NCBI RefSeq assembly: GCF_021869535.1
Contig: NW_026262637.1
Location: 2,604,001 to 2,668,000, forward strand
Reading direction: 5' to 3'
Length of the DNA stretch: 64,000 nucleotides
Source of the DNA: Mytilus californianus
Lineage: Eukaryota
Part shown: in pieces, positions 1-64,000 of the stretch
Position numbering within the stretch: the first letter of the stretch is position 1
Layout: each line of letters begins with the position of its first letter
The notes under the pieces: model-generated
Told to the model about the DNA's origin: nothing
The model's database searches: none
Seen by the model: only the letters and a program-made list of their open reading frames with translations
Program-made: the position numbers and the translations under genes

Positions 1-689
1 ATTTATAAAGAGTCCCATCAATGATTTCTATAGAAAGCATTGTTCTTATGAAATGGATCTCAAACAGACATGCATAATATAGATTTAAACATTTTTTCTT
101 GTTCTATGATTTCTTGAGAAAAAAATCAGGAGGGAATTATCACAAATATTCAATTTTGATAAAAAAAAATATGAATTTCAACACTCAATTTTGAATAAAA
201 AATGTTTTTGGTTGTTCTAAAAAAATGAATAAGTTTTTGAATCAAGATGGGATTAAATTCTTTGACCCAAACGAAGGCCCCCCTTTTTTTTAGCCACACA
301 CACGCACAAGATGAATTGTGGGGTCCAATAGAGACACATTTTAAAACTGCTTCAGGTCACCCGTTTTAGTCAAGCAAATTTGACTGGCACTTTTTCGAAC
401 GGCAAAAATATAAATGCTGTTTGTCAGTAACTTTGACATATATTCCAAGTGAAAACAATTAATTTAACGTTTGATAAAAATAAATCAAAATTAAACTACA
501 TTGGGGGTCATTCGGGGTATTACCACTTAGGTGCTCCCAAAGGGTATCTTACTATACAAAATTAATCCTTGATTCTTCAAAGTTGAATTTAGCGATAATA
601 AAAAAGAGTAAATAACAGCAATAGAAAGTCATAAACAATGCAGAATGTGTCTGTACACATTTTAGGCGAAATTTATACTGTTGAAATAG

Positions 690-1116
690 TGTCAAGACAT
701 CTTTAAGACAGTCAAGAATGTGTCGAGATATATTCAGACAGCTTTAAGACTGTCAAGAATGTGTCAAGACATATTCAGATATTATTTAGAATGTCAAGAA
801 TATGTCAAGACATATTCAGACATTATTAGGAATGTCAAGAACATGTCAAGATTAATCGAGACAAATTTAAGACAGTCAAGAATTGGTCGAGACTAATCAA
901 GACTCTTATCAGATGATACAGGAAGTATCGAGAAATTTTCAGACAATGTTCATACTGTCAAGACACTTGTCAAGAAAAATCAAGAACCTTATTAGACATA
1001 CTCATACTATATTAAGAATTTTTAAAAATAATTCAGAAAAATAAAGAATGTCGAGTAAAAATTCATGCAAATTCAGACAAAAAGGGGTCTTTTCAGACTT
1101 TTTGACTTTTGTAGTG
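690..1116. mobile_element. CACTA/EnSpm-like non-autonomous remnant with ~40-bp degenerate GTCAAGA repeats
   Basis: Repeated gtcaagac/gtcgaga motifs end in TTTTGTAGTG (reverse complement CACTACAAAA) at 1107-1116. The other terminus was not found. Confidence 0.45.
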
Positions 1117-1149
1117 CAGAGAACAATAGTATAATACAATGACATATAA

Positions 1150-1536
1150 AGTTATGACACTATATTTGATCGAATATTCCATGCAGCTTTTACATAATTA
1201 CATATTAATTGAAACATAGTATATTCATGGATCGTATTAAGACCGAAATGCGATCGGAAAGATCTTGGTAGAATTGAACAGAGATCATGTAAGTCGTGGT
1301 AAGGTCTTATCAAACATAGCAAGCGCGTGACAATTTCGTTACTTAAATGTGTCACCGTCGTAGCGGAATCGTAGCGGAATCGTAGCATGATCTTATCAGG
1401 ATCGTAGAAAAGTCGTGATATAAACATGAAAACTATAAAATATTGATTTCAGAACCGACCACACCACGAGCTCACCACTATCTTATAGATCATAGTGGGA
1501 TCTTCATGGGCGTGGTCTAGTTTGATGGTAGCTTAA
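1150..1536. mobile_element. Degenerate non-autonomous DNA element with ATCGTAG-type internal repeats
   Basis: Repeats of atcgtag/cgtagcggaat; ends ...ctagtttgatggtagcTTAA. The matching left end is unclear. Confidence 0.3.
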
Positions 1537-1584
1537 ACTTGTTTGACGCATGATCATGATATTTCTAAAGACATTTTTATAAAA

Positions 1585-1955
1585 ATGAAGATGGTGTGTT
1601 ATTGCCAATGAGATAACTCTTCAAAAGAAACTAAATGACACAGAAATCAATAACTGAAGGTCACCGTATGACCTTCAACAATGAGCAAAGCCCATACCGC
1701 ATAGCCACTATAAAAAGCCCCGAACTGACAAATGCAAAACAATTCAAACGAGAAAACTAACGGCCTTATTTATTAACAAAACAATGAACGAAAAAGAAAT
1801 ATGTAACATAGCAACAAACGACAACCACTTTGATTACAGGCTCTTGACTTTTGACCGGCAATTACATAAGACTGTGGCAGCATTTAACAGATTAGCGGGA
1901 TTCTAAACTTCCACCTAACGTGGGACAGTGATGTGACTGTACAACGAGCTATAAT
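1585..1955 (+). repeat. Interspersed repeat family M1 (my label; AAGATGTGGTATGATTGCCAATGAGACAACTCTCC head)
   Basis: Same sequence recurs at ~18300-18540(-), 21625-21810(+), 22390-22695(-), 24362-24830(+), 26620-26810(-), 44860-45235(+) and 46480-46770(+), with short heads at ~34265, 46125, 47500 and 63260. Confidence 0.85.
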
Positions 1956-4407
1956 AATCAATTATCACACCCGGGTAATTACACACCCACCAACAGAAAT
2001 TAAATAAGTATATATCTGCGAGTGCTTGTAGTTGACGACTAGTTCAAAGCCAATCAAAAATAATAACAATATCAAGGCATCTAAGACTAAATTAGCAATC
2101 AGTACACTTTCAACATCCCCAGGATCTAGTGTAAAGACGTCATACACAGTCAGGTAAAAACATGATATTGTGCAATGGAAAGATATCATCATAGTATCGA
2201 CAGATTGTAGATCTGTAAATATGTTCTCTTTTCGATAAGTTTCAGATATTTAGAATGCTTGATCCTTGTCTTAATTCACATATACCACATTCTTCTTAAA
2301 TCATAGTTAATACGTCCTATGAACTATTATGCTGAACGGAAAGATACTGAAAATCATCTTACAACAGCAAATTATATCATATGACACCGCATATAAATGT
2401 ATTATTCTTATAAATGATTTAAGGGCAAATCAAGAGGTAATATATAGTTTCATGCAGGTTTCAAATCGAAAAAATCAAAAGGCATTTAACAATGACATTG
2501 AAGAGTTTTTGTCGTAATACAAATCGTTTTACAAAACATTTTGTATGTAACATTCAAGTTATAAGAATGTTACCACCTCTTTTTTTAAAGAGTTTTTTTT
2601 TATGTCAATACTAACTTTATCATCGAATTTTTACTGAATTCCAAACAATCAAAAACATAAGAAAGTAAACAAAACCACTTGTATTAACCGAATCCCTTTA
2701 AATTGGACGAGTCTAAATATGTTAAGCTTTTAAAAACTAAATACTATTCAAATTCCCTCTCCTATTAGTTTTCCTGTAAATGATACAATATAACCCCTTA
2801 TGTGGACTACGGGAACCTTTTTGAATGTTAAAAACAAAACAAAAGTAAATACAAAGAGAAAAATCATGGAAGAAATGTTAAGATTTCACTGAAAAATTCA
2901 AATGTAAATAAAAATGAATTATATAAATAATAGAAAACTATTTGAACCAATTATAAACTGAAGACAAATGATGATACATCACTAAAAGAAGCTGATTGAT
3001 TGCTTGCTCCCTTAATGTCCAGTGGAAATATGTCATACATATTCACGACGAAATACAGTGGACCAACCTGAAGCAACTTATTACTAAGTAAGAAAAAATA
3101 TCTATACAAACACAATTCCTTTACAATACCAATTTTACATTCGTCTACGTGTCTATCAATAAAACACATCTATTTTTTATTTTTAACAAAAGTTCCTGTG
3201 ATAATATAAACGCTACAAGATATAAATCACTTTTTGTGGCGTCGATCCATGCATGTGACGCGCAGTGTTTAATTCTTTTGAGGTTCCTGTGGGATATCAT
3301 TAGTTCGAGGGATGTATTCGTTGTTATTCTCCGTTTTACATATTGTTATGCACTATTTCATTGTGATATTTGTATCTTGCGTTTTTTGGTAATGTAATCA
3401 TTATTTTTGACGTTATCATATAAGCGAGCGTAAAACCATCTTCAACCCACCAATTTGTATTTTAATGTTCTGTATTGAGTCAAGTATAATCAGTTGCTAT
3501 GAAATAGTCCGTTTCCATGTATGTCGGCGTTTAGTTATGCTGGAGTTTTGAGGTTTCAGTTGTTCAGATCGAGTTGTAAGGTCATATAAGTATAATTTTA
3601 CGAAAATTTAATTAATGTCATTATGAGATTTCTTAACAGTTATCACATATTTATGTCACAGATTACTACCTATATGCATTTGTCAGAGCCACACTCCTGC
3701 CCTATAGTCTCAAATGTTACATAATTTCACATGTAGTAAGTATTATTGTCTATTGTCACTGGTTTTTGGCGGTTCCTGATCGGCTCATGTATTTTGATTA
3801 GTTTAAACAATATGTATTCAGTTAAATTATCACAAAATGATATGATACAAATAAAATTAATGTTAAGGATTCAGACAAATCTGTCTCCCTTTACTTAAAT
3901 AAAATATTGTGTTTTTCTTTTTTCATATATCAGACAAAAATGCATTTTGTTTGTTCCTTTCGTATTTTTCACCTTAGTAAAAAACGAATTAGCCATTTTG
4001 ACATTTGATAGCCTTGATAAACAATAATTACAGTAGTTTCTTATCCATGTTCTAATCTTTTACAAATATTAATAATTTCGCGACAAAAGAAACAATACTA
4101 TTACCAAAAAAAAACATACAAGTGCAAGATTTCATAATTCTTAACAGAAAGAGTAGTTGTGCATAATAATAGTCAAAAGCCAAACAATCTACAATCGGTT
4201 GTCGCGCTTCACCACTTGTTTTAATATTGTTTTTTTTATTTATCATAGACACTACATCTTTCTTCCAACGTATTTAACGGATTTAGAAACAGATACAGGT
4301 AATATTTGTTACGCATTTAAACAATGATTTTCACTCCAACGTTTTCAGACGATGTGAATATTGTTTGGAATGACTTATGGGAGATAAATAAAGATTCTAC
4401 CACTGCA

Positions 4408-4535
4408 TCGAGTGTGATACGATATTTATCAACTCGAGACCTTTAAATTTTCAAATTTAAAACGCGAGGCTCGCCGAGCGTTTCAAATATTTAAAATTTA
4501 ACTGTCGAGAGTGGATAAATATCGTATTACACGAG
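4408..4535. repeat. Fold-back palindrome with ~60-bp arms around a GAGGCTCGCCGAG centre, inside an ~850-bp insertion (~4385-5240)
   Basis: cgagtgtgatacgatatttatcaactcgagac... is inverted as ...gtcgagagtggataaatatcgtattacacgag. The block is absent from the paralogous intron near 15200. Confidence 0.75.
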
Positions 4536-5920
4536 ATTTGGTTGTGAAAGCTGTTTCTCTAATGATTTTTAAACAATATGCAGACAAATTCAATACTTCT
4601 TTTCAAATGATCTGCAAAAAGATGTGTTCTTTCTATGTGATGTCATCAGGCATGGTCGCCTTCTTTCGTGCCGTCACAATAGGAAATTCAGAGGAAAGCA
4701 AGAAAATTCGACGTCATAATCGAATTTTGACCAATGATGAACTTAGATAAAATGATCTACATGTTGATGAAATAAAAATAATCAACATGTCAGGAAAGGG
4801 ATAAATCGTGTAAGAATTAGAGAATTTGAACTGAAATGTTGTGCTATCATATCATATCATACAAATGTATTATAGCAAAGTTTGAATCAGGTTAATAAGT
4901 GGGACTCGAGAAGTAACGAGTATTGGATAAGACTATTAATAATGCAGCACAAAAATTAACAGCTGATATAGAAAGATACATCCTATAAACTTTAACATTT
5001 TTCAAAAATATATATGTATATCTTGTATTGATAACGGCTAATGAACTTCTTGAATAAGAAAATCACAAAAAAACAGATCCCAACCGAAAACCATATTCGA
5101 ATGAATGCAGAGGCAAAACCTGCACTAATCTTGGTTGCCCATCAACATCGTAACACAATGTCATCTTTCAGTAGAATATGTCAAAATCATTTTTTTCGAT
5201 CTGCGTTGCAAAATTGCACGAGTCGAACCTCAAATCCAAGAATCTGAATGTAACATGTGTAATGTATCTAATTGCTAAACATGTGTTATCAATTAAACTG
5301 AAAACAAAATGCTGCAAGTCCCGTGTCGATTATTCTAGTTTGTAAATGTTGTATATTTAAAATAAAAATACGAGAGATATTTGAGATTCGTGCAACTGTT
5401 TGCCCTGTTGCCATAACTTAAGAATGGTTTTCGAGTTTTAAATTCTATAAAACATCAATATTTGTAGAATTGTTTTGCCGTACAAAACGTTGTTGGCAGC
5501 TGTTTTTGTCTTCATGTTTTTTTCATTTATCAGCAACAAATATTTGCTGGGTTTGCAATTTACATCCCGTAAACAGTTTGAAGTCGTTGTACATTTACAA
5601 TTCCCTTATAAATCCAACATGATTCAACTCATAGTATTATACAGATAACATCCTGTTTACTTTTGTATTTCCTTTAAATTGTAAGATTTAGATCTTCATT
5701 CACTGTTAAGGTTTTTGCAAACAATTTCGAAAGCGTCATGTTGCTTAGTACGCAAAATGTTTCAAACTCACTTTGTATCTAAGTATTTATTTCCTTTTTT
5801 ATTATATTGCAGAAAATATATCATTGACCCCTTTTCAATTTATCATGTAAAATTAACATGTTAGGTCCGTATCTATGATGTCAATAATCAAAACTTGCAT
5901 TTCTTATTAATACTTCTTAA

Positions 5921-6447
5921 GGCCATACGATACAGTTTTGATTCTATATTGAAATTTTGATGAACATTTGCATCTAGGCTATTTTTCACCTGATTAAATC
6001 AAATATGTAATAAAAAATATACCTTCATGAGCTATTTTTTGTGTAAAATGAGGTAGAAATTTCAGATATTTGTTCAAAATTCGGATTTGTTGCCGTATGT
6101 TTCCTTTCGAAAGAATTACATAACTTTTTTTGTTTTAATAGATAAACACAAGCTTTTTTGTGTTAAATTATTTGTCATATCTATTCTATAGAAGTATACT
6201 ATAAATATGTGGATTTTTTCTTTTCAATAACTCGTTTATCAAATATTCTTGAATTTAAAAAAAAATGCATTATTGACTTTTTTATGAAAATTGATACACA
6301 TAATTTGCATACATATTTAAATCAGTTTGAATGATAAAATTCAGTCGAAAAATGCATCTTTTCCCAATATGTCAAAGTTTGACGTCGCGAAAATAACATC
6401 TTACGTTAGCAACGTCATTACCTCCCCTGTAACTGTATCGTATGCCC
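5921..6447. mobile_element. Kolobok-like MITE with 17-bp TIRs and TTAA TSD
   Basis: TTAA(5917-5920)-GGCCATACGATACAGTT ... AACTGTATCGTATGCCC-TTAA(6448-6451), one mismatch between TIRs. Confidence 0.8.
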
Positions 6448-6746
6448 TTAACACAAGTGTTTTCATGTAATCTCTTCCACATTTTTACAAATAATATCAT
6501 GCGTTTGTTAATCGTTGTAGCATATCTGAACCACAGCTGGACATTGTTGCATTTACCTACATTTTGACAAAAACACAAATCAGTTCAAGGACAAGACCGA
6601 GGCTGGCATGCCTTTTTCCCTTTACTCTAACAAATAAGATCTTGTAGAAAGTCTGATGCCATTTATTCGGCAAAGAAACTGACTCTTTACTTGTCAATTT
6701 TCTAACAAAAGGCACATGGAGAGTCATTATTTTGGTTGGCCCGATT

Positions 6747-9700
6747 GTTTTTTTTTTTGTTTTTTTTTAACATTAACAAATTCTTTATTGCACTAGTATC
6801 TAGTTGTTAACAACTGCCCTATATAGTACAACCATTATATATAGGTTTATCCCTGTGTGTTAATCGTCAAATGAACCCGGGGATTGACTTGACGAGATTA
6901 TATATTCTTCATTGTTAGAATAATTTACATTTGCATTTTACATTCATTTTGCGGATATCTGTTTTCTCCGTTTACGGTTTGTTATTTACAGTGATTTATT
7001 TATAAACCCTACAACACGTGTGATTTTCCGTTGGATAAATTTTGTCTATCATATTCTATCAAGGTAAGTTTCAAATATAATTGCCACTATGATTAAGATG
7101 ACTTAATGTATGATGTTCTTCTATGTGTATATATTTCTATTTGAAATGTCTTCAATCTTTGATATGATCTGATATTATTCTACGTTCACTGAAACGAAAG
7201 TAGATATTTCAACATGTTTGATTTCTTCAAAATTGAAAATAAGAAGATATATTGCTAATTTAGAAAACCGCTTTGTGTCCTTTGCTAATTTCATTTGGAT
7301 AATATTACAGAAAAATATCTTTCAGAAAAAAATGAGTGAATTTTAAAATGCTTTCTCTTTTTTTATTTAAGTTACCAATTTTTAATAGACGATTCCATTT
7401 TAAGAATCCTAGTGGTGTCTCTTTACCCTACACTTTAATAAATTTATAAATATTTTTTGTTTCCATATTATTTAATAAAAGTTCCGGTCGACTATTTATT
7501 TTGATGTTCAGCTTGGTTAAAACTTTAGTCTTAACTGAATTCTCATGCTGAATCATTGTTTTCCATTTTATTGGAATAGCATTTTTAAGTTTTAGCATTT
7601 CGGCAATCCAATTAGTTTTGTTTTTTAATTTCTCAAGTACTACCTTTTCTGATATTTTTCCATTAGTATCTAATATGTCATTTATATGAATTATTTTACT
7701 ATCAATCCAATTTTTAAAAACAAGGCATTTACCCTTATCTTTTATTTAGTTATTCCCCCATATAATCTGTTGTCGGATTGATCTAAAGTTTTCAGGTGTT
7801 GCAGTTTTCCCCTCTGTATATTTTATCCATGTTTTTATTATTTCTAAGTAGAAGTCTGGTATTTTGTACTTACCTATGTTAGATATTGAATTCATATTTT
7901 CTATGTTCATATTAAAAATAAGAATTTTTTTTCCAAAGTTATTAAAGAAGAATCTTGGTATAACTTTCCAGTTAGAGGTTTCAGAAGATTTTAATCTTTT
8001 GACCCATCCTATTTGAATTGCTTCAATTTGTTTTACAATGTCTGTCATATTTAGACCACCTTGTAACATTGGGGTACATAATACAGTTCTTTTCACTTTT
8101 TCATTTCGATTGTTCCAAATGAAATCAAAAATAATTTTATTAAATTGTGTTAAATGATCCTTATCTATATTGGATACTGTTGCTAAATATGTCAAGTTTG
8201 GGATGATGAGAGTTTTAACAACCGTTATTCGACCTATCATCGTTAGATTTCTTTTCTTCCAAGTATTTAATATTTTTTCTCATTTTTGGAACTGTTTATC
8301 AAAATTTAACTTTTGACACTCTTTTTTGTTCAAACCAAAATATATTCCTAAAGACTTAATTGGTCCATATGTCCAATTAATGTTTTCAAATTTGTCTATG
8401 CTGTGTTTTTGCTTACCTAACCATATTCCTTCAGTTTTTGTTCTATTCAGTTTTACCCCTTAGAATGTTGCAAATTTTTCTATTACATTTAGTATTTTAG
8501 ATATTTCATTTCTATTTTTTAGAAATAAGGTTGTGTCGTCTGCTATTTGTGATATTTTGAGACTATGTGATTTTCCATCAATTTTTATTTCAAACCCTTT
8601 TATATTAGAATCTTGTCTGATTTTACAGGCCAATATTTCTACAGCTATTACAAAAATTAGAGCGCTGCAAGGACATCCTTGTCGGATTCCTCTAAAAATA
8701 GATACGGGTTCTGATATCCAACCATTATTTGTAACAGAGCATTTAACATCATTGTAGATAGTTTTAATCCATTTCAAAATTGATTTTTGAAAGCCAAATT
8801 TTTGTAATGCCGAGTGCATAAATTCCCATTCAAGTGTATCAAACGCTTTGGAGAAGTCTAAAAATAACAAGGCTCCTTCTATTTTGAATGATTCAGCATA
8901 GTCTATGATATCCTGAATTTGTCTTACATTATACCCAATATAGCGATTTGCAATATAACCATTTTGGTCGGCACTAATGATTTTTGGTAGAATATTCTTA
9001 ATTCTTTGTGCAAGGGTATATGCAATCAGTTTTGTGTCAACATTTAGCAGTGTTATAGGTCTGTAGTTTTCTAAGAGTAAAGGATCATTTTTTTTTTTTG
9101 TGAATAAGGGAGATAATCCCCAGTTTTTGTGTTTCAGTTAGTTCCCCTTTTTCATAACATTTATTAAATGTATATACTGCAAATTCTTTGAGCTCACCCC
9201 AAAAGGTTTGATAAAATTCAACACTGAGACCATCTGACCCTGGAGAACGGTTTAATTCATTTTATATAAGGCTTTTGTGCATTCTTCCATGCTTATTTCT
9301 CCCTCTAAAGTATAACTTCCTTTTTCTGATAGCTTGTGGTCTATTTCAATTTCTGCAATGTATTCTTCTACATTTGGTTTTTATTTGGACTAGAGCTTTT
9401 GTAAATATCTTGATAGTATTTTCGTTTTATTTGTAAACTTGAATCTGTATCAGTATATATTACGCCATTTTTGTCTTTCAATGCTGTAATAGTCTTTTTT
9501 GATTGTCTTGATTTTTCTAAACCTAAGAAGAATTTAGTGTTTTTCTTCCCGTCCTCTATCCATTTTATTTTAGATCTTACTTGGGCACCCTTTGTTTTAT
9601 TAATATATAGTATTTCTATATTCTTTTCTACATTGTCAATTTCATTTTTTAATATACTCATATAGTTGTTATCTTTAGTCTCATTATTAATAAGATTATT

Positions 9701-10276
9701 AAGTTTGCCTAATTTTGTTTCTAAATTTATTATTATATCTTTATTTTTCTTTGCTTTTCTTTTACAGAAACCTATGGTATGTTCTCGTGTCTCAGTTTTA
9801 AATAAGTTCCATAGTACTGATGGATCCTTGGTATGTATTTTACTTTTATATTTATTGATTAATTTGTTTATCATCATTTTATAATTATTATCTTGAAGAA
9901 TGCTATTGTTTAGCTTAAAGAACCCTTTACCTTTATTTTGTGGACGTTCTTTAATTTTTAGTGATATTGCTTGGTGATCAGTATGTGTTATCATTGCTGG
10001 TCTAATATCAGCTGAGAATACCAGTGTTCTTAGTTCTGTACTGATCAGAAAGTAGTCTATGCGAGTGGCTTCTTTGTCACTGTTTTTTCTTTTCCATGTA
10101 AACTGTTTAGTTGCAACGTTTAATTCTCTCCAAATGTCAATGAGTTTTAAAGTTTTTATCATCATTTTAAATTGTTTACTGGTTTTCTATTTTTTTTGTC
10201 CAGGTTTAAAGTTTTTATTGTCTTTATTTGATAAAATGTCATTCATATCTCCTCCTATTATTAGCATTCCTAAACT
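6747..10276 (-). mobile_element. 5'-truncated L1/Tx1-clade LINE with frameshifted ORF2 (EN C-terminal half, RT, C-terminus)
   Basis: EN motifs IIGGDMND, IDIWRE and RIDYFLIS; RT motifs NYRPITLLNVD, LDFSKAFD, RGIRQGCP and QIADDTT. AATAAA at 6784-6789 precedes an A-rich tail at ~6747-6768. TSD ATTATTTTGGTTGGCCCGATT at 6726-6746 and 10277-10297. Confidence 0.93.
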
Positions 10277-10489
10277 ATTATTTTGGTTGGCCCGATTTAA
10301 CGACACTCAAACTTTGCTTTGCCACATTTCATGTAGTACTTGTTGCTAAATTACTAAATCACATGACGGAAGCTTATATATTAGGTATAACATATTGTTA
10401 AAGTTAAATCAAGATGGCACATTCTTTGTAAGGGAAATACTATCATGTCAGTAGATATACTAACATGATTACAATTTTTGTTTACTTAC

Positions 10490-10561
10490 AAATATTTCAA
10501 TGCCACATTGTTCCTGAAAACATCATCAGGTACGATGGTTAATTTGTTGTTCGCTAAATCC
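10490..10561 (-). CDS. LRR gene exon 9 (72 nt, A-type): DLANNKLTIVPDDVFRNNVALKY
   Basis: ttcattttAG acceptor, GTAAGT donor, phase 2/2, fits the xLxxNxLxxLPxxxFxxxxxLxxL consensus. Confidence 0.88.
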
Positions 10562-11282
10562 CTAAAATGAATAAAACAAATCCGTTTATTTTCTTCAATT
10601 AAATGACTGAGGTTTCGAAAATTTACTGAAACACAGCAGTACTTTTAAAAGCGTAATTTTATATATATAAATACATGAAACGTACCAAAAATTAAGGAAG
10701 AACTACTAATATTTAAACCAACGCAAATCTATTTATTTTACAGCCAATAACGCATTTTTTCTGATAGCAACTTATGAAATATTACATATTAAATATGATA
10801 GTTGTTGATACTTAAAGATACATTTATAAGGATACATACAGATATAGAAGTCTTTACAAAGGACCAACCAGCAAACTTAATATGAACCGGATCGAATAGT
10901 GTAGACAACACTGTACATATATATAAAATGTATATATATATATATAATGAACTAATTTTTGAATGATTATCATCCAAAGGAAACAGAAAATTAAAAAATA
11001 TATATATATTATGTCTATGTTTTGAATGTCGATACTTTTTGCTATGATGTACCATTTGTATTAAAGCTCTAAACTACTTTGTGCTCTTTCATTTATTACA
11101 GATTTCACTTGCAGTATACATGAAACTGTGATTACCATCTGACTGTTATAATTAATTTGTCTTCATAGAACTTTTATGTTCCGTACAAAACAAACAGCAA
11201 TTATTTGGATAAAGGTTTCCATAGCCTAAGAAATTTGTTATTAGGTATATACTATCATGTTAGCAAACAATAATTAACTTAC

Positions 11283-11351
11283 AAAATTAAAAGCACATTG
11301 TTCCTGAAAACAGCACCAGGCACGCTTGTTAATTTGTTGTTCGATAAATTC
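11283..11351 (-). CDS. LRR gene exon 8 (69 nt, B-type): NLSNNKLTSVPGAVFRNNVLLI
   Basis: ttatttaatgcAG acceptor, GTAAGT donor, in frame but one codon shorter than its siblings. Confidence 0.8.
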
Positions 11352-11941
11352 CTGCATTAAATAAAATAAACCTAGATTTGTTTTCTAAATAAATAAATAA
11401 ATTTCATAAATTGTGATTTAGTTGTCGGAGTCACAATCCTGTCTTATAGTCTCGATTGTCACATATTTTAATATTAGTAAGACTTATCCTTGTCTCCTAC
11501 AATGGTCAACACGATCGGTCTAACATATAGACCACGCACTGCTAACATTACCAAAGCAACTGAGATTACCCTCTCCAGTGTGGGTTAAATGTTGGTCAAT
11601 TATATTTAGTGTATGTATCTTTTTTAATACAGTTGTCTGTCATATATACTATAGATGAATCGAAGTCAGTATTTTTACTTTCATGTTCAAAATTTATTTT
11701 TAATGATTGGTTTTGAATTAAAAGTAATGAAAATATGCACAGTCAATCATCCAATTCAATGTACACGGATTATGTTAGAGGTGATAAATGTTCGATTATT
11801 ATATTTAATTTGTCTCCATTGAGCTTATATATTAGGTATAACATATTGCTGAGGTTAAGATATCAGGATGACACATGTTTGTAGGGAAATAATAGTATGT
11901 CAGTAAATATACTAACATGATTACAGTTATTATTTACTTAC

Positions 11942-12013
11942 AAATCTTCCAAGGCCACATTGTTCCTGAAAACACCATCAGGTACGATGGTTAGTTTGTT
12001 GTTCGATAAACTC
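11942..12013 (-). CDS. LRR gene exon 7 (72 nt, B/A hybrid): SLSNNKLTIVPDGVFRNNVALED
   Basis: tttatttaatgtAG acceptor, GTAAGT donor, phase 2/2. Confidence 0.88.
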
Positions 12014-12339
12014 CTACATTAAATAAAACAAACCCAGATTTGTTTTCTAAATAAATAAATTAGAATTTGAAAACTTACAAAAAATAGAGGAAGTACTGAT
12101 AGGAGAGTAATTCCTATTCATCAAAAGAAGTAAAATTGAAGTATTCTTTTCGAAAATGTTAAGTATGTCATCATGATATTTTTTAACATATTTATGTCAC
12201 AAATAAATATACATATGTGATCAAATTGTCGGACATATGTGATCAAATTGTCGGAGTCACAGTCCTGTCCTATAGTCTCGATTTTTTCACATATTCTAAC
12301 ATAAGTAAAACGTATTGTTGTCTGTTACCATGGGAAAGC

Positions 12340-12774
12340 CATTAAACAAAGAGTTCCAAATGGTGAAGTCGAAATCATCCCTTCGTAAATTTTACGGACG
12401 CCATCACGAGTTTGTTGACCGTTAAAAATATCCGTTTCACAGATGATATCGGATATGTTCCTTATGTCGTCACTACAATTCCATTCCCTTTTCATGAATG
12501 TGACCTACCGAATTGGAATATATACCGGGTTTTTAATAACACATGCAACACGACGGGTGCCACATGTGGGGCAGTGTCTGCTTATCCTTCCGGATCACCT
12601 GATATCACCCCCGTTTTTGGCGGGGGTCCTGTAGCTTAGTCTTTAGTTTTCTATGTTGTGACTTGTGGATTATTATTTGTCTGTTTGATTTTTTTCCTTT
12701 TTGTAGCCTTGGCGTATTCAGTTTATTTTCTATCTATGAATTTTTATGTCCCTCAGGTATCTTTTGCCCTTCTT
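12340..12774 (+). mobile_element. 3' end of Penelope-like retroelement (RT C-terminus KFYGRHHE plus 3' tail)
   Basis: gagttccaaatggtgaag...cgtaaattttacggacgccatcacgag and a tail matching 37920-38390, 33345-33600(-) and 16195-16305. Confidence 0.75.
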
Positions 12775-12795
12775 TAGATTGTTGTTCGATAACTC
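12775..12795 (-). pseudogene. Broken LRR exon remnant (A-type acceptor plus first ~21 nt)
   Basis: ttattcaattgaAG|GAGTTATCGAACAACAATCTA carries a 1-nt deletion versus siblings. The rest is replaced by the Penelope-like insertion. Confidence 0.7.
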
Positions 12796-13405
12796 CTTCA
12801 ATTGAATAAAACAAATCAGTTTATTTTCCTAAATTGAATGACTTAGACATGCTAGATTTCATAAACTTACTGAAAATAGAGGACTTAATCATAACAGATC
12901 TGCTAGTTGTTAATAGTTATAGATAACTATATATGGAAAACAATAGATATAGATGTCTTTGAAAAGAAACCAAACAGCAAAATTATTAAGTACCGGATCG
13001 TCTAGTAAAGACGATATTATACATATATAATATATATATATATATTCTGAAGACATTTTTGATCGATTATTATTAAAGAAAACAATGAATTAGATATATA
13101 TATAATTTGTTAATACTCATTATTATGATCTACCAATTGTATTAAAGTTCAAAATTACTGTGTGTACTTTTTATGATACAGATTTCGATTGCAGTATACG
13201 TTGAACTGTGACTACCGACCAATTGATATATTTAGCTTATTTTCATATAACTTTTATGTTCGGTACAAAACAAACAGCGATAACAGGGTTGAAGTTTCCA
13301 ATGCCAAAGTTAAATCAAAATATTAGGATAGAAAATGTTTGAATAGGTATATACAATCATGTTAGCAAACATACTCACAATATTATAGTTTTTTTTTTAA
13401 CTTAC

Positions 13406-13477
13406 ACAGCAGATAAAAGCAGATTGTTCCTGAAAACACCATCAGTCACGCTTGTTATTTTGTTGTTCGATAAACCC
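13406..13477 (-). CDS. LRR gene exon 6 (72 nt, B-type): GLSNNKITSVTDGVFRNNLLLSA
   Basis: ttttttctaatgtAG acceptor, GTAAGT donor, phase 2/2. Confidence 0.87.
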
Positions 13478-16010
13478 CTACATTAGAAAAAACCATCAAG
13501 ATTTGTATTCAATTTAAATAAATTAGACTTCAAAAACTTAAAGAACATAGGGGAAGTACTTAAAATAGAGTCATTTATATCTATCTATTTACATGTTATA
13601 TGTCGAAATTTTCAAACAAAAGTAAATAAAACAACGAACAAAATTATGCAATCAATTATCAATTTTAAAGCAACTATTGCATTAATACTGACATTGATTT
13701 ATTACCAGATTCATTTGAAGTAAAACAATGTATTTTAAAGTTGTGCAACGATGTTTTTTGTTATATAATATGATTAGAATACACAAAACACAATAATGAT
13801 AGACAACCTTCTCATTTGTTTGTTGTCTCAAAACAGATGGTTAATGTCCACTTATGATGTACCTGTTATTTGATTAAGTGGTATAGACTTTAGTTTTATG
13901 TCTTTTTTATTCTTTTTATGTATAACTTTGAATTTGTTTGATGCTAAAATCATGACATTTTTCTAAGGTTGTTTGTTCACTTTTCGATAAGATTCAGACA
14001 TTAAGGATGTTTGGTAGCTGTGTTCATTCACTTATATCACATTCTTCTTAAATCCTAATTATCCTTTACAATGAACGTTCATATTTAACTTAAATAAGTT
14101 GAAAGTTATCTGACAACAGTGAGTTATAGGAATACAAAAAAGAAGGTTACGTTATCCTTTAACTTCCAGTTTTGCTATACAGATAATGTCCTCTCATTTA
14201 TAATTTACAAATAATTTATAAATAGCGTGTAAAACTATCTATCTTAACGAACTTTAAATAAAGGATTCATTTGAAATTTATTTTGACTAATATTTATTGA
14301 TAATGGTTGTTGTATTAATATCATATGATTTTAAATGAGAGTTACTGCTTTTGAGAAACAATGAGTTAAAAGAAGTAAAGTTAAAGAATTCTTTTTGAAA
14401 ATTGTCATCATTAGTTTATTAATTTTATGAAACATCTATGTTACAGATGACTACCGAAAAGCTTCAGTTGTCGGGCCACAATCTTCTCATATAGTCTTGA
14501 TAGTCACTTAGTCATTGATTCTCACCATGGTCAACACGATCGGTTTATAATATGGACCACGCACTGCCCTGACTGCGGAGCGATGTGATGTCCAGTGTAA
14601 GTTTAATGTCGGTCAGTTATATCAATTGTATGTATTATTTTATAGACTATTGTCCATCATATGGTTACATTTTTTTTATTTCTGTAGTGATGTTTGATGG
14701 TTTCTGGGCGTTCCTATTGTATCTTTTGCCTTCGTGTAATAACAAACTAGGCTGCTTGTCATTTGATAGTTTTGATAAACAATACTTACAGTATCAGCAA
14801 TTTGACATTATAGAAAAACAAATCAAGTGGCAAGGTCGTTAAAGAATTCCCATCTAAGTATCTTTAAAAAAATGTAATTGTTATAAGTATTGGGGGGAAA
14901 TATATAATATAAATACCAGAATCAAAAAATAAAAGTAGACTTTTTTATAAACCCGAAAAGATTGAGTACATTGTAATTACGATAATAATAGTCAAAAGAC
15001 CAAAATAAATACAATCGATAGTCGCTCTTCAGCGCTTGTTTTGTTATTGTATCTAAATTTCACATTGTAGACACTACATCTTCATTATAACGGATTTAAA
15101 AGGATTCAGAAACACAGGTAATCCTTTTTCGGCAATTTTCAGCATTTATTTAAAAATCAAATTAACAAAACGACGAAAATATTGTTTGGAATCACTTATG
15201 GTTTGATTTTGAACTTAAATGTAGGCTTTTAAATATGCACATGTGTTTAAAACATGTAGCGATATAAAACAAAATATGAAAACACATGCTGGAATTCCCG
15301 TGTCGATTATCATATATCCTGTTGCCATAATTTAAATTCTAGTTTCAATATTTGAAGAATTATTTTGTCTCTACAAAATATAGCCGGCTATTTTATCTCT
15401 TTTTTTATATAACAGAAAAAAAATTGCTCAGTTTTCAATTGACATTGCGTAAACTGTTTTAAGTCATTGTGTATTGGCAATCCCCATTTCAATTCATCTC
15501 AATTCGTCTCAAAGGAGCAAATTCTGACTCTTGTTTTAGTTCCTTTAAAATTGTATGATGTAGATCAGTTTTTACTGTATTGGTGTCTTAAATCACAGAT
15601 GACTGTCTATATGCGTCAGTTACCGGGGCCAAAAACCTAACAAAAAGTCTCGTTTACCACATAGTCGAATACCAAGGGACTTTCAATGTCACTTATATTG
15701 GGAAGCACGTCGTGTAATAACAAACTGGTCAGAATTTTTCCATTCATTTTCAAACTTTCTTTGTATCGATTGGTTTGATTAAAAATAAATGAAAAATATG
15801 CAAAGTTAATCATGCAATTCAATGTAAACGGTCAGTGTAAGAGGTGATTTATTTCGAGCATTACATTTAATTTGTATTCATAGAGCTCATATGTTCGATA
15901 TATCATAATTTTGAAGGTGAATCAAAATATTAGGATTGCAACTTCTTTGTAAGAGAAATACTATCATGTCAGTTAACATACTAACATAATTACAACTATT
16001 GTTTACATAC

Positions 16011-16082
16011 ATATATTTCAATGCCACATTGTTCCGGAAAACATCATCTGGTACGATGGCTAGATTGTTCTTCTGTAGAACC
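16011..16082 (-). CDS. LRR gene exon 5 (72 nt, A-type): VLQKNNLAIVPDDVFRNNVALKY
   Basis: ttttattcaatgtAG acceptor, GTATGT donor, phase 2/2. Confidence 0.87.
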
Positions 16083-16633
16083 CTACATTGAATAAAACAA
16101 ATCAGTTATTTTCTTCAATTCCATAACTTTTATTTCGAAAACTAACAGAAAATAGAGGAAGTACTTACAGTTATAATGAACTTAATCTTTAGTTGTGTGT
16201 ACTATTATTTGTCCCTTTGTTGTTTTCATTTTTAGCCATGGCGTTGTCAGTTAATTTTCGATTTATGAGTTTGATTGTTTCTCTTGTATCTTTCGCCCCT
16301 CTTTTATAGAAGAGTAATAATTGCATATACAAGTATATATAATGTGTCGATAGTTAAGAAAGAACTACTTTAAAAAAAAACAAAAAAAACCAGCAAATTT
16401 ACTATGTACGAGATCATCTAGTAACGCCGATACTACACATATATACATATATATTATGAGAAATTGTTTGGACGTATAACATACAAAATAAACAGAGAAT
16501 TAGAAGAGATATGATTGAAATGTTTAGATTTTGATACTCATTGTTTTTTTTCTTTGTGATTACCGTCCAATTGATATATTCAGTTTGTCTTTATTGAGTT
16601 AACATATATATGTTCGGTACAAACAAACAGCAA

Positions 16634-16910
16634 TTAGGGAGCTACCATTTGATTTTTATGGGGGGGGGGGGGGGGGGGGGGGGGCTAGGATGAAATTTGA
16701 AAAAAATAGGCAGGACAGGAGTATTGAGTAAAAAAAAGGCAGGATGAGACACTTGCAAAAAAAAAAGTCAGGATGACAATTAAGGTAAAAAAAAGTCAGG
16801 ATAAACTTTAAAAAAAAAGGCAGGACCGAATAGAGTGAAAAATAAAAAGGCAGGACAGAGATTACAATTAAAAAAAATGCAGGACAAAATTTTTCATCCT
16901 TAGAATAATT
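16634..16910. mobile_element. Truncated MITE-like repeat (GGGAGCTACCATTTGA head, poly-G run, AAAAAGGCAGGA repeats)
   Basis: G homopolymer at ~16660-16685 and about six aaaaggcagga/aaaagtcagga units. The second terminus was not seen. Confidence 0.45.
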
Positions 16911-17489
16911 AAAATTTAAAATTATTTTGAATTTTAGTCTAGAAATCTTCATACCCAAAACTAATTTTTATCATTCCTTATATCATCTAAACTTTTAATT
17001 TCTGGTGTCTCAGAACTCCCAACCTCGCTACCATGGTAAAATATGACATTCAGAAATGGCGTGTGAACCTTCAACTTCAATAGCCAGGCACAACTCAAGG
17101 AAAGATACAAATGAATGAAAAAAATGGCATTTTGATGACAAAGATGTTATTTTCCCTGTAGAATCTGTTCTTTTTTAAATATGCCCTTTTCTAATAAAAA
17201 ACATAACAGAAGTGACATACAATCTAACCATACCTACACCACAAGTCAACTTTCTTGTCAATTTTAAAAATTTCGTATTCTTTTAAAAAACACGAAACAA
17301 CAATCTTCCAAGAAAAGAAATAACCACGGTGCAAACGAATGCCATGATGTTTTCTGTTGTGGTTCGTTTTGATGATGTGTAGTGTCTTATCTTTTAAAGT
17401 CCAAATAATTGTGAAATAGCCTTCAATACCGTCATTGTAATGATAACTCATCGGACTGGTAATTAGAAAATAATTGTATGAAATATCAG

Positions 17490-17720
17490 AACGACATATT
17501 CGTTACATTTGTTTCCTGTACCAAGTCAGGAATATAGCAGTTTGTATACAGTTCGTTTCTATGAATGTTAATGTTTAGTATTTTTTTTTTGCTTTGATGT
17601 GTTCCTGTTGTTCTTTGTTTAGTTGATGTGTTTTCCTCGGTTTTAGTTTGTAACCCAGATTTGTTTTCTTTCAATCGATTTTTTACTTTTGAAAAGCGAT
17701 TAACTACTGTTGCCTTTTGT
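17490..17720. repeat. Interspersed repeat family M2 (my label; CAAGTCAGGAATATGGCAGTT ... CTACTGTTGCCTTT)
   Basis: Also at ~26280-26490, with partial copies at ~19520-19600 and ~38000-38030 (inverted). Confidence 0.75.
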
Positions 17721-17829
17721 TTGCAATCCTAAAGTTAAATAAAAAATATTAGGATAAGTAATTATCCATTAGGAAAACTCTTTCATGTCAGCAAACACAT
17801 TCACAAAAGTACAGTTCGTTTTTACTTAC

Positions 17830-17901
17830 AAAGAAGTTAAAACCACATTTTCCCTGAATACACCATTAGGTACGCTTGTTAGTTTGTTGTTCGATATATC
17901 C
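17830..17901 (-). CDS. LRR gene exon 4 (72 nt, B-type): DISNNKLTSVPNGVFRENVVLTS
   Basis: ctttattacttgtAG acceptor, GTAAGT donor, phase 2/2. Confidence 0.88.
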
Positions 17902-18028
17902 CTACAAGTAATAAAGTTATACAGGTGGTTTTCTTTCAAATAGATAAATTAGACTCCGAAAACTTACAGAAAGTACTTATACATGTTATAGGAAAGTAAT
18001 TCTTTTGCATGTACAGTAGAACTTTGAA

Positions 18029-19160
18029 GCGCAATGGTGCTCTTAAGTTCAATGGTCACGCTAGAGTGCGATGGTCTACGCTAAAGTAGGATGTTGTATC
18101 GTTCTAAAATGCGATGGTTTACTTGTTTGCTAAAGTACGGTGGAACATCACGCTAAAGTACGATGGACTTATATGGTAAGGTCGGAGGGCTTGAAACGTT
18201 AGACTACATAAATGCTAAAATAATGTCTTTTCTGCAAAAACTAGTATGCTAAGGTATAACACATGTGATACTCTTTATAATTCACCGGTAGGCATATGTA
18301 CAAGTACCCGGCCACGTCCACTTGTATTTGTAGTATTTGTGTTTTTATCCATCTGGTGAGTTAAGCCTTTTTCAACTGATTTTTATAGTTCGTTATAATG
18401 TTGTACTGTTACACCACTGTCCCAGGTTAGGGGGAGGGTTGGGATCCCGCTAACATGTTTAACTCCGCCACATTCTGTATGTTTGTGCCTGTCCCAAGTC
18501 ATGAGCCTGTAATTCAGTGGTTGTCGTTTGTTTATGTGTTTAATTGCTTAAAATGTAATTTATATGTCACAAAATACTATTGTTCCTGTAAATGTTTTTG
18601 TATAACAATTTAATTAAACATTTGGATAATTTTTGTAGCTTGCCGTTTACACAGTTTATCCAACATCCAGACACCTCCCTTTATAGTCGTCATTGTAAAT
18701 TACAAATACAAAAATCGTTCATTGTCGAAATATAAGTAACAATTTGTTGTACAAGCTTAAATGCAAATGCGAGAGAAAGGCAAAACCCGCCGGGCTTACT
18801 CTTTTTTAGTAGCGAGTACAAATACATGTTATATTTTCCAATAGTGTACAAACTATGTTTTAGCAGGATACAGGAAATGCGTATACCTTTTATATCTAAC
18901 AAGTATTTGTTTAGCACCACTTAACACCATTTACCTCAACTGACAAAGAAAGGTTAAGTTTGAAACTTAGTTATGGATATCTTGATTTAAAAAATTGTTA
19001 ATCAATACTTATTGATTTATTGTTCGGCATGCTAGTTTTTGGTATGTAAAAACGATTGTGAGCGTCATAATTTAACTACGATTCTTTAGTCTATACTTTC
19101 GCGGACAATCGGACTTTAGCGTGATCATCATGCTTTAGAATCTACAACGCACTAATCATT
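18029..19160. mobile_element. Candidate TIR element with inverted subterminal CACGCTAAAGT repeats, interrupted by an M1 copy
   Basis: cacgctaaagt/cgctaaagt repeats at ~18050-18170, inverted copy actttagcgtga at 19113-19124. Confidence 0.45.
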
Positions 19161-20420
19161 CCTACATATACAAGTACATATACTGTGTCGATATGAAATG
19201 AAGAACGACTTAAATTAACGAACAAAATTATGCAGTATGCAAAACATTTTACAGCATATAGTGCATTAAATCTGAAAGCAATTTATTACCAGACGCGCAT
19301 TGGGTTGTCGTTTCTTTTTTTGGGAAATTTTCGATGTCATTCTGCGGTAAACCATGTACTATTACACATTAAAAATATGTATTTCTCTGTTCTGAGTGTT
19401 CATGCGTTTTTTTTAACTGTAAAAATTGTACGTAGTTTTAACCTTTTAGCAGTATTTTTAACATTACCATACAAGTGAGAGGTTTACCTAATCATAATAG
19501 TAGGTTCAACGTACCAATATTTATTTAAATGTCTTGTATCAAGTCAGGAATTAGTAGTTGCTGTCAAATAGTTCGTTTCAATATTTGTCGGTGTTTTGAT
19601 TTGTTGCTGTTCAATGGTTCTGTATTTGCGTTGTTATAAATAATACTTACAGGTCTTGCAAATCAACGTTAGAGGAGAACAGATTAATTGGTAAGGTTGT
19701 CAAAGAGTTCCTAGAGATGGATCTTTTAAAAATGTTAATATTACTAATATCGGGAAAAATATATATGATATTAATACAAAAATCTAAACATGAAAGTACA
19801 GGCTCTTATGAAACCGAACAGAGAGAGTAGTTATGCATAGTTATAGTCAAAAGAAAAAAACACAACCGGTTGTCAAGCGTTACTACTAGTTTTAATATCT
19901 TATTTTTGTTGGACACCATATACACTGCATCTCCATTACAATGGATTAAAAAGGATTCAGTAACAGCGCCAAGTAATCTTTGTTACACAACTTTGAACAA
20001 TCGTTTTAACATCAAAGTTACCATTGTTAAACATGCTATAGCTTTATAGAAATAAACTAAAAAAGAAAGCTGGAATTCCCATGTCGATTTCTATAATTTG
20101 AACGTGTTGTATATTTCGAAAGAAAAACCGAGAGATATTTGAAATCGTGTTGTCTGATCGTTGGTCGAGTTATTGTCTCTTTGACATATTCCCAATTTCC
20201 ATTCGCAATTTTACCTGTATGTGTTTTTGTCATAACTCAAATATGGTTTTCGAGTTTCAAATTCTATCAGATATCAATATTTGTAGAATTCTTTTGCCTT
20301 TACAAAACGTTATAGCCAGCTGTTTTCGTCTCTTTTTTTTTAATATATCAGAAAATATTCGCTGAGTTTTCAATTTACATTGCGTGAAATGTTTCATAAT
20401 GTGCATGTCATTGTGAATTG

Positions 20421-20965
20421 ACAATTCCCTTATCAATTCAACACAATTCCCTGATCAATTCAACACAATTCCCTTATAAATTCAACACAATTCCCTTATC
20501 AATTCAACACAATTCCCTTATCAGTTCAACACATTCCCTTATCAATTCAACACAATTCCCTGATCAATTCAACACAATTCCCTGATCAATTCAACACAAT
20601 TCCCTTATCAATTCAACACAATTCCCTTATCAATTCAACACAATTCCCTGATCAATTCAACACAATTCCCTGATCAATTCAACACAATTCCCTGATCAAT
20701 TCAACACAATTCCCTGATCAATTCAACACAATTCCCTTATCAATTCAACACAATTCAACACAATTCCCTTATCAATTCAACACAATTCCCTTATCAATTC
20801 AACACAATTCCCTTATCAATTCAACACAATTCCCTTATCAATTCAACACAATTCCCTTATCAATTCAACACAATTCCCTCATCAATTCAACACAATTCCC
20901 TTATCAATTCAACACAATTCCCTTATCAATTCAACACAATTCCCTTATCAATTCAACACAATTCC
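20421..20965. repeat. 22-bp minisatellite (CAATTCCCTTATCAATTCAACA)n, about 24-25 copies
   Basis: Head-to-tail units with CTTAT/CTGAT variants and no spacers. Confidence 0.97.
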
Positions 20966-21412
20966 TATAGAATTATTACTGCTTTCGTGTTATCTCTTAG
21001 AATGTTTAACAAATATCATAACATAAGGTCTATATTACAACATAATCGAATAGCGTGAGACTAATCATTGTCACATACTAAATAAAAAAAACTCGATGGG
21101 ATTGATTGCCCCTTCTGTGTCTCCTGCGTTAATGTTATACCAAAATGGTTAGTAATTATATACATGATTAACTTTTATTTTCATTGATTGGTTTTGATTT
21201 AAAATTACTGAAAAATAAGCACAGTTAATCAGTTCAATGTAAACGGTTCATGAAAGAGATAATTATTCAATTATTAAATGTAATTGTCTCCATATGTTCG
21301 GCATAATATATTCTGGAAGTTGAATCAAAATATCTGGGTAACAACTTCATGTTCGGGAAATAATATCATTTCAGTAAACATACTAACATGATTACAATTA
21401 TTGTTTACTTAC

Positions 21413-21484
21413 AATTTTTCTAATGCCACGTTGTTCCTGAAGACGTCTTCCGGTACGATGGTTAGACTGTTGTTCAACAAATCA
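21413..21484 (-). CDS. LRR gene exon 3 (72 nt, A-type): DLLNNSLTIVPEDVFRNNVALEK
   Basis: gatttattcaatgtAG acceptor, GTAAGT donor, phase 2/2. Confidence 0.88.
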
Positions 21485-24400
21485 CTACATTGAATAAATC
21501 AAATATTTTCTTTTTAATTAAATGACTCAGATTTCGAAAACTTACTTACATAAAGGGAGTACCTATATGAGAATAACTCTTATATATACAAATACATATC
21601 ATGTGTCGATATGACACATAACTTACCATTTATAGGTCACAACGGCCTTTAATTATGAACAAAGAACATATCTGATAGGCAGATATAAAAGGCCCTGCAC
21701 CTACTGATGCCAAGCAATTTAAACGAGAAAACTAATTGCCAAAGTTATTTGAAAATTATTAACGAAAAACCAAATTTGTATCAAAGCAACAAACGACAAC
21801 CACTAGCAATTAACATTTTTTGAACTCAGGAAAACACTTGCAAGATACTTTTTGAAATCAAATTACTGTGTGTAATGCAAAGTCAAAGGGAAACATATAA
21901 TATGCACTACTGGGCGGCGGTGTTCCATTCGGCATTTAAGCTGGTTGTGCCGACCATCTCCTTTTGAAAGCCGATCACCTTTCCATTTTTTTCGGTGGTC
22001 GGCTTTTTTTTCAAATTCCGGCTTTTTTTTAGGTTCTGCACTGTAACAAATTAAATACTAATGGCTGATTTGTTTTCATTGACAAAAATTGCCGATCGTC
22101 AAATTTCAATGTTTTCTTTAATAATTGGGGAAAGAGAAAGGCAGATGACGAATGTCATAAGGTAAATTCTTGGCCGAATAAGTCAACAAAAACGAATAGT
22201 TGTATTGGAATTGTTGAAATTGAAAAAAAACACATCAAAACAACGGAAAAGGCACGCAAGCGCAGATAAATAAGAACAGGACTTTAAATTACTGTTCTGT
22301 GTGCCAAAAATACACCACTAAAGCGAAGAAGATATCTATTAAGTTAACCAAATTGCTTCTGATTTTGTAGCGTGTTTATTTGTTAGGCTGTTACACAACC
22401 TTCCCAAGGTATGGATAAAAGGTGTGTGTGTTCCAAAATTAGTAACCTGTAGTACAGTAGTTGTCGTATTATCCTGCCTGTCATATTTTTTTTTGTTAAT
22501 GTTTTGTTATGAATATAGCTATTAGTTTTCTCGTTTAAATTGTTCACACATGTTAGGCTTATGACTTGTTAATTCAGCCACCTTCAAAGTATGGGTTTAC
22601 CTCATTATTGAAGGCCGTACAGTGACTTAAATTGCTTTATACCACTTCAGTTTATCTTCATTTGATATATGTCTCATTGACAATCAGACCAGATCTCCTC
22701 GTTTTTATATCAGATATATTTATTTTTGTTATCAGAAAAGCTGTTTAGCATGTTTAAACCAATTTTCTTATGAGTAAGGAATTGCATTTTATGACATTGA
22801 TTTCAAACTTGTTTTCATTTGTGTTTTTTTTTTTTATTTAACTTCTAAACTGCGTTTAAAGAGAAAGCTAGGTCAATCTACACAAGATAAAATTTAAAAA
22901 GCTTTAATTCAATGTGAGTTTTTATAAGTGCATGTAGTAAAATATTATGCGTAATTTAAAACATAACATTTTTGTTGATTTTATGCCAAAAGCATTTTGT
23001 CTATATAATGCTCCCTTACGTTTTCATAACTCTACTTTCATTGAAATATTTGACTTCAATGTAGATACTTAATAAAAATCAAATTGAATTCATTTATTAA
23101 AAAAATAAAATTCACAAGCATTTTCTGATCAATCTAAAATTGCATATCATGTTTTTTGTTTGCTTTTTTTTTTTTTTACATTTTTCTAATAAAAAGAACT
23201 AGATTTTAACTGTGTCAACACTTAAAAATGCAATAATGTCAGAACACAGGTACATTAGAAAAAGCACATTAAAATACTTTTGCATAAACCATGATAGCTC
23301 AATAAAGAATTGACAGAAAAATAAGAAAGATTATTTTCTGTTCTCATCACAACATATTTAACCCCTAAATGTGCTTGCTTTCACAGACTACATTAAGTTT
23401 CAGAGGTGAATCCTGAAAGGGGTGTGTTTGCCCGGGATCTTTAACACTCCCTTTTAACCCCTGGATCTGTCAATGATCGGACATTGGAGGTTTGCGGGTA
23501 ATAAAAAAATTTCTGCCCAGTTCTAAACATTTTTTTTTCATTACAAATTTTATTAATTACACTATTAATTGTTACTTTATGATATGGTACAAAAATCTAC
23601 CCAACAAAATCGATTTGTTTTGGTCGCAGATGACTTTCAAAATGTTGATATGATTGAAAAATCTAAAAATTATCTTCCTTGGTCCAAAAATGCCATGTTT
23701 TTGCATTAAAATTGAGATATCTTTTTTAAATCACCGGTGACCTATATTTTTTTATTATTTGTTTTCAAATAAGCTGTACTGAAACTAAACAACTGTAAAA
23801 TTTAGGCGATTTCTGTAATTTAGTTCTTTTTTTATTTCGATATTACCTCTATTTCTCTATTCAACAGAAAAAAAGTCATCAACAAAAATGCATGTTTCGT
23901 TCAAAGGCAGACTGTGAGCTTAAATCGACGGTGACCCCATTTTTTAAAAATTTTTCTATTAAGTATATGATAAATTTCATTAATAGGAAAAAAAGCGAAA
24001 TTCTATATTTGAAAAAAATGGATTTATACCCTCGAGCCCGCTTAACTTGTTTTGAATGTAGTGACTCTTCTGTCTATTCGAAACATACTGCATGTACAAT
24101 ATGTGTTGATGATGTAAAAGCATTTATATTTTGCTAATTGGGGGAGTGTCATCGTCCAGTAGGAATAGCAATTATATTGTCTAGTTAGTCACGGATATGA
24201 AGAAATCTGTCATATATTAAAATTGGAAGCAATACATTCAGCAATATTTGAACACTGCCGCATATAAGCACATATCATCACATCAAAACACAGATGCGTA
24301 GCATCATCATCCTAACATATAAAGAATTATGTGACTCATAACCTATTATCATCTATATAGAAGTTAGAAGATGTGGTATGAGTGACAATGAGACAACTTT

Positions 24401-27189
24401 CCATCCAAGTTATAATTTGTACAAATGAACCATTATAGGTAAAATTACGATCCTCAACACGGAGCCTTGGCTCACACCAAACAGCAAGTTATTAAGGGCC
24501 TCAAAAATGACTAGTGTAAAACCATCCAACGGGAAAGCAAACGATTTAATCTATATAAAAAATAAGAAACGAAACAAATTTAGGAAGCACACCAACAAAC
24601 GACAACCAATGAACATCAGGTTTCTGATTTAGGAGAGGTACAAACAAATGCAGCGGGTTTAAACGTGTAATCAGGTACCAACCTTCACTCTTACCTGGAA
24701 CAAAGGTGTAACATCACAACAAAGAAAGACACACTATAAAATATCAAATGAAATTACTTAACTCAATCTAAAGACATATGAAAACAAACGAGTGAATATG
24801 CACTGAACGAATAAATTTGATCTATGACACAATGTAAATACAAAATCAATAAAAAATAAAAGGGGGATGAGCTAATGAACAATTTCAGAAAGACAACCTT
24901 ATCCTTGAACAAAATACCACCTTGTACATGATAAAACGATGTAAACCTGGAACAAAATGCCGCTAAATTTAATAATTTGCACAGGTAAATGAAATTAATT
25001 CTGTAAAGTAATGTAGAACGGAAACGTGTTTAACAAAATAAATCATTTTGTTGTTCGTAGTACGATTACAGTAGTGAAAATTAAACAAAGCTGTTATAAT
25101 TAAATTTCAAATAGAGAGACGAGATATAACTTTTGAAAAAGTAAACAATAAATGACAAAAAAGCATAACAAATTGTATCAACAGGTCAAATTAACACATA
25201 TGTTCATAAACATGATAAAGAAGAACATTATTATCTATTATGTCAAAAAACCATACCACAAAGGATTCTATGCAGCGACCCCTTGGTATATTTTTTAACA
25301 AATCGGGGAATAATGCTATAATGAAACTAATAATGTCGTTGTCTGTCCAAAGCCAACCGTTGCTATAACTGATGTATATCTGACCGATGAAGGAGAATCC
25401 AATAAACATCAATGTCCATCAAAACAGAGCTTTTTATGAAATAAAATACTAACATTTATTTTATCTACTATTCTATTTTTAGTTGTCAATACATTGACCA
25501 CATGTCGCAGAGAATTGGTATATTCTGCACTTGGTACAGACATGTTCAATATCAATGTCACTTAGTTCAAGTTTTTATTTTATTTAATGTGGGGGAGAAT
25601 CTGACGGTAGTTTTGATACATTTTTCTTTATATCTTATATAAAAGTAAAACACACATTCAAAACATACGATAACGAAAAGCAACTCATTGAAAACCAATC
25701 AAAACTTTAAAAAAGGACACTTGATTTCAAGGTATCAATGTGACAAAAATGTAAATTTAGGGACAGGGACATGAAACCAGTACATTACCACCAGAAACAA
25801 CTTGTAAAAGATATGTACAAATTAAGACATTTACAGAATATGGAAAAAAAAGCGTCAAAATATTTCTTGTTTTGTATCCATGAAAACCACATATACAGAT
25901 ATTACAGTATTGAGATAGAACACATATACAACATAACAATTACCGAAGAAAATAAATGTGTCAGAATTCTGTTTGAATTTCCATATTTTTCTGATTTTAT
26001 ATTATGTACGCAAATGCATGCCAAATATGAACATGATGTTTGCTGTATCGAAACCAGTTGCGATATCATCATACAATTTTGCATTCATGTTAAGCATATT
26101 TTTTGCATTTTAAAACATGCAAAAAAACTGAAATAACCATCTAGGTTTCAAAGGGTCATATCCTTAACTGAACTTTTTTTTTATTAAATTGTGTCGCCAA
26201 CTGAACCTGGTGACCTCTAAATTTAGTCAAATATGATTCTTTCGTTCTCAATTTGTTTGTATCAATTAGTTTTTATGTCCTGTATCAAGTCAGGAATATG
26301 GCAGTTGTTATCTGATAGTTCGTTTCTATGTATGTTGCATTCTTTGATGTTTTTTTGTATTGCACTTCAGTGTTCTGTTGTTTCGTTGTCTATGTGTTTC
26401 TTTCGGTTTCAGTTTGTAACCCGGATTTGTTTTATCTCAATCGAGTTATGACTTTTGAACAGCGGTATACGTCTGCTGCCTTTATTTATGAATATTTTTC
26501 TTTGATGCTAATATGGTGGATTGTACCAACCTGACACAGGCTCTTTTTTCAATAAAAGAAGTAGATTTTGTTTGTTGCTGTTAATCATATGTGTTTGTCT
26601 GTTGCTTTTGTATATAAATTAAACTGTCATGACTGTTGGGTTTCTCGTTTGATATTTTATTTAACGTTGTGTTACATTTATGGCTGGGCCTTTTATATGT
26701 TACTCATTGTTAAAGGACATGCAGTGACCTATAGTCTCTACAAAATTGTACCACTTGGTCTACGGTCGAAGGCTGTCTCATTGAAATTCATACCACATCT
26801 CCTTCTTCTTGTTATATTACACAATAAAAGACTAAAATATTCTCAAAATTAATCATTGCTAATTGTTGTCTGACTTCTGTTAAAACATTAAGCAGCTATT
26901 ATCAACATGATCAATGGTGATGTAAACAAGAGTCTATATGCTGAAATGCTGAAATGTCAAGTCTGCTTTACTTATTCGTATAAAAGAGTTTATGTTGAAA
27001 ATCTGTAATATGAAGGTTTTACTACAAATATATGAGTATCGCAACACTTTCATTTTGACATTACATCATCAATAACCCGTGACAATGAAGACACAGTCAA
27101 CTTAACCATGGCAAACAGATCGTGTTCACATTACAATTACTAAAACACCAAATTAATTTATTGATAATATTTTAGAAATAGACCAAACA

Positions 27190-27560
27190 TTCAAACCATG
27201 AAAACTTAATATTGTCCAGTGAACCATGAAAATTAGAACACGGTCAGATGAAACCTGTCAATCAAACATATACACCTCATGATCAGTCCATATGTCATAA
27301 AAAGTGATTGTATAGCTTGTAGCATCTGAGAAGCATTGGGAAATAGACCAAATCACACACACATTGTTCAATGAACCATGATATTGAGGTAAATTTCTGA
27401 TGAAACCTGCCAGTTAGACTTCCATATATACACTTTAGAATCATTCCATACACCAAATATAGTTTATCAACTGCTTATAGTATCTCAGAAATAGACTTTA
27501 TAAATGTAACTAGAATAATCTGAATCATTGATCCATGAAATAAAGTCAAGGTCTTGTGAA
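27190..27560 (+). repeat. Degenerate ~150-bp satellite-like units (CCATGAAAATGAGGTCAAGGTC family)
   Basis: Same family as the minus-oriented array at 57460-58185. Confidence 0.6.
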
Positions 27561-27599
27561 CCCCCTGGTGGAACAACTGCAATGCCAGCATTAACTTCA

Positions 27600-27880
27600 G
27601 ATGAGATGCACTATAAATTTCACTGAAACTAGAAATTCTATTTATCTAAACTGCTATTTTTTGTGAATGATGATCCAAGATATTCATGAATTTAGATATG
27701 GTGCACAATTATTATTCACTGAAACTATGCATTTTGTATTATTCCAAACTGCTATTTTAAATGAATAATCATCCAAGGTATCAATGAAATTAAGATATCA
27801 TGCACTATTCATATTCACTGAAACTATGAATTCTCATTATTCCAATTTGCATTTTTTTAAATGAATAATTATTCAAGGTT
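27600..27880. repeat. ~97-bp tandem repeat, three copies
   Basis: ttcactgaaacta recurs at ~27620, 27716 and 27815 with conserved downstream sequence. Confidence 0.8.
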
Positions 27881-28054
27881 TTCACAGTCATCCAGTAATC
27901 TGGTCTTCCTTACAAATTGTCGTTTGCTATTTTTTCAATGCACAATTTCCTTCTTGTCTAATTTAATGCGAACAATACATCATCAGCATGGCATATAAAC
28001 ATAATGCTGTAAGCGCTATTCGTAATTTCCAAACACAATAAATAACAAACACAC

Positions 28055-29380
28055 AACTAGAATTGCCATTGCCAGCAATAGCGGATGTCACCCTGGTCCG
28101 CCAATTGCCACTAAGTGGTAGCCATCTCGTTTTTTTTAACATTGAATAACATATTTACTTCACAATACAAAATTCTGCGAGTTTTCAGGAAGTCTAAAGC
28201 ATTTTGGATATTTTAACATTTGTACTGTTTCCATGGCAACAGCGGCTATTTTGAAAATTCCAAAGATGGATTGCAGATCCTCAAATACCAAAGAACATTT
28301 CCACAAAGTTTCATTCAATTAGAGACTTTCCGATTTTTCACATTCTATCTGTTTCCATGACAAGGGCAGCCATCTTGAAAATGCCAACACTCGACTGCAC
28401 TTCTGCACATGGTCATTAATATTTTGGTATAGTTCCATAACAATTGGTCCATCCAATTCAGAGAAATAGTCTGGACAAAAAGGTATAGAATAATAATAAA
28501 AACTAGATTTGCCATTGCAAGCAATAGCGGATGTCACCCTTCCCCCTATTGCCTCTAAGCGGCAGCCATTTCGAAAATTTTAAACAGTGAATGCACATAT
28601 ATGCATGGCTTTACATATTTCTGTAAATTTTCAGAACATTTGGAGTATTTTGAAATTTTTACACATTTTTGCTGTTTCCATGTCAACGGCGGCCATTTTG
28701 GAAATTCCAAAGCCAGATATCTCATTTATACTTGCCAGTTAACATTTATATTAAGTTTCATAAAGTTTGGAGCATTTTGAAATTTTTGACATTTTTGCTG
28801 GTTTCCATGGTAACAGAGACCATTTACAAAATTTTAATTACAGATGCCACATTGGAGGGAACATACAATCAAAGTTTCAATCGATTTGACCTACCATTTT
28901 AAGAAAGTAAATGCCACTTTTAGGTTTTTGGATCATTTTGACCTGTTTTGCATTGTTTCCATGGTAACGGCAGACATTTTTGAAATTCCAACGCCAAATT
29001 CCACATCTTCCAATGTTGCTCATCATTACTGTGAAGTTTCATTAAATTTTGAGCATTTTGATATTTTTGAAATATTTGGCGTAGTTTCCATGGCAATATA
29101 GTAGTTCCAGTGATTGCCAAAATCATCCAAAACCAGTATATAGTGGGCACCTACATTGTATTAAAATATCATTATTCTAAGTTTATGCATATCCAAATAA
29201 TCCACCAAACTCTAAAATTTTATTTTTTCACCTTTCTTTGGTTTCCATGGTGATGGCATCCATTTTTTAGTGCCAAAGTTGCACTGCAACTCGTAAGTCA
29301 GGGTTCCTTGTTATAGTGAACAACCATTAAGATTGGTGCATTAGGCTCTGAGAAAACTGCAGGACAAAATTAGATGGAAA

Positions 29381-29415
<35 letters not shown>

Positions 29416-29543
29416 GAAACGGAGGAAAAGCAATATGTCACCCGACCTCCGTCAGGGCGACATAATTAATAATAATAATCATAAAAAAAAAAGAAACGGA
29501 GGAAAAGTAATATGTCACCCGACCTCCGTCAGGGCGACATAAT
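28055..29543 (+). mobile_element. Helentron-associated (HINE-like) non-autonomous elements in tandem
   Basis: Two heads AACTAGA.TTGCCATTGC.AGCAATAGCGGATGTCACCC (28055, 28501), internal CCATGG..ACGGCGGCCATTTTG repeats and (AAT)n. The 3' hairpin ATGTCACCC..GGGCGACAT is duplicated at ~29435 and ~29511. Confidence 0.65.
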
Positions 29544-30361
29544 TAAAAATTAATTCACTTTTTTACAATTTGCAGATGTTAAAAGTGACCAAATGACATC
29601 TATATTCCCTATGCATCAATGTGCATATGTAGTCAACTTTATATTCTGGCTGGGAATCATGCTCAAACCGATGATAATTATACCAAAAAATTACAGGTCA
29701 AATGAATATGTTCAAACTGTGAGAAAATTACATATATATTTACACTAAAGTAAAACATACATGTTAGCATGCCAGCTATATAAAACCCTGAAAAGGGGGG
29801 AGTGACAAAATGTTTTATCAAAATTGCCATAAGACTGTAGTGATATGAATGAAAGGGGGAAAATAACAACGATGCATGTACTACAATGATTAAGTGATTG
29901 AAAAAATAATGTAGGAAATCACTTATTAGTAATGAGGTAGGGAGTATACATCATTCTTACTAGGATATTACAGATGTGTTTCAGTGGAAATTTTTATCAA
30001 CAGTTTGGCAGGTGACATTCTTCGTCAATGATATCAAACTACAAATTTAATGTGTTTCATTCAAAACTTGAATATAATGTTTCTTTACTTTAAGCAGTAA
30101 ATGCTTCTTATATTAGACATTGTTTCTAATTATTTGTCAACAGACCAGTTCTCATATGGACAACTTCTGTCCTAAGGCATAATCTGGACTTATACATATA
30201 TATATATATATACAAAAAATTTCACTTCAGCATGTTATACAATTAAAATACAGATATGACTGGGTAAACTGATATACAGTGACAGCACTTCTAACAAAGA
30301 TCTGTCATATCATTATGTGTTTTCTTTATAATTATAGTTGACAGTATAGTTTATTACTTAC

Positions 30362-30433
30362 ATGAAATTCACATTTAAGTAATCCGCAAAAGTACCATTG
30401 TGTAAGGTTCTAATGGCGTTGTCAGACAAATCT
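30362..30433 (-). CDS. LRR gene exon 2 (72 nt, unique): DLSDNAIRTLHNGTFADYLNVNF
   Basis: gtttttttttaatatAG acceptor, GTAAGT donor. Junction codons TT+A=Leu with exon 1 and AT+T=Ile with exon 3. Confidence 0.87.
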
Positions 30434-30867
30434 CTATATTAAAAAAAAACACACAAAATTACAGTTCTATTTTACAAATTCAATCTTTTATTCTGAAAAT
30501 ATTGATATATTTCGAATGAATAAGTTACTAACAATTGCTAATACTGTATGTTGTAGTCACATCTTCCTGTGCTATTATTTAGCTGGAAATGTAAAACGGT
30601 AGAGATACAATACCCTGGTCAGATACTCTGATTAATATCAATCATCAACTGTGTCGATGTATTGCGAGAAATGACAGAATGTAGAAATTTCTTGGGGTCA
30701 TTAAGCATGGAACAGTGGTCAATTACATTAGGGTCCCTAAATTAGTTTGTGTGACCATTCTTCAAAAGGACGAAGTAGAACAAAAAGTCACAATGAAAAA
30801 GGTAACAATTCAGATTAGAAAACAAATATTCTCTGATTTACAAATGACTTATGTTTAATCTATTTGG

Positions 30868-32987
30868 GGGTCCCTGTAAAGTGAGGAAAGAAACAGAAAC
30901 AAAACCGAGCGAAACGAAACGAAACGAAATACAGCTAAACAAAACGAAACACGGCGAAAATAAACGAAACATGTAAATTGAGAAACGAAACACAACGAAA
31001 CGAAACAAAATATCTGTATTTTGAGGAACGACCCATAAAAAATCTTCCTGACGAGATAGTGTATTATGATGTGTATATGTGCATGGCCGAAAATCATTGA
31101 GGGCGGTTAAGTGGGAGTCTTTTATCGAAAAATCTTATTGTTTGCTTAAAAATTGTATACAAATATACTCGGTGGTAAGTTTATCTTTTTGGATAATAAC
31201 GCATCCCCATTTCCTTTCACCCATAATCTGTCTCTGTTGGTTTTCTTTTTACAAAAGATCTGACTTAATGTGTGCATAACTACACGATTAACGGTTTATT
31301 TGAAGACACATTACATACTGGGCTTAATTTCATGGATTATTGCACTAAAAAGAACGCATTACATACCAGTTCTGTTTTCTGTGCTTTGTATTTGTCGATG
31401 CTTTATAGTCCCATATGTTGTTATCGTTAATAATAATATGATATTATAGAATGTATTTCTTAAGAAATAATTCATGGCAGCAGAAGATTTGTTCTCATTT
31501 AACCATGGCTTGGGCATTTATATTCGATTTTTTTTTATGGGGGGAGCGACAGCGAGGGGTAAAATACGAATATAAATGTTCAACCCATGGTTAAATGAAA
31601 ACAAATCTACGACTGCATGAAATATTTCGATTATAACAGCTAAGGACACATTCGGTAATTTTGTTAACCGTGAAAGCCCTATACACACCTTAGTGTTTTG
31701 GCTGTTCTGTTTTACCCCGATATGATAATATTAGTAATATAATATAATTCAATAATAATGTTTTTTTTTAAATCGCATTGTTCACCTAAAAATATTCATC
31801 TATTGTAATTTCATTGCATTCTGAAGCGCACAAGAAGCTTTAAAACGCCCGGTGTTTACATTTGATTTTTTGTTTACGGAAGCATTCATATGACGTCACC
31901 TTGTTTTGATGCCATGCAAACACGATTTCGCTGAATTTTCATTTTAGGAAATTTTACAACGAAAAATCAATTGAAATGGACTGATTTGTTTATTATGTTT
32001 TAAAATAGAGATATCTATTTGAATCTGATTCTTGGCCTACGTAAACTGTGGATTTTGAAGTCGAAAATTGTGAATATTTGGTAGTATAAATATGTTTTGC
32101 GTAACGCAGAACAGCCAGTTTTGTGTATCTATGCCCTTGCGATAAAAGTAGATATACTGTGGTTATATTTGTTGACGAAAATACATAAAGGTCGTCATAC
32201 TAAAATGTTCATCCTATCACGTCTGTTTATATCATTGTATATGCAACAATCTGCAATAGGTCGTTTTTATTTATTGTTAATGAGTTTGTGCCAATTAAGG
32301 TTATTACATGCATTCACGAATGAACTACGAAGTACATTAAGGCATCTCCATAAATGTAAAGTCGATGGTACATGTTGCAAGTAGGTATATATGAATTGAA
32401 CTTGAAACTAAAAGAAAAAGAAACGAAACAAAACAAGAATATCCATATCATCTGGCCTCTGTATGACTCGCTTAACTATAACATTGTCATGTTCATTGAA
32501 TCGCAAATTATAGTTTAAATATCTGATTTGGCATATAAATGAAAAAGACTATGTTATAACGAACATGATTATAGTTTAGAGTTGACGTGAACACAACTCC
32601 ATTCTAATTCAATCTACCTTAACAAACAACATAAACCTACATGTAGTATTAGACGGACTGACTAATGGTCGGCAGCACAGACCAGAAAACATTATGTCCT
32701 ACTATTGTAGGCGGGACATACAAATCCTATTCACAAAGAAATAATGGCCAACTCACGATATATTCAGACGATTTCAATTCTGCTCATGTCATGTCCCCCT
32801 TTCCCCCTAAAATAACGCTTAAAATTTACTGTTTCACTTCAACCTTTTTAATTTACATGTCTGGTTTCGTTCCGTTTCGTTTCGCTGTGTTTCATTTCGT
32901 GTCGGTGTGTTTCGTTTTGATTCGCTGTGTTTCGTTTAGTTTCGCTGTGTTTGGTTTCTGTTCCGCTTCCCACTTTATAGGGACCCT
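30868..32987. mobile_element. Inverted pair of GGGTCCCT(A/G)TAAAGTG ends with (GAAAC)n subterminal tracts; possible ~2.1-kb TIR element
   Basis: gggtccctgtaaagtgaggaaagaaacagaaac at 30868 and the inverse gtttctgttccgcttcccactttatagggaccc ending at 32986. No TSD seen. Confidence 0.55.
31463..31629. repeat. Fold-back palindrome with ~55-bp arms around a GCGACAGCGAG centre
   Basis: tcatgg...catttaaccatggcttgggcatttatattcg is inverted as cgaatataaatgttcaacccatggttaaatg...catga. Confidence 0.8.
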
Positions 32988-33344
32988 TTCATTCATCAGG
33001 CTTATTTGATATAATATACTGTCCTTTGTGTGTAGCTATTGTAAATCTATGCTTTCGGATAATAACAATTTTAGGCTTACAAATCTTCATTTTAAAATGT
33101 ATTAAACCTTAAACTTTTTTGTATAAGATGTAAAAGAGGGGCGAAAGATATACTTTTTTCAAAACGGACTAAAGTCGTTAATATAAATCAAAATTAAGAA
33201 ACTGAATGGTTATATTAATACACATGCTATATTAATCTTCATAAACTCAAATGTTGCAAACCACTTGTCCTCCCTCCTAGAAAAATCTGTTGTTGTCCCC
33301 TTAGAAAGAGACCCAACCAGCATCGTTTGTGTGTGTAGATCACA

Positions 33345-33960
33345 TTACATAAAAGAGGGGCGAAAAATACCAAAGGGACAGTCAAACTCATAGATCGAAA
33401 ATAAACTGACAACGCCATGGCTAAAAATGAAAAAGACAAACAGACAAATAATAGTACACATGACACAACATAGAAAACAACAGAATTAGCAACACGAATC
33501 CCACCAAAAAAAATCTTGGGGTGATCTCAGATGCTTCGGAAGGGTAAGCAGATCCTGCTCTACATGTGGCACCCATCGTGTTGCTGCGTGATAAATGAAT
33601 TAGGTATGGACAACTCACTTTGAAACTCAAAATATACCCCTACGACCCTAACGCAACAGGAAATCCTGAATAATAATAGGCCTGTTCTATTCCTTTGCAA
33701 TTTCGACCAGAGATGAAGAATTTGATCTTTCATCACTGTATTCGATACCTAAACTACGCAAATGTCCTTACAAACAATGAAAAATTGCTTTGTCTCCTTA
33801 GTGCTCTACGAAACCTCTTTCTGAAATTTTAACATCAATGTTATCAGTAATCAAAGCTTGGCATCAAATTTATTGTAACACTACCTATTCTAGAGGTGGT
33901 GTAATCAAATGTGTATTCTAATAAAATCATAAAATTTTAAAGAGTATATACAATCTAAGT
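33345..33960. mobile_element. Penelope-like retroelement fragments: 3' tail (-, 33345-33600) next to decayed RT N-terminal part (+, ~33680-33960)
   Basis: Plus strand reads as a decayed ...SLYSIPKLRKCPYKQ...CSTKPLS..LTS...YSRGG... segment. The minus part matches the tail of 12340-12774. Confidence 0.65.
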
Positions 33961-34124
33961 TCGATAAGATATATTCTTTCAACACAGTCATCAAATTTTT
34001 GAATTATTCACTTCATCTTTATAGCGGATAGTAAAAGTTAAAAGATACCGCATAAGGAGTATATATATCAGATATCATTCGATATTCTAGGGCTCATAAG
34101 GAAGCTATAAGACCGAGCGGTGCA

Positions 34125-34443
34125 GTTCATATCCGGAATGTCAACAACTACAAGTACGTAGGTATAGCTCGGCTATAAGTATCGAATATCATATGACCTC
34201 CATTGACGTTTATTTTTGACGATTTTAGTTAAATGCATTTGTTTCCGGTTAATATATAATCTCCAAAACAATGTGGTATGATTGCGAATGAGACAATTCT
34301 TCAAAAAAGACCAACATGACGCAGAAATGAACAACTATAGGTCACCGCAATCATACCAAATCTTCTTTTTTAAGATATTCAATACTATTCGTAGCCGAGC
34401 TATACTACGTACTTGAGAAATTGTTGACATTCCTAATATGAAC
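34125..34443. mobile_element. MITE-like element with ~55-bp imperfect TIRs around an M1 head
   Basis: gttcatatccggaatgtcaacaactacaagtacgtaggtatagctcggcta versus tagccgagctatactacgtacttgagaaattgttgacattcctaatatgaac. Confidence 0.7.
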
Positions 34444-34882
34444 ATACCACAAGGTTGTTAGCAAAGTGATTAAGCATTAAACCCTCATTTTTGTCTTTAC
34501 CAGTTTACATTAATTGTATACTTTTAGGCATTGGCGTTGTAAAATCATTTCATGATAAGAATATTTTATCTAGTTTTTTTTCCTATTATCATTGAACCAT
34601 TCAGGTCGGCCTTTTGTCGTTTCCTGTATGTAAAGTGTGCAATTTTCCATAAATTTAGTCAGGAATACATTTTACTTATTTTGTTCGAAGTACTTAGACT
34701 TTTACTGAAGTTCAATGTTTGCGATTTGAATGTTCTTTATCAGCAGTCCGTTCTATTAGTCTCAACAAGTCATTTTAAAAGTTTAGTAATTGCAGTTAAA
34801 TGAGGATATTGTACTATGAAATCTTGTATACAATATATGATATATAACATGTGTTTTTTTTTTACATATACTAACTACATAC

Positions 34883-35070
34883 AACTCTAATGTTGACTCA
34901 GGGAAGCTTGGTATTTCTATTATCCCTCTTCTGTCGCAGACATACCGAGGTCCTTTGGTCTCACACACCATTTCACAAATTGATATTATCTTACAATCTT
35001 CGTTGGCATTGCAACTCACTTCAATCAATAATAATAGTGTTATTTCCTTGCATCTAAGCAAAACGGACAT
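34883..35070 (-). CDS. LRR gene first coding exon: signal peptide plus Cys-rich LRR N-cap (MSVLLRCKEITLLLLIEVSCNANEDCKIISICEMVCETKGPRYVCDRRGIIEIPSFPESTLE)
   Basis: ATG at 35070 with an in-frame TAA upstream. Acceptor ccctttgcAG at 35091-35090 implies a further 5' UTR exon. The C..C..C...CxxxxIxxIP cap is present. 188 nt ending in phase 2 at GTATGT. Confidence 0.88.
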
Positions 35071-35502
35071 TTCTATTCTTTATTTTTTCCTGCAAAGGGT
35101 ATTGATGACAAAGTTATAGAGAACATTTTTGAATAGTGTTTTCATTTTTATGTGCACAGCAAACATATATTTATTTATTGGTTTCTGTGTTTATTAATTT
35201 ATTAACTTGTTGTATACAAAAGACGTCATGTAATATTGCTATTTGTTTTTAGCTTTTTTTTTATTTTGCAAAATATAGTACCAACGAAATACGAAACACA
35301 AACTTGTTAAGACAAAAGAGTTGGTGTAAATATGAATCTTCTTTGCTTATCAAATATGCAAACGACTTTATACTAGATATTGAAAGAATGTTTCTCAATT
35401 TTTTTATTTTAGTTCGTGTACTAATAAACACACATTTAGTGTTGACTGCAAAGTTCCATAAAAAACACTAAGAGTCCTAAATGTCTGCCAATAAATCTGA
35501 TT

Positions 35503-35878
35503 AAGGGAGATGCATGGTATACCGCCATGTTTGATTGTACAATAGCAGTAAACAATCGGACTAAATCTTTGTTCAAATCTGCAAATATGGAAACATATTT
35601 ACAATCTATTAGTTAGACTGTTTATTTATATAAAGAAAATTTAGTGAGTAATAGCATTATCTAAATGTTTAATCAAATACCAACTATTTGTGTTTTTTCA
35701 AATAATTTTTTCAACTAAGCCATTTAAGAGGAGATAACTCTTTTAGTAAACAAATATACTGGACTGATAGGAACAATTATATGACAAAAAATATTTCTTT
35801 TATCTCTCTAACATAACCATTTTAATAAACATATCATTAGCGAATATCAATTCTCTTCCGATCTGATTTGCATCCCCT
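35503..35878. mobile_element. Short MITE-like element with AGGG(A)GATGCA ends
   Basis: ttaagggagatgca at 35501 and tgcatcccctta at 35869-35880; TSD imperfect. Confidence 0.45.
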
Positions 35879-36049
35879 TATCTACAAAATCCCAGGCAGT
35901 GCCTTTCAAATGAAAATATAGCGGTTGTACTCTATCGAAATGTTATCTATATTGAAATATAATTGAACCTAAAGGTATTAATATAAAAACAGATCATGTA
36001 ATTACAAACTACCAAGACTAACATGGCTACAATCCTCTAAACTAACAAT

Positions 36050-37165
36050 TAGTGTAAACATATTCAGGTAAAGTAATGTACACAAAAAGGCATTTACATA
36101 ATAATACAAGTGAATAATTAATAGGATCCAGAAACAAGCTGTTAGCTTATATTAATCCGTTTCCTAATTCAAATAAGAACATTTCATATTGTAATACTCA
36201 AGGAGTAGAGTGTTAAAAAAATAACAATGTTACATTAGATGGAAAGAAACAAAACTTATAATAAGGTTGTGAACACATAAGAAAGGAAAAAAAATATATA
36301 TATACATCGGAAATACAATAATAAAGTGTATGTTTCTGGACGGACACAATTATTTTAGATATAAGTATTACTTGTTGAACAAGATGAGTGCTATCATATG
36401 ACAAATCTTTTGCTACTGAGTATAAATGTTTGAACTGCCAAGAATATTTCAATGTTTTGTTCGTAGCTGAAATCCGTTGAACCGTGTAGCAAGATTTCTT
36501 CCGACAAGAAATGTATGATATTGATATTATAAAAATGCTGTTCACGCATAATGTGAAATCGGGGGCAGTGCAACAAGTAATACGCTGTTGTTTCTATAGC
36601 ACCACATAAACAAAGTGGCGAGGCCACTATATTTTTAACAAAAATATGTTGATTTAGAGAACTGCATTGCATACGAAGTCTTGAGTGATAAATTTGACCT
36701 AATCGCTTACCAATGTAAAAAAAAATTGGAGGTTTAGTCACCCGAGACTGAACACAATTCCTGAATGCCCCCAACGAAGTACTGGTCTTAGCATTCTCAG
36801 GGAGGATATTCCATGAACGTAGAGTTGCCGGTAAATTATAATTCGAATTCAGGGCTGTTCTTGTTCGAACAGGGGGGATTAGGGACGAGTTTCTCGTATT
36901 ATGATCATGTATGGTTGCATGGGATTCTGGAACTAAGGTTGATAAATATTCCGGAGTAATATTATTTTTCATCTTGTAAAAATAAATTAATCTGTGGGCC
37001 TCCCTTCGATCTTTAAGCTTTTCCCAACCCATTTCGAGATATAATCTCTCTAGGGACACCAACCTAGTACCCCCAGTTACGATCCTGGCAGCCTCTATTT
37101 GTACTTTTTTAATCTTATCAATCACAAGAATGTGTGTTGTTGTCCCAGATGACATCAACATATTC
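36050..37165 (-). mobile_element. 5'-truncated CR1-group LINE (ORF2 C-terminus plus 3' UTR)
   Basis: ORF 36394-37161: QIEAARIVTG, LGWEKL-like MGWEKLKDRR, WNILP, LCLCGAIETTAYYLLHCPRF. The left boundary is approximate. Confidence 0.85.
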
Positions 37166-37479
37166 TAATAATGGTCTTATATATGTAAGGTATATGGTCT
37201 CGAGTGTTCGTCTGTCAAGGATGAATTTAAATTTTCGTAGAACATTCAGTCGTTTGTATGCCTTTTCGGTTATTACATCAATATGTTTATGCCAAGTGCC
37301 ATAGTTTGAAATATGTAATCCAAGGTGTTTATGGGTTGATACCTCAGTTACAGTTACGTTGTTCCTATTTCAGTGTAGTAAACAAAACAAGACAACTCAG
37401 TTTCACATATATATAACAAACACAATTACCGATTACTTTTCAAAATATATTAGAATCACTCTGCTTTAATCAAAAAATT

Positions 37480-38390
37480 CTCTGAAATTGACATTATCAA
37501 GCTTAAGATGCTTGATTGCTTGATTGACGACATATTGTTACGTTTAAAGGACTTGTTTTGACACCAGTTTTGACTGTCAGGATTCCAATGGGACAAAATT
37601 GTGCCCCGCTTCTTGCCGACTTGTTCCTACATTATTATGAGGCTGACCTCCTATGGGAACTTCTAAGGGAGAACTAATTCAAATTTTGTTGACTACGTTG
37701 AACGCATCTTTCTCATTGAACTAACGATAAAAGATTCAACAGTTAAGTCTACCACATATCTTGACTTACATCTAGAAATTGACAATGAGGGTCGGTTGAA
37801 AACTTTCCGACAAAAGAGATGATTTCAGCTTCCCAATTGATACGATATTACTGGGTTTGTATTTCCTATCAAGATTTCCTCGATAGAGTGTTGCTGCTCA
37901 CAAGGAAGCGTTAAAACCACGAGTTCCAAATGGTAAAGTTGAAATCATCACTTCGTAAATTTTACGGACGCCATCACGAATCGGTTGACCGTTCTGAATA
38001 AATAAAGGCAACAGTAGTTTACCGCTGTACCGCTGACATATCCGTTTCATAGATGGTATCAAGTATGTTCCTTATGTCATAACTACAATTCCCTTCCGTT
38101 TTCACGAATGTGACCTACCGAATAGGACTATTTTACGGTTTTGTATTAACATGAGCAACTAGACGGGTGCCATATGTGGAGCAAGATCTGCTTACTCTTC
38201 CGGAGCACCTGAGAGCACCCCCAGTTTTTGGTAGGGTTTGTGTTTTTTAGTTTTCTATGTTGTGTCTTGTGTACTATTATTTGTTTGTTTGTCAGTTTGT
38301 CGTTTTCTTTTTTAGCCATGGCTTTGTCAGTTCATTTTCGATCTATGAGTTTGGCTGTCCCTCTGGTATCTTTCGCCCCTCTTTTATCTG
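37480..38390 (+). mobile_element. Decayed Penelope-like retroelement, RT C-terminal half plus 3' tail
   Basis: IPMGQNCAPLLADLFLHYYEAD, YLDLHLEIDNEGRL, DKRDDFSFP and KFYGRHHE, with frameshifts. Confidence 0.85.
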
Positions 38391-38900
38391 ATATGGATAT
38401 GCGCGTCTGTACACGTTTCTATAGATTGAGCAAAATCTCTAAACGATTCACCAGGTGTCCTTCTTCTTAGTTTTACCTCTGCAAGGTAGCTTTCTTTCGT
38501 GTTTGAATGTCCAACCCGTAACTCCATCTCATTTACTAAACTCGTATTTGGGTATATGGAAACAATCCGTACAAGTATGTTTCTGACTATCCTCGTAAGA
38601 TTGTGAAGAGCACTAACCTTTTTTCTCTCTTCCGTCCACACATTAATTGTTGCAATGCTTTCAAAGTAACCTAAACAATCTGCTAGTTCATCATTGTTAT
38701 TGCCAATAAATGTTCTCTTTACTTGAACTTTGGATCAAATGACTTGAACATGGGATGATGAGTTCGCTGGTACGTTCTTCACATTGTCCATGAAATGTTG
38801 AATGTCCTGATTGAAGTTCAAATTGTGACATTCGGTATCTGTGTCTTCGTTTTGGTTGTCAAAGTGTTCCAAATGTCTATGAAAAACTTCAGAATTACCG
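38390..38900 (-). mobile_element. Gypsy/Ty3 gag remnant
   Basis: DELADCLGYFESIATINVWTEERK...SYLAEVKLRRRTPGESFRDFAQSIE resembles retrotransposon gag. Confidence 0.7.
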
Positions 38901-40124
38901 AAACTAGAACATGTAGAGATGCTATCACTTGAGTAGTAAGAAATAGTATTACATTTTCGTCATCCTACATACAATGCCATGAAAAGATAGTTTTATGGGA
39001 AACCATCCAGTCACAAGTCACAAACTTAAAATCAGCCAAATCTCTCTAAAAACTAATTTCTTTCATTTATGATCAAGTCTGTTTTCATTTGCAACAACTG
39101 GTTGTCTCTATTTTTTATTGGACATCGTCATACTGGAAGTAAATAAACTCATCATAAATACCAGGATTAAATTTTGTATTTACGCCAGACGCCAGTAAAT
39201 TGTATTCATTCTTCAAATTATTGCTACTGTCGAAACCACCAATCATCATGTTAGTTGTCGGCACCGTTGGCAATGTGGTTCCAGTGACCGTCTGGTGTGC
39301 GGTTCTGGAATCTTTAATTTTCCACCTTATTCCCAGCTACGAAGAGAAAAAAACTCCAACTACGGTTGGAAATTGTAAACTCTTTTGGATTTGCTTCCAG
39401 TTTAGAATGACTATGTCAGTAAAACGATTTTAATGCAAGATACAATTTGTATTATAAAGATATATACTGAGAACTGGTATTGCATCGTTTGTTGTTGAAA
39501 CTTATGCTGCAATCAGGGTGAGGTATACTACAAACGAAAGCCTAGCGGTCACAGTTTTGCCGATTCTTTAACCGCCGACTGGTACACCGAATGTAAATTT
39601 ATTCAACAGTGCTAATAATACATAAGAAACAATCAGATTTATGACGAAAAATTAAGGCTTCAAAATAGAAATTTGAAATTGCAATTCTGAGAATCATACG
39701 GATAGTTAATTAAATGTATGAGACAGATCGTTTCAAACAACTGGCATGGTAACCAATGAACAGTCCTGTTTTAGAATATTCGGCCTAAAATGTTTTCTGA
39801 ACCAAGCGATGTTAAATCTCGAATCTCATTTTCGACAGATACATCAGGTCTCCATATTTAATTCTGCGGAACATAAATGTGCCTAATTCCTCAATAAACT
39901 TCTAGTGACTATGTGAGTAGTTCCTCTGTCAATTGCATATCGAAGTATCTCGTAGTAAAGAATTAACCCTTGGGTTCGTTTAGCTCTACAAAGCCGGTAA
40001 GAGACGATGACATTTTGACATCGACAGGTTTGCGTTGATCCAGTTTTAAAACCAAAGTAGTATAATGTCATTTTAGTCGATACGGAAACGTAGTCGAGCA
40101 ATTTTATGTTGACATGAATTATCA

Positions 40125-40372
40125 TTGATATGGTCATAATTATAAATTAACTGTTTACAAAACTTTACATTTATAAAGTGCTTAGGTTTTTCCACATCAT
40201 GACTACCTTAACTGTATTTTGTAAACATTTTAGGAATGTTTGGTTCTCAATGCTCTTAAACTTTATACTTTATTAGGTTCGAGCGTAACTGATGAGTCTT
40301 TTGTAGGATAAACGCGCGAATGGCGTGAAATTAAAATTTCAATCCTGGTATCTATCATCAGTGTATTTGGCT
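40125..40372 (+). ncRNA. Repeat with a degenerate type I hammerhead ribozyme motif (retrozyme/PLE pLTR-like)
   Basis: gagcgtaaCTGATGAgtcttttgtaggaTAAAcgcgcg at ~40281-40318, with the GAAA core and stem II mutated. The downstream flank recurs inverted at 39141-39192. Confidence 0.55.
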
Positions 40373-40431
40373 ATTTGTAGGAAAATATAAAAACTATATT
40401 TTGAAGTTGAATTCTACACACTCAAGGATAA

Positions 40432-40605
40432 AAACAAGATTCGTACAGTGCAGGAAAATACTAATAAAATAATATGTGTATAAGTTAAATGCTTAATTTT
40501 AAGATTAAACAAGATTCATACAGTGCAGAAAAATATAAATAAAACAATATGTGTATAAGTTCAAATCTCAATTGTAAAATAAAACAATGCCTGTGCAGTG
40601 TAGGA
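40432..40605. repeat. ~75-bp tandem duplication (about 2.3 copies)
   Basis: aaacaagattc.tacagtgcag.aaaata...atatgtgtataagtt occurs twice. Confidence 0.75.
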
Positions 40606-41299
40606 GATCATCAAGTCATTTGTAGTCGATACAGAACAGGGGAAAAAAATTGGCTACGTTTTACGAATCTTTTTATATAATCGGGGTAAAATAAATTAAG
40701 AAATGAAATTGAAATTTTTATTACCAGATTTATAAGTGGTTAGATTGTATTTTTGTTGTGAAAACACAGAAATAATTATAGCAAACTCTAATGTAAATAC
40801 CACAATATGGAGGATTATCCTTGCCATAATCGTATTATTTTTCAACAATAACCATTTTCTCATAATTATTCATAAGGCTATACAATAAGCTATATCCCTT
40901 ATTCGACTAATATTCAATATCAACAATTTTATCAGCATGATTCAATTTCAAAAGCGTCATAGTGTGATTTGCAGTTTATATATCGGATTCCGGGGGCTTT
41001 TGAAATCTTATAGTATTCTATGTTTTGGTGAAGTGTTCAAAGCTATACAGTGCATTTTAAATGTTGTAGTTTAGCATTTGTAATTCACCAATACGCCTTT
41101 GACAAAGATTTCAACGTGTTTCAGTGAATAGACAAATGTCATCGTATTTTAAAGATCGATTGTTGTAAAATATACGTCTAGCAGTAGATATGTTATACAT
41201 CTTCAGGATGAAAAGACATTAACAATAAAACATGGACAATTTGAACGTCACTGATAAGTGATTTTTTTGGTTATGGACTGAAAAGCCTATCAACATATA

Positions 41300-41670
41300 T
41301 ATAACTGAGATAGCTGTATAATTTTATGAATATCCAATATGATTTGGAAAAGTTAAAAAAAAATTAAAGTTAACTATCTGAAATCAGTCAGAACTGAAAA
41401 TTATAGTTTTTTTTAATTAAAAAAAAATCCTTAAATTTGACAGCAATAAACCAACCTACCAAACAACCTTGCATTCTGTTAGAAAAATGTATAATTGAGA
41501 TAGCTGTAGAGTTTTATAAAATAATAAAAGGTGACTATCTGAATTTAATCAAAACTGAAAATTTTGGTGTTTTTTTACCTATTAATTAAATCTTTTTATT
41601 TGACAGCAATGAACCAATCTACCAAATAACCTGGAATTTTGTAGGAAAAATATACATTTAGCTGAGACTA
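41300..41670. repeat. ~190-bp tandem duplication
   Basis: tgagatagctgta ... tttgacagcaat.aaccaa.ctaccaaa.aacct starting at ~41302 and ~41492. Confidence 0.75.
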
Positions 41671-41689
41671 GATTTTAATGTCAAAACTG

Positions 41690-42097
41690 AGTCTACACAG
41701 GTTGAGACAGGTCAAGACAGGTCGAGACTGGTCAAGACAGGTCGAGACTGGTAAAGACAGGTCGGTATGGTCAAGACAGGTCGAGACTGGTCAAGATATG
41801 TCGAGACTGGTCGATACTTAGTCAAGACAGGTCGAGACAGGTCGAGACAGGTCGAGACTGAGTCAAGACAGATCGAGACTGGTCGAGACTGAGTCGAGAC
41901 TGGTCGAGCATTTTTCGAGACCATTTCAGACTACACCAATAATATCAAGTACTGAATCAGACTTATTAAGTAAAGTCGAGACTAGAGTTGAGTACAATTA
42001 AGTACAAATAAGTACTGTCTGGTCAAGAATAATATGTGTTCGGCCTTACTGGTCGAGCACAAAAATGGTCTTTCCAGACTCTGAGCAGTTTGCAGTG
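41690..42097. mobile_element. 10-bp tandem array (GGTCGAGACT/GGTCAAGACA) ending in a CACTG-type terminus; related to 690-1116
   Basis: More than 20 ten-mers at 41700-41930; ends tctttccagact...TTTGCAGTG. Confidence 0.6.
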
Positions 42098-45000
42098 ATA
42101 CTTGCTATTTGTCGCATAAAACATGAAAAAATGAAATTGGAAGGGGTATAACAAAAATTGCAATTTTTACACTGTCTTCAGTAGGATCTATATGTATAGA
42201 CAACGACAATCAAAGGACGATATGTAAGTGTTCGATTATTGAATGTTTTTTTTTCTTTGCATCAATTTCCTAATTGTTGCGTCTTCATACATCTTCTTTC
42301 ATTAAAAGTTAATAATGTTTTTAGCAAAAATTCCTTTTAATGACAGCATAACTTGGCCGTATAGTGTTAGGCGCAATGCATCTGAAATGTATTAAAAGAA
42401 AAGGAGGGGAAACTACCATAGGTCGAATCATCTTAGCTAAAAGATAAACAACAGTCCACATGCGACTATATAGAAAAAAAAAGATTGAACAACACGAATT
42501 TCATAATAAACTCGAATGTGTGAACTCGTGATACAAAAGGGTTGGCATGTTATGCTAAAAGGGTATACTATGACATAATCGGGATGATTTATATCATAAG
42601 CGGTTACCCTGCCAATGAGTGGCATATTGTATCAAGATTTCTTTCCTTACGCTATTTAAAAAAAAAAACATGTATCCAATATATCTGATGTGAACTCATT
42701 TAGGAAACATAAGTGTAAACTTATGACTTATAGTTCAAGTTTACATTCGAGCTGCGTCGGACATAAATCGACTATAAGATATTGATTAGTTTAGAACATT
42801 CGAATACGAGGTGAATTTTATAGGTTCTTCTAAAAACTCAAATTTCAAACGATTTAAAACCTTTCCGTAGAGATTTCTTAACCAAAAATAGATTACAAGC
42901 GGTGTATATATATTCATTTTTATAAGGTCGATTTCTATGAGACGCAGCTCAAAGTTTCTTACAGTTTGACAGACTATATATGTCCCTTGAACACAGTTAT
43001 TTTGTAATGCATTTCTTTCAAATAATATATGAAAGTTGAAAAAAATCCCACCTGCACTTTCTCATTATATATTTGCAGTGCAATGCACTAATGTTGGGAC
43101 AAATTATATGAAGACTATAAAAAACCTTCATCAGGTCTAACTCAAACTCTGGACAATTTTGTATTGAAGGGGTGTTCAGGCATACTAATTTATATCCTTT
43201 TCAACTGGTAAAAATCACCATTTTGCTTTAAAGTTCATGACCTGTTTTTTTTAGTGTAATTCATCCCCATACTTGCTAATTGAGGCATCAAACACGAACA
43301 AAAAAATGGAAGGGGTATAACAAAAATTGCAATTTCTAAACTGTCCACAGTAGGTTCTGTATTTATAGAGAACGAAAATAAAAGAACGATAACTGTGTTC
43401 CTGGACCATATATATGTAAGTTTTCTTTGCATTAATTTTCTAGTTGTTGAGTCTTCATACATCTTCGTTAATTGAAAGTTAAAAAATGTAAACAAAAATG
43501 CCTTTTCAAGACAGTATAACCAGGTCTGATAATGATAGACTACATGCATCTGAAAAGTATTACAAAAAAAAAGAGGGGAAACTACCATACGTCGAATCAT
43601 CATGACTAAAAAAATAAAACAACAGTTCACATGCGACAATCAAGAAAATTAAAGATCGAAAACGCGAATCTCACAATAACTCAGTTATGTGAACACGTGC
43701 TACACAAATGTTGTCATTTAATGCTACGCACGCCATTTTTTGTATTCAGGACGCTCGTGTTTTGACTCATTTAACACTAGAGCTTGCTTTTCGATGCGAG
43801 TGACGCTTGATTTCAGATTATGGTTGACGAAAAAGCAGATAACTCGAAATATCTATTTTCTATGCCGTTATTTTCTGTTATATTGGATTTATCTGTTTCT
43901 ATTTCCATCTGTATTTGATCAAAATCAATCTTGTTAAGACAGTACACCACTTGTTAGAATTGCTATCTTAATTTGTTAATAATAACCTATTTCTATCTTT
44001 TGTTTATTTCGTTATTTTGCGAGAAAAAAGTAGTTAATCTCCACAGATGATATGAGCACATGTTTTTTGTCAGTGTGTTATATCCAATGAGCCACCAGGC
44101 AAAGGGAAAATGGAACCTGACAGGGAATATGAACCTGTATCCCTTTTGAAGTCTGAATAACATTTATACTTCATTGGGATGTGCTAATTTCAACACTAAT
44201 TATCAATCTGATTATCTTTTTCACAGGTGAAGTGAGTTCATATCTTATTACAAGGCAAAAAAGGGGCAAGATTAGCCGAAATGTTTTTTTTTTCAATGAA
44301 CTATAAATCATTTGATGGATAAAATCGACACCTTTCAAATTTTAGATGTTTTTCTTAGATTATAGTGAACATATTAATCTTGGTATAAAAAGAAAAATTT
44401 TAAACTTGACTACTTAACTTTTTTTCATTTTCATTTTATTGGCGTTTACGGGATTTCAATTAGAAAAGTTGTCAATTCCTTTCTTAGCTAATATAAGAGT
44501 GATTGAGATACAAATATTCTGCTATTTCTAGTTAAAGAGTCCTCCATTATCAACGTTCTGGTGAAGTATTCGTGTACATTTATAATTATAATAAATATTG
44601 TACACAATGAGGGAATTTTCTTATTAAAAAACACAGTCAATATGTAAATGTAGGATATATCAAAATGTGTATGTTAACCTAAAGACAAAGCGTCTGCTGT
44701 TATAAATGCTACTTGCTATGTTTTATATGTATAATGCATTATCTCCTGAAACTGCTGAATAAGAATCAGTAAAAAAGCACAGAAAATATTATAAATTGCA
44801 TTTCTTTAACTGATGCCATTTGTCTAAGTCTGAAACTATATTACGTCCAATATAAAAAATAGGAATGAGGTGGTATTATCGCCAATGAGACAACTCTCCA
44901 CATAACACCCAATGACATAGAAGTTAACAACTTTAGGTCATTGTACAGTCTTCAACAATAAAAAAACTATTCCGCATATTAAGCTATAAAAGTCCTCACA

Positions 45001-48000
45001 GTTATAAAAGTAATATAATTCAAACAGTTAAACGAACGGTCTTATTTTTGTACCAAATTATAAACGAAAAACAAGCATGGATACAATTGTGAATTGAAAT
45101 GATTGACGTGTAAAAGAGACAGCAACTCTACCAAAAGGAGAAAACAGCCGAATTCCACCAATGCGAGAAAAACCCAAAATACAGGAAAAAAGTACAGCCG
45201 CTGAATTACAGGCTCTTAGCTGAGGAAAGGCACATGCATAATAAGATGTATAGTGAATATTTCAAAATTTCTTAGTTATGTAGGGACTTACAATTTTTTG
45301 GAAAATCTTAAATCCATCTACACTATTTCTTTTTTTCAATGAATACAAACCACATTTAATTCTTTCCAAATGTGTTCGTATTTCATGTTCCAAAATCAAA
45401 TTAGTTGTTTGTTGTTTGTGTGATATCCATTGTTGTAGTATAACACATTTTTTTGACTTCAATGTATTTCAACTGATTTATTTTAAATTCACCTATACGC
45501 ATGCCACAAATCAGCATAATACATTGTTTTTAAAGCATTTAAAGCTATCAGTCTGTATTGACGTCTTATTAATAATTATCACACAAATTTATAAAAAAAT
45601 CATTTTTCATAGATTTTCAATTATCACAATACAATGTTTTATTTGAAAATGTCCTTTGAAAATGTCTTGTATGTTAATCCCGACATAAACAAGTACACAG
45701 TACATTTATAAGTAAAATACGGAAATAACAGATTTTTTTTTAACAAAATTTACTTCTGGATACTATCTTATGATCATAAACAAGCTTTTGTCACCGTTTG
45801 TAGAAATCCAGGATTGTTTAAGAAAGTTATTAAAATTTCAAAAACTTTAACTAAAGAGTGAATATGTGTGGCTGCCATTGCCGCCGCCGCCGATGACGCT
45901 GACAGAATGTAGGATTGCTATGTCTCGCTTTTTCGACAAAAGTCGAAGGCTCGACAAAAGGAAACAAAATATAAAAATTCATATAAATCAGCCTAGTGTA
46001 TTAAGAAGACTTATATGCCTGATAATATACATGTATATGTATTAGATAAAATGTTATGTATTTACTGCTATGATTAGATGTTGATTACATTGACTAAATT
46101 CCATATACATGTATAAATATCGAAATAAGATGTGGTATAATTGCCAATGAGACAACTGACTCCACCAGAGACTAAAGAATGTAGAAGTTAACAACTATTG
46201 GTCAACATACGGCCTTCAATAAGTATTTTTACTACTATCACAGTTAAGGATTAAATTTTTTTTCAGTTATCCAGGATATTTTGCAAACACGTAAATGATT
46301 TATTGAAGTAAAATCTAAGGAAAGTAGGACCTGGATGTAAAATAATACCAACTTTAAGGTATGTATGTTGACGGTAACATTAAATCCTTGTTTCATATAA
46401 GGTAACATTAAAGATAATGAAGGGTTCTAGTTTATTGCTTCTATCCTAATACAACACCTAATCATGCTAATTATAGATATAAAAATATGAAGATGTGATA
46501 CGATTGCAATTTGGAAAACTCCACAAGATACTAAATGACACAGAAATTAACAGCTATAGGTCACAATTCTGCCTTCAAAAATGAGTAAAACCCATACTGC
46601 ATAGTCAGCTATAAATGGGCCAAAAATGAAAATTGTTAAACAATTCAATCGAGAAAACAAACTACATAATTTATGTCCAAAATAATGAACAAAACAAATA
46701 TGTAACACAGCAACAAACAATTTTAACCACTGAATTACAGGCACATACAGAGTATGGCGGGGTTAAACAGGTTGAAGGCGTATTGTCCTTATCCATCAAA
46801 TCTTTTGGTTAAATGAAAATTTTTAATCCATGGTGCCTGAAAAAATTGACGAGTTTATTGTAAACAAATCTGAAGCAAAATGTAAGTACAATGGTGGCAT
46901 TTCATACTTAAGATGCCTTAAGATTAAATGCAATTCCGGACTGCTTTATATGAAGAATTTCTTTAGCCTCTGTCTCCTGATTACCCCATATATGGATAAA
47001 ATGTAAATATCTTCTGACATCAACATTATATATATTATTTTGTGAATTTTAGTTTACATATTTTTAGTGAAATTTTTTTTTCTATTTGTAGACAAACTGT
47101 GCTTGTTAATTTAGAAATCAGCTAATGCAGAAGAACAGATTCTGTTGATCAGACAAACTTGGAAACACTTATTGACAAAAAATATATTTAGTAATACAAT
47201 TATGTTTAAAGAAAGAGATAGAGAGAGGGAGAGAGCCAGTTGTAAAGATTTATTCTTTCAAACCAGATATGTTGATTACATTTGAATTTCATGTGCCTAC
47301 AGTTCCCCCCTAAATGGTCTTAGTTAATACATGTACTAGGTGTTTAATGTAAGACTTTGATGTGACTTGTGAGAACAACCAGCTGCCATTGGTTTAAATC
47401 TATTTTTATGCCCTTTCAGTTGGGGGGGGGGGGGGCATATTGTTTTACTCCTGTCCTTACTTCCTACCGTCCTATTATGGTTATATAGATATAAGAAGAA
47501 GTGAAATTTGCGCCAATGAGACAACTCTCCATCCAAATCACAGCTATTCCAGATAACTACTCCTAGAGTTGGAATTCAAAGAAAGAAGTTTCACTTTTCT
47601 GGCTGTTTGAACATATATTGAAGGTGTGCATGTGGTACAGAGGATTTTGTTTTTTTTTATATATATAATAGCTCTTTTGGGAGATAGTTGAACTTAGTAA
47701 TTGTTTGAGTATTTACTTGCATGAGAGGTGCATAGTATTTCTGGATAACTCCTCCTACAGTGAACCATAGACTATTCAACCCATGCTCAGCTTTGTGTAT
47801 TTTAAAATAACACTTTGTATCTGTTTGGGCATCATTATAGTGTCTCCCAGTCACAATATCTCAAATATAGTCCTACATTGCCTTTGTTGTAATACAGTTA
47901 CTTAAAGAGTTGAGTGCAGAGGAATCGCATTGTCTAGTTTCAAATATGTTTCTTTGTGGGTGGTATCTATTTTAAACAAGACCCAGTATTTGATATCACT

Positions 48001-50387
48001 AAAACATAAGATGAGTTAACGTTAGAGTCGGTTAAAAAAGATTAAATCAGTGTGGAAAAAAAATATAGCAGCTTATTCATTTGAATTTTGTACAAATTCA
48101 TCTGCCAATCATGAATACATTTGGAAAGAGTAGTTATATTAAAAAGAAAAGTGACTATATGTATGGATACAAATCAGTAGACATATGTATACATGACCAT
48201 TAGCGAGGCTGTAATAAATATTGGATATATTTCGCTACATTATATTATACAAGTAAATTTTTTTGTAAAATGGATAAAAAAAAACTTTCATTTAAAGGAC
48301 CAACAAGGATAAGGAAAAGATTGCAAATTTAAAGCTGTATGAAAGTTTCATTTATATTTGTTGCTTGATTTTTTTGTAGAAGGTTAACTTAGTATTCAGC
48401 ATATAGTACAACATTCCAAACTTATAATTAGGCAGAACTGCAAGTGTATGTTATAATTGTAGGTACAATGTATCATCACAAACATGTCCCATTTAGATTT
48501 TATTGTTTTGTGAACTTTTCTTTCTCTTCATATTTGCTTTTATCATAAATCTTAAAATTTTAATTAACAAGTATTCTAAACATGGATATGTTTGTCTTTG
48601 GACATTAATGTATTTCTTGTTGATGTAAAAAAATCAACCGTTTTTAATAAATCTATTAATAAGTTTATACTTCATAATTTGACTTCCTGTTTTACCTGTA
48701 ATTGGTTATACACACACCTCAGTTTACCTTTAAATCTATTGTAGGTAAGGTGAACACAACAATGCTGTCATATGTTGGCTAATTTGATTGCTTATGTCAT
48801 AAAATCTTCTGAACTTTTGACATCAAGCTATTTTCCTTGTTTATGTTTGTTTTTATTTCTTGACATTATCCCAATTAGGTATCTTAACATTTTATTGTTG
48901 ATCAGAAACAATTATACTTAAAACTTGGCAAGGAATATTTTATTAAAATTTCAAGGTTAATAAAAGAAATGCAGGCTGTTAAAGTGGCATTAGCTGTCAA
49001 AGTCAAGATCACGGCTCAAATTCGTCATATTTGAATTATGATATATATGAACTAAAATGTATATCCAAATTATAAAGAGTCTTAAACTTGAATCTTAGTA
49101 AAATTGAGCTTTGGGCCTGTGGATTCAAAATCTTATTGTGAAGACTGAACGTGTTATTAATCGTAAACTGGTTGTTCTAGGGTAGAAACTGGATATCTAT
49201 TTGAATTATGATAGGAGTCAAATTGTGATGGTTTTCTGGCTTAAATATCTTGCAATTTTCTTTGTTAGAATAAAATATATAGTGCTATACTTTTACGACT
49301 TTTTGAGTTAGTTTGTTTTGTTGATTTTTTAGAGTATATCAAACTCAAATTTTATCTAAGAAAAAGTGTACTTTTTGTTGACATATATGAGAAGTAATTA
49401 TATATAGATTCATTCTGATTTAACCAAATTAGAAAATTATATCTTGAGATTTTTTTTATTAAACTCTGACACTGTTACAATAGAAAGGTCATAAATAACA
49501 GCATTATATAAACATGATGAAATAATATGTGATATCAATATCATAAAGGCATATAGAACAATAGATTAGTCCATATTCTATGCCACCTCAGAAAATACTA
49601 AATGAGTAGGTAACAATTTAGTATAACTTCACTTTTAATTGGTCAGTACGCACTTTTAAGGTGTTATATTAGTAAATCAAACATTAATAATTCACTTTCA
49701 AACATTAAGGATATTTGATAATCCAAAATTATAATTCCCCCCTTATTAATCATGTTAATGTCTTGTGTGAAAATTTGAAACTTTTTGCGCTTTTACTAAA
49801 TAAAAATCCATATCATAAGGCATTATAAATTAGAACGGTTGAGCTTGATGCAGTGTTTTATAAATTAATCTAATAATTTAATTTGATGCGCTTTTAACGC
49901 CCTCCGTAGAAATAAAATTATCAGAAAATATATCTTTAAAAAAATATTATAAAAAATTACCAATTTATTTCAAATAATTGTTTTATACCTTTTGTTGCAA
50001 TTTCTGAATTAAAATAAATATAGATTTACATGATTGACCAATTCTCCAGTTCACTTGTATGTTTCCCTTTGGAAAGATGAAATTATGTTGAAATAAGCAG
50101 TATCCGATAACGATAACCTTGACCATCTGTTTGAATATTTACAAAATGTTAACCTTGATATTAATTAAAATACATTTTCAATAATCCAGATAGTCATTTA
50201 ATTGATATGTGAGTAATTTTGGAATACTTGTACATGTATTAGTATGTTTTGTATTTCACTAAGATTGAATGTCGAAAGCCAGTTTTGTATAAGATTATAA
50301 TGCATTTTTGAACAGAAACACCTATGTGTAATTTTACATAAATAATTTGTTTGATAGATTTTATAAAATTATGTTAGTGAGCCTGAA

Positions 50388-50910
50388 GGTCATGTGATAT
50401 GTGATCTGTGGTGGGTCACATGACCAGTGATCCATGATGGGTCATGTGATCTGTGATGGGTCACATGACCAGTGATCAATGATAAGTCATGTGTTATGTG
50501 ATCTATGGTGGGTCACATGACCAGTGATCCATGATGGGTCATGTGTTATGTGATCTATGGTGGGTCACATGACCAGTGATCCATGATGGGTCATGTGATA
50601 TGTAATCTGTGGTGGGTCACATGACCAGTGATCCATGATGGGTCATGTGTTATGTGATCTATGGTGGGTCACATGACCTGTGATCCATGATGGTCATGTG
50701 ATATGTGATATATAGTGGGTCACATGACCAGTGATCCATGATGGTCATGTGATATGTGATCTATAGTGGGTCACATGACCAGTGATCCACGATGGGTCAT
50801 GTGTTATGTGATCTATTGTGGGTCACATGACCAGTGATCCATGATGGTCATGTGATATGTGATCTGTGGTGGTCACATGACCAGTGATCCATAATGGATC
50901 ATGTGATCAG
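50388..50910. repeat. 52-bp tandem repeat (about 10 copies) with internal inverted GGTCACATGACC / GGTCATGTG
   Basis: tcacatgacc at 50461, 50513, 50565 and onward. Confidence 0.95.
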
Positions 50911-51829
50911 TGAGTTCTAAAGGCTGTGTGATCATTTGTATGTGATCTTCATAAAATGTTTTATGTTTAGACAATAATAAAATGTTGATCCTTGTGGATT
51001 TCTAATGAAATGATTTTCTAGTTTGTTTTACTTTGCAGTTGCATCAGAAAAAAAGACAATAATTTCCCCCCGTTTCAGTGCCAAAAATTTCCATTTAGAT
51101 TTTGAATTCAGTTTGGTATTAATGATCTTGAGATAGCAGTCATACAACAAAACAAACCAAATAAAAATTGATATTCTTATATGTTTTTACTTCAAAACAA
51201 GACAAGCAGATGTCCCTTCTTATGCTAAAGTCTTTGCAGACAAGCAGTGAAATTACTTGATGGTGTCTTTGGCTATGGTTTAGACATTTGATTAATATGT
51301 ATATAATGAGAAATAGTATACGTTGTAGAAACAGAAACCCTACAAAACAATAATAAAAATCAGAAAACTCTTAGAGGTCAACAAATGACATACATGTTCA
51401 ACAAGAAGAATATATCATCAAGCTGTGAATTGCTTAGAATATACACAAAATGAAAAATAAGACTAGTAAGACTATAAAAGGATTAATCACATTTCTTTAG
51501 CCAACATAGACAAGCTATTAAAACAATACGTGACTTGTTTTTATTGACGGTATATAATGAGATGTGTATAATTAATTGTCAAATTGTTATACGTATGATT
51601 CATTTATCTTATAATTTTTGAAACAATAACAAAACGGACACACCAAATGTTTGGGGTTTTTTTGGAAAATATTTTTTTTGAATTTTACATTTGTTAGAGA
51701 TACATAAAGTACCGGTACCTTATCCCGGCCTCGTTAAGGTTAGTATATAGCATTTCAGTGATAAGGTTAGTACTTGTTAGTGCACAATATATATAGTAAT
51801 AATGACATACATGCAACTGAATAGAAATA

Positions 51830-52330
51830 AGATAACATGATATATTATAAATTCTAATTCATGGAATTAATTTAATTTTTGCTGCAACCAGATTATGGAA
51901 TTTTTCATATTTGCCTTCTTTGTTTATCAATATTGCATGATATTGAAGAAATTTCTTTTTAAACATTTCAAACACATTAATTTGTTTTGTTTTTTTTCGG
52001 ATATATAGTATCCTTTGTATACAGTAAAAAGTATAATTGTTATTAAATCATTAATACTGTAATAACTTGTATCGTTTATTTTGTATCCGTACAAAAGTGA
52101 TCTAATTGATATTATTTGATGTCCTATTTTGAGTTTATCAAGTAATAGTTCCCAAAATGATTTCAGAAATTTGCATGTATAAAAATAGTGCTCATAATCT
52201 TCGATGACATCACAAATATTACATAGCGGAGTTTTAGTTATTTTCCAAGAGAAAAGTAATTTTTTGGTTGGTAAAATGTAAAAATATTTACACCATAGAT
52301 ACATAAGTTTATACATCTAATTTGACATGT
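51830..52330 (-). mobile_element. L1/Tx1 ORF2 C-terminal fragment (zinc-binding region)
   Basis: LFSWKITKTPLCNICDVIEDYEHYFYTCKFLKSFW. Confidence 0.75.
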
Positions 52331-52439
52331 ACTTTACATCCTGTCTACCTAATTACATAAGCCACAATAATGACATATATTAACTCATATATATTGTAGA
52401 TTCTAGTTTTACGTTGTAAAGGTGCTAATACTAGCAGAT

Positions 52440-52615
52440 CTTTCATCAGCTCCCTTACAAAACAAAAATATACCATCTACGTAAATTGCAACTGTAAAAC
52501 GGAGAACTCTGTTTATGTTTTAACATATAGCATCTGTGGAATTCAGTACGTGGAAGAAATATTCGGCTAGATAATCATCAATCCCATCACAAGACATCTT
52601 CGCTCTGATTTCACT
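52440..52615 (+). mobile_element. Penelope GIY-YIG endonuclease fragment (N-terminal part)
   Basis: KYTIYVNCNCKTENSVYVLTYSICGIQYVEE, then IRLDNHQS and PITRHLRS after deletions. Confidence 0.7.
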
Positions 52616-52624
52616 TTGGTAGAT

Positions 52625-55600
52625 AATAAATAAATATCTTATTTATTAGCACAAACTCATCAACAATAAATGGTTAAGGCTCATGGTATATTAATTACAT
52701 AGTTGATCATACATAATAAGTATTGCAAATAATGACTATATTAATATGTAATATTATAAACAATGATTATGAATTAGACATATTGACAATTTTATAGAGT
52801 TTGTTCTGCTTTACGCAGGTTCAGACTGTCTGAAATGAAAGAGGAAGTCAATTTTAGGATTGTGTATGAATTATTATTTAACAAAAAGATTATATTATTT
52901 TTATATTTTTGGAATTTTGTAGGATCAGCGATTATATTTGAAACTTTTTGGTAAAATATGGCCCTTTTAGTTGAGTATTTTTCACAATGTAAAAGAAAAT
53001 GTTTTTCATTTTCAATTTGACCAGAATTACCTACAGAGCAGTATCTCTCATTTCTGGGAATATTTAGATGTCTCCCTCTTTCAATCATCAGTATATGAGC
53101 GCTTATACGGATCTTACATATTGCAGCTCTGTCACTTCTGTTTTTCAATATATCAACATAGGGTGGTCTTCTGCCCATTATGTAGACACTCTTGAAAAAG
53201 TCTAACTTTTTTTATTCAAATATATTTGCATTTTGAACTTGCAAACATTGGCCATTAATTATTTGTTTAATGGAATTTAAATTACCTTTAACATAATTAA
53301 AGTTATTGATGATATAAGACATTCCAGGTCCATTCAAAAGACTCTTGACCTTTATGACCCAAGGGTTTGAATCTACAGATTTAGTGAATATATCATATGC
53401 CAAAGAATTTTCCGAAGAAACTATATGGTTCAGGTAGTTGAATATTGAATATAATATTTTATTTTTCAAGGGAATTCTATTACGTTCGGCTCGACATCCA
53501 TCATTAGATGCCTTACAGTGAACCCCTAATATATCTTTGATAAATTTAACATGAAGTTTTTCAAAGGGATCAGAGTCTTTAAAAATGTGAATCCACCCCC
53601 CAAATTTCACTACAATATGTAAGAATGGGAGTAACTAAACAACCAAACAATTTTTCAAGAAGTCTACAAAATGTTAAAAATGGTAGTTTATATAACTATG
53701 CAGATGACAATACTTTGTCTTTCTGTACTCCAAATTTTGATTTATTAATTTCAACTTTGGAATCTGAGTCAAAAATACTTATTGAGTGGTTCCGGGTGAA
53801 TAAAATGCAAGCAAATCCCGACAGGTTTCAAGTTTTGGCTGTTGGCAAAAAGACCTTTGAACAAAACCCATCTATACATATTCAAAACTCGAACCTTACA
53901 TGTGAAAAAACAGTAAAATTATTAGGCATTGAAATTGACTATCAGTTAAATTTTGATGTTCATATCAGCTCAATCTGTAGGAGGGCATCACAGCAATTAA
54001 ATGTTTTAAAACGTTTGGGCTCAGTTTTGGATAGACTTAGTAAACTTACTATTTTTCATACCTTTATTCTTAGTAATTTTAATTTTTGTCCTTTGGCATG
54101 GCATTTTTGCAATGAGAAAAATTCCAAAAAATTAGAAAAGGTGCAGGAAAGAGCACTCCGTTTTGTATATGAGGATTTTACCAGCCCCTACGTGGACCTC
54201 TTACTTAAAGCTAAGGTGCCCTCAATGCAGTTTAGCCGGATTAGAACAATGGCTCTAGAAACTTTTAAGATTATAAATAATATAGCTCCTGTGTGCTTAC
54301 AAAATTTGGTGAGTGTAAAAAAAATCTAAGTATTCTTTCAGGTATGTAAATATTCTGGATGTTCCACAGGTAAAGTCAACCCGTTACGGTAAAGAATCTT
54401 TCAAATTTGCTGCCGCTACTTTATGGAACAGCCTTCCAAACCATTTCAGAACTGAAAATAGTTTTTCACATTTTAAAAGTCTTGTTCAGTCCTGGAACGG
54501 CTTGGAATGTCGCTGTTCTGCTTGCAGATAATTCTTGAGATGTTTATTATTTATGTTGCTTTTGGTTGCTCTGGTCTAGCATGTTTTATTTCATTTTAAA
54601 CTTGTTGCTAAATTTTTATTGCATGCTATGTAAGTGAGATTTAACTTCGTATAACAGGTTGTTTTATATGTCAAATTAGACTGTTTTTATGTTATGTATA
54701 TGTTTTTATATTCGGTCAAAAGCTCCTTAGAGCTTGTGTTGTGTCTTTTAACTTATGCCGAATCAAAATAAAGTTTTCTTATCTTATCTTATTACATGGG
54801 TTGTTGAGACCTATAGTTTTCTTTATCTTATAGTATGCCTTCCTGACTTTTTCCATTAGAGTATTCACAGCAAGGCAAAAATTGCCATTATACTTGAAAA
54901 CAATACCCAAGTAACAATAATTTGTAACCGTTTCAAGATATGCATTTTCATAGGTAAAATGGTTGAACAATGTCTTGCCATTAAAATTAAATATCATAAC
55001 TTTTGATTTATCAGTATTAACTTGTAGTTTCCATGATGAACAATATTCATGTAAACTATCAAGAGATTTTTGTAGACCCTCTTTGCTTTCAGATAGTAAA
55101 ACAATATCGTCTGTATATAAAAGAATGTTCAAAGAGGTATCCCCAATGGCAACTGGATCCGTATGTTTTTTATCAAGATTACCTACTAGTTAATTTATAA
55201 AATAGTTAAAAAGAAGGGGACTCAATACGTCGCCTTGTTTAACACCCCTTTCTGATAGGAATGAAGGACTCAGCCCATTAGAGAATTTTATTCTACATAC
55301 TGTATCAGTATACATTAAATAAATAAATAACTTTAAACATTTTTTGGGGGATATTATGTTTTATGAGTTAAGAAAATAAACCTAGTCGCCATACGGTATC
55401 AAATGCCTTTTTTAAGTCTATGAAGGCAGCAAAAACTTTTTCTTTTTTTGTCTATATTGATCAGTTATGGTCTTAAGAGTGAATATGTGGTCATCTGTAC
55501 GACTTTTCTCTTTAAAACCAATTTGATTTTTTTGATATCCATAAATTTTACTAAACGTTTATATAAAACTTTATTGAAAAGTTTACCCAGGTTGGAACTA

Positions 55601-56535
55601 ATAGATATACCTCTATAGTTCCCTGGATCAAATTTGTCCCCTTTCTTATGCAAGAGAACAAGTAAGCTTTCATTCCATATTCTCGGAAATTGACCAGATT
55701 CGAATATGCTATTAAAGAGTTTATGAAGTGGTTTTATTAAAACAGGGATTGCATTTTTCAACATTTCATTTGAAATCATGTCGGCTGATGTGCTTTTGCA
55801 ATTTTTAATTAAACGAATAGCTGTTACTATCTCTTCAATTGTTATCTCTGAACTCAAGTGAGTCAAGTCATCTGTAACATGTGATAAATTAAACTTTTCT
55901 TTTAGAGAGTCAAAATCTTTAATAATTTTAGAGTGAAAACTATTGTGGTTTATGTCACAGCTATTCATTTTTTTATAAAACTGGATGAAATCTTCTTGTG
56001 GTAAAGATTCGTTTTGTTGGTTATTACTTTTTTGTCTACTTAATGTATTCTCAAAATGTTCCAAAACATCTTTGGGTCTTTCTCACATGTATAAAGTTCT
56101 GAAAATATATCTTTTTTGTTTTTATTTTCTTCATATTTACATAGACGTCTAAGTTTAGATCTGAAAGAATAAAATTTATGTCTGTATTCAGAATTATAGG
56201 GATGTTTATTAACTAACTTTTCATAATTTTTTACTGTAACACCAAGTTCACGGCAAGATTCAGAAAACCAAGGTCGTCTTTTTGACCTATTTTGATTTTT
56301 ATTTCTGACTAGGACTTTCTTAACTAGTTTAGCAGACTTGAAAGCATTTTCATATAGTATAGTATTAAATGAATTTACTGCTGATTCAGAGTATTTAAAA
56401 GTGGATTTCAAAAACTGTTCAAATTTGATTTTACTCTCTATACTGTTACTATTTAATGTGTAGAGATGGATTGCTTCAGGGGTCCATATAAACTTATTTG
56501 GGATAGGGTCCAACTGATATTGGTAGATGCAAGTA
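52625..56535 (-). mobile_element. 5'-truncated APE-RT LINE (RTEX/CR1-like), frameshifted and interrupted by another LINE
   Basis: DMISNEMLK, NYRGISISSNLGKLF, LLYTDDIVLL, YCSEIWG, LGVHCKASN and RISAHILMIERGRH; AATAAA plus TTTA tail at ~52625-52655. Clade assignment is tentative. Confidence 0.85.
53679..54792 (+). mobile_element. 5'-truncated CR1/L2-type LINE nested in the previous element
   Basis: YADDNTL, KLLGIEID, FNFCPLAWHFC and LEKVQERALR; (ATCTT)n tail; TSD TACA at 53675-53678 and 54793-54796. Confidence 0.9.
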
Positions 56536-57059
56536 CATTGCGTTTATTTTTTTATCGCATTATAAACAATTTAAACATCTAAATATTGAAATAGTGTGTA
56601 AAAATTACATTGTATGACAATTAATATATTTTAAAATATATTTATATGTAAGTGCCTATAAATAGCAGCACATGACATACAAATCTATGGGAGTGTGGAT
56701 TAATCAGTACAGAGATTAATTCAATTACACAAATAAAATTATAGATTGCCTAACAATGTAATTTTAACACACTATTTAGTATGTAAATATAAGAATGTTT
56801 AAAATACTTACAAAATGATGAAAATAAACGCAATATTTCGCTGGACTAACTAGCTTTATCAAGCGTGCATCTATCCAGGTGAAATCGGATGTAGATGATA
56901 AGAAACTTTTGGAGCTCAATGTATATGTTGCACTTGAATTTAGCTGCCTTCGTTGAAAATAATACATAATTTGGATGAAGTTCAAGATTTTTACAAAATT
57001 GGTAGTTGAAGTTAGCAACGTCCATTGGCCAATATTACAGGATAAAAAGGAGTACTAAA

Positions 57060-57305
57060 TTATTCTTTATCTTTCCTGTATCTTTTCTCATCTTTTTCGT
57101 TAAGACCATCAGGTTCTAAAGTGTGGAGTTGGTGGATCCAAAAATGTTCTCTTCTCCTTCTCGCCGTGGTTTCCCACTCGGTGTTGACTTCTATGATTTG
57201 GAAAGTAACATTATCAAAAGAATGTTTCGTTGAACGAAGATGTCTTGTGAGAGGACAGTTTTTGTTGGTTTTGTACCATGAACGATAGTTATTGAGCCGA
57301 ATTAT
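57060..57305 (-). mobile_element. Penelope GIY-YIG endonuclease fragment (C-terminal part)
   Basis: IRLNNYRSWYKTNKNCPLTRHLRS...RRRREHFWIHQLHTLEPDGLN. Confidence 0.8.
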
Positions 57306-57459
57306 AATATATTTATATGTCATATATAATACAGTACTTGTTGTATGTATGTATGTAATGTAATCATTGTGACTAACCCCCCCCCCCCCCCCCCCCCCCC
57401 CCCGAGAATGGTGTTGCTTTCTATAATTTACTGGGTTGTTACATAATAGGACGCTTTCC

Positions 57460-58185
57460 AGTCACATGTTCAATGTCCTTGACCTCATTTTCATGGTTCA
57501 GTGACTAAGATTTTTTGTAATGTTAAATTCTCTCTTATTATAAGTAATAGGATAACTATATCTGGTATGTGCGTACCTTGCAAGGTCCTCATGCCCCGTC
57601 AGACAGTTTTCACTTGACCTCGACTTCATTTCATGGATCAGTGAACAAGGTTAAGTTTTGGTGGTCAAGTCCATATCTCAGATTCTATAAGCAATAGGTC
57701 ACGTAAAGTATATTCGGTGTATGGAAGGACTGTAAGGTGTACATGTCCAACTGGCAGGTGTCATCTGACCTTGACCTCATTTTCATGGTTCAGTGGTTAT
57801 AGTTAGGTTTTGTGTTTTGGTCTGTTTTTCTTATACTGTATGCAATAGGTCTACTATATTTGGTGTATGGAATAATGTTAAGGTGTACATGTCTAGCTGG
57901 CAGGTGACATCTGACCTTGACCTCGTTTTCATGTATCAGTGGTCAAAGTTAAGTTTTTGAGTTTTGGTCTTTTTTTCTAATACTATATGCAATAGGTCAA
58001 ATGTATTTGGTGTATGGAAATTTTTTATGATCTATATGTCGTCGCGAAGGTTTTATTTGACTTTGACCCATTTTCCCAGTTCATTGCTCAGTATTAAGTT
58101 TTTGTGTTTTGGTCTGTTTTTCTTAAACAATAAGCAATAGGTCTATTATATTTGTTGTATTGAAAAATTGTTAGCTGTACATGCC
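57460..58185 (-). repeat. 146-bp tandem array (about 5 units) with TGACCTTGACC motif
   Basis: gacctc at 57481, 57773 and 57919 gives a 146-bp period. It resembles bivalve Helentron-associated satellite units (inference). Confidence 0.85.
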
Positions 58186-58227
58186 TGCCTGTGGTGTTCA
58201 CATTTCTAAGTGCTACATATGTAAACC

Positions 58228-60136
58228 AGAGGAGCCTGTGACGCTCACCTGATTTATGTTTAAAATTGATGCATGAAATAATGCAACTGTTATATTTTGC
58301 TTTAGTTTCATAGATATAAGTCAAAAACTGCATTTTACCCCTACATACTAATTTTAGCCATGGCAGCCATCTTGGTTGGAAGGTGAGGTCATAGGTCACA
58401 TTTTTTCAACTAGATGCCCTAATGATGATTGTGGATAAGTTTGGTCGAATTTGTCATATCTGTTTCAGAGAAGAAGATTACAAAATTTTACAAAAAAAAA
58501 GTTAAAAATTGACATTAAAGGGCACAAATTCCATAAAGGGATAATTGAAAATTTTTGTAATGTTGACTTATATGTAATAAAATAATAATAAAATTCTTTA
58601 TTTAACGAAGGTAACACATTTAACAATTACATGTTAATCTTCCATGAGGCCTTCAAAAACTATTAATACAAATAGAAAAGAAAAAAAAAACAAAATACAA
58701 ACAAAATAAAATACATAATACTGTTATACATAGCGGCTTAAATATTGAATAAGTACATATGCATTCAATAGAAGAAGAAAAAATACATTAGAATCAAGCA
58801 TCTTCATTCTGTACAGTTAGAAAATAGTTTGAACATTTCATCTTAAATGTATCTAAATTATTTATTTCTTTAATATTATTTGGTAAATTATTCCAATAAG
58901 ACCAGAATATTTAAATGTTCTTTTTAAAAATTCAGAATTAGGTCTTGGTACATGAAGAAGTCTTGATGTTGTCGACCTGAGACAATAATTATAAAGATCA
59001 GTACAAGCAGTAAATTTAATAGATAGATAATCAGGTGCTAGACCATTCATACATTTAAACATTAACACAGCTTGAAAATATTGTATTCTTGTAAATATAG
59101 TCATCCATGCAAGCTTTTAAAACATTAATGTTGATGGAAAATCAAAAGAAACAGATAAAACTAATCTTGCAGCACGTTTTTGGAGCTTACCGGTATGTAT
59201 CCTCTCCAGATGACAGTTTGTGGTAAGACCCCATACTGTACAACAGTAGTCAATAATGGGTAATATATAGCTATTGTAAAAAAGAATAAGACCCTTTAAC
59301 GGTAAATAACGTTTCAACCTTTTTAACAGGTATATTCTGGTTGAAATAGTTTCGCATATTTTATCAATTTGATTTGACCATGATAGATTTTTATCAATAT
59401 GAATTCCAAGAAGTTTTTCAACTTCAACATTATCTAAAGTGATATTATCTTGTGATAAAACACATAAACATTCATTGCAGCTTTCCAGTTTTCTGTCTGA
59501 TCCAACAAGCATACATTTTGATTTCTTGCTATTTATCATCATATCGTTTTCTTTACACCATTTAATAACATTGTCTAAGTCTTTATTCAAACATATATTT
59601 AAATTTACAATAGATTTAGATGACAAATGTAAAGTTGTATCATTAGCATATAGATCAGATTCTGTATATTCTAAGGTTAATGGTAAGTCATTGATATAAA
59701 TAAGGAACAATAAAGGTCCAAGTATAGATCTTACTTTGCTGAACATTATTGCTGTTTACAATTTGTCTCTATCTATAATAATATTCTAGCTTATAACCAA
59801 AAATGGAAAAAAAAAAATTAAAATTACCAATTTAGATTTGTCTGAATTTTAGGGCAGATAAATCTTGACCTGATGAACATTTTTACCCCATTGTCAGATT
59901 TGCTCTAAATGTTTTGGTTACAGGGATATATGCCAAAATCTTCATTTTATCCCAATGCTCTATTTTTAGCCATGACAGCCATCTTGGTAGGCCGGGTCAT
60001 CAGACATATTTTTTAAACAAGATGCCCCAATAATGACCAAATTTGGTCAACTTTTGCTCAGTAGTTACAGAGATGATTTTAGTAAAATTAAAGGAAGGAC
60101 GCCAAGTGATGAGAAAAGCTAACCTCGCCCAGCTAA
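58228..60136 (+). mobile_element. HINE-like element halves (58228-58520 and ~59815-60136) flanking a LINE
   Basis: Both halves carry ttttagccatg.cagccatcttgg. Head accagaggagcctgtgacgctcacctg; tail gacgccaagtgatgagaaaagct...cagctaaaaa. Confidence 0.5.
58565..59760 (-). mobile_element. 5'-truncated CR1/L2-group LINE
   Basis: SILGPLLFLIYINDLP, YANDTTL, KLLGIHID, DYCCTVWG and LQKRAARL; 3' GAAGGCC..CCTTC stem, AATAAA and (ATT)n tail. Confidence 0.9.
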
Positions 60137-61614
60137 AAAGATGATGTGAATTTTTTTAACATGCAAGTTCACAAGAAAGTCCTAATGGAAATGTGTCATC
60201 CTATCCCAGACTCAATATTTCGACTCCAAACACCAGCATGCTTAGCGTAAGAACCAGTATATACCAATTTTAGAGTCTAGTTCCACTTTGTTGTGCTTCA
60301 AACACTGACAAGAGTACCGAGGCTGTTTTTAAAAAGTTTAAAAGAGGCTTGGATATAAAATGATGTATGCCATTATAGAATGGCTTAGTGACCCATTTTG
60401 TATGTTGCTTGTGAAGTACACACTACACACAATTTCAGCATTCTAAGACTGATAAAACGTATATGATGATAATGAACTACAAACAGGACAGCAAAGATAC
60501 AGAAGAAACATTAGACCAAGAAATTTATATAAGACTGGAAAGCAAATTTTCTCAGAATAAATGAAACATTAATATAGGGTAAGTGTGCTGATCACTGCAT
60601 CTATAACTCTAAGATAATGCTGTTAAAATTGATGAAAAGCTGCAACCCTATCAAGTCACTGAGAAGTGCTACAATGTTTATATATAAGCAGCACATAATC
60701 AGTAACAAAAAAGGCTGTTAACTTGTTAATTTTTGACAGCAGTACTTTTAGAAGTTAAAATGTTTACTCCAGATTTTTGAAGAAAATAAGAACTACACAA
60801 GAGAAAAAAGAAAACTGCACTTCCATTAGACCAGTACATCAAGCCCTTATAAAGAAATTAACATTCTCTCCCTAACTACTTTACATACAGCTCTCAATAT
60901 TACCCTCATCTACTCAATTTTTCCTTTTTCTCCCTATAGAACATATATCCATACATACCACTCTCATTATTTACCCTCATCCTCCCTCCATTTCTGTCTT
61001 ATCCAATATCAACCTTAACCACCTATATTAGCCTACTCTGTGTGTTAAATATCCCCATGAAAGTGTTAGTTGATGAAAAGATTTTAATCATGAAGTTCCA
61101 GGCATGGAAGAATGAAAAATTTCAATACTGAAAAGACAATCTAAACTTTTCATGTTTTTTTTTTAATATTGAGCAAATTTGGAGTTGTAGTTTTTATTTC
61201 AATATTAAATGGTTATTATTTTTAAAATTAGGGTAACAGCCAAAGTTACAATAAGCCAAAATGTGTGATGTAAATTTTATTTGAAGAAATTATCCTTGAA
61301 TAACCATTTTGCAGCCAAAATATATATTTAATTGAAAGGTGTAAAAAATATTTAAAAAAAATGAAAAAAAATAGTCTAAAGTAAAAATTGCCAAAAGTTT
61401 TTAAAATGCCAAATGGTACAAAAGTACCTGTCTGCTAATGTACTAGCCAGCTGGCCTGAGGGTTATCTGGACTTTAAGGTGCTAGTTCACCGAAACAAAT
61501 GGCCGCAGTGACCACCAGTCTCTTCCTTTCGGAGTACCAATTTTAGAGTCTCTGATTTGACTAAAGCATGACTTATACAGCCAATATGAAAAAACCTGAA
61601 CCATTTAACAAATA

Positions 61615-62172
61615 AAAAAAACCATCCCCAATTAAAATTTAGATAAAAAGTTAAAAACACCCCCAATTAAAATATGGATAAAAATTTAAAACATCCCCAA
61701 TCAAAATTTGAATAAAAAATAAAAACATCCCCAATTAAAATTTGGATAAAAAGTTAAAAACATCCCCAATTAAAATTTGAATAAAAGATAAAAACATCCC
61801 CAAATTAAAATTTGAATAAAAAATAAAAACATCCCCAATAAAAATTTGATTAAAAGATAAAAACATCCCCAATTAAAATATGGATAAAAAGATAAAAACA
61901 TCCCCAATAAAAATTTGAATAAAAGATAAAAACATCCCCAATTAAAATATGGATAAAAAGATAAAAACATCCCCAATAAAAATTTGAATAAAAGATAAAA
62001 ACATCCCCAATTAAAATTTGAATAAAAGATAAAAACATCCCCAATTAAAATTTGGATAAAAGATAAAAACATCCCCAATAAAAATTTGAATAAAAGATAA
62101 AAACATCCCCAATAAAAATTTGATTAAAAGATAAAAACATTCCCAATTAAAATATGGATAAAAAGATAAAAA
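61615..62172. repeat. 34-35-bp minisatellite (AAAAACATCCCCAATTAAAATTTGAATAAAAGAT)n, about 16 copies
   Basis: catcccc at 61933, 61968, 62002 and onward. Confidence 0.95.
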
Positions 62173-64000
62173 CGGTCGGTCTGACCAAGTCACCCTTGGT
62201 CACGGTCCAACTGAGTGATCGATCTCACTCAGTTCATGCATGGTACTATGGAAAAGGTTTAGACCACGACTGGGTCGCAGTCTGACCAAGTCACCCTTGG
62301 TCTGACGGTCAGGGTCCAACTGAGTGATCTATCTCCCTCAGTTCATACCAGTACTAGCAGATACTTGATATGTATGGCGGGGACGTTACTATACCTAAAT
62401 GGGAGGTATAGTATCTGTGAACCCTAAACACAGATGGCGACTTAACTTCCCATACATGTAATCAAATATCCAATGCTATTACTGTTATTGTTATATTATG
62501 TTTATAAAATAACTAATGAAAAACCTACCACAATAATTAGATAAAAACATTGCATCCAAGTTTCCTGTGGCAAGAAGTGAAATATTTTTTTTATACAAGT
62601 TCAAATGTACTAAGTAGTCCAGTTTTAGTTGGTTTCCTTAAGGTTTTCAAAAGGCTCCAAGAAGATGTCACCTTTTGGGTAAATACAATGTGACAGTAAC
62701 TCAACAATAGAGTAAAACCAAAAAAAAGCTATGAAAATGTCAAAGTACAGTCTTTCCCAATAAACGATAATAACTAATGGTATCTTATTCTTTTTGCCTT
62801 GCAAGTCTTTGCATGAAAAATGTCACATCTATGTCATACAAATGCTAGTCAGATTACCTCCACATAGCTTTGAAATAACTATCAAATGTTGATTATTGTC
62901 TAATGACAATGTACCTTCATTTTAAAGGTATACTGTGCATAAAACATAACAGGTCCTGATATTCTTGATCCGAGGTTACACAAGGGTCAGATGACAGACA
63001 GTGTTTATTACTATATACTAGTAGTACAAATTAGAAGGTACTTATTTCATGATGTAGGTGTTAAAAACTATAGGTCACTGTAAGCAAGTTATAAGAGGCG
63101 CCAATATAACAAAACATGATACAATTTCAAATGCAGAAACCATTATGGCCTGATCTATGTAAAAAAAACAAGCGAAAAAAAACAATTCGAAATGATTACC
63201 ATTGAATTAAAAGTGAACCTCAAAATCGACAGGAATCGCCATACCCCAAAACATAATTCAGAAGATGGAGAGTTGTCTCATTGGTACTCATACCACATCT
63301 TCTTATATCTATAGAATCACTATACCCTAAAATATTATTCTGAAGGGATAAATATAACCTGAAATATTATTACAAGCAAATACCAGCTTTTAGTCTTGTG
63401 TAGTCTGACCCAGCCAGGGATTTAAACTCAAAAACTCTTCCTCACAAAATAACTGAAACAAGATTATTTCTAAAAAGCGGAACAAAATTGAAACATAAAA
63501 AAAATCAAATAAATGTTATTTATTAAAATGAGAAATGATTTATGTAGCAATCACCTTATATAATACTGCTACTTAAAACATAAGAATATGGCAATATTGA
63601 AAAAAAATACACCCTGCTTTAAAAAAAACTCATACATTGTAGGGAAGAATCATAGGCGTTTAATTGTTACAGAAATTTCAACTTTACAATCGTTATGAAC
63701 TAGCAAACAGGGAAATTAGGTCATTTTATTCCACTTGATAATAGTAAATAGGAAAACAAATAATAATATATTACATTTTTTGTGACTACTAAACATACAA
63801 GTAAAACAATACTAGCATTCTATAAAATATACCATTCCTTCTAATGCATTATGAAATACTATTTGACATTTCTTTTTAACTATTGCAAAAGAAATCACTT
63901 ACTAAAATCAAGAGGAGCAATGTTCAATTTCATGGACAGGGTTTTAAATATTATTTTAAAGCTAAGAAAAAATTTACGAAGTCACAGGATTAACCATTAA

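What the first reader, a model, noticed from the sequence alone, without database searches (positions are those of the whole stretch)
10490..35089. Hidden LRR receptor-like gene built from tandem single-repeat 72-nt exons
Splicing exon 1 to the eight LRR exons gives an open 253-codon frame: SP + N-cap + L-DLSDNAIRTLHNGTFADYLNVNF-I-DLLNNSLTIVPEDVFRNNVALEK-L-DISNNKLTSVPNGVFRENVVLTS-L-VLQKNNLAIVPDDVFRNNVALKY-M-GLSNNKITSVTDGVFRNNLLLSA-V-SLSNNKLTIVPDGVFRNNVALED-L-NLSNNKLTSVPGAVFRNNVLLI-L-DLANNKLTIVPDDVFRNNVALKY. Seen: every exon is AG/GT-bounded and phase 2/2, and every split codon encodes a hydrophobic residue at the LRR L position. Established: one-LRR-per-72-nt-exon structure occurs in several animal LRR families, so that feature alone is not new. 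Inference: the recent expansion of exon+intron units suggests a lineage-specific, copy-number-variable recognition protein, possibly immune.
Basis: partly seen in the sequence, partly recalled or inferred. Interest (0 to 1): 0.85.

Follow-up and report, generated by a model that had tools for sequence, protein, structure and literature searches.

The report
Mussel LRR gene, single-repeat exons
The stretch holds the front part of a real mussel gene for a cell-surface-type leucine-rich-repeat protein in which every 24-residue repeat is its own 72-base exon; the layout is well known, the gene's tail end is not in the window, and the one RNA data set I could test showed no expression.

Summary
On the minus strand, exon 1 (35070-34883: start codon, signal-like segment, four-cysteine cap) is followed by ten, not eight, intact LRR exons. 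Nine are 72 nt and one is 69 nt. Two dead exon copies also exist.

It is a new member of a gene family whose named members are all from Mytilus. Exon 1 is 62-70% identical to nine proteins, and full-length paralogues carry signal peptide, N-cap, 4-9 LRRs, a C-terminal cysteine cap, a stalk and usually a TM segment and tail. No 3' exon of that kind lies in the 10.4 kb downstream, so the gene is incomplete here or truncated.

The exons kept their frame, length and splice sites while the flanks diverged 12-30% and collected indels, which indicates purifying selection. The repeat units differ by 15-35%, against about 4% between two mussel species that share the same arrangement. The expansion is therefore old, not recent.

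One RNA run showed no reads on six exons. Immune function and copy-number variation remain untested.

The scan noted similar one-repeat-per-exon LRR genes on other pieces of this genome (s1-340015, s1-342861).

The parts
34883..35070 (-). Exon 1: ATG, signal-peptide-like hydrophobic segment, four-cysteine N-terminal cap, then ...IPSFPESTLE; donor GTATGT, phase 2
   Evidence: It is 62-70% identical to the N-termini of nine proteins, E 1e-15 to 2e-20. The hydrophobic peak lies at residues 10-18. There is no Pfam LRRNT hit.
30362..30433 (-). LRR exon L1 (first-LRR type, DLSDNAIRTL...), 72 nt, AG/GTAAGT
   Evidence: It is 61% identical to the first LRR of paralogue P0006 and groups with that exon in the unit tree, support 95.
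21413..21484 (-). LRR exon L2 (type A, ...TIVPEDVFRNNVALEK), 72 nt
19651..19722 (-).
   Evidence: Type C forms a clade with support 100 that includes exons of two paralogous loci. A type C repeat is coding in P0003 and P0023.
17830..17901 (-). LRR exon L4 (type B, ...TSVPNGVFRENVVLTS), 72 nt
16011..16082 (-). LRR exon L5 (type A), 72 nt, donor GTATGT
14790..14861 (-).
13406..13477 (-). LRR exon L7 (type B), 72 nt
12774..12819 (-). Dead exon fragment: acceptor flank plus the first ~22 nt of a type A exon, cut off by a high-copy repeat
   Evidence: nhmmer partial hit E 6e-4; blastn 12774-12883 against the A units; tblastn
11942..12013 (-). LRR exon L8, 72 nt; its 5' flank and 5' half resemble type B, its 3' half and 3' flank type A (recombinant)
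   Evidence: alignment; blastn pairs 11247-11398/11907-12060 and 10371-10626/11822-12078, both 83%
11283..11351 (-). LRR exon L9 (type B), 69 nt (in-frame loss of one codon)
10490..10561 (-). LRR exon L10 (type A, ends ...VALKY + TT), intact donor GTAAGT; last coding exon found in the window
   Evidence: In the M. coruscus model P0011 an exon of this type is spliced straight to the C-terminal cap exon.
7746..10165 (-). Non-LTR retrotransposon remnant (reverse transcriptase ORFs) inserted downstream of L10
   Evidence: ORFs; Pfam RVT_1 68.8 bits on 8460-8870
3900..5625 (-). Decayed further repeat unit: introns colinear with those around the type C exons; the exon itself has a 51-nt deletion and a spoiled donor (GTAATT) at about 4040
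   Evidence: blastn pairs 5408-5625/20227-20449, 4065-4343/19737-20019, 3953-4035/14710-14793; alignment

Best explanation
The stretch is the 5' part of an ordinarily spliced mussel gene. The genus Mytilus is inferred from the relatives. The gene belongs to a family whose named members are all from Mytilus and which encodes small LRR receptor-like proteins. Exon 1 gives a signal peptide and a four-cysteine N-cap. Ten following exons each give one 24-residue 'typical' LRR, and together they would form a curved solenoid. The most variable residues of that solenoid lie at the exon junctions, on the predicted concave beta-sheet, which is the usual ligand-binding face. By analogy with full-length paralogues, the missing 3' exons should add a cysteine C-cap, a stalk and, in most members, a membrane anchor and a short repeat-bearing tail. 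Those exons lie outside the window, below coordinate 1, or have been lost. The array grew by tandem duplication of exon-plus-intron units, including a three-exon A-C-B super-unit, and by unequal crossing-over. It loses copies to transposon hits and deletions. All exons are phase 2-2, so any gain, loss or skipping keeps the reading frame. Shown here: the exon anatomy, LRR identity, family membership, selection on exon integrity, and the old age and interspecies conservation of the array. Inferred: secretion or membrane anchoring, ligand binding, and the nature of the 3' end. Unknown: the ligand and the tissue of expression.
For: Anatomy and open frame. LRR identity: Pfam LRR_8 at 58 bits. Family: exon 1 finds nine relatives at 62-70% identity, and the named ones are M. 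edulis, M. galloprovincialis and M. trossulus proteins. The model is 50-54% identical over about 250 residues to P0023, an M. trossulus protein with 9 LRRs, a C-cap and a stalk. P0006 shows the full architecture with TM and tail. Paralogous loci L001 and L002 have the same layout of one LRR per 72-nt exon followed by C-cap, TM or stalk exons. Constraint: 0-1 indel events per exon against 2-5 per 100-nt flank, and P of 0.004 or less that seven exons all stay intact under neutral substitution. The donor hexamer is GTAAGT in 9 of 10 LRR exons and GTATGT in the tenth, while the flanks are 60-85% identical. Pooled pN/pS is 0.57. Variability peaks at repeat positions 23, 24 and 2, which flank the junction, but also at positions 13 and 21. 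Duplication and recombination: colinear blocks 21.6-17.7 kb and 16.2-13.3 kb, the chimeric exon L8, and the dead copies. Conservation: contigs of another individual and of a species about 4% diverged are colinear over L10-L5 (table 8).
Against: No C-cap, TM or tail exon was found in the 10.4 kb downstream, by motif, protein or DNA search. A LINE sits right after L10 and the next unit is dead, so the gene may be truncated. There was no RNA depth on any of six exons in the one RNA run tested, of which about 6% (10.3 million reads) was read and whose tissue is unknown. Pfam does not recognise the N-cap as LRRNT. The signal peptide was judged only by hydrophobicity. A pN/pS of 0.57 among repeats is only mild constraint.
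Confidence: 0.7

Rival explanations
1. It is a truncated, decaying gene remnant. The 5' exon and LRR array survive, but the 3' end was separated or lost (LINE insertion, dead downstream unit), and the locus is no longer expressed as a protein.
For: No 3' exons in the window. LINE at 7746-10165 directly downstream. A dead type C exon at about 4.0 kb, with no type B exon detected where colinearity with the other units would place one. Zero RNA depth. No annotated orthologue in public protein sets.
Against: All 11 exons are intact with consensus splice sites despite 12-30% divergence of the flanks, and the exons are almost free of indels, so any loss of function would have to be recent. Introns of up to 8.9 kb occur inside this gene (L1 to L2), so a last intron longer than 10.4 kb is plausible. 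The exons are retained in a second species.
Confidence: 0.2
2. The array is a set of cassettes used combinatorially. Because every exon is phase 2-2, alternative inclusion of different exon subsets would yield many ectodomain variants from one gene, as proposed for brown-algal ROCO genes.
For: Any subset is in frame. In two paralogous loci, four intact 72-nt LRR exons each are left out of the annotated proteins. Alternative splicing of 72-bp phase-2 LRR exons is reported in brown algae (PMC11378527).
Against: There are no transcript data at all for this locus. Omission of exons by gene predictors is a common annotation error. The same pattern is expected from simple under-annotation.
Confidence: 0.08
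3. It is a lamprey-VLR-like germline cassette store, assembled somatically by gene conversion.
For: Only a superficial resemblance: many LRR modules lie next to a short N-terminal exon.
Against: Every module has a canonical AG acceptor, a polypyrimidine tract and a GTAAGT donor. All are colinear and in the same orientation as exon 1. Annotated paralogues are explained by ordinary splicing. DNA contigs from other individuals show the germline arrangement only.
Confidence: 0.01

Closest known systems
Mytilus paralogues: P0023 (M. trossulus, named 'carboxypeptidase N subunit 2-like'), P0006 and P0003 (M. edulis, uncharacterised / 'LRRNT domain-containing')
   Same: The exon-1 module is the same (62-70% identity, same cysteine spacing). 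The first-LRR type and the A/B/C repeat types are shared. The gene layout is the same, with one LRR per 72-nt phase-2 exon.
   Different: Overall identity is only 50-54%, so these are paralogues, not orthologues. The window gene has ten LRR exons against 4-9 in the annotated models. Its C-cap, stalk and TM exons are not in the window.
Vertebrate extracellular 'typical' LRR proteins: IGFALS, CPN2, LRRC15, and the LGR4/5 ectodomain
   Same: They have 24-residue LRRs of the LxxLxLxxNxL...F type, and they are the best PDB sequence matches of the family representative: IGFALS 7wrq E 3e-43, LRRC15 9oib E 9e-43, LGR4 about 1e-35. LGR and gonadotropin-receptor genes also have phase-2 single-LRR exons (stated in PMC11378527).
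   Different: No orthology is shown. The resemblance is generic to the repeat. There is no 7TM domain, and the family's own N-cap, C-cap and tail do not match Pfam models.
Brown-algal ROCO LRR exon arrays (PMC11378527; Zambounis 2012 as cited there) and Tetrahymena 90-bp LRR exon arrays (PMC6564038)
   Same: One LRR per exon of fixed length, all introns phase 2, tandem exon duplication with unequal crossing-over, and proposed diversification of binding surfaces.
   Different: These are unrelated proteins: cytoplasmic ROC-COR GTPases and ciliate proteins. The exon length is 90 bp in Tetrahymena. Here the protein is a secreted or membrane ectodomain with cysteine caps in an animal.
Lamprey variable lymphocyte receptors
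   Same: A small ectodomain of N-cap, LRRs and C-cap, with many LRR modules in the locus.
   Different: VLR cassettes lack splice sites and are copied in somatically. Here every module is a normal exon.

Membership tests
LRR superfamily, 'typical' 24-residue extracellular class (Pfam LRR_8 / clan LRR) | Tandem repeats matching LxxLxLxxNxL with a conserved Phe, scoring above the Pfam cut-off | tested here: met
   Three joined repeats (L8-L10) score LRR_8 58 bits against a cut-off of 27, and LRR_1 30.5 bits against 20.6. N6 and F16 are invariant in all ten repeats.
LRR superfamily, capped extracellular type | N-terminal cysteine cap (Pfam LRRNT PF01462) | tested here: inconclusive
   Exon 1 has four cysteines after the signal segment (C-x6-C-x3-C-x8-C, followed by ...G-I-I-E-I-P), conserved in the paralogues. 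Pfam gives no LRRNT hit at E of 1 or less. Paralogue P0003 reaches only E 0.22. The AlphaFold model of the paralogue has low confidence at the caps.
LRR superfamily, capped extracellular type | C-terminal cysteine cap (LRRCT) after the last repeat | tested here: not met
   It is not present anywhere in the window by motif, tblastn or blastn. It is present in the paralogues (CFDCDCLS...FTCRNG...NCS). It may lie outside the window.
Mytilus exon-1/LRR receptor-like family (P0003, P0006, P0023 and others) | Family-specific exon-1 module (signal peptide plus cap ending ...PSFPE.T) followed by the first-LRR type | tested here: met
   Exon 1 gives E 2e-20 to 6e-15 at 62-70% identity. L1 is 61% identical to the first LRR of P0006 and is its sister in the unit tree, support 95.
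Mytilus exon-1/LRR receptor-like family | One LRR per 72-nt phase-2 exon, with repeat types shared between loci | tested here: met
Mytilus exon-1/LRR receptor-like family | 3' module: C-cap, stalk, and a TM segment and tail with repeated ...YNNIPP... motif in most members | tested here: not met
   No match in the window. It cannot be decided without the sequence below coordinate 1.
Lamprey VLR-type assembled receptor | Cassettes without splice signals flanking an incomplete germline gene, with somatic assembly | tested here: not met
   All modules have AG...GTAAGT and are colinear. DNA contigs show only the germline order.
LGR / glycoprotein-hormone receptor | Seven-transmembrane domain after the LRR ectodomain | tested here: not met
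   There is no long ORF or 7TM-like exon in the window. Paralogues have a single TM or none.
Toll-like receptor | Cytoplasmic TIR domain | tested here: not met
   There is no TIR in the window or in the paralogue tails. Pfam finds only LRR families.
Carboxypeptidase N subunit 2 / IGFALS orthologue (the name given to P0023) | Orthology to vertebrate CPN2 or IGFALS | not tested
   Only generic repeat similarity was seen. The name is an automatic best-hit label.

The most novel reading that the evidence does not exclude
The intact phase-2 LRR exons of this family (ten here, plus four intact exons each left out of the annotated models at two paralogous loci) are used as alternative cassettes. On this reading one mussel gene would produce many different binding surfaces by exon choice, an animal counterpart of what is proposed for brown-algal ROCO genes.
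Probability: 0.08. Interest if true: 0.65.

Novelty: new member of a known kind. Interest (0 to 1): 0.27.

Why it matters
The finding adds a probably unannotated member to a mussel-restricted family of small LRR receptor-like proteins. It also gives a clean example of how such arrays evolve: exon-plus-intron duplication, an intra-exon crossover, transposon hits and dead copies, with selection keeping frame, length and splice sites. That is useful for annotating bivalve genomes, where gene predictors visibly skip intact 72-nt exons. It does not reveal a new mechanism, because the one-repeat-per-exon, phase-2 layout is long known. No evidence here ties the gene to immunity or to copy-number variation.

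Tried and rejected
1. I searched for the 3' end using an LRRCT motif scan, tblastn of twelve family proteins, and blastn of the C-cap, TM, tail and stalk exons of two paralogous loci. The only hit was an interspersed repeat at 1577-1825.
2. I looked for more exons below 10.4 kb. The profile search found none. The similarity at 1635-1829 to 21611-21804 is a dispersed repeat, not an exon unit.
3. I looked for an orthologue. The exon-1 search of 1.84 billion representatives and a profile search seeded with all window exons gave only paralogues. The M. coruscus locus L003 is 66-78% identical, so it is also paralogous.
4. RNA support: one RNA run showed no reads on the exons. Two runs guessed to be RNA were on offer, and the one I laid proved to be DNA because its introns are covered.
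5. Copy-number variation: joints seen in the sister species (11858->10408, 13391->11277) have short sides of 33-37 nt and lie between paralogous positions. They may come from other family loci, so they were not taken as evidence.
6. An AlphaFold model of paralogue P0023 with a 12-row alignment reached a mean pLDDT of only 57.8 and its caps were unreliable. No fold search was run on it.
7. Pfam LRRNT and LRRCT gave no significant hits. Rfam and tRNA scans of the window were empty.
8. The literature search found no description of this family.
9. The spliced protein has no reference, so I built it only inside scripts and did not send it to database or folding tools. Only one 70-residue piece was typed.


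Full report
**Setting.** The window is AT-rich (about 31% G+C) and full of transposon remnants. All named relatives of the gene described here are from Mytilus mussels, and earlier notes of the scan call this genome a mussel. The sequencing runs have coded organism names.

**Observation.**
- The true exon borders are:
  - E1 35070-34883
  - L1 30433-30362
  - L2 21484-21413
  - L4 17901-17830
  - L5 16082-16011
  - L7 13477-13406
  - L8 12013-11942
  - L9 11351-11283 (69 nt)
  - L10 10561-10490
- Every LRR exon is preceded by AG and followed by GTAAGT (GTATGT for L5). E1 has donor GTATGT.
- Each exon begins with one base and ends with two bases of a split codon. The split codons give L, I, M or V.
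- Two more exons of the same length and phase were missed: L3c 19722-19651 and L6c 14861-14790, both of a divergent '...N-S-L-T-T-L-P...' type. With them the frame is 301 codons and still open.
- A DNA profile of the exons finds exactly these ten full copies in the whole window (E 1e-14 to 1e-27). It also finds one fragment at 12819-12774, which is cut off by a very high-copy repeat.
- A third copy of the type C unit lies at 3.9-5.6 kb. Its introns are colinear with the other two, but the exon has lost 51 nt and its donor reads GTAATT.

**What the exons encode.**
- Three joined repeats pass Pfam LRR_8 (58 bits, cut-off 27).
- Across the ten repeats, N6 and F16 are invariant.
- The most variable positions are 23, 24 and 2, on either side of the exon junction, together with positions 13 and 21.
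- In the LxxLxLxxN register, positions 23, 24 and 2 are the exposed residues of the concave beta-strand. This is what any binding LRR shows and is not in itself proof of positive selection.
- E1 starts at the first ATG after an in-frame stop. It has a short hydrophobic core (residues 10-18) followed by ...VSC/NAN and four further cysteines.
- Pfam does not call E1 an LRRNT, so the cap rests on the cysteine pattern and on family conservation.

**Family.**
- Exon 1 alone, searched against 1.84 billion representatives, finds nine proteins at 62-70% identity (E 2e-20 to 6e-15) and nothing else credible.
- Five of the nine hits are merely exon 1 read on into the intron on short contigs. Four are spliced gene models from M. 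edulis and M. galloprovincialis.
- P0006 (M. edulis, 296 aa) shows a full architecture: signal peptide, cap, four LRRs, a cysteine C-cap (CFDCDCLS...FTCRNG...NCS), a TM segment, and a tail with a repeated ...YNNIPP... motif.
- Further members share this 3' module.
- A profile seeded with all window exons adds P0023 from M. trossulus, named 'carboxypeptidase N subunit 2-like'. It has nine LRRs, a C-cap and a stalk but no TM segment.
- The window model is 50-54% identical to P0023 over about 250 residues. These are therefore paralogues, and no orthologue is annotated in the sets searched.
- The genomic loci of P0006 and P0023 have the same layout of one LRR per 72-nt exon followed by C-cap and TM or stalk exons.
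- In each of those loci, four intact exons are not used by the annotated protein.
- The best solved-structure matches of P0023 are generic extracellular LRR proteins: IGFALS, LRRC15, LGR4 and Toll.

**Is the gene complete?**
- No. Nothing in the window matches the family's C-cap, stalk, TM or tail, at protein or DNA level.
- Downstream of L10 lie a LINE remnant at 7746-10165 (RVT_1) and then the dead type C unit.
- The unit order is A-C-B (L2, L3c, L4), A-C-B (L5, L6c, L7), an A fragment, then L8, L9, L10, the LINE, and the dead C copy.
- This order shows a three-exon super-unit duplicated at least three times, with the last copy decayed.
- The 3' exons are either beyond coordinate 1 or lost. 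An intron of 8.9 kb already exists inside the gene, between L1 and L2, so the first option is plausible.

**Is it maintained?**
- The seven A/B units differ from their consensus by 12-30% in the flanks and by 4-24% in the exons.
- The flanks carry 2-5 indel events per 100 nt. The exons carry none, apart from one in-frame codon loss.
- With substitutions alone at 10-25% divergence, the chance that seven exons all keep frame and AG/GT is 0.004 to 1e-6.
- Pooled pN/pS among the repeats is 0.57.
- This argues for selection on coding and splicing integrity since the duplications.

**Age and variability.**
- Units are 65-89% identical in exons and 50-86% in flanks.
- Contigs of a second species about 4% diverged, and of another individual of the source species, are colinear over the stretch that holds L10 to L5 (table 8).
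- In a tree of units from three loci, type C (support 100) and the first-LRR type (support 95) are shared between loci. The window's B copies, and more weakly its A copies, group together.
- The repeat types are therefore old. Part of the expansion is locus-specific, but it predates the species split several-fold, so it is not recent.
- L8 is a B/A recombinant, which shows that unequal exchange acts here.
- Joints seen in the sister species could be rearranged units or other family loci. I do not count them as evidence.

**Expression.** One RNA-seq run of the source species (10.3 million reads, about 6% of the run, tissue unknown) gave zero depth on L5-L10. The intronic repeat at 12.3-12.7 kb was covered in the same run. 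That is no support for expression, but it is not a refutation.

**Comparison with known systems.**
- One LRR per phase-2 exon is well documented. Gonadotropin-receptor genes and 72-bp exons in brown-algal ROCO genes, the latter with alternative splicing, are described in PMC11378527. Tetrahymena has 90-bp arrays shaped by unequal crossing-over (PMC6564038).
- The scan itself has already described two such LRR genes on other pieces of this genome.
- The present case is a new member of a known kind. It is not VLR-like, LGR-like or TLR-like; see the membership tests.

**Verdict.** It is wrong about recency, and it is unsupported on variability, immunity and expression.

Noticed in passing
window 12336-12775 (related copies 33352-33584 inverted, 16196-16307): A very high-copy interspersed repeat sits in the intron between L7 and L8. 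Contig depth there is 1e5-1e6 in the DNA runs, and it is the only part of the laid stretch with RNA reads (up to about 68x). It truncates an old type A exon copy at 12774.
   Followed up: partly
window 20421-20965: A 22-nt tandem repeat (about 25 copies, 92-98% matches, strongly C-rich on the + strand) lies inside the intron between L2 and L3c.
   Followed up: no
window 50388-50907 and 61614-62173: Two further satellite-like arrays: a 26/52-nt unit built from GGTCACATGAC-type words, and a 34/69/103-nt A-rich unit.
   Followed up: no
window 36394-37161, 51927-56513, 59117-59746: Several ORFs look like degraded non-LTR retrotransposon fragments. One is a weak RVT_1 hit at 59117-59746, 25.8 bits and below the cut-off. 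The region upstream of the gene appears to be mostly transposon debris.
   Followed up: partly
L001 13142-13213, 18756-18827, 19909-19980, 22786-22857; L002 15508-15579, 16774-16845, 17407-17478, 18328-18399: In two paralogous Mytilus loci, four intact 72-nt phase-2 LRR exons each are absent from the annotated proteins (P0006, P0023). This is either under-annotation or alternative exon use.
   Followed up: partly
L003 26041-26143, 28017-28273 and 32927-33432 (minus strand of the locus): Next to the M. coruscus gene for P0011 lies a second family gene in the opposite orientation. Its exon-1 and first-LRR units are 76% identical to those of the window, introns included, so the family is clustered.
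   Followed up: no
proteins P0006, P0011-P0015, P0018 (family tails): The cytoplasmic tails carry two to eight copies of a motif of about 30 residues, ...DGIDFIKT...GQM.KEYNNIPPKSHMN. It has a conserved tyrosine and no Pfam match. It could be a docking motif.
   Followed up: no
all A/B exon donors, e.g. window 10489-10484: The exons end in TT and the donor is GTAAGT, so an unspliced intron reads TTG TAA. Any transcript that ends in the intron after such an exon would stop exactly at the repeat border. Short secreted LRR-only products are therefore possible in principle.
   Followed up: no
proteins P0009 and P0016: The same exon-1 module is annotated in front of a fucolectin-type domain (P0009, Pfam PF22633) and in front of an unrelated acidic tail (P0016). 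This could be exon shuffling of the leader/cap exon or merged gene models.
   Followed up: no

What the first reader, a model, noticed from the sequence alone, without database searches (positions are those of the whole stretch)
10490..21484. Variation concentrated at exon junctions (predicted concave beta-strand) while VFRNNxxL is homogenised
Seen: the middle of exons 3-9 is nearly constant (T-I/S-V-P-x-x-V-F-R-N-N-V), but the residues forming LxxLxLxxN differ in every repeat (EK-L-DIS, TS-L-VLQ, KY-M-GLS, SA-V-SLS, ED-L-NLS, KY). Established: this strand forms the ligand-binding concave face of LRR solenoids. Inference: because the strand spans the splice junction, skipping or reordering any symmetric exon creates a new surface without a frameshift. 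That would give combinatorial diversity, loosely analogous to VLR module shuffling.
Basis: partly seen in the sequence, partly recalled or inferred. Interest (0 to 1): 0.7.

Follow-up and report, generated by a model that had tools for sequence, protein, structure and literature searches.

The report
Mussel one-repeat-per-exon LRR receptor gene
This stretch is the middle of a mussel gene for a cell-surface leucine-rich-repeat protein, one repeat per small exon, whose likely ligand-contacting residues vary fast; the layout is known elsewhere, and the one RNA run I could lay on five of its exons (about 6% of it read) put no read on them, so making diversity by exon skipping stays untested.

Summary
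The seven exons are real. All lie on the minus strand, are 72 nt long (one is 69 nt), and have phase-2 introns that split the fourth-position Leu codon of LxxLxLxxN.

Variation does sit beside the junctions. Mean pairwise amino-acid difference is 0.85 there against 0.27 elsewhere (exact permutation p = 0.0003). Across 52 paralogous exons, the three junction x positions change faster than synonymous and intron sites.

Three parts of the finding do not hold:
- **Missed exons.** If it counted the start-codon cap exon (35070-34882) as exon 1 and LRR1 (30433-30362) as exon 2, it had already seen LRR1.
- **Not homogenised.** The core has high synonymous divergence (pS 0.44, dN/dS 0.17), which indicates purifying selection.
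- **No splicing evidence.** The one RNA run showed no reads on five of the exons, and splicing cannot reorder exons.

The gene spans about 44 kb and encodes signal peptide, Cys cap, 11 LRR exons, LRRCT, stalk and a transmembrane segment. Its relatives appear only in Mytilus and are uncharacterised.

The same layout, with the same splicing idea, is published for brown-algal ROCO genes. Phase-2 LRR exon arrays are also known in Tetrahymena and in gonadotropin receptor genes. Another window of this genome gave a similar finding (s1-342861).

Verdict: new member of a known kind.

The parts
34882..35070 (-). First coding exon: start codon, weak signal peptide and five-Cys LRRNT-like cap. It ends TT|GTATGT, in phase 2.
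   Evidence: It is 61-69% identical to the N-termini of nine Mytilus proteins. Paralogous copies lie in L017 and L004. Pfam LRRNT matches only weakly, at E = 0.22 on P0003.
30362..30433 (-). LRR1 exon, 72 nt, phase 2, of the type that follows the cap.
   Evidence: The same type is the first LRR in a paralogue (C57:2.93 Mb) and in P0007. LRR_8 gives E = 0.049.
21413..21484 (-). LRR exon, A type (..TIVPEDVFRNNVAL..), 72 nt.
19651..19722 (-). LRR exon, C type (..RNSLTTLPINLFSSNV..), 72 nt, phase 2.
   Evidence: Intact copies with the same splice sites occur in six paralogous clusters, and P0003 contains this type.
17830..17901 (-). LRR exon, B type (..TSVPNGVFRENVVL..), 72 nt.
16011..16082 (-). 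LRR exon, A type, 72 nt, GTATGT donor.
14790..14861 (-). LRR exon, C type, 72 nt, phase 2.
   Evidence: It is colinear with 19651-19722 in the duplicated A-C-B unit.
13406..13477 (-). LRR exon, B type, 72 nt.
12774..12796 (-). Truncated remnant of the 5' end of an LRR exon, with its upstream intron block, next to a high-copy element.
   Evidence: nhmmer model positions 3-23; repeat family D4 at 84% identity.
11942..12013 (-). LRR exon, 72 nt. Its 5' part and upstream intron resemble its B-type neighbour; its 3' part is A type.
   Evidence: D3 is 90% identical to 11294-11398, and D2 is 82% identical to 10431-10631.
11283..11351 (-). LRR exon, B type, 69 nt (one codon shorter), still in phase.
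10490..10561 (-). LRR exon, A type, 72 nt; the last one inside the window. The gene continues left of the window in L001 (last LRR, LRRCT, stalk, TM).

Best explanation
The stretch is the repeat-encoding core of a minus-strand gene of about 44 kb. The gene belongs to a mussel (Mytilus) family of uncharacterised single-pass membrane proteins with an extracellular leucine-rich-repeat domain.

Each 24-residue repeat is one 72-nt exon flanked by phase-2 introns. The array grew in the germline by tandem duplication of a three-exon unit (A-C-B) and by unequal crossover.

Purifying selection holds the hydrophobic scaffold and the convex side (..VFRNNxxL) constant. The exposed x residues of LxxLxLxxN, which happen to sit on either side of the intron, change faster than silent and intron sites, which fits diversifying selection on a binding face.

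Inference: the diversity is encoded in the germline, as many paralogues with different numbers and sorts of repeat exons. Nothing shows that splicing produces it.
For: Exons and phases.

Gene ends:
- Cap exon.
- Last LRR, LRRCT, stalk and TM exons in L001.
- Full-length relative P0007 (cap, LRRs, LRRCT, TM, tail).

Family:
- At least 74 exon matches in clusters on six contigs.
- Relatives found only in M. edulis, M. coruscus and M. galloprovincialis, all unnamed.
- LRR class: best solved matches are ALS, VLR-A, LRRTM, LGR4/5 and Toll.

Duplication unit: colinear B, C and A blocks between 16.1-21.7 kb and 10.3-16.1 kb.

Selection:
- In the window, junction x columns give dN/dS about 5.5 and the core 0.17, with core pS 0.44.
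- In 52 family exons, nonsynonymous changes per site are 18.7, 13.4 and 12.0 at columns 22, 23 and 1. The synonymous rate is 6.4 and aligned intron is about 8. Pooled binomial p = 0.003.

Exons look functional:
- 53 of 57 copies have an open frame with AG/GT.
- Donor positions +1 to +8 show 0.17 changes per site, against about 8 in the intron.
Against: - No transcript evidence. The sampled RNA run put no read on the five exons in 10400-16200, and the public protein collection holds no spliced multi-repeat product beyond fragmentary genome-annotation models.
- The selection test is a parsimony count on short, paralogous, possibly recombining exons, and the tree was built from the same data. It is suggestive, not a likelihood site test.
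- The donor of the LRRCT exon reads GC rather than GT, so this copy might splice poorly.
- The cytoplasmic end of the gene could not be fetched.
- No usable structure model was obtained, so 'concave face' rests on established LRR knowledge.
Confidence: 0.75

Rival explanations
1. One reading: regulated skipping of the symmetric LRR exons gives many receptor isoforms with different concave surfaces from one gene, a splicing-based repertoire.
For: - All 11 LRR exons are phase 2-2 and a multiple of 3 nt long.
- Any order-preserving subset keeps the frame and restores a hydrophobic junction residue.
- Brown-algal ROCO genes with the same 72-bp phase-2 layout are reported to give several LRR-exon splice variants (PMC11378527).
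Against: - There were zero RNA reads on five exons in the only raw RNA run, so neither constitutive nor skipped junctions were seen.
- The donors are uniformly strong (GTAAGT) and highly conserved, which is more usual for constitutive exons.
- Reordering is impossible by cis-splicing.
- No docking or selector-type elements were looked for or seen.
Confidence: 0.08
2. The array is a silent or decaying gene copy. Junction variability would then reflect relaxed constraint rather than selection for diversity.
For: - No RNA reads.
- GC donor at the LRRCT exon.
- Introns full of transposon pieces, a truncated exon remnant and a satellite.
- The nonsynonymous rate at the junction columns is only 1.5-2.3 times the intron rate.
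Against: - All 11 LRR exons and the cap exon have open frames and consensus splice sites in AT-rich DNA, where stop codons are frequent.
- Core dN/dS is 0.17.
- The rate at columns 22, 23 and 1 exceeds both neutral yardsticks rather than equalling them.
Confidence: 0.1
3. Gene conversion keeps the exon cores alike within the gene (concerted evolution) while the junction codons escape it, as the word 'homogenised' implies.
For: - One local event is visible. Exon 12013 shares 90% identity with its neighbour 11351 over the upstream intron and the 5' part of the exon.
- Some window exons are each other's best match by exon sequence.
Against: - Core synonymous divergence (pS 0.44) is at least as high as flank divergence (0.23-0.31).
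- A, B and C exon types are shared with other clusters, and window exons group with exons of other genes in the tree.
Confidence: 0.05

Closest known systems
Brown-algal LRR-ROCO (and LRR-only) genes with shuffled LRR exons (Zambounis et al. 2012; Teng et al. 2024, PMC11378527)
   Same: - One LRR per 72-bp exon, all in phase 2.
- Tandem exon duplication and shuffling.
- A few positively selected positions on the concave face.
- Combinatorial splicing of LRR exons proposed as a source of receptor diversity.
   Different: - Those are cytoplasmic GTPases with ROC-COR domains in a stramenopile. This is an animal type-I membrane protein with LRRNT-like and LRRCT caps.
- Splice variants are documented there and not here.
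[quoted passage not shown]
   Same: - Arrays of equal-length LRR exons with an extreme phase-2 bias and a 'junction' amino acid shared by neighbouring exons.
- Clonal expansion by unequal crossover.
   Different: - 90-bp exons in a ciliate.
- Tens of thousands of exons.
- A different LRR type and protein context.
Vertebrate glycoprotein-hormone receptor and LGR genes
   Same: LRR exons of similar size, with all introns in phase 2 (as cited in PMC11378527). LGR4/5 ectodomains are among the best solved-structure matches to the family.
   Different: Those end in a seven-helix receptor domain. Family members here have one TM helix and a short repeat-bearing tail, and no 7TM reading frame lies in the window.
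Lamprey and hagfish variable lymphocyte receptors
   Same: - The order SP, LRRNT, LRR1, a variable number of middle LRRs, last LRR, LRRCT, Thr/Ser-rich stalk.
- VLR-A and VLR-B are strong sequence matches.
- Variability sits on the concave strand.
   Different: VLR diversity comes from somatic assembly of an incomplete germline gene from flanking cassettes. Here the germline gene is complete and interrupted by ordinary introns, and nothing suggests somatic change.

Membership tests
Extracellular 'typical' LRR proteins with Cys caps (eLRR) | Tandem 24-residue LxxLxLxxNxL repeats | tested here: met
   - Alignment of the seven exons.
- Single exons hit Pfam LRR_8 at E = 0.008-0.05.
- Family proteins P0003 and P0007 pass the LRR_8 cut-off.
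- PDB matches reach E = 1e-35.
Extracellular 'typical' LRR proteins with Cys caps (eLRR) | N-terminal signal peptide and LRRNT cap | tested here: inconclusive
   The cap exon has a hydrophobic start and five Cys before the first strand. Pfam LRRNT gives only E = 0.22 on P0003. UniRef names P0003 'LRRNT domain-containing'. No signal-peptide predictor was available.
Extracellular 'typical' LRR proteins with Cys caps (eLRR) | LRRCT cap, then a membrane anchor | tested here: met
   L001:7816-7679 encodes a CxxCFDCDC..W..C..C module. Its counterpart in relative P0007 (the two are 69% identical) aligns with the VLR-B-type LRRCT of 4bv4. L001:1272-1146 encodes a hydrophobic stretch of about 20 residues followed by RR. 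Both lie just outside the window.
One-LRR-per-exon phase-2 arrays with exon shuffling (brown-algal type) | 72-bp exons, all in phase 2 | tested here: met
One-LRR-per-exon phase-2 arrays with exon shuffling (brown-algal type) | Excess nonsynonymous change at a few concave-face positions | tested here: met
   Columns 22, 23 and 1 exceed the synonymous and intron rates (pooled p = 0.003). This is a counting method, not a likelihood test.
One-LRR-per-exon phase-2 arrays with exon shuffling (brown-algal type) | Transcripts that combine different subsets of LRR exons | tested here: inconclusive
   No RNA read fell on five exons, with about 6% of one run read.
One-LRR-per-exon phase-2 arrays with exon shuffling (brown-algal type) | ROC-COR GTPase domains | tested here: not met
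   Family proteins carry LRRCT, a TM helix and a short tail. Pfam finds no ROC or COR domain.
Agnathan VLR | Incomplete germline gene completed somatically from flanking LRR cassettes | tested here: not met
   The germline locus holds the cap, 11 LRR exons and the LRRCT in order, each with AG/GT splice sites.
LGR / glycoprotein-hormone receptors | Seven-helix receptor domain after the LRRs | tested here: not met
   There is a single TM exon in L001 and in relatives, and no 7TM reading frame in the window.
Dscam-type alternative exon clusters | Mutually exclusive choice of one exon per cluster, seen in RNA | not testable with these tools

The most novel reading that the evidence does not exclude
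In mussel immune cells, the symmetric LRR exons of this Mytilus-specific receptor family are skipped in regulated combinations. A few dozen germline genes would then yield a much larger repertoire of binding surfaces, an animal counterpart of what is proposed for brown-algal ROCO genes.
Probability: 0.07. Interest if true: 0.75.

Novelty: new member of a known kind. Interest (0 to 1): 0.3.

Why it matters
Bivalves rely on large, fast-evolving germline receptor families.

This work defines an unannotated Mytilus-specific family of capped LRR membrane proteins. Current gene models for it are fragments, probably because 72-nt exons are scattered over tens of kilobases.

The family's likely binding-face residues evolve faster than neutral sites. 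That gives annotators an exon template and gives immunologists a candidate recognition family.

It does not give evidence for a new diversity mechanism. The exon-skipping idea is testable with one long-read cDNA experiment.

Tried and rejected
- **RNA reads.** RNA run X21 gave reads only on the transposon at 12146-12727. X20, labelled 'RNA?', behaves like DNA because it covers introns. So no junctions and no isoforms were seen.
- **Structure.** AlphaFold2 on P0007:1-190 without an alignment gave pLDDT 28.8, which is unusable.
- **Simple patterns for the caps.** Regexes for LRRNT and LRRCT found nothing in the window. The LRRCT lies outside it.
- **tblastx between regions downstream of paralogues.** It matched in all frames, meaning intron DNA homology, so it did not pick out exons.
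- **Word search with P0003.** It found only itself. This blank says nothing about longer or shorter relatives.
- **7TM (LGR/GRL101-like) hypothesis.** Rejected: there is a single TM helix.
- **Two-exon A/B unit (s1-302800).** Replaced by a three-exon A-C-B unit.
- **Joined product.** Exons were searched one by one by reference, and public proteins P0003 and P0007 stood in for the joined product.
Full report
**What is there**

The window has about 30% G+C and belongs to a 1.65-Gb assembly, at C57:2604001-2668000. On the minus strand, a motif scan and an nhmmer profile find exactly seven closely related exons. They lie at 21484-21413, 17901-17830, 16082-16011, 13477-13406, 12013-11942, 11351-11283 and 10561-10490.

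Each follows a ..tag acceptor and ends before GTAAGT (once GTATGT). Six are 72 nt and one is 69 nt. The reading frame starts at the second base, so every intron is phase 2 and splits one codon.

Each exon translates to one 24-residue typical LRR. The split codon is the fourth-position hydrophobic residue of LxxLxLxxN.

I queried the start-codon exon at 35070-34882 (signal-like start, five Cys, phase-2 donor) against 1.84 billion representative proteins. Nine hits came back at 61-69% identity. The three I looked up by name (P0003, P0007, P0009) are unnamed Mytilus edulis proteins.

Laying these proteins back on the DNA, together with a splice-aware scan, revealed three more intact 72-nt phase-2 LRR exons in the window:
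- LRR1 at 30433-30362.
- Two 'C-type' exons (..GNSLTTLPxNLFSSNV..) at 19722-19651 and 14861-14790.

C-type exons are intact, with the same splice sites, in six paralogous clusters. They are also part of the public model P0003.

The order in the window is therefore cap, LRR1, A, C, B, A, C, B, A/B-chimera, B, A. Colinear blocks show that a three-exon A-C-B unit was duplicated.

**Gene ends and family**

In the 10 kb to the left of the window (L001), the gene continues on the minus strand:
- a last LRR exon (8493-8424);
- an LRRCT exon (about 7820-7677);
- a Ser/Thr-rich stalk exon (2600-2445);
- a transmembrane exon (1272-1146).

The tail exons could not be fetched.

P0007 is a short, complete relative with cap, three LRRs, LRRCT, TM and tail. 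Pfam finds only LRR families in it.

All detectable relatives are unnamed proteins of M. edulis, M. coruscus and M. galloprovincialis, mostly fragments.

The genome holds at least 74 such exons, in clusters on six contigs.

By sequence, the nearest solved structures are capped extracellular LRR proteins: acid-labile subunit, VLR-A and VLR-B, LRRTM, LRRC15, LGR4/5 and Toll.

**Is variation concentrated at the junction?**

Yes. Among the seven exons, columns 22, 23, 1 and 3 (x2, x3, x5 and x7 of LxxLxLxxN) have a mean pairwise amino-acid difference of 0.85. The other 19 columns average 0.27 (exact permutation p = 0.0003).

For 52 intact family exons I built a tree from each exon plus 100-nt flanks and counted changes by parsimony:

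| Site class | Changes per site |
|---|---|
| Column 22, nonsynonymous | 18.7 |
| Column 23, nonsynonymous | 13.4 |
| Column 1, nonsynonymous | 12.0 |
| Pooled synonymous | 6.4 |
| Well-aligned intron columns | about 8 |
| Donor positions +1 to +8 | 0.17 |

Pooled over the three junction columns there are 108 nonsynonymous and 10 synonymous changes, against an expected nonsynonymous share of 0.82 (p = 0.003). Family-wide, column 3 is not elevated.

This is the classic pattern of variable exposed residues in LRR proteins. It is suggestive of diversifying selection but not proof: the exons are short and paralogous, they may recombine, and the method is a count.

**Is the core homogenised?**

No. 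In the VFRNNxxL core, pN is 0.10 and pS is 0.44, giving dN/dS of 0.17. Flank divergence between window exons is 0.23-0.31.

The A, B and C types are shared with other clusters, and window exons group with exons of other genes. Purifying selection explains the constancy.

One local recombination event is visible. Exon 12013 is 90% identical to its neighbour 11351 over the upstream intron and the 5' part of the exon, but is A-type in its 3' part. This agrees with note s1-302716.

**Are the exons functional?**

Of 57 family copies, 53 keep an open frame with AG/GT, in AT-rich DNA. Donor positions are almost invariant, at 0.17 changes per site against about 8 in the intron. That argues for real, spliced exons.

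This copy, however, has a GC donor at its LRRCT exon where a paralogue has GT.

**Splicing hypothesis**

It is formally true that any order-preserving subset of the 11 LRR exons stays in frame. Every possible junction codon gives Leu, Phe, Ile, Val or Met. Reordering is not possible by splicing.

The one raw RNA run, with about 6% of it read, put no read on the five exons in 10400-16200. It only hit a high-copy element at 12146-12727. So there is no evidence for expression, constitutive splicing or skipping.

The public protein collection also holds no spliced multi-repeat product of this family beyond genome-annotation fragments. That blank is weak evidence.

**What is known**

- Brown-algal ROCO genes have one LRR per 72-bp phase-2 exon, exon shuffling, four positively selected concave positions, and several splice variants that combine LRR exons.
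- Tetrahymena has arrays of 90-bp phase-2 LRR exons with a shared junction residue (PMC6564038).
- Gonadotropin receptor genes also have phase-2 LRR exons (cited).
- The follow-up on another window of this genome reached a similar conclusion for a similar gene (s1-342861).

**Verdict**

This is a new member of a known kind, in an uncharacterised, apparently Mytilus-restricted receptor family.

Noticed in passing
window 20324-21068: A tandem array of a 22-nt unit (about 34 copies) lies in the intron between exons 21484 and 19722. It causes the strong negative GC skew of that 2-kb bin.
   Followed up: no
window 12146-12727: A very high-copy element, with contig depth 1e5-1e6 in DNA runs. It is the only part of 10400-16200 with RNA reads. 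It abuts a truncated LRR exon remnant at 12774-12796 and may have destroyed that exon.
   Followed up: partly
window 7746-10165 (minus): Three open reading frames look like pieces of a LINE-type retrotransposon (endonuclease and reverse-transcriptase parts). They sit in the long intron between exon 10561 and the next LRR exon in L001.
   Followed up: no
L001:7677-7682 (C57, just left of the window): The donor of this gene's LRRCT exon reads CAG|GCTAGT, where paralogue L005 has CAG|GTTAGT. It is either a GC-AG intron or a weakened splice site.
   Followed up: no
P0011-P0015, P0018 (Mytilus relatives): The cytoplasmic tails carry 2-6 copies of a motif of about 35 residues containing NDGIDFI and YNNIPPKSH. 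That is a tyrosine in a YxN / YxxI context, which could be a signalling motif. Pfam finds nothing in the tail of P0007, the one full-length relative scanned; the other tails were not scanned.
   Followed up: no
P0009 (M. edulis model): The same cap exon type is joined to an F5/8-type-C / fucolectin-like domain. This is either exon shuffling of the cap onto a lectin gene or an annotation chimera.
   Followed up: no
window 11858 -> 10408: DNA contigs from another individual and from a related species show a 'goes back 1451' joint with short sides (33-37 nt). The spacing equals that of repeat D2. It could be an extra copy of the A+B exon pair or a mis-join between paralogous units.
   Followed up: no
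window 13410 and 13458: Contigs of the related species differ from the window in exon 13477-13406. One change is at junction codon 23 (Ala to Ser). The other turns the unusual Ile of codon 7 into the family's usual Leu. Only the best-supported rows were shown, so no rates could be drawn.
   Followed up: partly
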